DNA of 64,000 bases from contig NC_089433.1 in the NCBI RefSeq assembly GCF_026210795.1, positions 682,001-746,000 of the forward strand, given 5' to 3'. The notes below the pieces were generated by a model. The model made no database searches. It was not told the DNA's origin and saw nothing but the letters and a program-made list of their open reading frames with translations. The first letter of the stretch is position 1, and every line of letters begins with the position of its first letter. Of the stretch, positions 1-64,000 are shown piece by piece. Source of the stretch: Rhizophagus irregularis (lineage: Eukaryota). A program made the position numbers and the translations under genes.

Positions 1-15
1 AATCATCAATTCTTC

Positions 16-1099
16 TTAAACAAAAGATCTTTCAGGATGTTTGAGTATATAATCATCATTATTAATTAACCCAAAGGGGACTTCTTCCAACCAGTATAAG
101 ACCAGTTGATTTTTTTGCACCATAGATTGACGGATATGATAAATATGAGGTGACCAATTCAAATCACCAGTACGGTGTCTTCCACCCTTCAAATCACTAG
201 AATATAGTAAATATCGAACAAGAACATTACCAGAAAGCTTCTCTTCATCAAAGTCTATGATAGGGCCATCCTGAGGATAAGAAGGCTTAGCTAAGACCTC
301 TTCTTTCTCTATTGCATCAACAGGAGAAATACCAAGCTGGCATGTGATAGAATCATTAATATATTTGACAACAATAGGCAAATTTCTTACCCAAGTTCTA
401 GATATCTTATTCATGTGTAAAGTTAAAAGGTTAGAGGCATTCTGAGATCGAAACAGATTTTTAGTTAAGTCTCCATTAAATTTTTCAGTAATACCTATAG
501 TATTTTTAGATTTGGCCTTTTGAATTTTTACATTATACTCTCTCATTAATTTCTCACAATTGCCTCTAAACTCTGGACCCTTATCAGTTAAAAATGTTTC
601 TGGCCAAACAAAAGGATACTCAGGATCATTATAGATTTTCTCAAGAGCTCTAGCAATAGTCTTTAAAGTTAAGATTCCCTGCCTATCTTTAACACTATAT
701 GTACCAATAGGAATAGATACTTTATATTTTGAAGTCACATCCACCACATTAAGACAAAAAAGATAGGTAATCTGACCTACTTTATCATAAGGCATGTAGA
801 AAACATCTGCCTGATGAACTTTATTAGGAGTGGTAATAGAGCAAAAACTTGCTTGAGGAATATATTTAGGACGAGGCTTATATATCTGATATACAGCCTG
901 TCTTTCAAGCCAATCTTTCACTTCATCTAGAGTAAAATCATACCCATCTTTAAGAGATACTTCAAACAATTTTTTCGCATTTCTTTGGTAGCCAATAGGC
1001 TGGTAATAAATCTTCTGCAAAGCAATAAAAAAAATCAGGTTTTCGAGCTTCATCTGAATCTATCTGAATAATAGGAATCAATGGGGGTTAAGTAGGCAT
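16..1099 (-). CDS. Retroviral-type (rve) DDE integrase of Maverick/Polinton c-integrase type, probably degenerate
   Basis: ORF 16-1053 has HQADVFYM (D1), FLTDKGPEF (D2) and GITEKFN (E), plus the N-terminal 'VKDWLERQAVYQIYKP' typical of Polinton integrases. The probable original ATG at 1099-1097 (MPT*PPLIPIIQIDSDEARKPDFFIALQK) needs one stop and one indel. Confidence 0.85.
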
Positions 1100-2305
1100 A
1101 TATTGATTTACTAGACAGCAATTTAGAATTGCGAATAAAGTTGACTAAAGAGGAACCTATTACCATTAGAAATAAGGAAAAGATTCGCAAGCTCACAAAT
1201 GATCTAGAGTGATGTGAGCTATATATCAAATATCTTGAAAAAAATCTTATTTCACAAGAGGATGAGATAGATAAATTAAAAGTAGAATACTACTCCATCT
1301 TACATAATCTCAAAAAATGTCAGAATAATTTAAAGCTAAAGGAAGAGGCATTAGTCGCTCAAGATAACCGAATCATTCTGCTAGAAGGTACAGTAAAAAA
1401 GCTCAAAAGCCAAATTCTCAAGATATCACATTTTCAAAATAACAGTAATAAACTTTCTGAAGAAGACGAACAAGAAAATATGGCACTGCAAGATATTTTA
1501 AGGAATGTTGGTACAGCTCTAGATCAGGTTGAAAATTATATTGATGGAGTGGATACAACATTTAATCCAAAAAATACTCTAAATGGAATACGGATCTCAT
1601 TAACAACTGTTCGTGATCATATGCAAAGGTATGCTCAAGATGCTATTAACTTACAAGGTTTACTCTATATAGCTAATGGGCAGATCAATAATCTTATGAA
1701 TGACTTAACAAATACTAGGAATGATGTATTTCAAAGAACTCAGTTGTTAAATTTAACATATAATAATGAGGCAAATGAACATCATCGTTGGTATCTGACT
1801 TGGCTGAATTCAATCGGGTATGGGTATTTAATCGATATCAAAAATGGAAGGCTAGGGAATTAAATTCGCGACAAATTATCTTAAATTTACAAAACAATCT
1901 TCTAGCAAACAAGGCGAATATGGCAGATGTAAACCAACTTTTAGGCCTACAATTGGCCTCCCTTCCATTTTATGATGGACAAAAAGAGCCAGATTCATAT
2001 TATGCTAAACTTAGAACTATAAACGAATCAGCCTGATCTTTAGCAGTTGCAGGATTTAATGTGGCTGCCAGAACTAATGTCATGAAAGGAAAAATGACTG
2101 AAAGATTTCATCCTGTTCCAGCTAATGATCCATACACAGCAGGAAATCTAGCTATTAATACAGAACCTCTCTTTCTGGTATAGCTACAGGGAAGATATAG
2201 AGAGATAATGGTTGGAACTAATCGGGATGCACTAAGGGTTTTATGAATGAAAAATTTACTGTAATGGATACGGCAGATACTTATGAGAAAAGGGTTAAAC
2301 CATAT

Positions 2306-2549
2306 CACTGGTCAAAAACCAATATATCGGGTAACAGATATGTATCAGATATGTACCCGATATGTGTAGTATTAATGCTAAAAATTGGGTACCCGATATG
2401 TATATGATATGTAAATGATATGTAGACGATATATATATTTATACATATCTTACACATATCGGGTACCCGATTTTTAGCATTAATACTACACATATCGGGT
2501 ACATATCTGATACATATCTGCTACCTGATATATTGGGTTTTGACTAGTG
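2306..2549. mobile_element. CACTA/EnSpm-type non-autonomous element (MITE)
   Basis: Termini CACTGGTCAAAA...TTTTGACTAGTG with long inverted arms and a 3-bp TSD TAT (2303-2305 / 2550-2552). Removal restores the frame EKRVKPYVQG. Confidence 0.9.
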
Positions 2550-2848
2550 TATGTTCAAGGAATTTCTTATGCGGATGCTATAGAATATCTTTATGGATAT
2601 ATGCTTCAATATATAGAAATAAGACTTAGGCAAGCCAATCCGGCTAATTTGGATGTTTTCTTTACAGATTTGTGAAGAATTTGGTTGAAAAGTAGGGGGC
2701 AAATTGCAGAACAGCAACCTTTTCTCAGCTAGACTTTACCTATTATTCAATCACCAAAAGATGATTTTAAAATTCGGCTAGCAAGGGATTTGGCATATTC
2801 AGGAATAGTAACAGATGATGCAACATTAGAAAATTTTATCTATGAAGA

Positions 2849-3238
2849 TAGAGATCCTGGGCAAAACTGAAATATTTAGTCATTTGACTAAACCGAAATA
2901 GTTTAGACATTTAAAATTAAAAAACGAAATGCCGAAATTTAATATTTCATAGTATTTCCATAGATTTTTTATAGATTTCCATAGATTTTTAATTATAATA
3001 ATTACTTATAAAAAAAAAATAATAAATTTATATTAAAATATAATATTTTTTAAAGGAATTTATAAAACTATTTTATGTATAATATAATTTAATATATTTT
3101 TATAATAAAATTATAATTTTATATAAATAAAATTTAAACTTAAAAAATATTACTATATAGTTTAGTCAATGACGAAACTGAAACTAGTTGGTGACGAAAC
3201 CGAAATTTTGGCAAAAAGAGTTTAACTAGGTATTACTA
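2849..3238. mobile_element. hAT-like MITE
   Basis: TAG...CTA termini, subterminal CGAAA repeats and an 8-bp TSD TATGAAGA/TATAAAGA (1 mismatch). Removal restores ENFIYEELQKRL. Confidence 0.75.
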
Positions 3239-3611
3239 TATAAAGAACTTCAAAAGAGGTTAAGAGGCAAAACAGCTCATGTTAAAAAGAGTCCCTTTAC
3301 ATCTAGAAGTACCTATGCCATAAAGAAGATTGTTAGAAAGATAGTACCAAGCAAAGCGCCTATCGGCAAAGTATCAAGTAAACTTGTCTGACATTGCTCA
3401 GCATGCAGAAAGGCTGGTCATATAAAGGTTAATTGTCCTAAAGGTAAGCGGACTAAAAAAGTTAATTATGTATATCAAGATGAGGTAGAAGATCCTGAAG
3501 CCTCTGAAGAAGAATACATAGTGGAAAGCGAAGTTGATTCTGAAGAAGAGGAAATCGAAAATGATGATGTCAAATATGTTGAAGAAGATGATAGTGAATC
3601 TAGAAACTGTT

Positions 3612-4953
3612 ATGCATCAAAAAAAAGCGGTGCGAAGTGAAGTACCTATGAAAAAGAAGTCCTCTACTTCCAAATCTCATGCTGAAAGTGCTAAAACAAA
3701 GAGGGCATCAGGCAATATAACAATGGCCACAGAACAAATGAAAAAAATAGCCTTAAAATCTATGGTATCATCAGTAGTCCTACATTGTCCTAAAAAGATT
3801 CTTGTAGAAATTGCAAAATTTCTTAATATGATATATTCCAAATTAAAAGGCCATTACTTAAATACTGTTATGCCAAATGATACCATTAAAAGAAGGGAGT
3901 TAGCATGGGAGAATGTTAATAGCTATATTCAAGATATTTTATTACCACTATTACAGGCAGTAAATACTGAGCAAAAGCCTCTTTTACAAGTCCTAGATGA
4001 TAAAGAATCAATCCACAACTTAAATGAAGAGAACCTGGCAGATTCTACTAAAATAGCCATTAGCCATTCAAACACTTCGCAGACGCTTCGCAAGAAAATT
4101 AATATTACATACTCTAGCCAGTCAGAGAATCCCTCTGACTTAGTCTGATTAGACTATGCTATTAAGGTCTATGCTCAGCATCATTCAGCAGAAAAAAAAA
4201 AGTGACATGCAAAGCGTCTCACAGCTGATTCCTATATATTGGCCTAAACCATTAGAGATAAATTTTCTCCAAATAAAGAATGCTGACGATGTTGCAACTA
4301 TTTATTGTAAGATAGGAAGTTTAGAAATACCTTGTGCAATGATTGATACAGGATCAGATTCTTCTATATTTTCAGATAATATTGCAGAATTAGTTGAAGA
4401 GCTTTTGGGTATCAAAATTAATAGGATAAAGATCTACAGTCAACTCTTATTATAACGAACCCTAGGTTCCAGACCTCAACTTTACTATAGGACTATAGTG
4501 AAGATTTTAAGAGATTTGATTAGTTAATTCGTTATAGCAAGGGGAAATTTATTATAGTTGTCTAAAAAATTCACTATATCAAAGGTTCGCTATATCAAGG
4601 TTTGACTGTATACGCTTAATGGAGTTGTAAGCAAATCTCTATTCATTGGTACTATGGAGGATATTCCTATAACAATTGGTTCAGGAGAAAATACAACCAC
4701 TATTACAGATGAATTTTCTGTTGTGCCTGCGGAAAAGAATTAGAATGGAAATGCTAAATCTTTAGTAATTCTTGGGACACAATGGCAATATTGAGCTGGA
4801 TAGGAGCCTTTAATAAAAGGAGAATTTAAGGCTACATGTAACGGAAAGACTATCACAATCCCCCTATCAGTTCACAAATCCCAGCGTAATGTCTTCACTG
4901 TAGGAAAGGAGCCAGAAGAATGGTTTCCTGTAAAGCCAAAAAAAACTAGATGA
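3612..4953 (+). pseudogene. Post-Gag region ending in a retropepsin-like aspartic protease
   Basis: AMIDTGSDSSIFS (DTG at 4345-4353), flap-like 'IYTLNGVVSKS' after MITE removal and 'VILGTQW' at ~4765-4785. Internal stops are present and no RT motif follows. Confidence 0.8.
4437..4608. mobile_element. Tc1/mariner (pogo-like) MITE
   Basis: TIR CAGTCAA...TTGACTG with a TA TSD on both sides. Removal restores KIYTLNG. Confidence 0.88.
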
Positions 4954-5215
4954 TCGGGCATGTATGTATTGTAAAAAGGAATTCAGATATCCTTATTTAT
5001 TTTTACGTCATAAAAAAACTAAATGCTGGATTAATAGCGAGTCTACAATGAGTCTACAACAAGATAAAGTCAAGTTTACGTTGGGTAATGTTGAGTCTAC
5101 AATGAGTCTACAGCGGGTTAATATCAAGTCTACAATGAATCTACAACCAGATAATGTCGAGTCTAGAATAAGTTCACAACCAGTCAATGTTGGGTCTAAG
5201 ATTAAACTAGACTAA
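4950..5215 (+). CDS. Small C2H2/C2HC-like zinc-finger protein with 13-aa repeats (5' end probably frameshifted)
   Basis: C(M)YCKKEFRYPYLFLRHKKTKC and repeated (N/V)ESTMSLQ units encoded by ~39-bp DNA repeats. Confidence 0.5.
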
Positions 5216-5232
5216 TCATCTTAGACAGATTT

Positions 5233-6195
5233 TCAGAAAGTATATTTTTTTTGGATATTTAGATTACTCTTTGCATCTTCCCGTTTTCTAGTCCAATATT
5301 CAGCATCATGAAAAGAAATAAATGTATTTGGCTCAATTGTCCCATCACTTCCAGCACTAGGATTGGAGAATATTACTCGATCATTGAGAGCTATAATTTT
5401 TAGGTCTTTAGTAAAAATAATATCCTCCAAATCTTTACATACAGAATCGGCAGTCTTCTTTATATCCCATTTTTCATTCATAAGCTGGGAAATAGTAGAG
5501 GATAACTTGCCAATCTCCTTATCTTTTATAGCATTAGCTTTATCCAAAGCAGAGATATGAGATTTATATTGCTTCTCTAGCTCAGCTAAGTGTGAATTAT
5601 GCTGGGATTCCAATTAATATTTAAATGAATATGTCTTTTATTTCATATCTACCATGCAATTATTATATTCACTCTCTAGACGAGACTTAAGAGCATCATA
5701 TTCATCTTTTAGATATTTACATTCCTCAGCAACCTGGGCCTCAATAGTTTTCTTAATATTATTCTCCTGTTGCTATACATGAAGCTCACGTTCCTCTAAC
5801 TGTTTTTCAAACCCATCTAACCAGGATAATGTACTAGAACCATCAGAGAAGGTATTTGCTTCGATCTTAATCTTCTGGCAATTTTTTTTATTAAAGTATC
5901 TATCAACTTCTCTAGTAAGCAATTCCTCAATATCCGAATGAATACTTTTAGCCTGTTCCTCAAATAAGGGATTATTTTTGCGGGTTGTAAGATGCAACCA
6001 TGCATCTTTTTTCATGAATGGGGGTAATTGGTCAAACAAATTCTTATAGTGTTCGTTGAAATTTGGTTGGCTGGACATATATTCGATTATAGGTAAGTGA
6101 TATAATCTTGGAAAATTCCTGGAAAAAAATATTTCTGGAAGTTCAGAAATTCCATATTTTCCTAGAAGTTTGGGTATTCTATTTGTTTCCAGCAA
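5233..6195 (-). pseudogene. Coiled-coil hypothetical protein (split)
   Basis: Two same-strand ORFs (5773-6195, 5233-5613) are joined by stop-interrupted coding-like sequence rich in E/K/L heptads. Confidence 0.45.
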
Positions 6196-6399
6196 AACTT
6201 TCCACCTAAAAATTAGCCAAAAAATTAGCCAGGCCTAGATTCTGGGAAAAAATACTAAGATTATTCTCAGAAAATTCCTTCTAAACAATTGTAATTTCTG
6301 TTCCATCATCTAATTTTAATACTGGTCGATTAAGATAGTTTATAGATGGTAGTAAATTATTTTGTTTTGCATACAGAGACGAGATAAATATTTCGCTTG

Positions 6400-7055
6400 T
6401 ATTACTTCTGCAATTCGATGATTGATAAGAAGTTGGTGAAACCATCTCTTGGTTACCAGAGGTAATAGAAATACAAGCTGGCTCGAAATTTGAAGCACTT
6501 AGTTGCTATAGTTGCAGTATTAGCCTTGAAGCAAAAGTAATTCTAATGATTCTTCATCAAATCTTCAGACTCAACCTCATAGGCCCATCTCCCCAGCCAC
6601 TATAATATTCCTTTCTAGGCTCTACTTTGGTAATCTTTACCAATTTCTGGCATTTAAAGCAGATAGCCATCTGACTTTTATGGACACTAGGTCTACGATA
6701 TTCAAAGGGGTACTATATAAATCACCATTAACATAGTATGTTGTGGATTTTACTTGCCCAAAGGAAGCGAAGAGGCAATACACATGATATAAACTATATC
6801 CTTGCTTAGAAAGTAGTTCTTGCAGAGAACCTCTTACACGATTAGCCATTGCTGAGGAGTTTCATGAGGTCTAATAATAGATAAATAATCATATTGTTTT
6901 TCTATTTCAACCACTTTTTCATATCGATAGTTATCAGTTTGAGGTCGATAGTTAAAAACATGTTCCATATCATATCCAGGGCGGAGATTGATAGGTTTAG
7001 GTACAATTTTATTATAAACCCTATCTATAATGATTTTAACCATGTCACCAGGCAT
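6400..7055 (-). pseudogene. Fragmented hypothetical gene
   Basis: Overlapping ORF pieces 6834-7055 and 6637-6849 are joined by a frameshift; no recognisable domain. Confidence 0.35.
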
Positions 7056-7502
7056 AGCTATGCTAGTATAACTAATTATTAGTAAATTAGAGATTTATAG
7101 CAATTTCAGAGTTTTATAGTATTTTTAATGAATTCTGACAATTCTTTAGCAACTTATACTAGATAATATCACCATTCAAATTTATACGGATTTAATTAGC
7201 GGTTAATTGGTTTGTAGCCTATCTGTGAGACTACATGCTAGTAAATCCAAAATTCATTTTTTTTTATTCGATTACGAGCATATCGAGATTTATATAGGGT
7301 CATATCTAGCCGGCTATGCTAATTTTATATTTACATGCATATGCATAGCGCCTTCGGCTAAATTGGTTTGTACTGTATATCGTATTACATGAAATCTCCC
7401 TTAGTTCCCCGATAGTTCTAGGAATGTTCCAGGAGCGATCCCTCTGGGATCAGCTGGCGAGTTTCTATATATCACGAGATGATCGGCCAATCAGATTTCG
7501 GA

Positions 7503-7940
7503 TTTTTTCTGATGGTAGAGTCTGGACACGGTGTCCGGGCTCGTTATACACATTTAAAAAATAAAGCCCGATATGGGCCGGATATGCAAATGCTTTATTA
7601 TATGTTTGAGAATACATGTGAAACGAAATTCTTTTTTTTTCTGATGGTAGAGTCTGGACACGGTGTCCAGGCTTAACTTGCGCAGAAAAAAGGATTAATC
7701 ATATGGCGCAGTAGTCAGCAAATTAGCCATGGTTTTTTATTCGAAATCTTATTGGAAGTAGCAAATTATTTTCCATGATGTTCGGGCAAAAAGTACTTTA
7801 TATTATATTTAGCAGTTCATTGATGCATGTCAAACACTAAAATAAAACCCCCAAAATGCTTTATTAATACATGTTGAAATACATGTGCAAGAAATACTAT
7901 TTTTTCTGATGGTAGAGTCTGGACACCGTGTCCGGGCTCG
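7503..7940. repeat. Three copies of a ~40-bp motif with a palindromic core
   Basis: TTTTTTCTGATGGTAGAGTCTGGACAC(G/C)GTGTCC(G/A)GGCT at ~7503, ~7632 and ~7900. Copies 2 and 3 also share the upstream AAATGCTTTATTA...ATACATGTG. Confidence 0.9.
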
Positions 7941-8598
7941 TCAATATTGCGCAGAAAAAATGAAATAAATCATGTGGTGTAGTAAAGTATGTCAAGTGAT
8001 AATTTATCGCAGTACTCTGTGAAAAAATCATGTGACACTGTGAAAAAAATTCACGCACTTTTTCTTGGCAAAAATGATCTGTATAGCTAAAAAAAAGAAA
8101 CGTGTAACTGACATAACTCATGGCGCAGTATTTTTTTAATCGTCACCAGGGCGCAGTAAAATGTGGCACAATATTACGTGCTTTTAAAACTTCAGCAATT
8201 ACATAATTGGTATCATCTACTCATTTTACCCGTGCTATTTTTTCTTTGCCTGTAGTATTGAAATTCTAAACATCTTTTGGGCATAATTAGAACATTTTGT
8301 GTAACCTTTCTCGAAGCCATAAAAATCATATGACAAAAATTTTGCTGATCTTTGGGTCAGGAAATCCTATCTTTTGAGCATATCTATTGGTAACAGCGAT
8401 TACATCACAATAAAGTATACACGAGTTAAAAATAGAATGTAATATTATGGACAGGTTTCAAAGTTATGCATTAAGTGATAAGTTTTTTTTGCATTTTCTA
8501 ATTTGGGCATAATTTAGACAAATCAGATTGCGTATGGACTAATTTTCAACAAGTCATTTCATTTCACTTCTGAAGCAATGCAATCTGTATTAAGTATG

Positions 8599-9940
8599 TC
8601 AAGGTGATAGGTTATCTAAATATGCACTTAGTGGACCTTCATGTCGTTGATTCAAGAAAAAAAGTCCTCCTCCACTCCAGTGGACATAAGTAAATTGGTC
8701 CAGTACATCATTCCCGATGAGGGAAGAATCCACCTAGTCACCGGCCTTTCATTCCCACACCCAAAGCGTATTGGTCTGGACCCATCTGCTCCAATTATTA
8801 TCATCCCCAATAGATACTTGAAATGGGTCTGTAGCTAAAAACAAGTTAGCAGGTACTCCATATCCAGGCGCAACTACCGCTTGTCTTTCCCATCCTGTTC
8901 CTAGGTATGAACGGACTTCGTAGGGTAGTATTGTCTCTGGAGCACCTGTGTCAATAACTGTCTTGTAAAGTTTATTCCGATTTTTTGTATCATTAAATCG
9001 ATAAGCAAGAGTAATAAAATTTGTATTTTCGTCTCCAACTCTTTTGACTCGAACTTGAATCTTTATTAATATTATTCTTTATTAACAAAAAACTAAATAG
9101 CAAAGCAAATTATATAGATCAAAAAAAAAGTGTGAGTTTAAATGTATCAAACCATATATTCTCCCCCACCAGCAGAACGTTGGGAAAGTACTGCTCTCGC
9201 TGCGGGAATTTTAGGATTAAGAAATTCTCCACGAAGTAATGAATCTACTGGGAGATAAAGGGCACCAGGCATTTCACGATCAAGATCTGACCGTTGCTTA
9301 TTTGACTTCTTTTCTCCATATTCAACCACACTCTGCTTGTACACCAGCACCCAATCCTGTTTATGTTCATCAAACATTCCATTATCAAGACTATTATAAA
9401 AATAAATGCAATTTAGCGCGTATTCTTGATCATCTTCGGTTACATCGTTATCAGTGAAAACCCAGAAGACTTGATCTCTGGTGTTTTGGGGCATAGAAGT
9501 AGGCCATCTGAAATCATTTCCCATACGATCTATAAAGATGTTAGTTAATTAGACAATAGAATAATATAATATACAAAATTTTGGTCGTACCTAAAAATCT
9601 CTGTGCCTCATCAGTATCTTTTTCATACGCACGAAGGGAATCCACAGTTTTGGGTGGAGTTTCAAGAATGAAGGGAGTCTAATTCCTCGATGATTTGAGC
9701 TGAAGTATCTTTAGCTGTGGCCACAATATTTTGTTTCGTATTAGTTGAAGTACCTTCAGCATTTCCTTCGACATTAACAGCTTCGACATTAACAGTCTCG
9801 CTTGCTGGGGTAATAATAGTAGACTCACCTTTAGCTGTAATTAGCAGAATATTCAGTACAATATGATTGAAAGTTCTACATTAAACCTTGCAAAAAACCG
9901 AACCTTTCTTTCTAGAAAATATTCTTTTGAATTTTTTCAT
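8599..9940 (-). pseudogene. Spliced gene: DUF5678-like domain fused to a retropepsin-like aspartic protease
   Basis: Four exons with GT-AG introns (~9903-9835, ~9590-9530, ~9151-9061). Exon 3 has 'FDEHKQDWVLVYKQSVVEYG'; exon 4 has 'TVIDTGAPETILP' and 'SSLIGNDVLDQF'. There are two in-frame stops (TGA, TAG) and one frameshift. Confidence 0.75.
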
Positions 9941-10399
9941 GGCTGTAACGAGTACAAATCACCTCATGGCAAGCTTTCTAATAAATACTTTATGATTGAT
10001 TTTTATTTTTAATTTTTAATATCTATGTGAATACTTTATGATTGATTGATGTAAGTTATCAGAATATTTAACAATAAAAGATCATCACATGATCATTTTG
10101 ACTTTCTAATACTGCGCCAAATTTCGCACGTGCCAACAATCGATTTTCCTGAATAACATATCTGATATATATAATTTTTTTGCTTTACTTGTACAAGGTA
10201 GATAAAAAGATTCATTATCTAGGGGCCTTTCCTATTTATATGACTTTAATGTTTTAAGGATATATTTTGAAAGCTTGAGTATATGGGGGAAATTTCAAGA
10301 ATAAATTATATGATGCATCAATATGTAAATATATTGTACTTAATTTTGTTCATACTATCTTTTACTGCCTTGACTATTGATCTGCCATTTGGCATACAA

Positions 10400-11010
10400 C
10401 AATGCCATTATGTGGCTATGATTGCGAACTTAAGTTTTTTGCTTGAAGTGTTGCAGGTAAGACAATATTCCCACTTATCTTGAGATAGCAACTTCGCTAA
10501 TTCAGGATTATAAGGGAACTGATTCCCATTTTTGCAGTACCATGAGCCATGTAATCCATAATTCCCATGTTTTCCATTACAAATAGGGCATGGTGAGCTC
10601 CACGGCTGAAGTGATGCAAAATTATAATTATCAATTCCCCTAAAACTATTTCAGAATTTCAAGTATGGAAAGTGCTCTAAGATGGATTTGATAATTAATT
10701 CTGGATTGGGTCTGGCTTTGAAAATAATAAGTTTGAAATCAGAGGCTTGGCCAGAGGCGCTAAAGCAAGGTTTTTCTGATATACTTATCACAGCTTCTGT
10801 TAATTGCTATGGTTCATTTCCATTTTCTTTTTTATATCTTTTATATAATTTGAAACGAATCTTATCTGTCAAAATACTTGGTAACCCAGTTAATTTGGCA
10901 TACTAATCCAGATAATCAGCAGTTAGTATTTTAACAAACTCAGTCATTTTCCTTTTTATATGATTGCAGACAATTTAAATCTCTTTTTTTTCATATAGAC
11001 CTATTCATTT
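10400..11010 (-). pseudogene. Hypothetical protein with a CPICNGKH zinc-binding module
   Basis: Stop-interrupted frame reading 'LEHFPYLKF*NSFRGIDNYNF...PCPICNGKH...YCLTC'. Confidence 0.45.
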
Positions 11011-13144
11011 GAAAAAAAGATTAAAAATTTCCAGACTATTTATTGTAAAGTGAGACTATGCAACTATTTCAATTTCACGCTGTTTACATTTAATAAAGTA
11101 AGATCCGGATTTATACCTACCTTCTATTTCTTTATCATCATGACTATACTTTTCGTCAAAATGACAAAATACTAATTAAATTTATTTTGACAGACGTAAT
11201 GTATTTTGACAGACGTAATTAATTCATAGTAATTTTATAATAAATAGTGAATTGGTCCGTTCGCCGAAATATGACGTAATTAATTAGCGGAGAAGTATAA
11301 TCATGACCTAAATTACATAATGGGCAGATGTAGTCCCCGCATGATGTCTCATCAGTCATCCCATAATAATCGAATTTTTCACTACTACCTTCTTTATATA
11401 GATTAGGATATTGATCCAATATTTTATTGCGAAAATAGGTGCGGTCATAAGTTGGCTTAGATTGAACTCACGCCTTTAATACATTTACTTGAGACATGCC
11501 TGATGAAATCATTTCCGATGGAGCATTTATCTTGATTTCTTTTTCATTCGATAAGAACTAACACTTAATGTAGTAAGAGCTCTTTATACCTCGGCCAACT
11601 ACCTTCCCTTTATTATGCTCTTTTTCACATCCAGAATATAAGCCTGAACTCTTAAATTCATATCTGTCATTATGTCTATCACTATTATATAAGGATAGGT
11701 AGGGATATTCTTTCAAAGTCACATTGATATAAGGAGCACGAGCATCATATGGGATGACCGATGAATTGACTGAAACTGAAGAATTAGTGGGTGTAATTGG
11801 AATTCTTACTTTAGATTTGGCAGGCGCAGTTGCATCACTAGTGATCATTTCTGAAGTCACGTGAGTGCGTGAATTTTTTCACGCAGTATTGTTTTAATAG
11901 TATCAATTTGCATGTCAGTTAATTTTGAGAGTTTATTTGTACTATACGATTTGATTCACATTATCTTATTTTCTCCAATCATATCGTTAAATAATATATA
12001 TATGGGCTTAGTTAGTTGAATTTTTTTGCGCAAGTTTACACGAGAGACTCCTGAAAGATGCTGTAGCATTTCATCATAAATCTGCCCACTCGCAAGTTCA
12101 TAGGTTTTTTTATTCGTAATAAATCCTTTCTTTAGGATTTCAGGCAAAATCTCATTATGTCTTTTTTCAAAATACCTTCTATAGCAATACCAGCTCATGA
12201 TTTCATCTTGTTTGGCTTGTATAGTCCTAATTTCAGTAAGTTTCATTTTTTCATATAGATAGGCTAATTTGATTGCAAACGATTGATCAATAGCAGTACT
12301 CTCCTCCACATTAACAACCTTAACACAATCTTCTTCTAAAGGTTCTATAAGCAATTCTTGTATCAAAGGCTGTATATCTATTTGAAGTGCTTTTATTTTA
12401 GCATTTTGTTCTGATAAGACAGGATTATTAGAGATAGGATGCGAACTTGTGGATAATTCTGACGAAAGGATAACAGAAGTACTAGGTAAATCCAAGTCTT
12501 GAAGCTTTTTTTCCTTATTTCTTTGCCTGATCTTATTACTAACCTTTTTCTTGTATTCTCCATCCAATCTCTCTATCCCCCAATAGAGCTTTCTCGAAAG
12601 AAATATCTTTAATAGAACACATATCCTGCAAATTAGTAATGTCTTGAGTTTGCTGTTTGATATCAGGATCAGATATTAAATCATTCTCAATGGAACTGAT
12701 TTTAAGGGGCAGGTGGTTTCTTCGAGAACGTAATCCTGAGTCATTTTGTGAGTTATTATGTAAAGTGCTATTTTTCAGATAAGAAATAGTAGGTTCTGCG
12801 AAGTGCCTTAATGGCAAGGCTTCTTGTTCTTTTATAATAAGTGCTTTAATCATATCAGAATTATGATTCAAGGGTTTAGTATCCTGTGAAGCTTTTATCT
12901 GAGAAATATCATTCCTTTCTTTGACTTTAGTAGCAGGACATTCAAGACAAACACTATGAATCATATATCTATCTGTAAGAATAGTAATATTTTTTTGTTG
13001 CGGATTTGTGAAAATAAGTTCATGACATTCTGAACATAAAAGCAATTCACGAATTCTTCCAGCTAAGATATCCCACACAGACGTATCTATATCTGGCCAT
13101 GATTCTTTAAAAGCATTTAATGTAGTATATATAATATAATTCAT
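11010..13144 (-). pseudogene. Multi-domain hypothetical gene (RING-like N-terminus, helical domain, two C-terminal Cys/His modules)
   Basis: ORFs 12539-13144 (CSECHE...HSVCLECP), 11956-12567, 11558-11860 and 11219-11419 form one chain via a frameshift, stops and a MITE. Repeated 'YPxL...CxxCxxxH...GR..SxYxIKC' modules are present. Confidence 0.55.
11145..11299. mobile_element. MITE with 8-bp TSD (hAT-like)
   Basis: Termini TATACTT...AAGTATA and a perfect TSD ATCATGAC (11137-11144 / 11300-11307). Removal restores CPLCNLGHDDKEIEGRYKSG. Confidence 0.82.
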
Positions 13145-13827
13145 TACTCACATTAGTGATGAATTTATTATATTTATGTTATGTCAAATAAAAAATCATA
13201 TAATTGTGTGAAAAAAAAATTCACGCACTTTTTGCCAAGAAAAGAGATTTTTATTAATACATGCAAAAAATAAATACATGATGGTTAATTAATCCGATAC
13301 ATGACGAAGTATCTATGCAGTAGTGCTCCTAACAGATCAGATCAGATCAGATTTTACTTAGATTCAATCTGATCTGAAATTAATTAAATCTGATCTGATC
13401 TGATCTGATCTGAATTAGATCGGTTTAAATTTAATCTAAATCTGATCTGATTTGAATCTGATTTGAATCTGAATAAATATATTATAAATTCTAAAGCTAT
13501 AATTTGTAAAGAAAATTATCATTTATCGCGTATGCGATTCATCGCTAGTATCCATTTGTCATGTGATATGTCACGTGATATGAAGTAATGATTATCAAAT
13601 CTCTTCCCACGCTTTCTTTTTATCCTTAAACTTTTTTTATACTTCCCACGAAACTTTTTTATCCTTCTCACGAAGCTTTTTTTCCCTCCTTTAGCATTTT
13701 AACCGACACAAGTATTTATAAAGTTATTTCATTCATTTTTACTCTTTTTATCTAACTATTCCTTATAAAAACACTGATATTTTTACCCATAACCTACTAC
13801 CTTAATTACAACAACACCACTTCTAAT

Positions 13828-16499
13828 ATGAATGTAAATGAACGAGCTTATACTGACGCTACTGACAGTACTGGCGATACTGATGAATCATCAAACTTAT
13901 TAGCAGCTGCAGGTATCTTTGCTATGAAATATGTTGTTTTGAATTCATGTTAGTATTAGAGTTAGGATTAGGGTTAGGGTTAGGGTTAGGGTCTGGTTAG
14001 GATTAGGGTTAGGGTCTGGTTAGAGGGTTAGGGTCTGGTTAGGGTTAGGGTTAGGATTAGTTAGGGTTAGGGTTTGGGTTAGAGAGGGTTACAGTTTAGT
14101 GTTAAGATTTCGTCATATTTACTAAAATTTTTATTGTTTATTTTGCGATTATATAATAGGTATTGATAGATTACTATTGCTTAATGAAAATAGTGATTCA
14201 GCTTTGTTTTCAGGAAAGAAATTTACTTCGTGGGATGAATGTGAAATGTTTTTAAATGAATGGGCAAAACAACAAGGCTTTCATTTAATAAAAGATCGTG
14301 TCACTCGTGATGATGGTGTTATTCGTCGAAGAACATTTATCTGCTCTCATGGACGTACTTATGAATCAAATTCATCAAGAAATACTGCTACAAAGAAATT
14401 AAATTGTCCCTTTTCCATTAATGTTTCATGTCCAAAAAACAAAAATCCCGAAGGTCTGATGTCTATAAATAAAATCAATGAAGATCATAATCATCCATTA
14501 AATAGGTCAATTATTGAATTTGAGGAATCAAAGAAATTTACTATGGAAATGATTGAAGACATTAAGTTTATGACCATTCACTGCAAGTTTGGTGCTACAT
14601 CTCAACGAAAGTTTCTTGAAGGGAAATTTCCTTCACACCCTATATTTTCGAAGGATCTTTATGCTACTATTAAAAAGTTTCGCCCAAATAGCAAATCTTT
14701 GTCAAATGATGCTGCTCAAATTTCTAATTGGCTTGATAATGAAAAAGAAAAAGATTCTCGATGGGTTGTGGTTCGGGGATGGGACGATGATAATACATTA
14801 ACATATTTATTCTGGATGACTCCAGTTCAAGTAGAAAATTGGGTATGTTATTCTGATTGTGTCATAAATGATATTACTCATAAGACAAACAGATACGGCA
14901 TGGCCTTATCATTAGTTGTTGGTTTTAATAATGATAGACGTAATGTTTTACTTGCGCAAGCTCTTCTACTAGATGAAAGTTTCGAATCTCATGTTTGGAT
15001 GTTTACCCAATTAACGAAATCAACTGGTATGCAGCCAATTGTTATAATAACTGATTCTGATTCAGCTGTTGATGCAGCTATTCGACAAACCCTTCCATCA
15101 AGTTATCCTATTCACTGTGCATACCATATTACACAAAATTTACATAAAAATCTCAGAAAATTGCTAGGCAATGATTATCAAGCATTCCTAACAGCATTCT
15201 ATAGTTGTAGAAATTGTATTGTGGAAAATGTTTTTGAGCAATGGTTCAACAACCTTTTACAAAATTATCCTAATGCTAAAACATATCTGGAATTTATTTA
15301 TAAAACAAAAATGTATTGGGCTCATTGTTATACTAAATTCAAGTTTACAGGAGGAATGATAGCCAGTTCTAGAGTTGAATCTGTAAATGGCTGTTTAAAA
15401 CGATTATTGCACAATTCCAACATACCATTATGCGATCTTGTAGCTGAAATTCAAAGACTACTTGATTTGCAAGACAAGGAAAATGAATATAATTTCTGGC
15501 GTTTATCGATTCCTACCATATGACATCAGAAAAATTCAAACTTTTTATTTTCTAAAATCGATCAAATTCTTCAACATTATCTTACTCCTACAATGTTAAA
15601 AATGCATCGTGATGAGATGAACCAATCGCTATATTATGTAGCAATGCTGGTTGAACGAAATTGTGAAGTAATGGAAGAAGAATTATTAACTAAAAATTCT
15701 GATGAAGCATCAGAAATTGATCTTCCACAGGCTACTTTAAAACAAATAATAAGTTATGTTGGTCTAAATAATGTTAAAGAAATTTGGGCTGTCAGTGTTG
15801 GTAATTCGTCAAAAGATCAAGCATTACATTTTATTATTACAAAATTGGGGATATATTTGTTCTTGTCTTTCAATTGTACAGAGTGGTATTATATGCAGAC
15901 ATTATTTTCAAGTGATGTTAACTACAAAAGAAGCAGTTTTTCATATTAGATTTATTCCAACGCGATGGTATAATGAAGACAGAAATGCTGTACAAGAATT
16001 ATTTATAACTGCTGATAAGTTTTTACAAGACAATCAAAAGATTGAATATAATACCGACGAATTTGTATCAAGTTTATGTTTATTTGATCAAAACAATAAT
16101 GATTATTGTGAGGAAAGATTAACAGTTCTTGAACAAAGAATTGTTTATGGTAAATTACATGGTGTATATAAGAAAGCCTTAAATAAGGCTTTACAAACAA
16201 CTTCTAAATCGGAACAGCTTATCAGTTTACTACAAGAATTTGCGGATGATAAAAATGATGATGATGAAACGGACTCTGAAGAATTTTATCAATATGATGA
16301 CACAAGTGACAAGGAGAATTTCGATCCATCAATACCATTGTTACAGAATCCAAAGAAACGGCGTGGAAAAGGAAGACCATTGGGTACGAAAAGGTTTAAG
16401 TCATCATGTGAAATATCTAGTTCTAAAACAAAAACACAACGTCGATGTAAAAAATGTGGGAAAGTTGGGCATTATCAAAAGAATTGCAAAGAACAATGA
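13828..16499 (+). pseudogene. FAR1/MULE (Mutator) transposase with SWIM finger, AT-hook-like motif and CCHC knuckle
   Basis: Exon 1 is 13828-13912 and the phase-1 intron is 13913-14159. It has a FAR1-like N-terminus, 'INDITHKTNRYGMAL', 'IITDSD', 'HCAYHI', 'SRVESVN', SWIM 'CSC...GIICRH', 'GRP' and 'CKKCGKVGHYQKNC'. One TGA lies at 15521 and one frameshift near 15815. Confidence 0.92.
13955..14100 (+). repeat. Interstitial telomeric (TTAGGG)n-like array inside the transposase intron
   Basis: Runs of TTAGGG with variants TCTGGT/TTAGGA. Confidence 0.92.
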
Positions 16500-17186
16500 A
16501 TAGATGACTAATTCATTAATATTATTATAATGTATAATTAATGTACTATTTGCTGTAATAATGTGTATAATAATATATTATTTTTTTTCGCTATGCTAAT
16601 AAATAATAATTGTTCGAACATGTAAATATATCAATCACGTGAAATTGTTTATCATGTGATATTTTGGGGTGTGGCGATATTTCGCTATGGCGATAAAAAA
16701 CAAAATCCATTTGTAAATATGTAATTCGGCCAGAATTATGCACTTAACTCCGGCAGGAATTATTGAATTTCCTAAAAAGGAAATTTAGGTTACACAAAAT
16801 GCCAAATTGGTTCCTATAAAAATTTTTTGTGGAACGGTTATCGCCAAAAAAGGAAATGATCGACATATCCGTTTTGACTGGAGTTTAAAATTATGAATTA
16901 ATTCCAGCCGGCATTATGAATTCGGCTGAAATTATTAGTAAAATCAAATCTGAGATTTGAATCAAATCTGTCAGATCAAATCTGATCAGATTCAGATTTT
17001 AAATAAGCCTAATCTGAATCTGATCTGATCTGATCTGATTTGATTTGAAGCTAATCTGATTTGTTCAGATCAAAAAAAAATTTGATCTGAATCTGAACAG
17101 CAGATTAAATTTATCTGATCTGATCTGAATCTGACAGATCAGATTCAGATCAAATCTGATCAGATCAGATTTTTTTCGGAGCACTA

Positions 17187-17490
17187 CTATGCAGGGTCTT
17201 GCCTCTTGCTAATATACAGTTACAGAGTAATGCTATACTTTTTTTTTGTTGCCTCTCCCTTTCAGCATGACGATAAATTTTTTTGGCATGCTTAAAGCAA
17301 TAGTCTGTATAAGATAATGTAGGTTTATCATATATTCTACATAGAAATTTTAGCATATTATTTGCACCTGATTTCCAGTGGAGCAAGCATCCCACCAAGC
17401 AAGTGCAAATACGGCCACAAACACTTCCATCTTTTTTAATGTGGGCAGGTAAAACGATCCATTTATTATATTCTTGCACCTTTCACATTA
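17187..17490 (-). pseudogene. Small Cys/His-rich protein whose 3' end is interrupted by the 3.9-kb transposon
   Basis: CGRIC...GCLLHW...C...KPTLSYTDYCFKH pattern; the frame runs into the TSD at 17187. Confidence 0.45.
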
Positions 17491-18313
17491 TAGAATTCGA
17501 ATTTCAAAATGGAAAAATCTGAATTGAACTTGGGTGGAAAAAAACAAAAAATATATACCACATCATATTACTTACATTTCTATGGATACACAAAAAACAG
17601 TACTCAATATTTTGTCAGACTGATAGATCAACCCAAAAGGAAAGCTATTCCAGAAGTTGATTCGTGAAGGTTATAAATATGCTGATAGACTTTCAGATTA
17701 TTTAGAAGATATTGGGACTATAAATATTGGTGAATTCGAATTAGAAGCCTTAATTGACTTCTACTATCCAGCCTTAATTCCACCTTTATCTGTCTTAGCA
17801 ACTAGAGCAGATATTCGTAAAAACTTTCCTATTAGTGTAGAATTTGCTGTCATAGGAGGAGCGAGTCTATTTACTCTCAAAAAAAATAAATGATCTTTGC
17901 TTCAAAATCTAATCCAAATAAATTATTCCAGTGATAACTTGACTATGCTAATAGGAATAACTTGAAAGCATAAAGAATTGAAAGCTTGGAGAAACGACGT
18001 GCTTATGAAATTCCTTCATCATTCGAATTTAGCTCCTTCAAAGCATAGACCAGATGCATTATATGATGTATTTACCAAGACTAGTGTTTTAGGATCAGAA
18101 CATATATTAGCTCTAGCATGAGCATTTTATTAAGGCGTGATTATGATATAAATAAATTGTTTATAACCCTGAAATGGCAGTTCAATGACTATATATTTTT
18201 TCGCTTATAGTCATATATACCTGCAAAATTCAATTTTTTTTTATTAATATATAAATTAATACAAATGTTCAGGACGTAGCCTGTGATATATGACATCTAT
18301 CTAATATACATAA

Positions 18314-19893
18314 TTATTTTTTCTTAACTATCTCTTTTATATGGCGCTTCTTAGTTGCGAGTTCCTCACTACCTACTGCTCTATCCTTTAATAATCCTAC
18401 GATCACTTCTAAAACCCTCTTCACATTTTTACGCAATTCTGTATCATCTTTGAGAGCGTTTTCTGTAAGTGAAATTCGATACTCAGTCCTGCTCGTACTA
18501 TAGATGCCTTCAGTGCTATGCAGAATGAAGTACCAGTCTGTCTCAGTACTGACTATACCATAGACATAGTCATAGTCAGGATCGAATGCCTCATCAACCT
18601 TCCATTTTTTCTTGTTCATAATTATATTCATCTAGAGGGAAATAGAAAAGTAAGTTAGCAATAGATACCCATAGTTGCTTGATTCTGTTTGCCTTCGGTT
18701 ATGCAAATTATTTCCTTCAATAACTCGCTGATAATTTTTTTGATGGTATAGTCGACACGGCCTGTGTTTTCTTCACCAATTATATTTGCCTGAGGTGTGA
18801 TTACCAAGTCATCGAGAATACTTACAGCCGTATGTAAGATCGTTGAAATATACTTGCACTACATAGATTTGTTACTATTTACAACTGGTCCCATATTTTT
18901 TATTCTACGAAGGATATTATCAATGCATAGCTTAAATTTAGGAGTGCTTTCATTAATAGTGTGGGTGGCTATATTATGATATGTGAGCTCGAAATATATA
19001 AAAGAATCCTTTAATCTGATATTACTTACGTGGAATGAACTGTGGAATGCAAGTTATATCTCCGCTAACAATCCCATACTTGCACAACATTTCATTCAAC
19101 TCTTTCTTAGTTTTATATGAGGAGAATGACCTTAACTTTTTCTCCTTATATTCCTTGGCAAAGTCCACAAGAGCTGTTACAGGTCCTAATTTCATTCCAT
19201 GACACTCAAGCTTTTCTTTGGTTACTTTGAAAAAGGTACGGCCATTAATCTCTTCATTTTCTAATATTTTAAGAGCTAACTCGCTAAGTCCTAAATCCTT
19301 CCCTATAAAAAGTATTATACTTAAAATATACTTAAAATATATTTAAAATATACTTAATTTAAAAATTGCAAAATACTTATAATGTATTTTTAATATATCT
19401 AAAATATACTTAAAATTATCTTAAAATAACTGTCTAATATATTTAATTATTATAAGTATATTTTTTACATACTTAAAATATACTTAAAATATATTATGAA
19501 ATATATTATAAGAATATTTTAAGTATGTAAAAAATATATCTATAATATACTTAAATTTTAATTTAAATATAATTTAAGTATATTTTAAGTATTTGGGCAA
19601 AAATTAAATATATTAGAAATATATTTTAAGATAATTTTAAATACATTTTAAGTATATTATAAGTATTTCGCAATTTTTAAATTAAATATATTTTAAGTAT
19701 ATTTTAAATATATTTTAAAAAGTTTTTAATTATATTTTAAATATAAATACTTTTTATAGGGCTTCTGTCCCTGCAAATATTCTATAAGCTTGGCTGTGTC
19801 ATATTTTTTAATTTCGTTCACCAACGAGACTGTCTCATTTCAAGCAACAGTGGAGGTGGAAGCTGGAGTATAAGGTGTACTAGTTTCAGACAT
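18314..19893 (-). pseudogene. SAM-like N-terminus plus PD-(D/E)xK REase-like domain (Crinkler-associated family)
   Basis: 'KLIEYL...ILENEEINGRTF...MKLGP', 'TGRVDYTIK...ICITEGKQ' and 'YVYGIVSTETDWYF...KRVLEVIVGLLKDR'. Introns are likely, and it is disrupted by stops and a MITE. Confidence 0.65.
19301..19761. mobile_element. CMC/EnSpm-like MITE with CCC termini
   Basis: TIR CCCTATAAAAAGTAT...ATACTTTTTATAGGG, 3-bp TSD CTT and internal AAAATATACTT repeats in inverted arrangement. Confidence 0.88.
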
Positions 19894-20198
19894 AGTGTTA
19901 CGTTTTTATAGTAATAATAGGCTCAGATAAAAAAATAGTGTTACGTTCTGGAGTGAGATAAAAATTTATTCTGTTCAGAAAAGAAAATATTAGGCGTTAA
20001 TATAGGTTTTTATGTAGTACAGGCATTGCATCATTATACATGATCCGTTTCTCATATACGTTCGTTAAAATAATAATACTTTATTTATGAAATAAAAAAT
20101 ATTGGCAGAAGGGCCCTAAAGGGACCAAACTGGCTTACAATACATAAAAATTGTGACTGTATCGCTATTACATGATAATGAAATATAGATAAAAAAAT

Positions 20199-20649
20199 CT
20201 AATTATCTTTGCTTAGTACTTCCAGCACCCTTTCAGCAGAAGGGTATACGATAACATTAATTCCCTTTTCACCACCAAAGATACATTGGGGTTGTATAGG
20301 AAAATGAGTAAAAATTGTGTCTTGCAATTCCATTCTTATTGCACTTTACTCAACTTTTCGCTGATTTATTTAAGCTGTTGATTATGACACTATCAGCTAT
20401 AAATGTGACCCTATATAAAGCCAAATTGGTCGAATCTATATCTTGAAATCGATCTAGACAATAAGTTCTGATTGCCTTCACGAGAGAAGAGACTTTATTA
20501 TTGTTAGCGTTAGATATCGTTACTTCAAAAATATCATTTACTCCCTCATCAGAAATGAGACAGTTGAGAGTAATATCCCCACCAGCGAGAAACTTGTCAA
20601 GCTTGTCAGGAGTCTTAGTCTTATCAGATTCCTTGGTTTTATTAGACAT
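20199..20649 (-). pseudogene. Stand-alone Crinkler N-terminal (ubiquitin-like) domain
   Basis: 'ITLNCLI...DIFEVTI...VSSLVKAI...FQDIDSTNLALYRV', then after a frameshift 'IFTHFP...GINVIV', matching the CRN header pattern. Confidence 0.65.
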
Positions 20650-20699
20650 CTTGCTTTCCTAAATACAAGGCCCATGGTGAGAAAAAACTTGCTTGGTCT

Positions 20700-22560
20700 C
20701 AGAAGGACCCTCGCATACATATATAATTAAGGGCATATGCTTACCTTATTTTACGTTAGCTATGCTATTGAAACTATTTTCTCTGGAAAAGTTATTTGCA
20801 GAAAGTTGGCTGAACTTTTACATATTTCTACATACTTTATATCTTGCTGGGAAAAGTTAGGGAGGTATGAGGTGTAATTAGCATTGTCGTATGATGCCAA
20901 GAGCTCTTTGAAAGCACATGCAAATGGAATTCTCTTACCTTTTTACATGTAAATCTAATGGAGAGACACATAGTTAGTTTTACGCCTGGTGATCTTGAAA
21001 TTGTGAGTCCCTTAGCCTTTCATAACATATGCTTTTGCCGTCAGTATTTACTTTTAGAGTAGATCCTGTGTTGCAACTAGACCTCCCTTCACATTTTCTC
21101 ACATTTATTTGGGAAAAAAATAAGAATAGGAAGTTTATATAATTTCTTTTCGCTTGATATGTGAGAAATTCTCCTGTCACACAAACCTGCTCATGTGATT
21201 ATTTATTTTATCGCACAATTTGGCCGAAGGCACAGTGCATAGTTCAGCAATTCTTCCGAGATGATAATCATTTCTCTGGACTAGCATTAATCGATCTGCT
21301 TGGTAAATTGGAATCAGAAATATTAAACATTTTACTAACATCGCTTTTAAACAATTTTACAAGGTTTTCTAGTCCCTCCAAATTTTTCTCAAATACTTTG
21401 GTTAGCTCCTCCAGATCGCTAGGTTAATTATTGGATAAATCTTTTTTACTTGGTCCCTCTAAGATCCTTTTGGTTTGGCGCTCGCTTTCCATTCTTACCT
21501 TTGGTACTGCAGAAGTTAGTCTAATTATTGGGAAGAAAAAATAAAATTGTGCAATATTTAGTTAATCACTACTCTGGACTGGTTCAGGTTCTCAGATATT
21601 TGCACAGTTCGGGATAATCAAATACGCTAACAATCCTGTCTTCCTTTATATTCTTGACAGTGATAAAGCCAGTTGCCTTATCATATATGTACTCATATTT
21701 GGCTGGATTGCATAATGGCAAATACTGCGTGGGATTATTAGTAAACTTACCTGCGGTCTTGCGCCTATTATTTCTTGATTTCTTATCCATTATTAGATAA
21801 TTTGGCTGATTCAATTATTTCTACAAGCTTGGGTTGGATTCCTTTTAGGTTTCACCTCCTTATTACCAGATTTTTTCTTCCCACACTTTACTTTGCGAAT
21901 CCTCTTCAGCTGAACTTGACTCAGATGAATCTGTTAGTTCTTTGCCAGCCTCTAGGCCAGTTTGTTCTTCTATATAATTTCCTATCTAGTCTACAGATCT
22001 TTCAAGCTTTTTGAAACGAGAATGATGATCACGTAATTTTTTCTTCAGCATTATTATATGCATAACAAGAGAATTAATCACTTCTGCATTCTGCCCATCT
22101 GCTTCAAATACCTTTTTTAATTTCTTCATTTGTTCACATGGTATGCTATTATTTGATGAATGCTTGGTTCTGAAGACATCATTTCGTCTAACTACCATCT
22201 TTTCTATAACTAAATATTTATTGTCACAGAAAAAAAATAAAAGCTGAATTTATCAATCTGCAGGAGAGGACCTATCTGAAAAAATAACTGATTAATTATC
22301 ACTGGATTGTATTTCTTTTCCTAAATGAATATAAGAAATAGAATTGTACATTTCATCTATATCACTTCTTAATATTTTTTTGAAATCTTAGGGTGCCATA
22401 GCATTATATAGATAATAGATTTCTCGGGCAATTGTTTTAAGATTTTGATGTATTTTAGTTACATCACGTTCCAGCGCTATAATAGACTCTTTGATATTCA
22501 CAATAGTGTATATCTTTTCTTTTTCCGAATCTATGTAATATTTTTTAGAAGGCATTTTTA
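20700..22560 (-). pseudogene. Cluster of short, decayed, tightly packed hypothetical ORFs
   Basis: Minus-strand ORF pieces 21986-22198, 21584-21814 and 20980-21180 with short AT-rich spacers; no domain recognised. Confidence 0.3.
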
Positions 22561-24833
22561 TATATCTGAAAAAATAAACTGAATATTTATCATTCCAGAA
22601 AAAAAAATCTAATAATTATGTAAACTCTGTGACTTGACTAATCCAATTCGCTCACAATTCTAGCTTATTGCTGGTAGCTGGATATGTGAGACATACATTC
22701 ATTTTGATATTTCTCTGGAAGCTTGACCCTTATAGCTCTTTTTTCAGCCTCTTCATGGGATATACTATCTTTGACCATATTTTTATAAGCTCGAATGCAC
22801 CAATGATTATATGGTAAAGTGGTAATCCCATCAGATAAGATTCAGCACTTAGTATCTATGGGGCAAGGGCCTTCTTCTCAGATTCGACCAGAGATAATAT
22901 GTGATCCTTTGATCAGATGCCTACATCCTTGGCATAAAATACTTTCTTATCAAAGAGACAGTCCCAATATACTAATGACATAGGATCTGCCTCAGATTGC
23001 ATAGCCAAGTCCCTAGTCTCTCGTTCCGATAATAATGACTTATCTATCGAATTATCTAGCAAGGAGCCTTCTAGGGTTGGCATATATGAATCTGTAGCCA
23101 TCTCGCTCATACTCTTTTTGCTAACCCCTTATGCTTAGACTTCGTGGTCTTATCTATCAAGACATAGTAGTAAGATTTAGCTCGAATATGATAGGATTCT
23201 GTGATTACATTACCAGGAGTTTCATCCTTAAATTTTCTAACTGTTTGATCTCCATTAAGATTAAAGAGATCTGGTCGTTCAGCCATATCTTTATAGATAT
23301 CTTCTGTTTCAGTTTCGAAGATGTAGAAGTCTGTATCCATATATCTAAGCTTGGCCTTGTCCCCATATTTTTCCTTTATATATCTATATCAGAATTCATA
23401 CATGTGAAGCTTGCTAAGACCCAATACAGATGTTCCAACTTCCAACTATGATAGACTTGTTAAGGGTTACGCTGGCCTTTTCCATATGTGCTCCTATAAA
23501 TGTATTTCCAAGTTGCCTAGCATATTTGAATGAGGGCTTGCAGACCTTTTTCAAAAAAGCTTTTTTATCTCGCTCATTATTTTTCTTCATAATCTTGACA
23601 TCCTGGTACTTGCGAACATTCTCCATAGTCTTGCTATATACTGATATATTCATAAGTTTGAAAAAGTCACTCAGGAATGTATTTCCAGCTTTTTTAGCCT
23701 TATTACGTTTTTCAGTATTAAAAGTTATATATGGTTCAAGCCAGTTAGTCTGGTTGAAGGAGAGTATCTCTGAAACTTCATTCACAACCATACCTAATTT
23801 TACATAATATTGGAGCTATTGGTAATGGATGACATAGTTCTTTTGTGGTCCAAGATGGAGGACTAATTTTTCTGTGGCAGAGAAGCATCCACTATCTAAT
23901 TGTTCTACAAGTTTAGCATTATATGGACATAACTAATCTTTTTCTACAGCGACATTCTTCACGGCTGGAGGTAAGTCTTTTAAATATTCATGAGTCTTTA
24001 GAGAGAAATGAGTATTAATATTTAAGAAATACCCTCGTTTAGCATCAAATCGTGTATTAAGAATCTTTTCAAGATATTTCTTCTGCATAGCTGGATTTTT
24101 TAGTAAATATTTCCGACTAGCTTCCCATTGATAATTTCCGATAGGCAAATATTGGCCCATAGAATGTCCATAAAGATTTGTTACATCTACATATGAGATC
24201 CAGGATGTGGGTTTGGATGGGTCATAGGCTTATCCCATCTTGGGATTATTAGCCTTAAAATATCGTTGATAGGCCATAGATATACCATCACATTTAGCTT
24301 TTTCGGTAAAATCATGCATGGCCATATCTGTGAAAAGCTCTATCCTAACTCCTGTCATCTTAAACATTCCATCCCAGGATAGTGATGAGGCAGAAACATA
24401 GTAACTGGGATTAAGTTCATAATATTCTATAGACATTTTTCAAAACTCTGTCCAGACATCTGTTAGACTAAGTACGTCAATTTTAAGATAGAGATCATGG
24501 TACTCACCTAGATTCTTACAACCAAAAGTTTTCCATGCTTTCTGGGCATGGTGGTAGTCTTCTTGCGAGATCTTTCCTTTTAGGGTTGTAGTAAATTCAT
24601 GAATTGGTGGGAGCTTAGTCTTCAAGAATCTATCCTGAGGATCGATATAATCATAACAATATATTCCCTTGCGATATCTTAATGCTAATTGCTCCTCTGT
24701 ATAACCTAATTTTTTGAAATATTGGCTTATTATCAGATGGTTATCACCCAAATTTTTCGTAAGACTGGCCAAGCTACTATTCATGAATTACTGGCTATCA
24801 ATATACTTGAGCTGGCCTACCTTCATAGACTTA

Positions 24834-25522
24834 CACTCCCGCGCAATAAGTTTAGGACCACCTTATTTTTGTTTATATAAATAATGTTTTATTCTTATTT
24901 ATATAAGTTTTTTTTTAAAAAAAATTCTTTACATTGTAATTTCTTGAATAAATATAAAAAATTATCATATTGATCTTTATAAATCATATAATACAAGGTT
25001 TTTTTCTCAATGACAAATTTTTAACTTTTCAACCAGAGTGATTACAACAAAAATAAGTACAAAATTTAAATAGTTAGGTAAACATAAGATTATATTTCAA
25101 ATTTCGTAAAGATCGAATCAGTAGTTATTGAGAAATTAACAATTAAGAATCGACAATTTATATATTTGACCTAATAAATAAATGATTTTCATATATAAAT
25201 TGTCGATCTTTAATTATTAATTTCTCGATAACTACTGACTCAATTTTCATGAAATTTGGAATATAATTTTATTGTTAGCTAAACTATTAGAATTTTGTAT
25301 TCATTTTACTGTAACTGCTTTAGTTAAAGAGTTAAAATTTTACTATTAAAAAAAAACTTTATTTTACATGATTTATAAATGCAAATATGGTAATTTTTTA
25401 TGTTTATTCAAAAAATTATAACACAAATTTTTTTTTTAAAAAAAATAAATTATATAAATAAGAATAAAACTTTATTAATATAAACAAAAATAAGGTGGTC
25501 CTAAACTTATTGCGCGGGAGTG
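24834..25522. mobile_element. Tc1-like non-autonomous fold-back element
   Basis: Perfect outer TIR CACTCCCGCGCAATAAGTTTAGGACCACCTTATTTTTGTTTATAT, with arms continuing imperfectly inward and a TA TSD. Removal restores KRYKSMKVGQLKYIDS. Confidence 0.95.
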
Positions 25523-27414
25523 TATACCGCTTAAATGTTTTAGCTATAACCCTGATATGTTTTGCATTAGCTGAGCGTCCAACAGATTCACAGACCAAGT
25601 GAGAGTCATAGCCCCAGAAGTTATGGAAGATAACTGGGATTGGGGTCTTCCAATCCTGTATCTGGAATTTGAGATTGCAATCCCTATGAGCTGATTCACG
25701 AAACTTGCCTGTGATATGGCAGTGATCCCAAACCTTATTAGCCTTAGCTTTTTTGCTGGAAATTGCCTTGGTTGTTTTATCAATAGTTGATTGGATACCA
25801 TTATATTCCGCTGATTTTTTATCAAATTTTTCTAGCTTTTCTTTAAGATAAGTTATTTTGGATTCTAAGCGCTTGATTTCATCTATATCTATATCGAATT
25901 TACCTTTGCAAATCCAACAGCTAATAGGCATCGGCAAATTTTTTCTTGTCTTTCTCAATTACTTTTCACTCATATTTAACAGTTAAGACTTCATTAATGT
26001 GAACTAGCTCTTGATCAATCCTTTAGACGAATTCTTATGTGGCATTTTCTCCCCAATATAAGAACGGACTCCATACATCTCCAGTATCAATCCAGTGGAC
26101 TAAGTAGCAGAAACTATTAGTCTTCTGTTCAGTAAGTTTTCGCATGCTTCCACCATATTTTCATCACATTTCTTATTATTAGCCTTGAAGTCCACTATAA
26201 TAACACAAGAAGCATTGATCATCTGGCCATAGTTCTTGAAGTCCTCAAAATCATTTACCCCTTTCACGAGCATTGTAACTCTCTGTAGGGCATTTTCATG
26301 TATTCCTGGACACTATTCTATATGTTGGTCTAAAGATTATTCAGAAGGAAAACTTTGGAAGTATCCATCACATAGATGTTTCTTTTCTTTATGCGCACTA
26401 TCCCTATATATTAATCTACTGGGATTCTTGATCCAGAGAAAGTGGTTCTTTTGTCTGTATTTATCTTTATCTTCAGATTTGATAATATCTGTAAGAGCTA
26501 ATAACCGAATTTTATACTTTCTTTTAAAGTTTTTACTAGCTATCACGAGTTTTGGAGTAGCTGTTTTTTCATTCCACCCCAAACATTGATGGAGATATTT
26601 GGATTCATCTCCTCTATTTTATTAAATATGCGTGAGCAGATTGGAGTAGACATTGGGGTACTATCTAGCTTGACTACATCTAAGTATGGCTTGAGTTTCT
26701 TTGCTCAGAATATTTGTTTAAGATGTTTTGTATCAGGCCGATCTTAATGAGTAAAATACAATCCCAATGCATCTTGAAGATATTTTTCTGAGGGTTTTTT
26801 TGTTTCTAGATCAATAAGATCTTTATTATCTGGATTGATAGTGGACTTTATATTGGCGAGCCTTTTGGAAGTAGAGATGAATGAACCTCCTGTACCATGA
26901 CATAAAGTATATGTCTCAATACTTATAGAATTAATACGTTTAAGAATAAAACCTGATTTATGTATCAAATAGTCTGAAATCTTTTTATCAATATGACTAA
27001 TAGATATGGCTAAATGTTCATCAATATCCTTTTCAGAAAGAAGTACGTCTATTTTTCCTCTATGATATCTATCAAGATATTTAGCTTCATAAATTGCTTT
27101 ATCTGCAGAATTACCTTTTCCATTATATTTGTATTTTACATATATAGCATTTATGACCAATACTGTTTTTATTTGATTTTTTCTGCAAAGCTCTTCTTGT
27201 AAAACACCTGTAATTGTCTTATTTGATACTCCTATAAGTTGAGGTATATAAGGGACATCTGCGTATTTTGTTTGTTTGGCCTGCTGTTTATTGAATGCAT
27301 ATTTGGGATTATTGCTAGATGGTACTTTTCTCACCCATTTAGTCATTGAAGAGCGATTTCTATGTGGTCTTTCTAGATCTTTCCCAACTGGACATTCTTC
27401 AAAGTGTATATCCT

Positions 27415-28828
27415 CCCTATGAAAAAAGTCTGTGTGATTTTTGTTGAAAAATCATTCAATTAAATTCACTACAATTTCTGTATATTTGACCATACAATAA
27501 TTGTGCTAAAAATTGCAATAAATCACACAATTATTGCATGGTAATTCATTCAATAATTATCCTATTTTTGACCTGAATTTATACAATTATTGTGTGATTT
27601 TTGAGCCAAATTTTAGGCCATATTTTAGGAATTATAGGTTAAATTTTACAGTAATAACAGGCAATTTATAAAGTAAAATTATGAATTTTTATTGACTTAA
27701 AATATAAAAAATATACACAATATTTCATAAATAAAATACTAAATTTGATATAATCATAAATATAAAAATTTGTAAGAAAATAAAATAAAATAAAGTATGT
27801 TAGCTTAGTAACATGAAAGTAAATTAGTAGTATCAAAGAAGAAAGTAAATTATTAGTGTAAGTAAATTATTAGTATTAAATAAAAAAGTATGAAGTTAGT
27901 GAAGAAAGCAAATTAGTAATGTTAAAAAGTAAATTATTAGTGTTAGTAATAAAAAAGTATGAAGTTAGTGAAGAAAGCAAATTAGTAATGTTAAAAAGTA
28001 AATTATTAGTGTTAGTAATAAAAAAAAAGTATGAAGTTAGTGAAGAAAGCAAGTTAGTAACATTAAAATGTAAAAAGTTAGGAAAATAAAAAGATAAAGA
28101 ACACAAGTTTTCTTACCTGACATTTTAAAAGAAAGCTGAAGAAAAGTTAAAAGGTTAAAAAACATAAACAAAAACATTTCGCGTCATCATATTTATTTTG
28201 ACGATCAGATCACGTGATCAACATATATAATTTTAAGAGTTGATTTTTACCGCTTAATTCTGGCCAAATTATAATTCCAGTCAGAACTAATTGTGTAACT
28301 TAATAAAAAGTTTTGACTTTTTTTAGTTACAAGGTGATATAAAAATTTCACCAATGGGTCCGGAAGATGCCCGTTTATAAGCAAATATGCAGTTGAATTT
28401 TGTGTAACCTTACTGCATAAATCACTTTACTTAGAAAAATCTATTTGTAATGGTTAAAAGTGGTCTATTTGACCCTAAAAGTGGTCAAATGTAACCATAC
28501 AGGTAAGATGGAAAGTAGTATAGTAGGATTACCCAAAAATTGCTTTCCGTATCCTAAATTTAAGTCTATTTTCAAGTTGTACAATAATCACAATTTTTAT
28601 TGTACAAAAATTGAATGTTTTCTGTATCCTAAATTTAAGTTGTATAAAGATCACACAAAAATTGAACATTTTCTATATCCTAAATTTAAGTTGTACAAAA
28701 ATTGCATACTTTTAATATGCTTTGAAAAACTTCATAGCTATTTTTATCCAAAAATCTGCAATAATTGTACAATTTCCACACAGACTTGAACAAATATTGT
28801 ACAAAAATTCGATGATTTTTTTTCATAG
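27415..28828. mobile_element. CMC/EnSpm-like non-autonomous element
   Basis: CCCTATGAAAAAA...TTTTTTCATAG (right end lacks the terminal GG), 3-bp TSD CCT and internal tandem repeats. Removal restores the polB frame IKVKDIHFEE...SSMTKW. Confidence 0.82.
27840..28065. repeat. ~60-bp tandem repeat, about 3 copies
   Basis: AAAAAAGTATGAAGTTAGTGAAGAAAGCAAATTAGTAATGTTAAAAAGTAAATTATTAGTGTTAGTAAT repeated. Confidence 0.85.
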
Positions 28829-29160
28829 CCTTCACTTTGATAAAAGCCTAAGGAGCTGACTACCTCTTTCTTATACCCTCTTCTTCAAGGAAATTTTTAC
28901 TGTTTGGAATGGTCCAGCTTTTGGATCACCCTCTTGTTTTTCGTCCTGCATTATGGGCTGTAATTCAAAAGCTTCATCATTTGCCTGTATTAGATCATTA
29001 TGTAGAAATTGACAATCTTTTAAGGTTAGTAGTAAATTGCGTTCTTCACCAGTTACCTCTACTCATTTTTGGCATAATCTTGCACCCCATGTTCTCAAAT
29101 GTTCCCAGACTTTCTTGCATGTCTATCGATTCATTTACCCCCTTGATCTTTAATGGAAGC

Positions 29161-29616
29161 TAAGGATGGCCCCGAAATTGATTTGGAAAAAATCTGAAAT
29201 CCAAAATTCCGAATCTGAAATCCGAAATTTTTCCAAAATTAATTCATAATTTCGGCCGAATTCATAATTCCGGCCGAAATTAATTTATAATTTCAGACGA
29301 ATTCGTAATTCTAGCCGAAAATCGTAATTCCGGTCAAAACGGATACGTTGATCATTTCTATATTTGGCGATAGCCGTTCTACAAAAATCGATTTTAGTAG
29401 GAACGATATGGAATATTGTGTAACATTGATTTCCATTTTAGGAAATTTCATAATTCCTGCCGGAATTAAGTGCATAATTCCGGCCAAATTTATATATTTA
29501 ATTTCAGCATTTCGGCTGGAATTTCGGATTTCGGAATTTCAGATTTGGCTGGAATTACGGCTACGGTTTTGGAATTTCGGCAAATCCAAAATATTTCGGT
29601 TTTGGGGCCATCTTTA
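29161..29616. mobile_element. hAT (Ac-like) MITE
   Basis: TIR TAAGGATGGCCCC / GGGGCCATCTTTA, perfect 8-bp TSD ATGGAAGC and CCGAAAT-type subterminal repeats. Confidence 0.92.
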
Positions 29617-30159
29617 ATGGAAGCTAGCCTCGTGCTCGGGGAGCTTGGACACAGCTTTGGTTGTTCCATTCGACGATCCCTTCCTTGTACGAACTAATGG
29701 AGTCTGAGCTGGCGATCGTCTCAGTACGTTTTAGAAGTTGGAGATTTGGATGAACAGATTTCGGATACCTTAGGGATGCGTACTTTCTTCTTTCGGTTAA
29801 TATTCTTCAGTGGCTAAACTACATTGGTTTTTATTACTTTGATAATGCTGGCGAAGTTTAGCTGGTTTGGTGAATTTATAATCATGCAATAGCATGTAGT
29901 ATCTTTTTTATCTGATCTAGGCATGCTATCAATAAGTTTCACCTGTTATATATTGTGTAAACTTTTTCACAATTTAAAATATTTAATTCTATAACCCCTC
30001 TTTTGTTTAATTACTTTTTTCTATTTTTGAATTTATGGCTTCTTCAATCATAGATTTTGGAACAACTTTTCTACTGAAGGTTTATGACTGAAGGAGGGAT
30101 CCGGCATGTGAATATGCTTCAGGATAAGGCCCAGATGTTCAATCTGAATACTTCTGAGA

Positions 30160-30656
30160 TGAGACTTAGAGGTGAGACTTGGAGGTAAGACTTAAATATG
30201 CCCGTCCTAGAGGTGAGAGTTAGAGGTGAGACTTATTTTTTTTGCCTAAAGGTTAGACTTAAAGGTGAGACTTAGAGGTGAGACTTAGAGGTGAACATAA
30301 CTTGTGTACATGCTCCACTTCGCTCTGCAGACTGCAAACATTATTTGGAAATATCCTGGATTTCGAGAGGTTAGACTTAGAGGTTAGATTTTGCTAGGTG
30401 AAATTTTTTTTTACATTTGAGGTAAGACTTAGAGGTGAGACTTAATGGTGAGACTTAATGGTGAGACTTAAATATATCTGCCCCCTAGAGGTGGGACTTA
30501 GAGGTGATACTTAAATATCAAAAAAAATAATGGTATGCTAGAATTGAGAAATCGAATAATTCTAAATCAAGTTTGGGAGCGCTATTCGAATTCCGATAAG
30601 TCCATCTCTTTGAGGTGAGACTTATTGGAAATTTGTTTACAGTAATGAATCACTCT
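30160..30656. repeat. 13-bp tandem repeats; candidate Maverick terminal region
   Basis: Many copies of (TTA)GAGGTGAGAC just upstream of polB. A possible end ...CACTCT at 30656 reads AGAGTG on the minus strand. Confidence 0.6.
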
Positions 30657-31959
30657 TAGAATTAATTCTAGGATAACATGAAAATATTGTATGCAAATTG
30701 AGCTTGCAAACTCGACCACTGAGCACGCTCAGACACTTCAGTGATCGGTGCTCGATGGTCTCATTTAGGGGCAAGTAATATGGCATACTTTTTTCGTTAT
30801 ATTATTTATTATTTGGAATTAAAAAGAGGCCTGCTCTTTAACAAAAATGGTGAACATCTTGATCTTGGAAACTTAAAATTTGGGTAAGAAGATATGTTAA
30901 CAGGAATTAAGTCCAGTTCGATTTTAAGCTTAAATTCAATATTAGTTTTTGATATGTTTGCTAGTCTTGTAGGTTAATTTGGAGTTCAATAAATATTTCA
31001 AAAATTTTGTATATCGAGAAAGTGGCCAGACGTCGAAAGGCCACACACTTTTGTATATCTATTCAGAAATTTTGTCCCAGAACCTCCAAATATGCCTATA
31101 TTCATGATTCATCAGTATATAAAATCTAAAAAAAATTATATATATATATATATATATAAGAAAATATTTTTGTGTAAACTTATATATAAATTTAAGTACA
31201 ACTATATTAATTGAAAAATTTTGTGCATCAATAATGCATATTAAATTTTAAAATTGTGCATACAAAAAAAAATATATATATATTATATACTGTACAATAT
31301 GAATTTTATACATTAACTTGAAATACATACTAACTTTAAAATTATCTGTAAAAATATTTCATATTTAATCTTATTTTATATAAGTATTTTTAGAAATGAT
31401 ATATGCAGATGATTCAAAAAAGTATCTAAGATTATATTAATAAACATTTATTTGCAAGATCAGTCTTTGATTTTACCAAAGTAATTGATGATCCTTTGCA
31501 ATTAGATTATAATTGGAATATTCTTTTGAAATTGGATGAGTAGAATATTTTATGAATGTAAGCTTTTTTTCCATTTCTTATACCTGCATCTTCAAATTCT
31601 CAATCTCACATTATCTTTCAGTTATTAATGTCTTGCATAAATCAGCCAAAGGTATTTCTATTATATTTAGGCTATTGTTAATGCAGAATGAAACCAGTTA
31701 TTTCACTGAAAATTATCTTACTGATGAATATTTCATCAATAAGGTTATTTTACTAAGGCAAGTAATGTTTATTATATATTGAATTACAACCTTTAGTGGT
31801 TGTAATATTATAAACATAAGCTGTAAATTGGCTGTAAATACTACACTATTGTGGTTAGCTAAAAGATGGTAATTCTGATTTACAAACATTATATTTACTT
31901 GACTTTGGGACTTACAACTATTTATGGAAACTAATACTACATCTCACAGAGTTTGAGGC

Positions 31960-32020
31960 TAGGTAGGGAAATTAGAATTATTAGGGTTAGAATTAGAGTT
32001 AGGATAAGTGGATTAGGATT
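31960..32020 (+). repeat. Degenerate TTAGGG-like tract
   Basis: TTAGAATTATTAGGGTTAGAATTAGAGTTAGGA... Confidence 0.5.
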
Positions 32021-32479
32021 CAAAACTCCTTTCAATCCGATCACTTTTTTCTTAGTGAAACAGGATTGCGTCTCATATTAAGTAATTGATCAAAAGCTCT
32101 TTTGACTAGCATCTTATCTATAATGGGCCGATCAAGAGAAAAAAAAATCACGCGCGCCTTCTTTTTTGGAACGAAACTCCGATTCAAGAAAAATAATTTT
32201 ATTTAAATACAATGTAGCGTGGATCACGCGAAATAAACACAAAGGTTCGGGAACTTGCCCGTGATACATGATGTCACTAATTTGCTACGTTTATATCCCA
32301 ATATCCTAATAGCCTATCTATTCTCCCAAGATTAATTTAAACTGACTAATTTCTTTTATTTAAAAAATTATTTTGTAATTTATTTTAGTTGGTAAGTTAT
32401 ATATAAGTTATCTATTTAATTCTATTATTACTTATTTATATAATATTTACATATAATTACTCAATGACCTTATTTCCCA

Positions 32480-33940
32480 CCATTTTGTGAAGCTTCAACC
32501 GGCTTCTGTGCCTCTTCCATACAATGCTTTGGTTTGCATATTATCATCTTTGTATTCGACGGCTACTGGTTCCGATTAGCTTAAACGATGGTTTTCTCTC
32601 CTCGTTTAGTGTACATTCCATAAAGTACATCTTTTACAATCCTCTATACTTTATCCGGAATCGTTTATTTCTTTTGCTTTGCGCTTTCGGCACGTTAAGG
32701 ATGGTCCATCGGTACTGTAACTTGCGTGAAGCCTTCCCTTTTTGACCTCAACTAATCCAGAAATTCTCCACTAGAACAACACTCTATCGCAAAATCGAGA
32801 TTCTCTTGTCCGTTATGTCCCACGATAAGTCTCTTCGTTATGATTTTGAAACCTTTTCATATAAGGATACACCACTGGCTAAGTAACAGTAATTTCGTTG
32901 CCTCGTACGCCATGTCAATGGGAGTAATCTTTATACGAAGTTTATTTCGGCCGTTAGGTGCCTCTAACAATAGCTTGATACTTTTCACCTTTTAGGTCCA
33001 CATATGACATATCCACATGAAAAACGGGATAGACATCAATACTAGGATTCGGGTCCTACGACTCCTCGCTAAATTCGTAGAATTGATACCTTGTCGGAAA
33101 GGTACATTCGTTAAATGGTTTCGATGGAGTCTCAATAATTACAGTGAACTTAAGGCTATTTTTTGTTACTAGCGCTCGCAACATCTCTCGGAATGCTATA
33201 TCCTATCTGGGCGAGTATCTGTCTTCATCATTCAAATACTGCGGCCGGATTTTCAAATGCATATGTATGTTGCACGTATGGAATCTTTGAGGCCTTCGAG
33301 AGTCGCGTTTTCGATATTCACTGCCCACTTAAATGCCTTGTCGAACGCTGCGGTTAGAAAAGTGCCCACGAAGAATTCTCCTATTATTATTCTAATTTAG
33401 AAGGAAGAATTCTCCTCTTATTATTTAATTTAGATGGAAGAAGGGTTTGTCCTAAATTCCGTAATTGTCTTAAGGATGAATTCATCATAAGGAAGAACCT
33501 GTCCTAAATTTCGCAATAAACCGTGCGGTAATGCGGTATCTTCGTCACTTTCTTCATTGATTTCTCGCTATTTTGTACGTATCATACGTACTATAGACAG
33601 ACTTGTTAAGCAATGCTTGCATCGAAGCAAGTTGCTCCCTTAATTCTAGTACCTCTTGACTCGAAGTGCAAACGAGTTATGGCGGAGAGACTATGATATG
33701 AATGCTCTTTCTCGGACCAGTAAGTACTCTTCTATTTCTCTTGTTGCAAGGAGTTCGGTTGAGAGATTGCCTAAAGGATCGTCTTGTTCGTAACTAATTT
33801 CCACTTAGTTTGTCTACAGGAAAAGTGTCGAACTCTGGTACTTTTTCGCCTTAATAGCGTCCTTGGGCTCACTAATAGGCTCATTCCTACTAAACAGAGA
33901 AAGCGTTCGCGGTTGACGAGACAGAGTAAAGTGAGACATT
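32480..33940 (-). pseudogene. Heavily decayed Crinkler-associated REase-family gene
   Basis: Fragments in mixed frames: 'FKWAVNIENATLEGLKDSIRA', 'LKFTVIIETPSKPFNE', 'PNPSIDVYPVF', 'GHNGQENLDFAIEC', 'MECTLNEERKPSFKL', 'EEAQKP'. Confidence 0.65.
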
Positions 33941-35149
33941 TCGGGTTATGTACTAATTTTCGCGAAATGTTACATTATCTGTTATTGTGTGATAAAAATT
34001 TTATAAATACTGAGGTAGGGTATATATAAGAAATTATTCTGTCGTACAGACACTGTACAGACTGTCGAGATCCATTTATTTTGTAACACAATCGGTGAAA
34101 TAAACTCTTCCAGGGCGAAGAAGTGTGCAAAAAATAAATCTGATAAATAATTATACATAGGTTATATGTAAACAGAGTTAAAATAAATAATGTTAATTTA
34201 GTCGAAAGATATTAAGTTTTCGTCTTCTCTCTTTTCATCTTTTTTCTACGTACAATCCCGCTTGATAACTAGTATCCTTTGTCATTATATTTGACACTTC
34301 CTGTGTCTCTTGTATCTTGTGGCTGTGCCTGATACGTCGAATTCTGCTAGATACATTCTCAAACCACATCTCATAGCGACGAACCATCTTTGTAATAGCT
34401 AGGTATATTACCTTTGGAAATAACTTCCAGCTTCATATAGTCTTCGAAGCTCATATCACAATATGCATTTCCGGTGCACTTGTACGCCATAAAGTATGCA
34501 TGCTAATGTTCGCTTCCTAATTTGGAATAGGTGAGCTGATTGCGAGAATAGCATATACCTATGTTTCTACGAGTTAAACATACAAAATGCATTGTTTTTC
34601 TGGCAATAAGATATCTATCAAATTGTCCTCATACATCAATTTCTCTCAAATTCGCTCCTTCCTAATCAGACGGAGCCTCATTTCATGAATTTCTGGAAAT
34701 TGGCAGTTATCTTTCTACACAAAATCATTACAACTGAACTATTTGACACGTGATTTACATCAATAAGCCATGAGATTTATAGCGTGTTTATAGCAAATTA
34801 TAGCGATTCTTTATCAAGTTATACTATAGAATATCATGATTAAAATTTATACGGATTTGTGAGTTTGGGCGAGGTGAATAGTTCGCTTTGCTAAGCCACT
34901 CATTAAAATCACGTGCACTTTCTGTTTCGGAACGCTGATCTCTTGCCAACAAGACGCTGGCGAAGAGTAAGAAATGTGAATAGTTCAAGGTATCAAATCA
35001 TAAGGTCAAATTTCAGAACCGAATAAAGTTGTTTAGAAATTTAATCCCCATATAGCATACAGCATACACAAAAAATCAAATCAAATACTTTAATATATAT
35101 CTTTATAATTTTATAAAACTGCTAAACAATAATATAAGTTTTATTTTAA

Positions 35150-36608
35150 GAATGAGCATATTAGTGGGGTAAATGAAAGTTATTACTTGGTCTCCTGGAT
35201 AATATCTTCCAATAAAATCTTGCTTTTGAAACCGAACCATTGGTAAAGTTTGATCCTATTTTTTTATAATTTACTGTTAAGTTTTTCCAAGCCAGTAATC
35301 TTAGTATTATGGTTCAAATAGATCAGGGACATTAGAATAATTATCGCATCTATTGATGGAAAATTTTCTTCATACAGTTTGAAGTATTTAAAAATGTTTT
35401 AATCTGTGGATCTAGTTCGTAAGTTTCTTCCATATCAGTATTTAAAGATCGAATTTTAAAGCTCCAGTTTGTGAGCTATTACTTTGAATAAGTTACCTAA
35501 AACATGATTACTTTTGCCAAATTTTAAGACTAAGACCATTTCAATTTCTCAATGTCATTTCAAGTCTTAAGTCATCATTTCGCCCACGTAATGGTATGCG
35601 AATTTATAAATTTCTGTGAATATGGGGGATATTCAGTTTCATCCTCTGGGAGGTTCGGCATGTATTGATTGAATCTTTAAGCTCTTTGTTCGGTTTCATC
35701 ATTAGCATTTTCCAGGATGAATCAAGGTATTCCCTCCCATTTAAATATAAGTTCATGACTTTATCTTTACTGAGATCATCAAAGAACATTTTGCTCTCTT
35801 CAAGCTTCCAGTCTGGCATGTATATATTCCCCACTTATCAAATTCCTTATGAAGAAACAAGAATGATTTCGGCATCATACTCCGTTGGGTGTTGTCCATC
35901 CACGATATACCATACTTTTGGGACATCCAGATTCTATTCTTTAAAGCGAAAGATTTCAATACACAAGATGTGTTTCTTACTGTAAAGAATCGGATTTTTA
36001 TTGGCTTTATGGTACACTACCATTTTCCCTAGACCTGAAAGATATATAATAGGTAGTAGCTGAAATGTTTCCCAGTCCCTGGATTGCCAGTGATCCGCAA
36101 TCTTTTTATTTTATTTTCAAGAACAACGCTTTCAAATCATCATAGCATTTGCGGACAAACAGATAGGTTTTTTACTATCAGCCAAATAGAGAAAATTCTT
36201 GCGGTCTTTAAACCTTTCCAGAATTTCTCAATTTTTTTATCGTTAATTCCTCTGCAAACCACTGTACAATAGGAATAAATGTGTAGACAGAGTTAATATA
36301 GAAGTATTCGATATCATTAAAAGTTATACGTCACGATCATGTCGACCAATGCGAAGGTAAATTGGGTTAAGAGACCAAAAAAGGCAAAGTTAGATAACGA
36401 TGTAACACAAAATCAAAAGTCGAGTCCTATTATTTTTAGAACGTATAATAACTTTCCTTGGGAAACAAAGTTTAAGGTCAGGCGTTGAAGAACATTCATC
36501 ACATTATTTTTCCAGGATTTTTGTAAAAAGTGAGAGCATAACTCAGCAATTTCTTTTTTTATTTGAAGTGAGACCGATAATACATCACAAATATCATTAA
36601 GAGACATT
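35150..36608 (-). pseudogene. Crinkler/RHS-like NTPase-family pseudogene
   Basis: 'YLFVRKCYDDL', a frameshifted Walker-A-like segment near 36070-36095, 'VWYIVDGQHP', 'IILVSS' and 'YMPDWKLEE'; multiple stops. Confidence 0.6.
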
Positions 36609-37163
36609 GCTTTTTTATTAGAAAGAATTTTTAGAGACGAAAAAACTAAATACAAAATGGGTTGAGTTTATATCAAACTTCACATCAAACTTTCTATCAC
36701 GCATAAAATATATAAAAAGTGATTGTCATGAAGTATCTTGATTATAATATTACGTAATATCAGATAATCACAGTGGTCATACGAGAGACCTCAATGACCA
36801 ATGGGAACGTTTTTCTCCCTTCACGAGTATTTATCGTAAAATGAATTATAATAAAATTTTGAAAGAAAAAATGATCGAAATAGCAGTAGCTAACACATAA
36901 TATGTTACATCGATATATCTATGTTGTATGTAAGTTGCAGAATCAATTTTTAATTTCAAACTAGTAACTATTATTTTTGTTTTTTCTTTTTAAAATCGTA
37001 CCACTGTACCACCGTGTGCACATTTCTAATTTAATAAAATGATCGGCTGGTCATATGATGTTTACGATGCTATTGTCTCGTGAAAAAGGCAGACACCAAT
37101 TCTCTATTTCTTAAATCTCATTTTGTTTACACGATTTTTTTTTTAAAAGAAAAGGAAAAAAAA

Positions 37164-38797
37164 ATGTCAAAAATTATTGAAGAATTTAATATTACTAAAT
37201 GTCAAAGACTTTCTCAATTGAATGAGAAAATAATTAAGCAATACGAGTACGTAATATTTATTTTAATATATCTTGAGGTTTTTTTGAGACCTGATATTGA
37301 TTTAATTCACTTATCAATTTAGAACACAAACTGGAGCAAGGATTATTCTTAATACCGGGCAAATTACAACTTTGACAATCTCCGGAAATTCATCTGAATT
37401 TAAAAAAGCCAAAATTTTGATAAGAGATTTCCTTGAAAAAAATTCTTTTATTCCAAAAGTTTATTATCTTATTTTGGACAGATCAATTTTGAAAAATAAT
37501 GACAAACTTAAATTTGTTAAATTCCATGAGGAAACTATAGAAATTAACGATGATGTCGGTGATGGTGGTGATAATTCTTTGGAAGATTCAGACAGAAAAG
37601 CCCATTATTTCGTTGAATTTCTACAACAAAATAATGAGACCGACGATGATGATGATTCGAGCAAACCTGAAGAATTCCTAAATTTAATTTCTCCATGTCA
37701 TTTTAATACTTTCAACAAAATTGAAGATTGTTTGGAAAGATTATATTTAAAGATAAAAACAACAATTAAAAGAAGTTATGCATTTCCCGACCAAATCGTC
37801 TTTAAACCTAATATATACCTTGGCAAAGCCTTATTTTCTGATGTTATTAATCCTGAGGATACTTTTGTTTTAAAAGAATGGTATATGTTTAATATCTTAT
37901 CAGAACATGGTAGTCGTGAAAGTATTGATGATTATACTTTTGATGGTGAATTTTACAATAATAATACCGTTAATACTGCATTTCATCAAGGCTCACTTCA
38001 AATTAAAGAAAATTTCAAAATACTTGAACAAAAATTTGATTTCAAATTGGACAGTGAACAAGTTGCCCAAGACAAAAACAAAGGAAAAATAAGCATTTTT
38101 TATTCTCCTGGAGAATTCAAGAGGAGAAAGATAACATTGCGATGGAGCGAACGAGAAAATAAATGGAAAGTTACTGTTAACGCACATGGTCTTAATCGTT
38201 TAGGTGAGTGATTTTACTAACTAAAATTAAAATGTATTTTTTATTTTTTTTTTCTTTTTTAACAAATTTTTATTAGCGCATATTGATATTCTCTCTGGAT
38301 CAAAGGAGCCTGATATTAGACTCTCGCTTAAAACTTTTTATAATCTTCCTTCTGAGGGCTCAGAGATTGAAGAGACGGTTGATAAAGTTCAGTCTCAAAT
38401 TTTTTACGAAAGAGATGGAATGTGGTTTAAATCAAATGATTTTATCGATACTATAATTAAACGGGCTGTTGTTCGACAAGTTATTGAAAAGAAACGTTAC
38501 AAGTAATAGATTCATTGTTTCTTCACAGTGATTAATTAATCTTTTCTTTTAAACAATTCTCATCTTTTAAATCTTTATTTTCACTTAAAATTATAAAGAA
38601 ATAAGGATTTTTTTATTACATTCTCAACGGTAAAACAGGACAATAGAGGTAAAATTACGATTCAAAATTTTATCAAGTTGAAACATCGTTTTTGGAAACA
38701 AAAGATTAGCAAGATTAGCTTAGATAACGTTGAAGATTTTATGAAGAGCGCTAGTGAAATTTTACATTATGCTCGAGAATTGATAAGTGCAATATAA
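37164..38797 (+). CDS. Paralogue A: degenerate KH-like N-terminus plus uncharacterised domain, 4 exons
   Basis: Three GT-AG introns at positions shared with B and C; spliced 'IIKQYETQTGARIIL...LTISGNSSEFKKAKILIRDFL'. Confidence 0.8.
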
Positions 38798-39386
38798 ATA
38801 ATTTATAGAAAATATTTTCTGTTTTTTTGTATAAATTTCTAATTTATGTAAATATTGTTTAAGCTAAAATCAAATAAATAAATTTTATTTCATCTAATCG
38901 AAATTATTTATCTGACAATGTATATCTCAGTTTGGAGCATAAAGTTTTTTAAGCTATTTTCCGTACTTTTTGGCAAATATTTGAACTATTACTTCGTGAT
39001 TATAAATGAGTTTAAAAACATATTAGGAATAATGTACAGTATTTGTGTGATTTGTGTGATTTAAAAAATTGTTGATTGTTCGTTCAGTTGATTGCCGATC
39101 GTTAATTATTGTCTACAAGATCTACATGCAATTGTCTACCAAATTTACCTATTACATACGATAAATAATAATATTTTGTGGCCGAAAGTCGAAATGAGAT
39201 TATAATAACACATAATTGCAACCATCGTGTAATACCCATGTATCACCGTGTACACAGCGGTCAGTCATATGATAGTTATTGTTTCGAAAAAAGGTAATTG
39301 ATTTTGATATAAATTACTTATTGGGAGTACTTACAGTCCTTCACCCCTTTACCATCGCTTTTGTTCATACAATCTTCGAAAGAAAA

Positions 39387-41023
39387 ATGTCGAATATCGA
39401 AAAATTTGATATTACTAGATGCCAGAGACTTTCTCAATTAAATGAGAAAATAATTAAGCAATACGAGTACGTAATATTTATTTTAATATATCTTGGGTTT
39501 TTTTTGAGACCTGATATTATTATATTTAATTCACTTATTAATTTTAGAACACAAACTGGAGCAAGGATTATTCTTAATACCGGGCAAATTACAACTTTGA
39601 CAATCTCCGGAAATTCATCTCAATTTATAAATGCCAAAGTTTTGATAAGAGATTTCCTTGAAAAAACCTCCTTTCTTCCAACACTTAGTTATTTTGTTTT
39701 GGCTGAACATGTTTCGAATAATAGAAAACTTAAATTTGAGAAATTCAATGAGAAAACTGTAGAAATTAATGGGGATGGTGGTGATGATGGTAATGATGGT
39801 AATGATGGTTATGATGATGATGATAATGATTCTTTAGATGGATCAGACATAAAATCTCGTTATTTCATTAAGTTTGATGAGACTGTCGTTAATTATGACG
39901 ATAATAAACCTGATGAATATATAAATCTTACTCCATATCAATTCAATACCATCAATAAAATTGGTGATTGTTTGGAAAGATTATTTTTAAAAATAAAAAC
40001 AACTATTAATAGGAGTCTTACATTCCACGACCAAATCATTTTTAAACCTAAAATATTCTTTGGTAAACTCTTATTTTTTGATTTTACTAATCCCGAAGAT
40101 CCTTTTGTTTTACAAGAATGGTATAGGTTTAATGTCTTATCAAAAAGAGGTCGTAGCGAAAGTGTTGCCGATTGTTCTTGTGATGATGGTGATCTTTATG
40201 GTTGTAGGACCGTTAATAATGAATTTCAACAAGGTTCGCCTCTAATTGAGGAAAATTTTAGAATATTTCAACAAAAATTTGGGTTTAAATTGGATGATGA
40301 ACAGGGTAAAAACAAGGGAAAAGTAAATATTACTTATGTTCCATCACCAACTAAGAAGAGAAAGATAACATTGCGTTGGAGTGAACAAGAAAATAAATGG
40401 AAAGTTGCTATCAATGCTCATGGTCTTAATCGTCTAGGTGAGTGATTTTACAATTTAAATTCTTTAAAAAAGAAAAAAATAAATTGTTTTTTTAACTTCC
40501 TTTTTTTTTATTATTAGCTAATATTGATATTGTCTCTGGATCAAAAACGCCTGACATAAGATTCTCACTTAAAACTTTTTATGGACTTCCTTCTGAAGGT
40601 TCAGAAATTGAGAAAACAGTGAATGTCGTACAATCTCAAATTTCTGCTGAAAGAGATGGCATGTGGTTTAAATCAAAAGATTTTAAAGGCACTGAAATTA
40701 AAAGAGCTGTAATTCGTCAAGTCATTAGAAAGAAATGCTACAAGTAATAAATTTATTGTTTTCTCACGGTGATCAATTAATCTTTTAAAAAATTCATATT
40801 AATTTAAATTTTTTTACTTTAAAATTGAAGGAATGAAAAATTTTCTATTACGTTTTCAACAGTAAAACAGGAAGAGAAAGGTAAATTCTTCATTCAAGAC
40901 TCTATCACTTTAGGACACAAATTTTGGGATCAAAAAATTAGCTTAGATAATGTTGAAGAATTTATGACGAGTATTTTTGAATCTTTGTTTTATGCTCGAG
41001 AAATGATGAATGTTTTTGTTTGA
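39387..41023 (+). CDS. Paralogue B of the same family, 4 exons
   Basis: Same exon structure and motifs; expanded GATGAT/GGT acidic linker. Confidence 0.8.
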
Positions 41024-41443
41024 TAAATATTTTTTATTTTCGCTTTAATCCTATTTTCACGAATCTTCTTAATTATTTAAGTTTATTGTCAAATAAATTA
41101 TTTTATTTTATTTTCTTTAAGAGATATTATTTAACTGGTCATAAAATTTTAGCCCCTCCTACTTTATAACTTTTTATTCTTTTTTTATATTTTAATAAAA
41201 TGTCGCAAGAGAATGCGAGAGAAGGTTGAAGATTTCACGAGTTAATCTCAATAATTATTACATAGTTAATTATTAAAAGTACTATGCTTGCCAACAAATA
41301 AATAACGTAAAACAGAAGGTTTATTCTTGCCATGATTGCCCCCAAATTTATACTAAGCGTGAAACTATTAAAGTAAAAACCCATAAATTAATAGATGGTT
41401 TTCGAATGTGGCTTTTTTTTATGTTACACTGCTGTCACTATTG

Positions 41444-42240
41444 TCATAGTTGCTTCTGTTGGAATTGTTGTTCTTGTTTCAGTTGAGCGTGCTTAAGTGA
41501 CTGTAACTTTGCTGTTATGATTTGATAATATTCAATTTTTGAACTTGCTTTATTATATATATCTTCTTCCATTTCTTTAAATCTTTGATTCACGTTGTAT
41601 TTTGTATTAAAAACTTCCAAGAGCACAAATAATCTTTTTACGTTAGCTTTACGTTCTATTTATTCATTTATGTAAAAGCAGGAGAGTAAACAATAAAAAA
41701 GTCCTATACATGTTAGCTTTACGTTCTTCGTATGACAATATAAGATGCCATGCTTGTTGCAAATTGCACGTGATTTTTATTGCGCATTGCGGTCGCGCAA
41801 TGCACGCACATATTTGGATTACATGCAATTTGCATAAATCAAGCGGACCGCGACCATGTAATTTGCATAAATCGAGCGGACCGCGACCATGTAATTTGCA
41901 TAAATCAAGAGGACCGCAAGATTTCAACAGCATCGGTCTGCTGATTTTGTTGCTGTTGTCGCCGTTGCTTTTGTTGTAGTTGCTGTTGCTGTATAGCGCG
42001 CATTTTTGCTACTAATGTTTGATTATATTCATATTTTGATTTAGCTCTCTTATGTGCATCATCTTCCCATTTCTTTGAAGCAGTAAACCTCTGATTCACG
42101 TTGAGGTTGATATTAAAAACTTCAAAGAGAACAAATAATCTTTTTACATTAGTTTTACGTTCTCCGTCTGACAATGTAAAACGCCAATTAGCTGAAGAAG
42201 AGGAAGCAGTATACATGTTTATTTGTTGATTTGTAGACAT
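41444..42240 (-). pseudogene. Gal11/Med15-like double KIX-domain, polyQ protein, interrupted by insertions
   Basis: Two repeats of 'WxxxLSxxERKxNVKRLFVL...NVNQRF...E.D...A.SK.EY....AK', each followed by a Q-rich tract. The first half (41905-42240) is an open ORF on its own. Confidence 0.6.
41751..41931. mobile_element. Small insertion with imperfect TIRs and 33-bp internal repeats
   Basis: TGCTTGTTGCAAATTGC versus the reverse-complemented right end GCTGTTGAAATCTTGC; about 3x AATTTGCATAAATC.AGCGGACCGCGACCATGT. Removal fuses the two KIX halves in frame (QQTD-WHLILSYEERK). Confidence 0.6.
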
Positions 42241-42692
42241 AATAAATTTTTATGAAGGGATTATTTGTTTGAGAATTATTTAGAGCGTAAGAAGAGAGTT
42301 ATAAATGTGAATGTTGTTATTTTGAGAGAAATAAAAAACAAATAACCCTTATTATATATTTTTTTCGTGTCATGGGAATTTACCTTATTTGGTAGTATAT
42401 ATCGCTGTTATCAGTTATCGTTCAGCCCAATAGGAAAAAGCAGATTTTCATAGACCGATATTAATGTTTTTTTATTTAATTTTTTTTTTTACATTGCATT
42501 GTGTGATATGCTGTAAACTTTATTTTAGGTTAGCAGTTAGCTGTGTGCCAAGTGTTATAGTATTATACACATTCGCAACGTCACAAGGTTAAATTTTTTT
42601 TTTAGGTAATATCATTTATCTTTCTAAGATGATGTCTCCAGACGCGTCGAACGCGTATCTTAATCGCAATCCAATCATTGTTGAGAATTATA

Positions 42693-42851
42693 CATGGGTT
42701 CAAGCCATGCGAAATATTACGCCACATTACACCAATTCGGCAATACCCCCGGTGTAATACTTGTGTAACACGATCGTAATACTCTTCGATGTAATATATT
42801 TCACCATTTTCACCATTATGCCGAATTATCTGAAATAATTATTCCTCCATG
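42693..42851. mobile_element. TA-flanked MITE, copy 1
   Basis: TA-CATGG...CCATG-TA; the body is similar to 47101-47280 (GAAATATTAC...CATTACACCAATTCGGCA...GGTGTAATAC...ATGCCGAATTATCTGAA). Confidence 0.65.
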
Positions 42852-44246
42852 TATATTTGAGAATATTACATTTTATTTCCCCTTGACGATATTTCTGACC
42901 AAGAAATGACGTTTTTCTGAAACGCATACCTCCTCCATCGAATGACGAACACAAATATATTTTTACATAATACCATACAGATTTATTTAATCACTTGGAA
43001 ACATGGTTATTAATGGATTTTATAAAGCCCGAAACATTTAGAAACATGACGAATGCTTTCTAGGTTTCACAGTTTTTAATAATGCAAAGGCCGGATATAT
43101 TGAAACGACGCGCCATTAAAATTCAAAAGTGTCAGTTACATGGTTATTATTTTTTTCTATTTGCTAACCCGGCAAGTTCTCGGCATTAGTTTTGCTAAAT
43201 GCCGGCAATTTATGAATTTGCTGTAATCTCTTTGTATAAAAAACAAAAAAAAACCGGATTTTTAATGATTTTGAATGGAAAGAATACGAAACGAAAGGAT
43301 TACCTAATAAATGCGTGAGAGTTTTCATATCTTATATTGTCAATTACTTGGCCTTTTACCAGTATAAAAATTTTTATTATGAGTCATCACAATTTATATA
43401 ATTTGTCATCTTCAAGTTCAGATGATAGAAATGTAAAAATGACAGCCAAATGTTAAAAGTTAATAATTCGATATAACGAATGCTGACGATCAATATTGAA
43501 ACTTAACCGAAAAGTTATTATGAAATCTAACCGAATTTTGTCTGATATATTAAGACGAATGACAGCGAATTGTAAAATAAAAATCAGCTTTCGTGTAATA
43601 ATCGTATTTTTTGATAAAACTTAACTATAGATGCACGTTTCTTTTTGTAATATGCGTCTATGATAGCGTATATTACCATAATGAAAGTGCATCTATGGCG
43701 ACGTAAGTAATAATTAATTATTTTTATTTTATTACAGAAATTAAAAAAAAACTTATTATTTTTTATTGTCCATGTGATTTTAAATTTCGAGGAAATGAAA
43801 ATTCGTTCATAAATCTCATGCAAATTTGTTCCAGAGTTATTCTGCCTGCGAAGCAACACTATATCATTCTTTCCTTGAAAATTATAACGTAATAATTTTA
43901 ATTGGGTAATCTGTTATTCAAATTATAATATATTTGTATTTCAAAAAGAATAAAAATTTCACACAATATACCTATATATAAACACTCACAACATGTGGAA
44001 AAGACCATAATATAATAAAAGAAATAGTCAAAGTCAAGGAGGAACTAGGAAGAGATAAAATGATCAGTTTATCAAATCATGTAATGATAACATCACGTTA
44101 TCGGCGATCGAATGACCGATGTGCCGCTGTACCACCATGTACATAATCCAATTTAATAAATTGATCGGTTAAAAATTATTTACTGAGAATTTATCCTTAC
44201 CATCGAAATTTCGTTTTGTTCATACGATCATCAAATGAAAAAAAAA

Positions 44247-45901
44247 ATGCCCAGGATTATTGAAAAATCTTTCGATATTACTAAATGTCAAAGACTTTCT
44301 CAATTAAACGAGAAAATAATTAAGCAATACGAGTACGTAATATTTTTATTTTAATATACAGTATATATGTTTTTTTTTTCTTGAAATCCTGATATTATTA
44401 TATCTAATTCAATTTATTAATTCAGAAGAAAAACTGGAGCAAGAATTATTGTTCATACCGGACAAATTACAACTTTGACAATCTCTGGAAATTCATCTCA
44501 ATTTATAGAAGCCAAAGTTTTGATGAGAGATTTGCTTGACAAGACTTCTTTTATTCCAGCAGTTTGTTACTTCATTTTAGCAGATCCAGTTTCAGATAGC
44601 AAGCTTAAATTCGTTGAATTTAATGAGAAAATTGTAGAAATTAACGATGATGATGGTGATGATGATGGTGGTGGTGACGATTCATTAGATGAATCAAAAA
44701 GAATAACTTACTATTCCATTGAATTTCTACAAGATTATGAGGCTGATGATAATAATTATGCTAACAGGTCTGAGAATTTCTTAGATCTAATTACTCCATG
44801 TAAATTCAACACCTTCAATAAACTTAATTATTGCTTGGAAAGATTATCTTTAAAAATGAAAACAACTATTAAAAGAAGTCTTGCATTCCCAGACGACCAA
44901 ATCATTTTTAAACCTAAAATAATCTTTGGTAAACTTCTATTTTATGGTATTACAAGTCCAGAAGATCCTTTTGTTTTACAAGAATGGTATAGGTTTAATG
45001 CCTTATCAAGAATTATCAATGAAATTATTGACGATTACTCTCGCGATGATGATAAATTATACGGTGGTAAAATGATCTATAATGAATTTCGACAAGGTTC
45101 CCTTCTAATTAAGGAAAAGTTTAAAATACTTCAACAAAAATTTGGATTCAAGTTGGACAGTGAACAAAATATAAACAAGGGGAAAGTAACCATCTTTTAT
45201 GTTCCTGCAGAATTTAAAAAGAGAAGAATTTCATTGCGTTTGAGTGAACAAGAAAATGAATGGAAAGTCGCTATCCACGCTCATAGTCTTAACCGTCTAG
45301 GTTAGTAATTTATTATTATTATAAATTGAAAATTTTTTAACAATTTTTTTTTAATTAAAAAAACTTTTTTTTTTTTTTTATTAGCGAGCATTGATATTAT
45401 CTCTGGATCAAAAGAACCTGATTTTAGACTTTCACTTAAATCTTTTTACGACCTTCCTTCTGAGGGTTCTGGAATTGAAAAGACGGTTAATGACGTTCAA
45501 TCTCGAATTTCCGGCGAAAGGAATGGCATGTGGTTTCAATCAAAAGATTTTGCCGGCACTACAATTAAACGAGCAGTAGTTCGACAATTCATTGAAAAGA
45601 AACGTTACAAGTAATAAATTCATTTATTTCTTCGCAGTAATCAATTAATTTTTCTTTAAAGAAATTTTGCTAAAATTGTTAAAATATTTTTTTATTTTTT
45701 ACTTAAAGGAATGAAAAATACTCCATTACATTCTCAAAGGTCAAACAAGAAGAAAGAGGCAATATCACCTTTCAAAACATTGTCGCTTTGAAACACCGTT
45801 ATTGGGGTCAGACAATTAGCTTAGATAATGTTGATGAATTTATGAGGAGTATTACTGAAACTTTTCATGATGTTCGAAAAATGATGAATGCTTTAGTTTG
45901 A
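44247..45901 (+). CDS. Paralogue C of the KH-like family, 4 exons
   Basis: Same intron positions and motifs as A and B; alternative in-frame ATG at 44235. Confidence 0.8.
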
Positions 45902-47100
45902 TTAATTTATAGAAAATATTTTTTATTTTGCTTTTTATTTTCTTTGCTTTTATTGTATATTCATTTCTATGATCTTTTACTAATTTCTTTAAAATAATTA
46001 TAGATATTATTTAAGTTTGTAAAAAATCAAGTTAATTGATTTAATTTTATCCAAGAAATATATAACGCTTACTTTTAAAATTTATTCCTTCACCCTTTTT
46101 TTCCCTGCTGTAATAAAAAAAAAGGACGCTGGTTTGAAATGGAAAGAAAAAAGTGTTGGATAAGTTGGAATCGGCTTTTATATCGACTTTTAACATTTAA
46201 ATAAATATTTAGTCATGGTTGACTATTGAAGAAACAAACCCATAAATTAATAGATGATTTCTGAATATTTTTGTGTAGTATTTGTCATATTGCAGCAATA
46301 TTGGGAATATTGGAACTGAGAGAGGGAAACACACTCTTTATAAGAACACGAGACGATGGATTTTACATTTATTAATTTAAACAACTTGATCAGTCGTGAA
46401 AAAGCGTAGTCGATATTCACTTTAAGCATTCTCGCGTTAAGTTTTTTTATATTAATAGATTATTAAACAACTGGTTATTGTAATTTTAAAAGCCGATTGA
46501 TTCCGATTGATCGAATTATTTCAATTAAAAATTCACATTTTCAAGAATTCCTTCAAAGAATATGTTGATTATAACTTCAGTTATTATTTCTTCTAATCAC
46601 ATAACATTTCTTTAATATGTGGTATAAGATTTAGATCGATCTAATAAAGTTTTGGTCAGTACAGTTTGGGCAGTACAGTTTGGGCAGTTTTGGATTGTCC
46701 AAAAGTCTAATTTAAAAAACCAGTCCAAAATATAACGCATTGTGATACTTTAGCACTTATATTGTTTATACTAATTTAGCATTTAATTGTGTAGACACTA
46801 GACAGGTAATGATTTATGAAAATTTCCACAAAAGAATCGACCATTCACGTTTCCAAAAGAAAATGCTGATTAAAGAGGATATAAGACTGAAATATATTAT
46901 CTCATTTATGAACGACTGAGTTGTTTAAAACTCACGCGAAATTTAATTTAAAAAATCAGGAAAGAATAGTGTAATAATTTGTTACATTAAACACGAAGAA
47001 TAATACTTTATTAAACGTTATAATAATATAGTATAAAATAAGGTTTGTAGATCTTAGACCGAGGCCGTGACATAATTTCCTTTTTCGAGTCATAGCTATA

Positions 47101-47280
47101 CATGGGGGTGAATTAGGTTCAAATCATGCCGAAATATTACGGTACATTACACCAATTCGGCATTACACCGGTGTAATACTGGTGTAATACTATTTTCATA
47201 TGAATCTTCGAACAAAATTTTGTATAATATATTTCACAATTACGCCGCTTTAATGCCGAATTATCTGAATTAATTACATA
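47101..47280. mobile_element. TA-flanked MITE, copy 2 (right end eroded)
   Basis: Similar to 42693-42851. Confidence 0.6.
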
Positions 47281-48847
47281 TATAAGCCATAGCAAGCATT
47301 TGGTAAAATGGGTTCCATAAGTTTTGTTCTAGGCTCCTGAATAAAAATACATCAAGAATAATAGGATTTCCAGACATACTGCATTGTTCCAACCCTATAA
47401 ATTAATGAATTTCGTAAAAGGAATAGAAATAAGTAAATGATCTTAAATTTATTTTCAATCAAATTATAAAACTATCAATTTCAATTGTGTAAAACATACA
47501 TACAACGTTTGGATGGACAGTAAATCAAAACATTATGTGATATTTGTTGTTTGATATAATGAAAAATGTCAAACATAATAAATTTATCGAGACAATATGA
47601 AATTAGATTTTAATTTTTTGAAATGGAATTATATTTCTATATGCTCTTATTTCTTTTAATTCATCTAAATAAATTTCAGGTGACTTTTTATATTTCTCAA
47701 AATAACGTGTTTTATTTGCTTTTTTTTTAAAAAAAAAATTGGGACCGGCGTTTATATGATTTACATATACCCATTTTATACGTACAGTACAGCTCTATCT
47801 GTTTTGTATCTTAAGAAATAAATTATATAAAAATCATTAATACAACCCTGTAAACAAAATTACAAAGCTACTTGATACAATTAATATAAAATACCTACCA
47901 TATGATAGACCTCGATATAATAGATGAGATTTTAAACCTAAAGTACTAGAAAATTCACTAGTTAATGTAATTGTAACTTTGTAATCATATTCATAAAACT
48001 GATTTATTACCAAAATAATTGAGAAGGAAGCTGCTATTCGACTTGGGCATCTGTAGACCTAATTGACTGTTCACCCAATAAAACGTACGATGAATTTCTA
48101 TGAATTTCTCTATGCACACACAGTGCCATTGGAAATTTATAATATCATCGAGGGGTCCTAAAAAATAATTATAATTATTTAATATGGACTTGTCGTGCTC
48201 CACATACTTTTCGCAACAATAATTACGAAATCTTATTACTAGTTACAACTTAAAACAAAATTATATATAAACCCTACCCTTTGTTATTTATAAAACATTT
48301 GGAATGTGTGTCATCTGGGAATGCCATCTGAAACAGTGGAATATAAATGATTTGAATTGATTGAATGACTTGAAGTTGAATGCAAATCCTTTGATTCTAA
48401 AGTATTAAAGTATAAAAGTATTTAATATTAACGTTAAATACAAATTCTTTTGAACTCCATATATTCTAGTAATTGTCAAAAAGGCTTACCAAATTTTTGA
48501 ACTTTTTGATACAAAATCAAATTGCCGCGCCATGATTATATAAACCACATGTAGTTAAGTGTGGTTAAGTTTCCCGAGTTCAGTTCAATTTCAAGTTGTA
48601 AATGGAATGAATGGAAATCATGAATCAAGTTAAACTCTGTTAAATCATAGTTCAATTCTAATTAAAGAAAAAAACGTAAAAAATTTCTGATCTACATTAC
48701 ACAATAACCAGACATGATTAGCCAGATCAACATGAATATTTGTCACACAATGGCGTTAATATTCTAAGTAATTTTTTTTCTTTAACAACTCAAAAAAAAA
48801 AAAAAAAAAAAATTTTTTTTTTTTCGAATAATCAATAAAAAAAGAAG

Positions 48848-50299
48848 ATGGCTTGTCAACTTCCAGCTGATTGTTTATATGAAATTTTTGAATATTTAGA
48901 AGAAAGTGAAACCTCTTTATTTGGATGTTTATTAGTTAATCGTTCTTGGTGTGTAGTTGCAGTTAGAATTTTATGGAGAAATATTTGGAGATTTTTAAAA
49001 TATTTTACGATACAAAATCAATTTAAAAATGAAACAATAATTCTTAATACATTGATTTCATGTCTTCCTAATGAATCAAAAGAACTTTTACAAAAAATCA
49101 TTCCAACATTTACTTCAAAAACACCAATGTTTAATTATGCAGGATTTTGTAGAGTTCTTTCAATTCAGGATATTGGACGAATCATTGATAATGTTCTTGA
49201 ACCATCAATTGATTCTATTGGATCATCTATCAATTCTTTAAGTATAAAATATAGAAATAATTTAATAGCAAGAGAGATCATAAAAAATTTTTTGAGACAA
49301 ATTTCATCATTGAGAAGATTAAATTATTGTGTAGATAATTATAGTATACTTAATAATATATCATTTATTGGAACAAATAATTGTTTAACAAATCTTACAG
49401 AATTACATTGTAGTTCAAGTATTAAATCTGATCTATCTCAAATATGTCATAATTTACAATCACTTAGTATAAAATTCAAAGAGAACGTTTCAAATGATTT
49501 AAAAGATTTGATCTCTTTACAAAAGAATTTAAAAAATTTAAAATTATTTTTTTATGGTACAAATGATTGGAAAGATATAATTCCTACTTTAACAAAATCA
49601 ACAAATACATTAATAACATTACATATATATAGTTATTATTGTAAAGATTTATCATTATCATTTATTGCTTCATTTTTAAATTTACAAGAAATTATACTTG
49701 GATTTGAAGGAATAAATTTAGAAGATTTTAAAGAATTACAAAATATTTTTTTTCCAAAATTACAAATTTTAAGAATTCCTTATCAATGTTTTAAACTTGA
49801 ATATTTAATTAATTTTTTAAAAAAAAATGGAAAAAATCTTAAAGAATTACATATAGATGGAGGTAATAAGAATTTAAATTTATATATTGCAAAATTTTGT
49901 CCTAATCTTAAAAAACTTTCTATAATACTTAGTAATAAATTAATATTAAAAACTATATTTATGAGTTGTCAATATTTAGAAAGTATTAAAATTTGGTGGG
50001 TAGGACGTAAAAGTGAGATGAAAATATTTAAAACTATTTTAAAACATTCCCCAAAAAATTTTTGTGAATTAAAAATATTTAATAATTCTCAATCAAAATT
50101 ATCTCCAAAAGATTTAAAATATTTTTTTATAGATTGGAAAGATAGAATTCCTTTTACCTTAATTGTTATTAAGGGTTATTATAATAGTTTAGAAGCAAAT
50201 AGAAAAAATATGAAAATTATTAAAAAATATAAAAAATTGGGTGTTATTAAGAATTTTGAAATTAAAGAATTTTATGAAGAAGAAATTGACATTTTTTGA
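48848..50299 (+). CDS. F-box / leucine-rich-repeat protein
   Basis: Intact 483-aa ORF with an N-terminal F-box 'QLPADCLYEIFEYL...CLLVNRSWC..AVRILW' and RNI-like LRRs (CHNLQSLSI, CPNLKKLSI, CQYLESIKI). Confidence 0.92.
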   Translation: MACQLPADCLYEIFEYLEESETSLFGCLLVNRSWCVVAVRILWRNIWRFLKYFTIQNQFKNETIILNTLISCLPNESKELLQKIIPTFTSKTPMFNYAGFCRVLSIQDIGRIIDNVLEPSIDSIGSSINSLSIKYRNNLIAREIIKNFLRQISSLRRLNYCVDNYSILNNISFIGTNNCLTNLTELHCSSSIKSDLSQICHNLQSLSIKFKENVSNDLKDLISLQKNLKNLKLFFYGTNDWKDIIPTLTKSTNTLITLHIYSYYCKDLSLSFIASFLNLQEIILGFEGINLEDFKELQNIFFPKLQILRIPYQCFKLEYLINFLKKNGKNLKELHIDGGNKNLNLYIAKFCPNLKKLSIILSNKLILKTIFMSCQYLESIKIWWVGRKSEMKIFKTILKHSPKNFCELKIFNNSQSKLSPKDLKYFFIDWKDRIPFTLIVIKGYYNSLEANRKNMKIIKKYKKLGVIKNFEIKEFYEEEIDIF

Positions 50300-53200
50300 A
50301 TTAGATGATTAGATGTAGGATCAATTTTTTTTTTAGTAATATTCTAGGATGCAAATATTAGTTATTTTTATATTTTGTAAAAAAAAAAGACATTGATAAA
50401 TAAATATACCACTCTGGCATTTCAACATTTAGCTGTTAATTTTAACGTAAGAATAATCTGGACTTACTTTGACGTAAGGTATGATGTAAGGTAAGACGAA
50501 AGGTAAAGACGCGATATATTTGCGATCTTTGCGTAAAAGTTGTGCCCGGTGAGTCGGCGAGTCGGTAGGGTCAGTAATTCTTGTAATATCACGTAAATCA
50601 CGTCACCATCACAATATAAAATCGAGTGCTTGCCCTCATTGCTTTATTTATTAAACAATTTCTTGTCTATTGTTCACAAATATAAATCAATACATAATTA
50701 CCAAAATTATCTCAATCTTTTAAATCATCAACGGCCTCAAATAAGAGAATATCCACAACCAATTTTAATACTTCCTAAATAATTAATAATGGGCAAACTT
50801 CTACAAATATTTAATTTAACCAAACTTTTAGGAATTAATAAAGTAATTGTAAATTGTAATTTACCAAGTACGAATGTTTCAAAATTTGTTGAGCAAGAAT
50901 TAATTCCGTTAATCCATCCGAAATAACCATTTGAATGTTACTGTGAATGATCGTATATGATGACGTCTTTTGTGATAAATACAAATTCCGCTGAATAACA
51001 ATGTCCTTGCTCCAGGGTATGATGTAAAAGTTGTATGTTTGTCTATAAACTTGAAAGAAATCTTGAATTATTATATTTATGATACGAACGGGTAGTTGTG
51101 TCATTTTCTGCTGAGTAGATTATCGTTCAATGCCTCAATAAACTTCTTCAGTTGATACAAAATGATGCGTAATCCAACATTGGACTAGTTCTTGAAGATG
51201 AATTAAATAATTTTATTCCCATATAAAATTTCTTCCGATTCATCTGGAAGGTATTCCGTAAAATTCTGACGGAAAGATTGCACCCAGTGTATGAAATTCA
51301 AGTCAAATACTTTTTGCGCAATGTACAACAAAAAGTCACATGCAATTTGCGCAAAAACAAATCCAATTTGCGCACCTAATACTATATCTGCAAAATCTTA
51401 AGTTTTTAAATATAAATTTTAAAATTATAAGTTGCGCTATGCGCAAACTAGAATTATGTATAATTGCGGAAATGTTGCGCTCCGTAAATTCCTTTCATAC
51501 ACTGAGTTATTTATTTATTTTGCACCAAAGGCGATCTACTAATATAAAGAACTATAATCTTTCAAATATTCAAAAATTTCGTTAAGATGGCGTAATGTTG
51601 AAACAATAATTTGAATTGTATATAAATAGGGTTTAAGATGATTTTAAGGTTCATGGTGCACGTTTTTATGGGTATATCACATTCTATAATCGGTTGTGAT
51701 TAATGTGATTAGCAATCATATATACATGTAACAATTGTAACATCCAAATTCCAAACCTCTCGTGCAATCACGCGATTACGTTTTTTTGAGATTATTTATT
51801 TTTTATTTGTCAAAGACAAAAAAGATAGCATTGTTTAATATCTTTTTTTAGTTATTTTATTAAATTATGTCAAAAATTATGTAGGACGGAAAATGAAATA
51901 ATATTAACAAATTCTTTTCAATGATAAATAAAGCCCTATATATATATGGAAAAATTTTTTCCCAAGACAGTGTCACTCAGAAACTTTCTGTAATATTTCC
52001 AGAAAAAAATTTTCATAAGAAAATTTTCATAGGGAAATTGCATTGTATTAATTATTATCACTTTTGTAAAACATTATGCGCTTTAGATTAATAATGTAAA
52101 TTATTATTTTACAAGAATAATATTGTACATTTGTAACGAAAAACTATATATGATAATTGCGAAAAACAAATATAGATAAATGCTGATGAATAATCGAATT
52201 CAATATTAAATTGTATATCGAGCAAGTTGCGAGAAACCACGAGAAAACTCAAATTGTTTAAGGATACCCTATGTATTAATATATCGCAAAGACGGGTTTA
52301 AAAAAAAAGATGTTTTAATATTGGAACATCTTTTATTATATGACCAAAATATTTATTTTTTGACGTTTTACAGAATATTCTAATACTGGTAAAAAGTTAT
52401 TAGGTTTTGGTTGGTGGATACATTTATATACTGTACAGTACATGGCGAATCGAAAATCAAAATTCGGAGTATAAATGTTACGACACTACGACAGTAACGA
52501 CAGTAACGCTAAATTAATTTATTTTTTTTAACGTGTAGATTACATAATAATAGATGATTTGGGTTTATGTGGCGTGAGAACGATATAGTATTTATACTGG
52601 AAGCTTTACTTATTATTGTTAGACTTTACTGTAATTAGGATAATTAGAATTTTAAACTTCATCGAGATTTACAATAAAGGGCTTGCGAAATATTTACAGA
52701 CCTATTTTGACTTATATTATACAGTATACTATATATTTAAGTTCCGCCCTTCTTGTATCACTTTACTTTCTTGACCGGTATATACGTACTGTATACTGTA
52801 TGTAATACAAATATATTCTGGACAAGATGTATTAGATCCTCTTTGTGATGCCAAACATGACCAGCATATATATAATGCAGGTCCAGATAGGCCTGTAATA
52901 CAGATCAGGCGTCAAGCTGAAGATAGATAGTAACACGAAGTCGTTCTTAGGTAATATGTAGTATATTAAAATCTATTTTTTTTATCAATCTGAGTGAGTT
53001 GGGAGCTATTTTATCTTATATAAATTGTTACATGTTTTAATAAAATTGAAAACCGATCTTTAGTTAATTATATATATTTTTTATTCCTTTTAATTGATAT
53101 TTATTCTCGCTTGAATTTGAAAGTTTTAATTATTTATATGAAGATAAAATCATATAATGAAATAATATCGTGTTTTTTTTCGTAGCCTATTTTTATTATT

Positions 53201-54149
53201 TTGCAATTATAATAATTATAATTAAAAGATCTTAATTTTATCTTCGTAATTTCCGTTAACTTTTCGACAGTTTTCGTAACTTTTATAACTATCATAACCT
53301 CTATAAAGTTCTATAACTTTTTATCTACAATATCTATAACTTCTAACTTTTTTTATATTAGAAATATTATTTAATATATATAAATATATTGAATCCCACG
53401 TTAAATCTTCATAATCTTCATAATCTTCATAATCAGTAAATATCTACTTTTTAATAAATATACTGTAATAATATAATGATTAATGATTTCGTAAATTTCA
53501 GAATATAAAGTAAGACTTTTAATAAAAATAAAGATATATATTCATATATACATATATATATTTTCTTTCTTTGCTTGCTTAGCTCAGTGCTTAGCTCAGT
53601 GCTTAGCCCAATAGCCCATTGCTTAGTTCAGTGCTTAAATTCGAGTATTTTTTTTCCGCAATCACATGATGATTTCTACCTTTATGTCTTAATATGTCTT
53701 CTAAAATTAGGTTTTATCCTTTCTATAAGATTCTTTATTAACCGGAGAAAGAAGTTAAATGCCGTTTATCGACATGATATATACATTCAAAAACTTTCTT
53801 TGGTAACTTACAAAGCAAACGAAAGTACACATAATACGTGATTTCTTGGGGAAACTAATTTTTAGTGGATTTTATTCAATGAACACAAACGGTAAGTGTT
53901 GGGGGATTCTACTTTTGGCAGTTGGTTGTATGGCGATTGTGTGTAACAAACTACTTAGTACTTTATATAATTACCAAATTTGTATTAATTTTTTTTTTGA
54001 TGCGCCCCCTTTGAAAAAAAACTATTTTAATCGTCATTAAAAAAAAAAAGGAGATAAAATCATACCATTTTTAGATCTTTTAGATATATATAAAAATCAA
54101 CCAGTTTTTACTATTCTTTTTTTTTTTAAAAAAAAAAATTTTAAAAATT

Positions 54150-54830
54150 ATGAATATGAATCCATTAGCGCAAAATACCGCTCAAAATAATCAAATTATC
54201 ACTTCTACTTCTCTTGATGAAAAGTATAATACCTCTTTGAGCAATTGTGCTAATAAAAATAATAATATGCAACATTTAACGTCATGTCAACCCTTGCATC
54301 GTACTCAAGACAACCCTTTATCCAAATTTTCTCATGAATATTTTGGAGAAGGGGAATATCCATTCTTTTATCATCCACCTAATGATCCTCAAATTTTTCA
54401 TATTACTTGTAAAGAGATTTCTCACGATTACGAATCTCAATTATTAAATAAGACCGCGAATATTCCCCCTAATAATAATATTAATGATTGTGCGATTTAT
54501 ACTTTTTATTATCATTTAAATCATAATAAATCATTTCAAATAACTTGTGAAATGGTTTCTCATACGTTAATAGTTCAGTATTTGAATAAAAATATTTTTG
54601 GTATTGAATTAAGACATGTTGATCAACATCAAGAATATTTGAAATTTTCTAACGGTCAAAGGGAAAATTTAGAGTACCATTTAAAAGGATATTTATTTAA
54701 TTATCTGACACCAAAAAGAATCAATAACAATAATTTGAATATGATTAAACAAGATGATAATAATGGTAATGTTAAAAATTCTATTAATAAGACGGGTATT
54801 ATTCATACAAAATTTTTAAATAAATTGTAG
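54150..54830 (+). CDS. Hypothetical Asn-rich protein with a duplicated 'FFYHPPND..IFHITCKEIS' motif
   Basis: Intact 226-aa ORF; the motif recurs as 'FYYHLNHNKSFQITCEMVS'. Confidence 0.7.
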   Translation: MNMNPLAQNTAQNNQIITSTSLDEKYNTSLSNCANKNNNMQHLTSCQPLHRTQDNPLSKFSHEYFGEGEYPFFYHPPNDPQIFHITCKEISHDYESQLLNKTANIPPNNNINDCAIYTFYYHLNHNKSFQITCEMVSHTLIVQYLNKNIFGIELRHVDQHQEYLKFSNGQRENLEYHLKGYLFNYLTPKRINNNNLNMIKQDDNNGNVKNSINKTGIIHTKFLNKL

Positions 54831-55334
54831 GAGTTTGGAGTTTTTTTTTTTGATATCGTAAATGGTAGTTTATTATTTTTTTTTTATACATATATACATT
54901 ATATATCGATATATACGAATTAAGTAGAAGTATTTTTTAAAAGTTGTCTCTCTCTCTCTCTCTCTATCTCTCTTTTTTACTAAGATTTTAATAAAGTTTA
55001 TCTTAAAAAAAAAAAAAAAGTAATTTTAATTTTAGTGGACTCGACTCAACTCGAGCGAAAGTTAATCATAAAATTTACAATGTACATCAATTTTCCCGTA
55101 TGAAGATTGTCATTTTCTCATTTTCTTGATAGTTGAGGAGTTTAAAGATCGTTATATGTTTCTTTAAAAGTGGATGATTTTGAAGAATTTCGCATACCCG
55201 AATATCCTAAAATTATTATAATATCACAACAAATATCATTATCGCTATACTGTATCATGGTATCGTTCTCTGGAGAAATAAAAACTAACCAATAATACTT
55301 TTGCTAAAAACATTTAGATCATTTTTAAATGGCA

Positions 55335-55400
55335 CAGCAGGGGACGTAGACTCAGCAGGGGAGTAAGACTCAGCAGGGGACGTAAGACTCAGCAGGAGAC
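55335..55400. repeat. Short tandem repeat
   Basis: About 4 copies of CAGCAGGGGA(C)GTA(A)GACT. Confidence 0.75.
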
Positions 55401-58400
55401 GACTGGAGACGTAGATGACCTGAAATCTAGAAGGTTTGAAGCTATAATACTAAAAATCTTAATTAAGTTCAAAAAAAAAAAAGTATGTTATCCGAGTCAA
55501 TTGAAAGTGTTACAAAAAAAAAATAAAATAAGATAAATTCCGTTTTTTTTTCATTCTTGATTTACGAATTATAAATTCGGTAATAGTTTACCTATTGTAC
55601 GTAGTAAGTTTAAACTTCTTTAGTGAATGAATGGACGGAATCTATCCGTTTATAACAATAAATAAAAGAACAATGAAACAATAATGATCTGTAAAATGCC
55701 TAGTGATTGATATTCACATAAATATTTATATTTAAGGATAATCGTATCAAAGACTATATTCGAAAAATAGATATACAATAATCCAATATATATTATTATT
55801 ATTGTAAGGCTGAGTTAAGACGTATAATCGGATCACCGATTTTCATGATATTCCTATTCATTTATTATTGAGACTTCAAATTAGAAGGCTTTTTCCTAAA
55901 CCGTGGGAAATACTATTAAGAGTATTAACATAGTTTTTAAATGAACACGACAGCCAAAAAAACCCGAACATGAAATAATTTGAACAATATGAATAAACTC
56001 AAACAATCTGAACAATATGAATATTATTTTTGCACCAATAAGAAATATTTATTTATTGACGCAGTGAGAATTACTTATTGACGCGGGAGAGTGGAGAATT
56101 CAAGTTTCTCTAGAATCTCAAACAATCCGCTAAAATAAATCTAAAAAAATCAACATATAGTACTCTATATATTAATTAGAAATTTAAAACTAATGAAATA
56201 CTATACTTGACAGATTGTTATTCCGTTACCCAGACCAACAAGCTGCTGGTACAACATTTTAGATTAATGACTTTAAACTATTCCAGGTATTGCTTTTGTT
56301 TACAAATTTTCTGTTTAACATTACTCACATTAACCCCATCTTTTTCTTATGTCATATTTAATTTCTAATTGTTTATGGGAATATTTTTTTATTATCATTT
56401 TTTTTATGTAATTTATAAATATTACCACTCCCTTTTTTTTTATGGCGTAATATATCCTTCTTTGACATTGTACGACATACTAAAATTGACCCCCGTACGT
56501 AATACAATAAATGCAGAGTTAACACGAGGTAAGTCAAAATAGAAGGATACTTTTATATTTATGACTGACAATAATAACTTTGGGTTTTTGAGCGTCAAGC
56601 GGACAATAATAATAATATTTATTAAATATGTTGATCAAATCCCGTCGGTCTTTGAAATTTTTACCATAGTATTAAGCATATTGAGCTTAAACCTTTTTTA
56701 ACTATAAAATTAATGTAAAATTAGTGATATAAATTAATTCTCGATCAGAGTATGGTCACTTTAACAAACATAAATCTAGACGAAATTTAACACAAGGTTT
56801 AGACTAATATTTATATAGCATAATTTCATAATTTCAGCCTTTTTATTAGTTCCGATATTTTCAGACGTAATGTTACACGAGCAAGAAATAAATTGTATTT
56901 TTGGTTTTTTTTTTGATTCAAGGCTACATATAAATTTCTGTATTACATGATCATCTATTTTTAATTTGATCAAAGGATAACATTGTATCCATCGATATTA
57001 TATTATACAACTATCGGGAATATAGAAGCGGAAAACAGATGAAAATTACAAACGATGAAGTAAAATAGGAGTAATAGGAGTAAAATATAGCTAATAGGGC
57101 TACAATAGGACTCGACGTATATCGCAAATCTGTGTCCACCGATTGCTTTCCTGTTCTTTTATAAAATTGTGTGTTTAAGGAATTATAAATAGTAGAAAGA
57201 ACTTCTATTTATATATTATATTTTTAATATATTATTTTTATTTCTATATTCAACACAAATATTTACAATAAATTATACATAATAAAATAATTTAAGAAAA
57301 AATAAAAAAAAAAAAAAAAAAGAATAAATAAATATATAGATAAATAAATAAATAATAAATACATAAATAAAATAAATTAAATTAAAAAAATATTTATATA
57401 CTGAAATTGAATAATCTTTAAAAAAGAAAATTTTAAATAAATAAATTAGTAAAAAAAAAAGACAACAAAAAGGACAAAATATATTTAAAAAATAAAAATT
57501 ATTTATATAATACAGTATTTATTTACCTTTCCTAATATTATATTTTATTATAAGGGAGGAGTTACGTTATTTTCAATCTTAGGTAAACATTCTTAAAAAA
57601 AATTCTTATTATTAATCTTTAGGTTTCTATAATTAAAAAAAATTTACATTTATTTGCTTTTTAATAAAATTATCTTATAAAAAAAGTAAGTATTCGACTG
57701 ATTTAATTTGTACAGACCTTAGATTCTTAATAAATAAAAATTTATCTTACTGCTTACTGTCTTAATTGCTTAACAAATTCTTATGTTGGACATGACTCAC
57801 AAATCAAAAGTAAATTATAGCTGCTTTTTATATTAAAAAACTGGACCCATACGCAGTAATATTTCAATATTGTTCAAAATCAGGTCACTTTTAACACTTA
57901 AAGGTTCTTTATAATTCACAATAATTTATTAGGGATATAATAACGCCATATCGAATTCAAATCAAAGATACATTAGTAATTAATGATCGTGAGTTGTGAT
58001 TCTTACATGTGTTCAATTAATAAAGTTTTTTTTTCCTGATTAATATATTTGTTTTATTTGCCAAGATACAATATTTTTAAGTATAATATTTACTATATTA
58101 AGAATGAAACCATAATGGCCTCCTGGTAAGAGTAGTCTATTTATAGACGTACTAGACGTTAGATTCGTCAAATTTTTAATTATATTTATTTAAAAATTTT
58201 TAAATGATTAGATTTAATTTCTGATTATAATTACTGCATATGTGCATATGATTTAGATTTTTGATGCTTGATGACTTAAAGCAATGATTTATTAGGTTAA
58301 GTGCTACATCATAATTGTTTTTAATACATGGGAAATAAAATAACAAATTTGGAATTTGATTTTCGATTGTGAGAAAATAATAAATGTTCAAGTAATAGGA

Positions 58401-59102
58401 TCAAAATTCTTTGTTCAATAGGTTAAATATATCAAAATTGGTACGATCTTATGAACGTTCAAAAAAAATTTCTTTTTGTAGAACATTATTTATCTATGGA
58501 TCTTTTTTTTCATTTCTAAATTAGGTAATTGGACTAACGATTTCTTGATTATAATAGAAGGATCCAGAAGAATTTCTCATTATTAATATTTCTATTTAGA
58601 ATTTTTTTTTATTGATACTACTTAATATTGTCTTTGTATGACATTTTATCAACGAGTCAAAATTAATTAAATACAAAAGTATATTTAAATGATCTGCGTT
58701 ATTAATTTGGAAATTCTGTGATTTTTTAAGAAGAATGTAATTTTTCTTCTCTATTCTTAAAAAAATATTACGATAAGATGTAATTATCATCAAAAAAATT
58801 GTTTTATTGGTTGTAATTAAGATGTTTTAAAATCTGTATATTTTTTTAACGCTTGTGTTAAGATCTCTACTATATCACATGATTGACACCCATTTTTAAT
58901 TCTGACTGAAATTATGAACAGGTGATAGACACGACATTTAGCGGAACTAAACTTCCATGATCTTCAATTTTATTTTCTATCTATTAATTTTTTTACGTCA
59001 TAAATTATAATGCCTTTGTATCTTTTTTTAATATATAAGTTAACTTTCATTAATTCTTTATTAGGAATATTTTAAAAAGCTAGTGATGTACATCTGAAAT
59101 TT

Positions 59103-59165
59103 GAACTCCGGATCGCAAGAACTCCGGATCGCCAGGACTCCGAATCATAAGGACTCCGGATCGCA
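59103..59165. repeat. Short tandem repeat
   Basis: About 4 copies of GACTCCGGATCGCAAG-like units. Confidence 0.7.
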
Positions 59166-59285
59166 ATAACGTTACTAAAATATAAAAGTATCAAAATTCT
59201 TTGTTTTTTTTATGCATATTATTCATTTACTTAATTTCCTTAACAATTCTTTATTAATAATTTGTTAAATCATAGATCAAAATAA

Positions 59286-59860
59286 ATGAGAGTACGTCTA
59301 TCTGATAGAGAGGTAATAAGTTACATATGTAGAACGGTTGTGATTACATAAACTTAATAGTATTTTAATCTTATTATAAATTCATATATATAAATATATA
59401 TCTTTTTATAGAAGGATATTCTTTCAATGATATAGATGGGACGTATTGGAAAATCATCGTGATCCATTCGTAAGAACAGCTGAAATTCTTCCTCAATTAA
59501 GTGCTCGTCAACTTTGTCATTATTGGCATAACTATCTCGATCTTGAATGTGAGTAATTTATAGATAATTTTGATTAAAACTTTTTTTTTTTTAAATCAAA
59601 TAATTAATTTTTCTTAGTATGTCATCATCATACATTAGATGAGGAGAAAAAACAATTAATTGACAATTGGATTTCGTTCAATAGATCGAAACAATAGAAT
59701 GTAATTATTTACGTCAATATTTAAAAAATCAATTGGGTTTTTTACGATCCGAGAATATGTTAAGAAAATATTGGTATTCAAAATAGACGTGAGCGAATCA
59801 AATTTTTTTAATGAAAAATTGAAAATTTTATCAAATTCAAATATAATTAATATCATTTAA
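59286..59860 (+). pseudogene. Spliced Myb/SANT-like protein (frameshifted)
   Basis: Exons 'MRVRLSDRE', 'DPFVRTAEILPQLSARQLCHYWHNYLD', 'TLDEEKKQLIDNWI' and 'GFLRSENMLRKYWYS', with GT-AG introns, stops and frameshifts. Confidence 0.6.
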
Positions 59861-61589
59861 TTACATGATTGGAAATTTTCGATTCTTTTTCCTTTTTTTT
59901 GTTACCCCGCAATATTAAATATCGTAAAAATAATGGATTTTTTTTCAATATTCTATTTGTAGTACTTTATATATATATATTAATTCACAAATGTTTGAAA
60001 TTTGTACAAATGATTAAAGAACAGAATTATAAATACTTTTAATTTTTAAAAAATAAAATGATTAAATGTATACTATTATTACTATACACTCAAATTTTAT
60101 ACATAAAATTTTCGAAGGTTTATTTTTATTTTTATTTTTATTTTTAGAAAACAGAAAATAAAATTTTCGAAGGTTAATAACCTATTTAATAATTATACGC
60201 GGTTTTATATGATCACGTGACGATTATTTATACAGTTCATAATTATACATATTTACTATATTTTATATCGAAATTCACTAGATCACGTATAATAATTACA
60301 CATGTTAATAACGATAATCATAATCTAAATTTTCTAATACTTTTGACAAGCCCTGAAGATATCCAAATATTTAATAATAAATTAATAACAAATGTAAAAG
60401 ATGTTAATAACGATAATCTGAATTTTCTTTCTAATACGTTGATTAAATGTCAATATTTACTTTGAAGCCCATTTAATTTTTTTTTTAATTTTATGGCTGT
60501 GGGTTAATGATTTTGTTTTTATTGTACAGCAAATTTTTGGCTTGTGTGGGCTTTTAATGTTATTCATATGTGGCAAAATTCGGGTGTCACTTTAATCATC
60601 ACACAAAAGGATTTGATTCATTTTAATATAAATAAGTTGAGAATTTGCTGTTGTAATGTACCTTTTTCTTTCTTTCTCTCTTTTTTTTCATTTATTTTCA
60701 TGGAAGACATATAATATTTCATGGAAGTCATTATTTTATTATAATTAAAATCTAGAAGATATATTTTCCGAACCGATAGATTTTTTATTCATAACACATT
60801 AAAAATTTATCACGCATGGAAGCGAAGATTTATTATGGTGGTTCCTAATGTAACGAAGGAATCTATCATTCGACAATTCATAAATGAGAAGATTGAGCTA
60901 CTTCAATTAAATAGGCATTTACATACATAATAGTTATACGGCAAGAAAATCATGTCACGGTATTACATCATGTGTCAAGATTATCACATGATTTGCGGAA
61001 ACCTAAACGACGATATTCGAGCATGTCAAGATATATCAAGATACAATCTTTAAATTTTTTCGAACTCGTTATACCTACAAAATTAAATTTTCGATATCGT
61101 TTTTTTTTTTAAAAAAAAAATTTAAAAAAAAAATCGTTTATTACAAAGAGACTGATGAATTTAATTCATGTACAACGTTCCCAACCAATGTAATGATGGA
61201 TTAATTTTGTCTAGAAATTAGTGTTGTTATGTATGCACTATCTACATTACATTCATTACTGGAAATACTTTAAAAATATATATATTTCATATTTTTTTTA
61301 TTTTTATTTTTTACAAAATTGAAAAAATACCTTTCCCTGGTAAGGTTTATTTTCTTTTTTTTAAAAACTTTCTGATATTCCTAAAGAAGAATATCATTAG
61401 ACTATACTTTATTTATAAAACATTTTAATTCAAAATTTTATAAATATTATTTACAAATTGGTTGAAAGTTATATTAAATTCAACACTGGACTTAAAAATT
61501 TTAATTGATTATAAAGTTTTAATTTAATTTCATAATTTAAATCTTAGTAAGAAAGTAAAAGAAATCAAACTAGATTCATGCGATGCTGG

Positions 61590-61887
61590 TTGATCTTTTA
61601 CCTTAATGGATTAGTTACGACTAGCTGGAGAAAATATATTAGTTGCAGAATGGATGGTTAATTATAGAGGAATGAATAGAGGAAGCTATATTTTTGGTAG
61701 ATCAGTTCACAACCAAAGAATTGAACGATTATGGAGAGATGTTTATCGTTTAATTCTTAGATTATATCATGATGTTTTTATTCATCTTGAAAGTGAATAT
61801 GGATTAGATTCAAATAATGAAATACATTTATCTCTTTCAAGAAAAATAGTTCCATTCGAAAAATGCACTTTATTAACACATTACTAG
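61590..61887 (+). pseudogene. Integrase-core (DDE) transposase fragment
   Basis: '[39 protein letters not shown]', the motif of IS3/IS481-like eukaryotic integrase cores; the rest of the gene is missing. Confidence 0.75.
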
Positions 61888-62450
61888 GTCAAACCAAAGT
61901 CCCAGGATGAATCAACCGGCCAGAAACCAGAATATTCGGCTGCTTTGGAGGCAAATCCAATACCGACCATGGCTAATTCTACAAGTTCCGCCAGTGATAA
62001 CCCCGTTTCTCAAGAACAAATATATTAAAAGAACTTTTCAGCATTATGATTTATACATTCTCACAGAAATATATGGGATATCCAATAATATTAACAACGA
62101 ATTAACATATATTTATTTCATGAGCAAGGACATTTATAAAGCAAATAACCCATATATCAAATTACTAAAAATGCTTTATTTTCAATTGACATGAGTGGTT
62201 CACAGAACAAAAACTCTTCCGGTCAGTCTCAAGCTAGCAATGAAGACGAAAGGAAAATTCGTTAAAATTCATTATAAGGACATTTTAATATTTTTCATAA
62301 TTGGCTTAATTTTGATATGAGAAAAATTATACAGGATTATAACCAAATTAGATTTGAGTTGGACCACAAAAGTCACAATAATTAAGAGAATATACAATAA
62401 CATTCAAAATTATTATTATTGTTGGGCTGTTAAATTGAAAGAATTACAAT

Positions 62451-62606
62451 CAGTCTCAGATCGTAAAATGACATTTGATGCTAAAGAACAAAATCCAGTT
62501 TAAGGATTATAGATAGAAAAGAAACTACTATATTCAGTCTCAATGATAAAATGACATTTGATGCTGAAGAACAAAATCCAGTTTAAGGATTATAGATAGA
62601 AAAGAA
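62451..62606. repeat. Direct duplication of ~73 bp
   Basis: CAGTCTCA...TAAAATGACATTTGATGCT.AAGAACAAAATCCAGTTTAAGGATTATAGATAGAAAAGAA occurs twice. Confidence 0.85.
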
Positions 62607-62999
62607 TCTTGACTCAAATAATGATAATTACTTTTCAATATATTGTGATTAAATAGTTCTTTGGACAAATTTTTGAGAAAGAAAATTCTTAATCATGGAT
62701 TAAACTTAATAATTTGACAACATATGACAGAAATATTTATTAAATTAATAATATATTAGAAGAAAGTATTAAAAAGTACTAATACTATTTAATTCAAAAA
62801 ACAAATGTCTTACATACACTTATTTTAAAAGATAGTACTTAGTTTATAGCTCTTGAAAAAAAGATGAAAATTTTATCAAGAATACCATAATATGGAATTA
62901 TATTTAAAAGTTTTTAAAATCTTTTAGATTTATTTATATTCATTCATATAGATCTTTTCAAAAACACTTATTTTTACTGCTTGTATCAGCATTATTATC

Positions 63000-63400
63000 A
63001 CACTCAGATAGGAACAGCGTCAATATTTTGAATCATCTGGATGATGTTTAGGGTCAGAATTACAAATCGAACAATTGAGTTATGATGTAACAACTAAAGA
63101 GAACTCATTGTCATGCTTATGAGCATAGTTTCAAAGTTTTGTCCTAAAATACCCAAAGAATATAAAGGACATTATCCTATAAAAAAAATTCTGGAAACAA
63201 CTCCGATAAATGATCATTTTTCTAGTTTTTATTCCGAAGAAACTCAGACATATGTCATTTTTTTGAAAAATTTTATATAGGATTGCGTCAATTGCTGGAG
63301 TAACGATCATTTTGCTAAGAATTGTAAAGATGATAAAGTAAAAGAGCCTTGGCTATAAAATTATTTTATATTTGTCTGGATAGCGCCCATAGGCTCATAT
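63000..63400 (+). pseudogene. Retroelement relic with a CCHC knuckle (possible LINE ORF1)
   Basis: CVNCWSNDHFAKNC at 63284-63325; the flanks are decayed. Confidence 0.4.
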
Positions 63401-64000
63401 AGAATAGTATGCTATCTGTACGAGTATTATGGCTATATATAGTATAAACAATAACAAATAAATATTGTGGATGTCAAAAACTCTCAGATTGGCAGGAGAA
63501 TTAATGAATAATTAGAATTATAGAACACAAATTAAGTTTACTCTTTAAGACCTACTATACTTCAAATAATTGATTACTTTACTTTTGGAAACTTAACATT
63601 GCACAAACTGGATATTAAAAATAATAATTATTAAAGAAATAATTGCTTTAACTGCTGGAGATCGGACATAGAGTTAACGCATATAATCATCTCTGTGGCA
63701 AGAATCTTCCATAATAAAAAGTAAGGTTTAAAATATTTAGTTATTATGATATTTCTTATTTATTAAAACTCATCAAATCTATAGCTTTTTTTAATTTTTA
63801 AGAATTACATAACAGATAAAAAAATATAAAATTAGTGGAGACCAACAAACATGGGAACAAAAAGTTTTATTATATTAGTTGATATAACTATTGATATAAT
63901 TTTTTGAAAATAGGCATTCAAAAATTTTTTTACATTGAATTTAATAACAATCGATGACTTGATTAGAGATACTCAGAACTCACTGAAGTCTTATATCTTC

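What the first reader, a model, noticed from the sequence alone, without database searches (positions are those of the whole stretch)
1..30656. Maverick-like DNA element with a retroelement-type Gag-protease instead of the usual virion module
Seen: a Polinton-type integrase and protein-primed PolB in one decayed gene-dense span. A Gag-like ORF (capsid-like motifs, CCHC knuckle) is followed by a DTG retropepsin. I see no RT/RNase H, no LTR or PBS, and no DJR capsid, A32-like ATPase or adenain protease. Known: canonical Mavericks encode pPolB, INT, ATPase, adenain and DJR capsids, while Gag-PR normally travels with RT. Inference: this may be a chimeric self-synthesising element in which a linear pPolB-replicated DNA genome is packaged in a Gag/retropepsin particle. 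Caveat: the left end is outside the window, and ~18 kb separates the two modules.
Basis: partly seen in the sequence, partly recalled or inferred. Interest (0 to 1): 0.88.

Follow-up and report, generated by a model that had tools for sequence, protein, structure and literature searches.

The report
Fungal Polinton with retroviral-type capsid gene
This is a broken copy of a self-copying DNA element of root-symbiotic fungi that carries, next to its DNA polymerase and integrase, a conserved gene pair predicted to make a retrovirus-type capsid and protease but no reverse transcriptase, so it likely moves its DNA in retrovirus-like shells, which is untested.

Summary
Observation confirmed; the linkage is real. 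The window holds a decayed Glomeromycotina Polinton (Maverick): integrase, Gag-like gene, retropepsin and protein-primed PolB. The 18-kb gap is specific to this copy. Metagenome contig L018 has integrase, Gag, protease and pPolB within 8.4 kb, in the same order and without RT; L010 and an R. irregularis A5 contig also link them. The integrase lies head-to-head with Gag in 15 of 16 informative loci. A relative's capsid domain folds confidently (pLDDT 88.7), and its top 32 structural matches are retroviral or retrotransposon capsids. The protease is in the -1 frame behind an A-run slippery site in 10 of 11 loci. Capsid, protease and integrase are under purifying selection. So Gag-protease is a core module, not a nested retrotransposon. 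No jelly-roll capsid or ATPase was found, but the left arm is unseen. Capsid-less Glomus Polintons are known, and a 2021 figure legend probably labels this mix; I found no analysis of it. Packaging of the element's DNA in Gag shells is my best mechanism (about 0.55) and is untested.

The parts
16..1059 (-). Polinton-type rve integrase, a stand-alone gene (D-D-E residues present); its last codons run off the window
   Evidence: Pfam rve; many stand-alone relatives of 350-392 aa among the best hits, the named ones from Rhizophagus and Entrophospora
1081..3640 (+). Gag-like gene: coiled-coil N-terminus, two-lobed capsid domain (about 1920-2690), CCHC knuckle (3395-3436), acidic tail; broken by stops, frameshifts, a deletion and two insertions
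   Evidence: tblastn of full-length relatives; 55 homologs; predicted fold of relative L001
3619..3690 (+). Gag/protease junction: A-run slippery site and a possible downstream stem; frame disturbed in this copy
   Evidence: -1 frame in 10 of 11 loci; stem pairs invariant but no covariation
3620..4950 (+). Helical spacer plus retropepsin-type protease (DTG at 4345-4353), ending without RT; broken
   Evidence: Pfam on relatives
2306..2549 (.). Nested MITE in Gag (108-nt inverted arms, TAT duplication)
2850..3238 (.). Nested insertion in Gag (edges approximate)
   Evidence: gap against five loci
4434..4609 (.). Nested MITE in the protease gene
   Evidence: gap against L005 and L007; short inverted ends
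5222..7761 (-). Native accessory region: coiled-coil ORF 5236-6234, Cys-containing ORF 6284-7094, then non-coding DNA
   Evidence: colinear with L007 (88%) and L010 (81%)
7762..21250 (.). Expanded middle that compact relatives lack: cargo and/or nested elements, including a second DTG protease-like gene, Crinkler-like pieces and a Cys-rich ORF whose homolog sits left of the integrase in L008
   Evidence: L010 covers the same interval in about 1.1 kb; summed contig depth is high at 17.5-21.3 kb
13321..17186 (+). Nested MULE transposon with 8-bp target duplication
   Evidence: Pfam MULE E 7e-18; duplication at 13313 and 17187
19300..19764 (.). Nested AT-rich MITE
   Evidence: contigs of two runs skip 19299-19765
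21249..22615 (-). Native small ORFs downstream of pPolB
   Evidence: match the tails of fused gene models P0207 and P0202 from other copies
22668..29160 (-). Protein-primed DNA polymerase B with Endonuclease VII-like insert; broken. 22668-27412 aligned; the N-terminal piece at 28829-29160 is inferred
   Evidence: an X13 contig joins 27411 to 28829; N-terminal likeness to P0060 judged by eye
24832..25523 (.). Nested MITE in pPolB (TA duplication)
27412..28828 (.). Nested high-copy insertion in the pPolB 5' part
   Evidence: skipped by X13 record 11
29165..29611 (.). Nested MITE; a related fragment lies inside the MULE at 16714-16935
30149..30527 (.). Array of 13-bp repeats, possibly subterminal; the true right end is not fixed and related copies continue to about 31000

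Best explanation
This is a dead copy of a Glomeromycotina Polinton whose core is integrase, protein-primed polymerase and a Gag-protease gene with a predicted retroviral capsid fold, and active copies likely use that Gag, in place of a jelly-roll capsid, to build retrotransposon-like shells around their own linear DNA. Shown: the four genes are linked in a fixed order, the capsid domain and protease are under purifying selection, the protease lies in the -1 frame behind a slippery run, and no RT follows it. Predicted: two-lobed CA fold. Inferred: Gag is made in excess and Gag-protease by -1 ribosomal frameshifting; the protease matures the shell; the knuckle and basic stretch bind the excised, pPolB-copied DNA so that the shell assembles around it and needs no pumping ATPase; the particle carries DNA (perhaps with integrase) between the many nuclei of the coenocytic hypha; the integrase inserts it.
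For: Linkage: L018 holds integrase(-), Gag(+), protease(+), one ORF(-) and pPolB(-) in 8,385 nt; L010 runs from Gag to the pPolB 3' end; RhiirA5_452577 (Gag) and RhiirA5_452572 (pPolB piece) both lie on a 28,377-nt contig; RclHR1_02150019 (Gag) and _02150020 (integrase) are neighbours. Integrase is head-to-head with Gag in 15 of 16 loci with DNA upstream of Gag, out of 37 fetched (L001/L002 and L003/L021 look like near-duplicates). The Gag-linked polymerases of the window and L018 fall in distant branches of one 27-row clade holding all named Glomeromycotina pPolBs (SH-aLRT 100, quick tree, 4 rows dropped). Fold: pLDDT 88.7, nine helices; ranks 1-32 of 48,161 chains are retroviral or retrotransposon-derived capsids, best PEG10 CTD Z 10.8, rmsd 2.1, 79 aligned; RSV CA Z 7.6, rmsd 6.7, 156 aligned over residues 2-184; first unrelated row Z 5.1. 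ESM Atlas neighbours carry Retrotrans_gag or Ty3_capsid (0.90-0.91). dN/dS: CA 0.17-0.53 (31 of 36 pairs computable), protease 0.08-0.22 (10 of 10), integrase 0.03-0.37 (35 of 36). -1 frame in 10 of 11 loci where the junction was found. No RT in 1.8-3.7 kb after the protease in L007, L010 and L018, nor in 35 long CA homologs chosen from 150 listed. Published Glomus Polintons of 11-12 kb lack MCP, penton and protease.
Against: No particle, expression or packaging data exist here. The left arm and both termini were not seen, so a divergent jelly-roll gene or ATPase there is not excluded; P_Gi1.2 is listed ATPase-positive, and A32-like ATPases are reported from Glomus and Rhizophagus assemblies. 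Foldseek gave no match at E <= 0.001 (best MLV CA E 0.022; viral library best E 0.019), and Z under about 13 can be generic for helical models; the N-lobe matches only within full-length alignments at rmsd 5-9. The integrase is not fused to Gag, so it has no built-in route into a particle. Several loci have a Met just after the slippery run, so an internal start for the protease is possible, though L004, L008 and L018 lack that Met. The proposed frameshift stem shows no compensatory change and is not evident in L018. Only three independent records link Gag to pPolB besides the window.
Confidence: 0.55

Rival explanations
1. Gag-protease is a core gene and assembles, but not as a DNA-carrying virion: it forms a compartment or nucleic-acid chaperone for replication and integration intermediates, or packages the element's mRNAs, as Arc and PEG10 shells do (recalled).
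For: All linkage, fold, selection and frameshift results fit equally well; the best structural matches include domesticated Gags PEG10, dArc and PNMA2; the integrase is a separate gene.
Against: It leaves unexplained why the Polinton virion genes are missing from the region where Gag sits; keeping a frameshift-coupled protease suggests particle maturation (established retroelement biology, recalled).
Confidence: 0.22
2. Gag-protease is long-kept cargo that acts on LTR retrotransposons (a restriction factor like Ty1 p22 or Drt2, or a way to borrow their particles or RT), while the element moves as a capsid-less transposon.
For: A Ty1 Gag-derived restriction factor is among the top matches (Drt2, Z 8.9); these elements do carry variable cargo such as an F-box gene in L010 and a Crinkler-like ORF in L018.
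Against: Cargo varies between copies while Gag-protease keeps its place and its shared start with the integrase (12 of 13 loci); known restriction factors are truncated capsids without protease (recalled); no LTRs for RT-based copying.
Confidence: 0.1
3. A conventional or very divergent jelly-roll module lies in the unseen left arm, and Gag is an additional structural or accessory protein.
For: Left arm unseen (at most about 680 nt left of the integrase in L005 and L008); ATPase in P_Gi1.2; fungal A32-like ATPases.
Against: The genes seen left of the integrase are a 126-aa all-helical protein and a small Cys-rich ORF; the 11,954-bp Polinton-1_GI is scored negative for all four virion genes, and a 2021 search found no MCP in G. 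intraradices. Whether Polinton-1_GI is this family was not tested by sequence.
Confidence: 0.1
4. The Gag-protease is the remnant of an LTR retrotransposon that happened to insert into this Polinton copy.
For: The copy is full of nested elements and the modules lie 17.7 kb apart.
Against: Same arrangement in copies whose integrases are only about 50% identical; compact linkage in L018; protease ends at its own stop with no RT; no LTRs.
Confidence: 0.03

Closest known systems
Polinton-1_GI / P_Gi1.1 and P_Gi1.2 of Glomus (Rhizophagus) intraradices (PMC4028283 Table S1, read whole; PMC7805220 passage)
   Same: Same host group; listed without MCP, penton or adenain protease; 11-12 kb fits the compact layout of L018.
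   Different: Neither source mentions Gag or a retropepsin in what I read; P_Gi1.2 has an ATPase, which I did not find here.
Unnamed PolB element in Fig. 5 of Starrett et al. 2021 (PMC8502044; section 3.4 read, figure not visible, supplement cut)
   Same: [quoted passage not shown] 3 names Rhizophagus PolB. Likely this element type.
   Different: A label only: no discussion, fold, frameshift or selection analysis in the text I read; the host of that map could not be seen.
Canonical Polintons/Mavericks (Polintoviricetes)
   Same: pPolB with Endonuclease VII-like insert, about 40% identical to animal Polinton enzymes over the query; stand-alone rve integrase.
   Different: No jelly-roll MCP, penton, A32 ATPase or adenain found in the seen part; Gag-retropepsin instead.
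Ty3/gypsy-type LTR retrotransposons and retroviruses (Ortervirales); domesticated Gags PEG10, Arc, PNMA
   Same: CA fold, CCHC knuckle, aspartic protease behind a -1 slippery site.
   Different: No RT, RNase H or LTRs; integrase on the opposite strand and of Polinton type; own DNA polymerase.
Caulimoviridae (plant pararetroviruses)
   Same: Precedent for dsDNA inside a Gag-derived shell (recalled); their coat proteins appear among the weak viral matches (E 0.07-0.9).
   Different: They copy through RNA with RT and have no integrase or pPolB (recalled).

Membership tests
Polinton/Maverick | Protein-primed DNA polymerase B | tested here: met
   PF03175; exonuclease and polymerase motifs in full-length relatives; broken in this copy
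Polinton/Maverick | Stand-alone retroviral-like (rve) integrase | tested here: met
Polinton/Maverick | Long terminal inverted repeats | not testable with these tools
   Left end outside the window, no genome held; right end not fixed; no locus reaches an end
Polinton/Maverick | About 6-bp target-site duplication | not testable with these tools
   needs both ends
Polinton/Maverick (viral form) | Double jelly-roll major capsid and penton | tested here: inconclusive
   No Pfam hit in the window ORFs scanned; no room between integrase and pPolB in L018; left neighbour predicted all-helical; left arm unseen
Polinton/Maverick (viral form) | A32-like packaging ATPase | tested here: inconclusive
   No credible Walker A in window 1-31500 or seven loci or in the homolog proteins scanned; left arm unseen; P_Gi1.2 has one
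Polinton/Maverick (viral form) | Adenain-type cysteine protease | tested here: inconclusive
   No Pfam hit; left arm unseen
LTR retrotransposon / Ortervirales | Gag with two-lobed CA fold | tested here: met
   Predicted model of relative L001; ranks 1-32 all CA-type
LTR retrotransposon / Ortervirales | CCHC nucleocapsid knuckle | tested here: met
   3395-3436; zf-CCHC in relatives
LTR retrotransposon / Ortervirales | Retropepsin expressed as a Gag extension | tested here: met
   Pfam; -1 frame in 10 of 11 loci; frameshifting itself not shown
LTR retrotransposon / Ortervirales | Reverse transcriptase and RNase H after the protease | tested here: not met
   Protease ends at a stop; L010 and L018 lead on to pPolB without RT; 0 of 35 long homologs
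LTR retrotransposon / Ortervirales | Integrase within Pol on the Gag strand | tested here: not met
   Opposite strand, separate gene, in all 15 loci with an integrase hit
LTR retrotransposon / Ortervirales | Long terminal direct repeats | tested here: not met
   None around Gag-protease in window 1-33000
LTR retrotransposon / Ortervirales | tRNA primer-binding site | not tested
   no LTR to anchor the search
Caulimoviridae | RT-based replication, no integrase | tested here: not met
   pPolB and integrase present, RT absent

The most novel reading that the evidence does not exclude
Mycorrhizal Polintons are a hybrid kind of virus-like element: a protein-primed linear DNA replicon from the jelly-roll virus realm that swapped its virion module for a retrotransposon Gag-protease, and packages DNA in a retroviral-type shell with no RNA step, spreading between nuclei and perhaps between fused hyphae.
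Probability: 0.5. Interest if true: 0.9.

Novelty: new variant of a known kind. Interest (0 to 1): 0.74.

Why it matters
Papers of 2014 and 2021 left the Glomus Polintons as the case with no detectable capsid. A conserved, selected Gag-protease offers a testable answer: the capsid was replaced rather than lost. If true, a retroviral-type shell would carry a DNA genome made without reverse transcription, a capsid exchange between two unrelated virus realms. Mavericks are reported as uniquely expanded in Glomerales and among the youngest elements of R. irregularis, so the mechanism could bear on how DNA moves among the nuclei of these fungi. This copy is a poor specimen; intact copies are the ones to study.

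Tried and rejected
No genome held for the window. IMG/VR scans with Gag, integrase and pPolB, and a GTDB scan with a Gag alignment, found no relatives. Pfam does not recognise the main CA type; only divergent L035 hits Retrotrans_gag weakly (E 0.002). A sequence-profile search of the PDB found nothing. The small gene left of the integrase gave a moderate all-helical model with no specific match (best Z 7.7, unrelated bundles). A six-frame read-through Pfam scan of the whole span did not complete; only 8600-9562 and 29850-31102 were rescanned, without hits, so faint decayed genes elsewhere could be missed. A frameshift pseudoknot was not supported by covariation. No RNA holder listed. Summed contig depths were not used as copy numbers. 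The right terminus at 30656 was rejected. No complex prediction was run. Literature searches for an analysis of the Gag module; only the 2021 legend turned up. The 2006 and 2015 Polinton papers were not held under the ids tried and Pritham 2007 was not seen, so an earlier mention there is possible; the unseen part of the 2021 supplement may also name the element.
Full report
Observation. The window comes from a Glomeromycotina genome, judged by homologs. Stop-to-stop ORFs and Pfam show an rve integrase at 19-1059(-), a knuckle at 3395-3436, an Endonuclease VII-like piece in the pPolB region and a nested MULE. Full-length relatives map onto the window as Gag 1081-3637(+), protease to about 4935(+) and pPolB 22668-27412(-). 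Every one of these except most of the integrase is broken by stops, frameshifts or insertions. About nine insertions can be placed: 2306-2549, 2850-3238, 4434-4609, the MULE 13321-17186 with an 8-bp duplication, a MITE fragment inside it, 19300-19764, 24832-25523, 27412-28828 and 29165-29611.

Is the linkage real? One metagenome scan gave 37 Gag loci from 351 pattern matches. In 15 of the 16 loci with DNA upstream of Gag, a Polinton-type integrase lies head-to-head with it; the exception, L036, has only about 100 nt there. Some loci are near-duplicates, but the integrases range down to about 50% identity. L018 carries a small ORF, integrase, Gag, protease, one more ORF, a Crinkler-like ORF and pPolB in 8,385 nt, in the window's order and orientation. 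L010 is colinear with the window to 7761 and reaches the pPolB 3' end about 1.1 kb later, against 14.9 kb in the window. In R. irregularis A5, Gag and a pPolB piece are five locus tags apart on a 28,377-nt contig. The long gap is therefore a feature of this copy. In a quick tree of 43 polymerases (4 rows dropped), all named Glomeromycotina enzymes fall in one 27-row clade, with the window's near Rhizophagus and L018's sister to an Entrophospora enzyme. The pairing thus spans the clade. CA homologs are named from Rhizophagus, Glomus, Diversispora, Gigaspora, Cetraspora and Entrophospora.

Is it a Gag? A 187-residue model of the L001 domain, from 15 sequences, has mean pLDDT 88.7 and nine helices. 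Against 48,161 chains, ranks 1-32 are retroviral, retrotransposon or domesticated capsids: PEG10 CTD Z 10.8 (rmsd 2.1, 79 aligned), Copia 9.6, dArc2 9.1, Ty1-derived Drt2 8.9, and full-length RSV CA 7.6 (rmsd 6.7, 156 aligned). The first unrelated row is at Z 5.1. Foldseek ranks MLV, HIV and Copia capsids first but not significantly (best E 0.022), and the N-lobe match is looser. ESM Atlas neighbours carry Retrotrans_gag and Ty3_capsid. Pairwise dN/dS is 0.17-0.53 for CA (31 of 36 pairs), 0.08-0.22 for the protease (10 of 10) and 0.03-0.37 for the integrase (35 of 36).

Frameshift and absence of RT. Where the script found the Gag end (11 loci), the protease lies in the -1 frame behind a run of As in 10; L016 and the window, both decayed, are offset the other way. 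In L018 the protease frame opens at that run with no nearby Met; several others have a Met soon after, so an internal start is not excluded. A 6-7 bp stem six nucleotides past the site is invariant in nine sequences but shows no compensatory change, so it is only a candidate. The protease ends at its own stop. The 1.8-3.7 kb after it in L007, L010 and L018 holds no RT-sized frame, and none of 35 long CA homologs, chosen from the 150 listed, carries RT, RNase H or integrase domains.

Virion genes. No jelly-roll, ATPase or adenain family was found in the window ORFs scanned or the locus ORFs scanned, and no credible Walker A motif. The gene left of the integrase models as all-helical with no specific match. 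The rest of the left arm and both termini were out of reach, so absence is shown only for the seen part.

Mechanism. Shown: gene content, order, selection, frame relation, no RT. Predicted: CA fold. Inferred: frameshifting sets the Gag to protease ratio; Gag assembles around the excised, pPolB-copied DNA through its knuckle and basic stretch; the protease matures the shell; the particle reaches another nucleus of the coenocytic hypha, where the integrase inserts the DNA. Assembly around the nucleic acid would explain why no pumping ATPase is needed. I put this at 0.55; a non-virion role of assembled Gag at 0.22; defence or borrowing from LTR elements at 0.10; a hidden jelly-roll module at 0.10; chance nesting at 0.03.

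Prior knowledge. PMC4028283 (passages and Table S1 whole) lists Polinton-1_GI/P_Gi1.1 (11,954 bp) without MCP, penton, ATPase or protease, and P_Gi1.2 with ATPase only. PMC7805220 (one passage) says no MCP had yet been found in G. intraradices. PMC8502044 (passages, section 3.4, first part and a search of a cut supplement) has a Fig. 5 legend entry for retroviral Gag and retropepsin on a PolB element and names Rhizophagus in Fig. 3; I could not see the figure. Its preprint has the same legend (passages). A 2026 preprint (passages) reports Polinton-related A32-like ATPases from Glomus and Rhizophagus. PMC11952901 and PMC8647823 (passages) report Maverick expansion in Glomerales; the first has no occurrence of 'gag' or 'capsid'. 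PMC4409740, PMC3671162 and PMC5751038 (term searches or passages) added nothing on Gag. Eight searches found no analysis of the module. Six unreviewed reports of this scan on other pieces of the same genome reach a similar reading; they are leads, not support.

Verdict. A real, conserved chimera in a known element family: Polinton replicon and integrase with a retroelement Gag-protease, probably labelled once in a figure and, as far as I could search, not worked out. It fails membership of LTR retroelements (no RT, LTR or Pol integrase) and meets the two gene criteria of Polintons; its ends are untested. New variant of a known kind; interest 0.74; 0.9 if DNA packaging is shown.

Noticed in passing
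window 1075-1085; L001, L002, L003, L005, L008, L009, L011, L021, L022, L031, L032, L034: The integrase and Gag start codons overlap on a shared palindromic CATG in 12 of 13 loci examined, leaving no space for promoters; each transcript would have to start inside the other gene. The window has lost the exact motif.
   Followed up: partly
window 8600-9548 (-): A second aspartic-protease-like gene (DTG motif, apparent intron) in the expanded middle; no Pfam hit.
   Followed up: partly
window 17168-17482 (-); L005:1-200; L008:27-185: A small Cys-rich ORF cut by the MULE has a homolog left of the integrase in L008 and apparently in L005, so accessory genes seem to change place between copies.
   Followed up: partly
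window 18317-20658 (-); L018:5881-6141; L010:4793-5527: Crinkler N-terminal and SAM-like pieces in the window's middle; a Crinkler-like ubiquitin-fold ORF (judged by eye) in L018 and an F-box gene in L010 between protease and pPolB, suggesting these elements move host-type genes.
   Followed up: no
window 13945-14113: Telomere-like TTAGGG tract inside the 5' part of the MULE.
   Followed up: no
window 30149-31000: 13-bp repeat array, then sequence shared with other copies to about 31000; may be a long subterminal region or a separate repeat.
   Followed up: partly
L035:741-2912: A relative with the same integrase and coiled-coil start but a different, more Ty3-like capsid domain (Retrotrans_gag E 0.002), hinting at capsid swaps within the family.
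   Followed up: no
window 37175-45906 and 48839-50299: Three tandem paralogs with weak KH-domain hits and an F-box gene outside the finding.
   Followed up: no

Follow-up and report, generated by a model that had tools for sequence, protein, structure and literature searches.

A broken copy of a conserved integrase/Gag-protease junction in Rhizophagus irregularis and its probable Polinton-type context

The closest described systems are the Glomus intraradices Polintons P_Gi1.1 and P_Gi1.2. Table S1 of PMC4028283 lists for them no MCP, penton or cysteine protease, and an ATPase in one of the two, while a passage of PMC7805220 states that no capsid gene was found in Polintons of G. intraradices. 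Mavericks are expanded in Glomerales according to PMC11952901, which leaves Gag unmentioned in its sections on them, and excerpts of bioRxiv 10.64898/2026.06.19.733378 report A32 ATPases in Glomus and Rhizophagus. The legend of Figure 5 in Starrett et al. 2021 (PMC8502044) notes Gag and retropepsin similarities in a MELD-related element that carries PolB. A literature search retrieved no other description of a junction between Gag and integrase genes of the kind analysed here, although an earlier one is possible in Kapitonov and Jurka 2006, Koonin and Krupovic 2017, Pritham 2007 or Repbase; the relevant portions of PMC5751038, PMC11296320, 10.1101/697771, 10.1101/2021.03.30.436303 and 10.1101/2025.06.16.659975 hold nothing on it.

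The locus studied lies in a stretch of 64,000 nucleotides of the R. irregularis genome, hereafter the window. Homologous loci, designated by L numbers, were taken from a metagenome integrase scan, of which the best 80 of 412 confirmed loci were used (48 low-GC and 32 higher-GC).

The integrase/Gag junction and the decayed element of the window

The Gag and integrase genes were proposed in a preliminary description to start head-to-head with overlapping start regions. This 19-nt overlap is real. It is read directly from the sequence, with the Gag ATG at 1081-1083 (+) and the integrase ATG at 1099-1097 (-), and the annotated ATG at 1053 is found, as described, less than 30 bp from the Gag start (28 nt from 1081). 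The minus strand from 1099 reads MPT*PPLIPIIQIDSDEAR and intact homologues P0013, P0017 and P0041 open with MPxxxPLIPIIxIDSDEAR; because of this agreement 1099 is the homologous integrase start. The ATG at 1053 was rejected for this role since it is out of frame with the true N-terminus. The 345-aa ORF that opens there, identical to an R. irregularis database protein, does so only because of a frameshift. The plus strand from 1081 reads MGVK*AYIDLLDSNLELR, in agreement with L002 (MGVEQAYLDLIDSNLELR) and P0153. The window junction aligns gap-free with L002, L012 and L014 and its +18 offset (Gag ATG position minus integrase ATG position) recurs in 6 of 23 loci, so that the arrangement exceeds chance. 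Table 1 lists the features of the element.

Table 1. Features of the decayed element in the window (positions of the whole stretch)
Feature	Position	Strand	Evidence or remark
Polinton-type (c-) integrase gene, broken	16..1099	-	rve E 9.5e-07; alignment to homologues
Gag/integrase head-to-head start overlap, +18 type	1081..1099		19 nt; read from sequence, aligned to homologues
Gag N-terminal coiled-coil-like region, stops at codons 5 and 44	1081..1881	+	translation, homologue alignment
Gag capsid (CA) region and next helical segment, split by frameshifts/insertion	1914..2849	+	CA profile E 1.6e-43, 1.1e-14, 2e-07
Palindromic insertion of 244 bp within CA region	2306..2549		arms 2306-2413 / 2442-2549, 94%
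Gag C-terminus: CCHC zinc knuckle 3395-3436, acidic tail, A-run 3619-3626 at Gag/protease junction	3233..3664	+	
Helical linker and retropepsin-like aspartic protease, broken; DTG 4345-4353; insertion ~4441-4605	3620..4950	+	
Homologue of the small ORF between protease and PolB of L023	5884..6129	-	E 4.8e-11
Decayed PolB remains	22725..27385	-	homologue comparison, motifs

Integrase and Gag are both broken in this copy. In the integrase, codon 4 is a stop, alignment shows the A-run 1027-1034 to be one base too long, and a further premature stop lies at 18-16; the catalytic residues D83, D157 and E191 (numbering of the 345-aa ORF) are intact. Gag carries several insertions and frameshifts besides its two early stops, and an AT-rich insertion (~2850-3230) precedes its C-terminal segment. 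More than half of the differences from L002 in the first 420 Gag bases (18 of 32) are C>T or G>A, the usual decay pattern. Other sequence (16.5 kb, including a MULE) separates the ORF at 6.1 kb from PolB. A 69-bp tandem array (27860-28074) follows PolB; the left end of the element lies outside the window, which covers the element only rightward from the integrase. Mapping of four raw-read runs gave no reads at ≥95% identity on window positions 1-2300 and none at the junction, and three RNA runs gave none on L002; these counts have no bearing on expression either way. A promoter scan of the window remained at background level and was discarded, its model being bacterial and not applicable here.

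Other sequences were noticed in the window. ORF pieces at 8655-9548 (-) hold a second DTG aspartic-protease-like motif and have no Pfam match. Between protease and PolB there is a TTAGGG-like array and, after it, a MULE transposase that has FAR1 and zinc knuckle domains (13945-16499). A fragment of a Crinkler N-terminal domain is found at 20353-20658 (E 9.6e-09), and a long palindromic insertion lies within the decayed PolB (24832-25524). Further right are a host gene in three tandem diverged copies (~80%; 37175-45906) and an F-box-like gene (48848-50299).

Conservation of the divergent arrangement

The junction is not unique to the window copy. Among the best 80 of 412 confirmed loci, the sequence extends 200 nt or more upstream of the integrase in 35 of the 48 low-GC loci, and a divergent Gag N-terminus is found at the integrase start in 31 of these 35 (five of the 31, L033-L036 and L039, are assemblies of one element) versus none of the 29 higher-GC relatives tested. 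The Gag N-terminus profile, into which 3 of the 31 were built, separates the positives (≥30.9 bits) from the other four loci (≤5.8 bits). In 10 loci a CA domain of the window type was confirmed on the contig that carries the junction; most of the other contigs stop before reaching it. Neighbouring integrase and Gag accessions are also present in the named genomes of R. irregularis and R. clarus (e.g., GBB93333/GBB93332, GBB97312/GBB97313 and PKY60310/PKY60311), and named Gag relatives come in addition from Diversispora, Acaulospora and Glomus.

The spacing of the two starts is variable. The offset ranges from -37 to +24 in the 23 loci measured: besides the +18 type it is +1 in seven loci, where one CATG holds both ATGs, +12 in two and +24 in one, while in the remaining seven the starts are separated by gaps of 11-37 nt. 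Coding constraint at the junction is evident on both sides: across the first 80 codons of Gag, dN/dS is 0.13-0.30 in all 11 pairs, and across the first 100 codons of the integrase it is 0.12-0.37 in 10 of 11, the remaining pair being nearly identical.

The four low-GC loci negative for Gag are diverse. L005, a close relative, retains a 12-codon Gag relic at +18, then an A32 ATPase, and its integrase frame is intact, which suggests that a packaging ATPase lies past the protease in some elements that also have Gag. In L042 (3-1694) a single sense frame joins protease, C2H2 finger and integrase; the locus sits on a long branch within the low-GC loci. At L021 a different divergent ORF is present and L022 has a truncated integrase start; both are without a recognisable Gag start. 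The segment upstream of the L005 integrase (L005:3-1554) contains, besides the ATPase, a coiled-coil ORF with a membrane segment predicted by eye.

Distances between Gag N-termini and between integrases are correlated (Spearman/Mantel rho 0.53, p 1e-4, n=24), a value that shows clustering only, as kin share labels. On the Gag side the +18 loci fall together and most +1 loci make up a second group, but the integrase tree mixes both: the start offset tracks the Gag subtype and integrases were swapped. The window itself provides an example. It resembles L002 through Gag and then, from the first integrase codons on, loci of the L001/L009/L027 kind, its integrase being 83-85% identical to those of loci whose Gag N-terminus is only 33-37% identical. 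The Gag-protease module (Gag-PR) is thus native and old, with partners exchanged by recombination near the junction.

No direct repeats flank the module in the window, and no LTR-like repeats were found in eight long loci (partial contigs), three of which have short tandem duplications. None of 106 window frame fragments of at least 48 aa from the flanking element parts matched an RT-related Pfam family. In the long loci no RT family follows the protease, its place being taken in L023, L033, L036 and L039 by converging ORFs or PolB; among the 49 members of the Gag alignment, two show a weak RT_RNaseH match (best E 0.033). These results bear on the origin of the junction by chance, through LTR insertion or inversion in one decayed retrotransposon. 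The heavy decay and nested insertions of the window copy speak for such an event, but it is hardly credible given the lack of RT-related matches and is refuted by the conservation of the junction across copies and species, in frames that are intact and under purifying selection. The preliminary claim that Gag-PR is a native neighbour of this integrase and no random LTR insertion thus holds, on account of the occurrence in low-GC and not in higher-GC loci, the dN/dS values and the lack of LTR-like repeats in the eight long loci; its companion claim of co-evolution stands in a loose sense only, and the overlap is not fixed.

Integrase, DNA polymerase and the Gag-protease module

Intact integrase homologues are 365-380 aa long and have the DDE triad. 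In LTR retrotransposons the integrase is encoded in the same sense within pol and has an HHCC zinc domain. Here rve is the only family recognised in 37 of 37 aligned members, and the HHCC motif was found in none of them. The best 150 integrase profile matches among 1.84 billion proteins are all short and stand-alone (≤446 aa); no long integrase fusion was found among 5817 candidates, a result of slight weight. Trees of integrases, quick and midpoint rooted, with Ty3/gypsy and Ginger references left out, place the Gag-linked group beside loci bearing PolB, capsid and ATPase genes. A single branch splits Gag-linked integrases from all capsid-plus-ATPase loci, with support of 100 (77 rows) and 96 (79 rows: 32 chosen loci and 47 representatives of at least 300 aa), and in the wider tree the two groups are joined at a branch of 95.

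A protein-primed PolB accompanies the stand-alone rve integrase, as in Polintons; it is decayed in the window and intact in L033 (1334 codons), where it converges on the integrase in the order PR<-Gag<- INT-> <-PolB. In L023 the order is PolB, small ORF, protease, Gag, integrase, which is that of the window. Among the best 80 of 412 loci, PolB lies directly beside the integrase or next to the module in eight low-GC Gag-bearing loci that represent about five distinct elements. Three family B polymerase motifs are present in 10 of 10 aligned relatives, and DNA_pol_B_2 was matched in 2 of 10 (E 9.4e-17). Single-sequence Pfam, PHROG and PDB searches with the L033 polymerase gave no match.

The higher-GC relatives, whose integrases are 34-37% identical, have the same integrase/PolB tail-to-tail cassette together with a capsid-like gene and an A32 ATPase. 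The nearest characterised relatives are predicted to carry a jelly-roll-like capsid and a packaging ATPase instead of Gag; L068 was labelled as carrying a capsid because of a weak Capsid_N match (E 0.0096) and its neighbouring A32 ATPase. A capsid profile built from 10 higher-GC loci matched neither the window nor the low-GC contigs, which are partial and total 146 kb, and the A32 ATPase is absent from the window and present in one of the 48 low-GC loci (L005) among the best 80 of 412. A slot-for-slot replacement of capsid by Gag was considered and is unsupported, since among 10 relatives with a capsid only 2 have the capsid-like gene head-to-head with the integrase.

The gene that diverges from the integrase in higher-GC relatives is capsid-like in L068 and L075 and VLTF3-like in L073, with a homologue of the latter in L074. 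In many low-GC loci (L001-L030) a conserved ORF of 130-150 aa converges on the integrase stop; its position would fall left of base 1 in the window. Among the partial contigs there is no complete element with terminal repeats. Scans of viral contigs with integrase, Gag, ATPase and the L033 PolB returned no relative, a phage collection gave no match, and L081, a virophage-like contig from one PolB scan, proved unrelated.

Taken as a non-autonomous retroelement that uses RT in trans and often lies in or beside Polintons, Gag-PR and integrase would supply three retroelement functions (Gag, protease and integrase), and L042 would show two of them in one sense frame. We regard this reading as improbable. 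The integrase is antisense to Gag and lacks HHCC, its closest kin belong to elements bearing PolB and capsid, PolB recurs beside integrase or module and LTR-like repeats are missing from the long loci. An element of Polinton lineage with a native Gag-PR module is, in our assessment, very probable.

The intact Gag of L010 has 691 aa. A model of its residues 310-600 (49-row alignment, mean pLDDT 78) retrieved retro CA or CA-derived structures in all of the first 31 VIA rows, including the PEG10 CTD (Z 10.5, rmsd 2.5, 82 aligned), Copia (Z 9.5, rmsd 2.3, 81 aligned) and MLV CA (Z 7.5, rmsd 4.3, 163 aligned across both lobes); for a helical domain a Z of ~10 is of middling strength. The best Foldseek matches for this model stayed above E 0.001 (0.07 in PDB and 0.002 in a viral library), with the same proteins ranked first. 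The intact Gag homologue is predicted to fold as a two-lobed retro capsid. ESM features assign Gag to Retrotrans_gag (0.94), while Pfam recognised no Gag capsid family in the window-type CA. PDB sequence searches with integrase, Gag, PolB and the capsid-like ORF were uninformative.

A CCHC knuckle, with an acidic tail next to it, is present in the four loci checked and in the window. The protease follows in the -1 frame after a run of 9-10 A in L006, L010, L023 and L039; other assemblies of the L039 element have the +1 frame or a fusion at the A-run instead, and no strong downstream structure was predicted at this site. The protease matches Asp_protease_2, gag-asp_proteas and RVP_2 in Pfam (E 2e-04 to 3e-03). 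Full Gag, knuckle, A-run and catalytic protease occur together in at least four distinct elements. A second CA type (L033:2086-2949, also in L044) has the same architecture, a weak Retrotrans_gag match (E 0.006), being nearer to the canonical form of that family than the window type is, and a distribution limited to one integrase subgroup; because it shows no detectable similarity to the window-type CA, two captures or a deep split are both possible. Beyond the protease and an F-box-like ORF, L039:378-1190 and L036:864-1676 encode an ORF with two repeats resembling TATA-binding protein. The model of the TBP-like ORF of L039 has low confidence (pLDDT 36), and its three TBP rows (Z ~5) are tied with unrelated folds.

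Possible role of the module and comparison with known systems

The explanation that we prefer, and hold to be the probable one, is that the window carries a broken copy of a conserved Polinton/Maverick-type integrase/Gag-protease junction in which Gag-PR is a capsid module replacing the double jelly-roll. The module was likely captured long ago from an LTR retroelement. It is probably the particle-forming unit of the element and likely the substitute capsid of this fungal element family. Gag and integrase would be transcribed outward from promoters lying within each other's 5′ coding sequence. In the overlap types both mRNAs would necessarily be complementary across at least the overlap, which could couple or limit expression. 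Slippage at the A-run would provide low levels of the protease, which would mature Gag. The Gag shell might then enclose the linear DNA copied by PolB together with the integrase, and could move the element from one nucleus to another within the multinucleate hypha or through hyphal fusions.

This last step is the most tentative. Retro capsids are RNA-packaging shells and the CCHC knuckle is a binder of single-stranded nucleic acid; packaging of DNA would thus have no clear precedent. That DNA is the cargo of the Gag shell is possible, though less likely than not. We are likewise tentative about the full picture of a chimeric virus-like element in Glomeromycota, a Polinton-type linear DNA copied by PolB within a Gag shell, without reverse transcription and with the jelly-roll exchanged. 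Gag-PR could instead be a fixed passenger that packages no DNA, either as an RNP shell for element mRNAs or as a dominant-negative inhibitor of LTR retrotransposons, in a Polinton that is capsid-less and self-synthesising. Wherever they have been characterised, zinc knuckles and CA shells are RNA-binding, which would suit a passenger, as would the state of L005, which appears to have lost Gag yet retains its integrase frame. Capsid-less Polintons are also known, as noted in a passage of PMC4028283. A restriction factor, however, needs only a CA fragment, whereas the complete set from Gag to catalytic protease is kept in several elements, and the module accompanies integrases only ~40-50% identical to each other. 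A passenger role is therefore rather unlikely.

Under the replacement of the jelly-roll by Gag-PR, the conserved module is a concrete candidate answer to the missing Maverick capsid in Glomerales. Should DNA prove to lie inside the shell, a replicon that passes from DNA to DNA would be served by a retro capsid, and two otherwise separate virus realms would be linked; such a shell would be a route for the element between nuclei of multinucleate symbionts. In these genomes, matches to Gag, protease and integrase can be misfiled as Gypsy elements.

P_Gi1.1 and P_Gi1.2 resemble this family by their protein-primed PolB, stand-alone rve integrase, host species and lack of a listed jelly-roll capsid, with an A32 ATPase in one of them as in L005; a Gag-CCHC-protease module beside the integrase is unmentioned in the parts of PMC4028283 and PMC7805220 that concern them. 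The MELD-related element of Starrett et al. probably belongs to this family, and the gene set Gag-retropepsin-PolB was probably already glimpsed in their legend. The corresponding text of PMC8502044 names no host for it and does not cover junction, conservation, fold, frameshift or capsid replacement. In Ginger DNA transposons a gypsy-like integrase stands alone between short TIRs, against which the multi-gene context with PolB argues here.

Ty3/gypsy (Metaviridae) and other LTR retroelements share with this Gag-PR the succession of coiled coil, CA and CCHC knuckle, the CA fold (predicted for L010) and an aspartic protease downstream of Gag past a frameshift; the protease matches Ty3-type families weakly in Pfam, as the CA of L033 does Retrotrans_gag. 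They differ from this family, in which no RT/RNase H was found after the protease, no long terminal repeats were detected, a DNA polymerase accompanies the module, and the integrase, stand-alone and without HHCC, is antisense to Gag instead of in the same sense within pol (with the exception of L042). In bidnaviruses, as summarised in a passage of PMC11161782, a Polinton PolB occurs together with an unrelated capsid that replaces the double jelly-roll, which makes them a precedent. Theirs is a parvoviral capsid with a single-stranded DNA genome and no integrase, while the candidate capsid of the family described here would come from a reverse-transcribing element.
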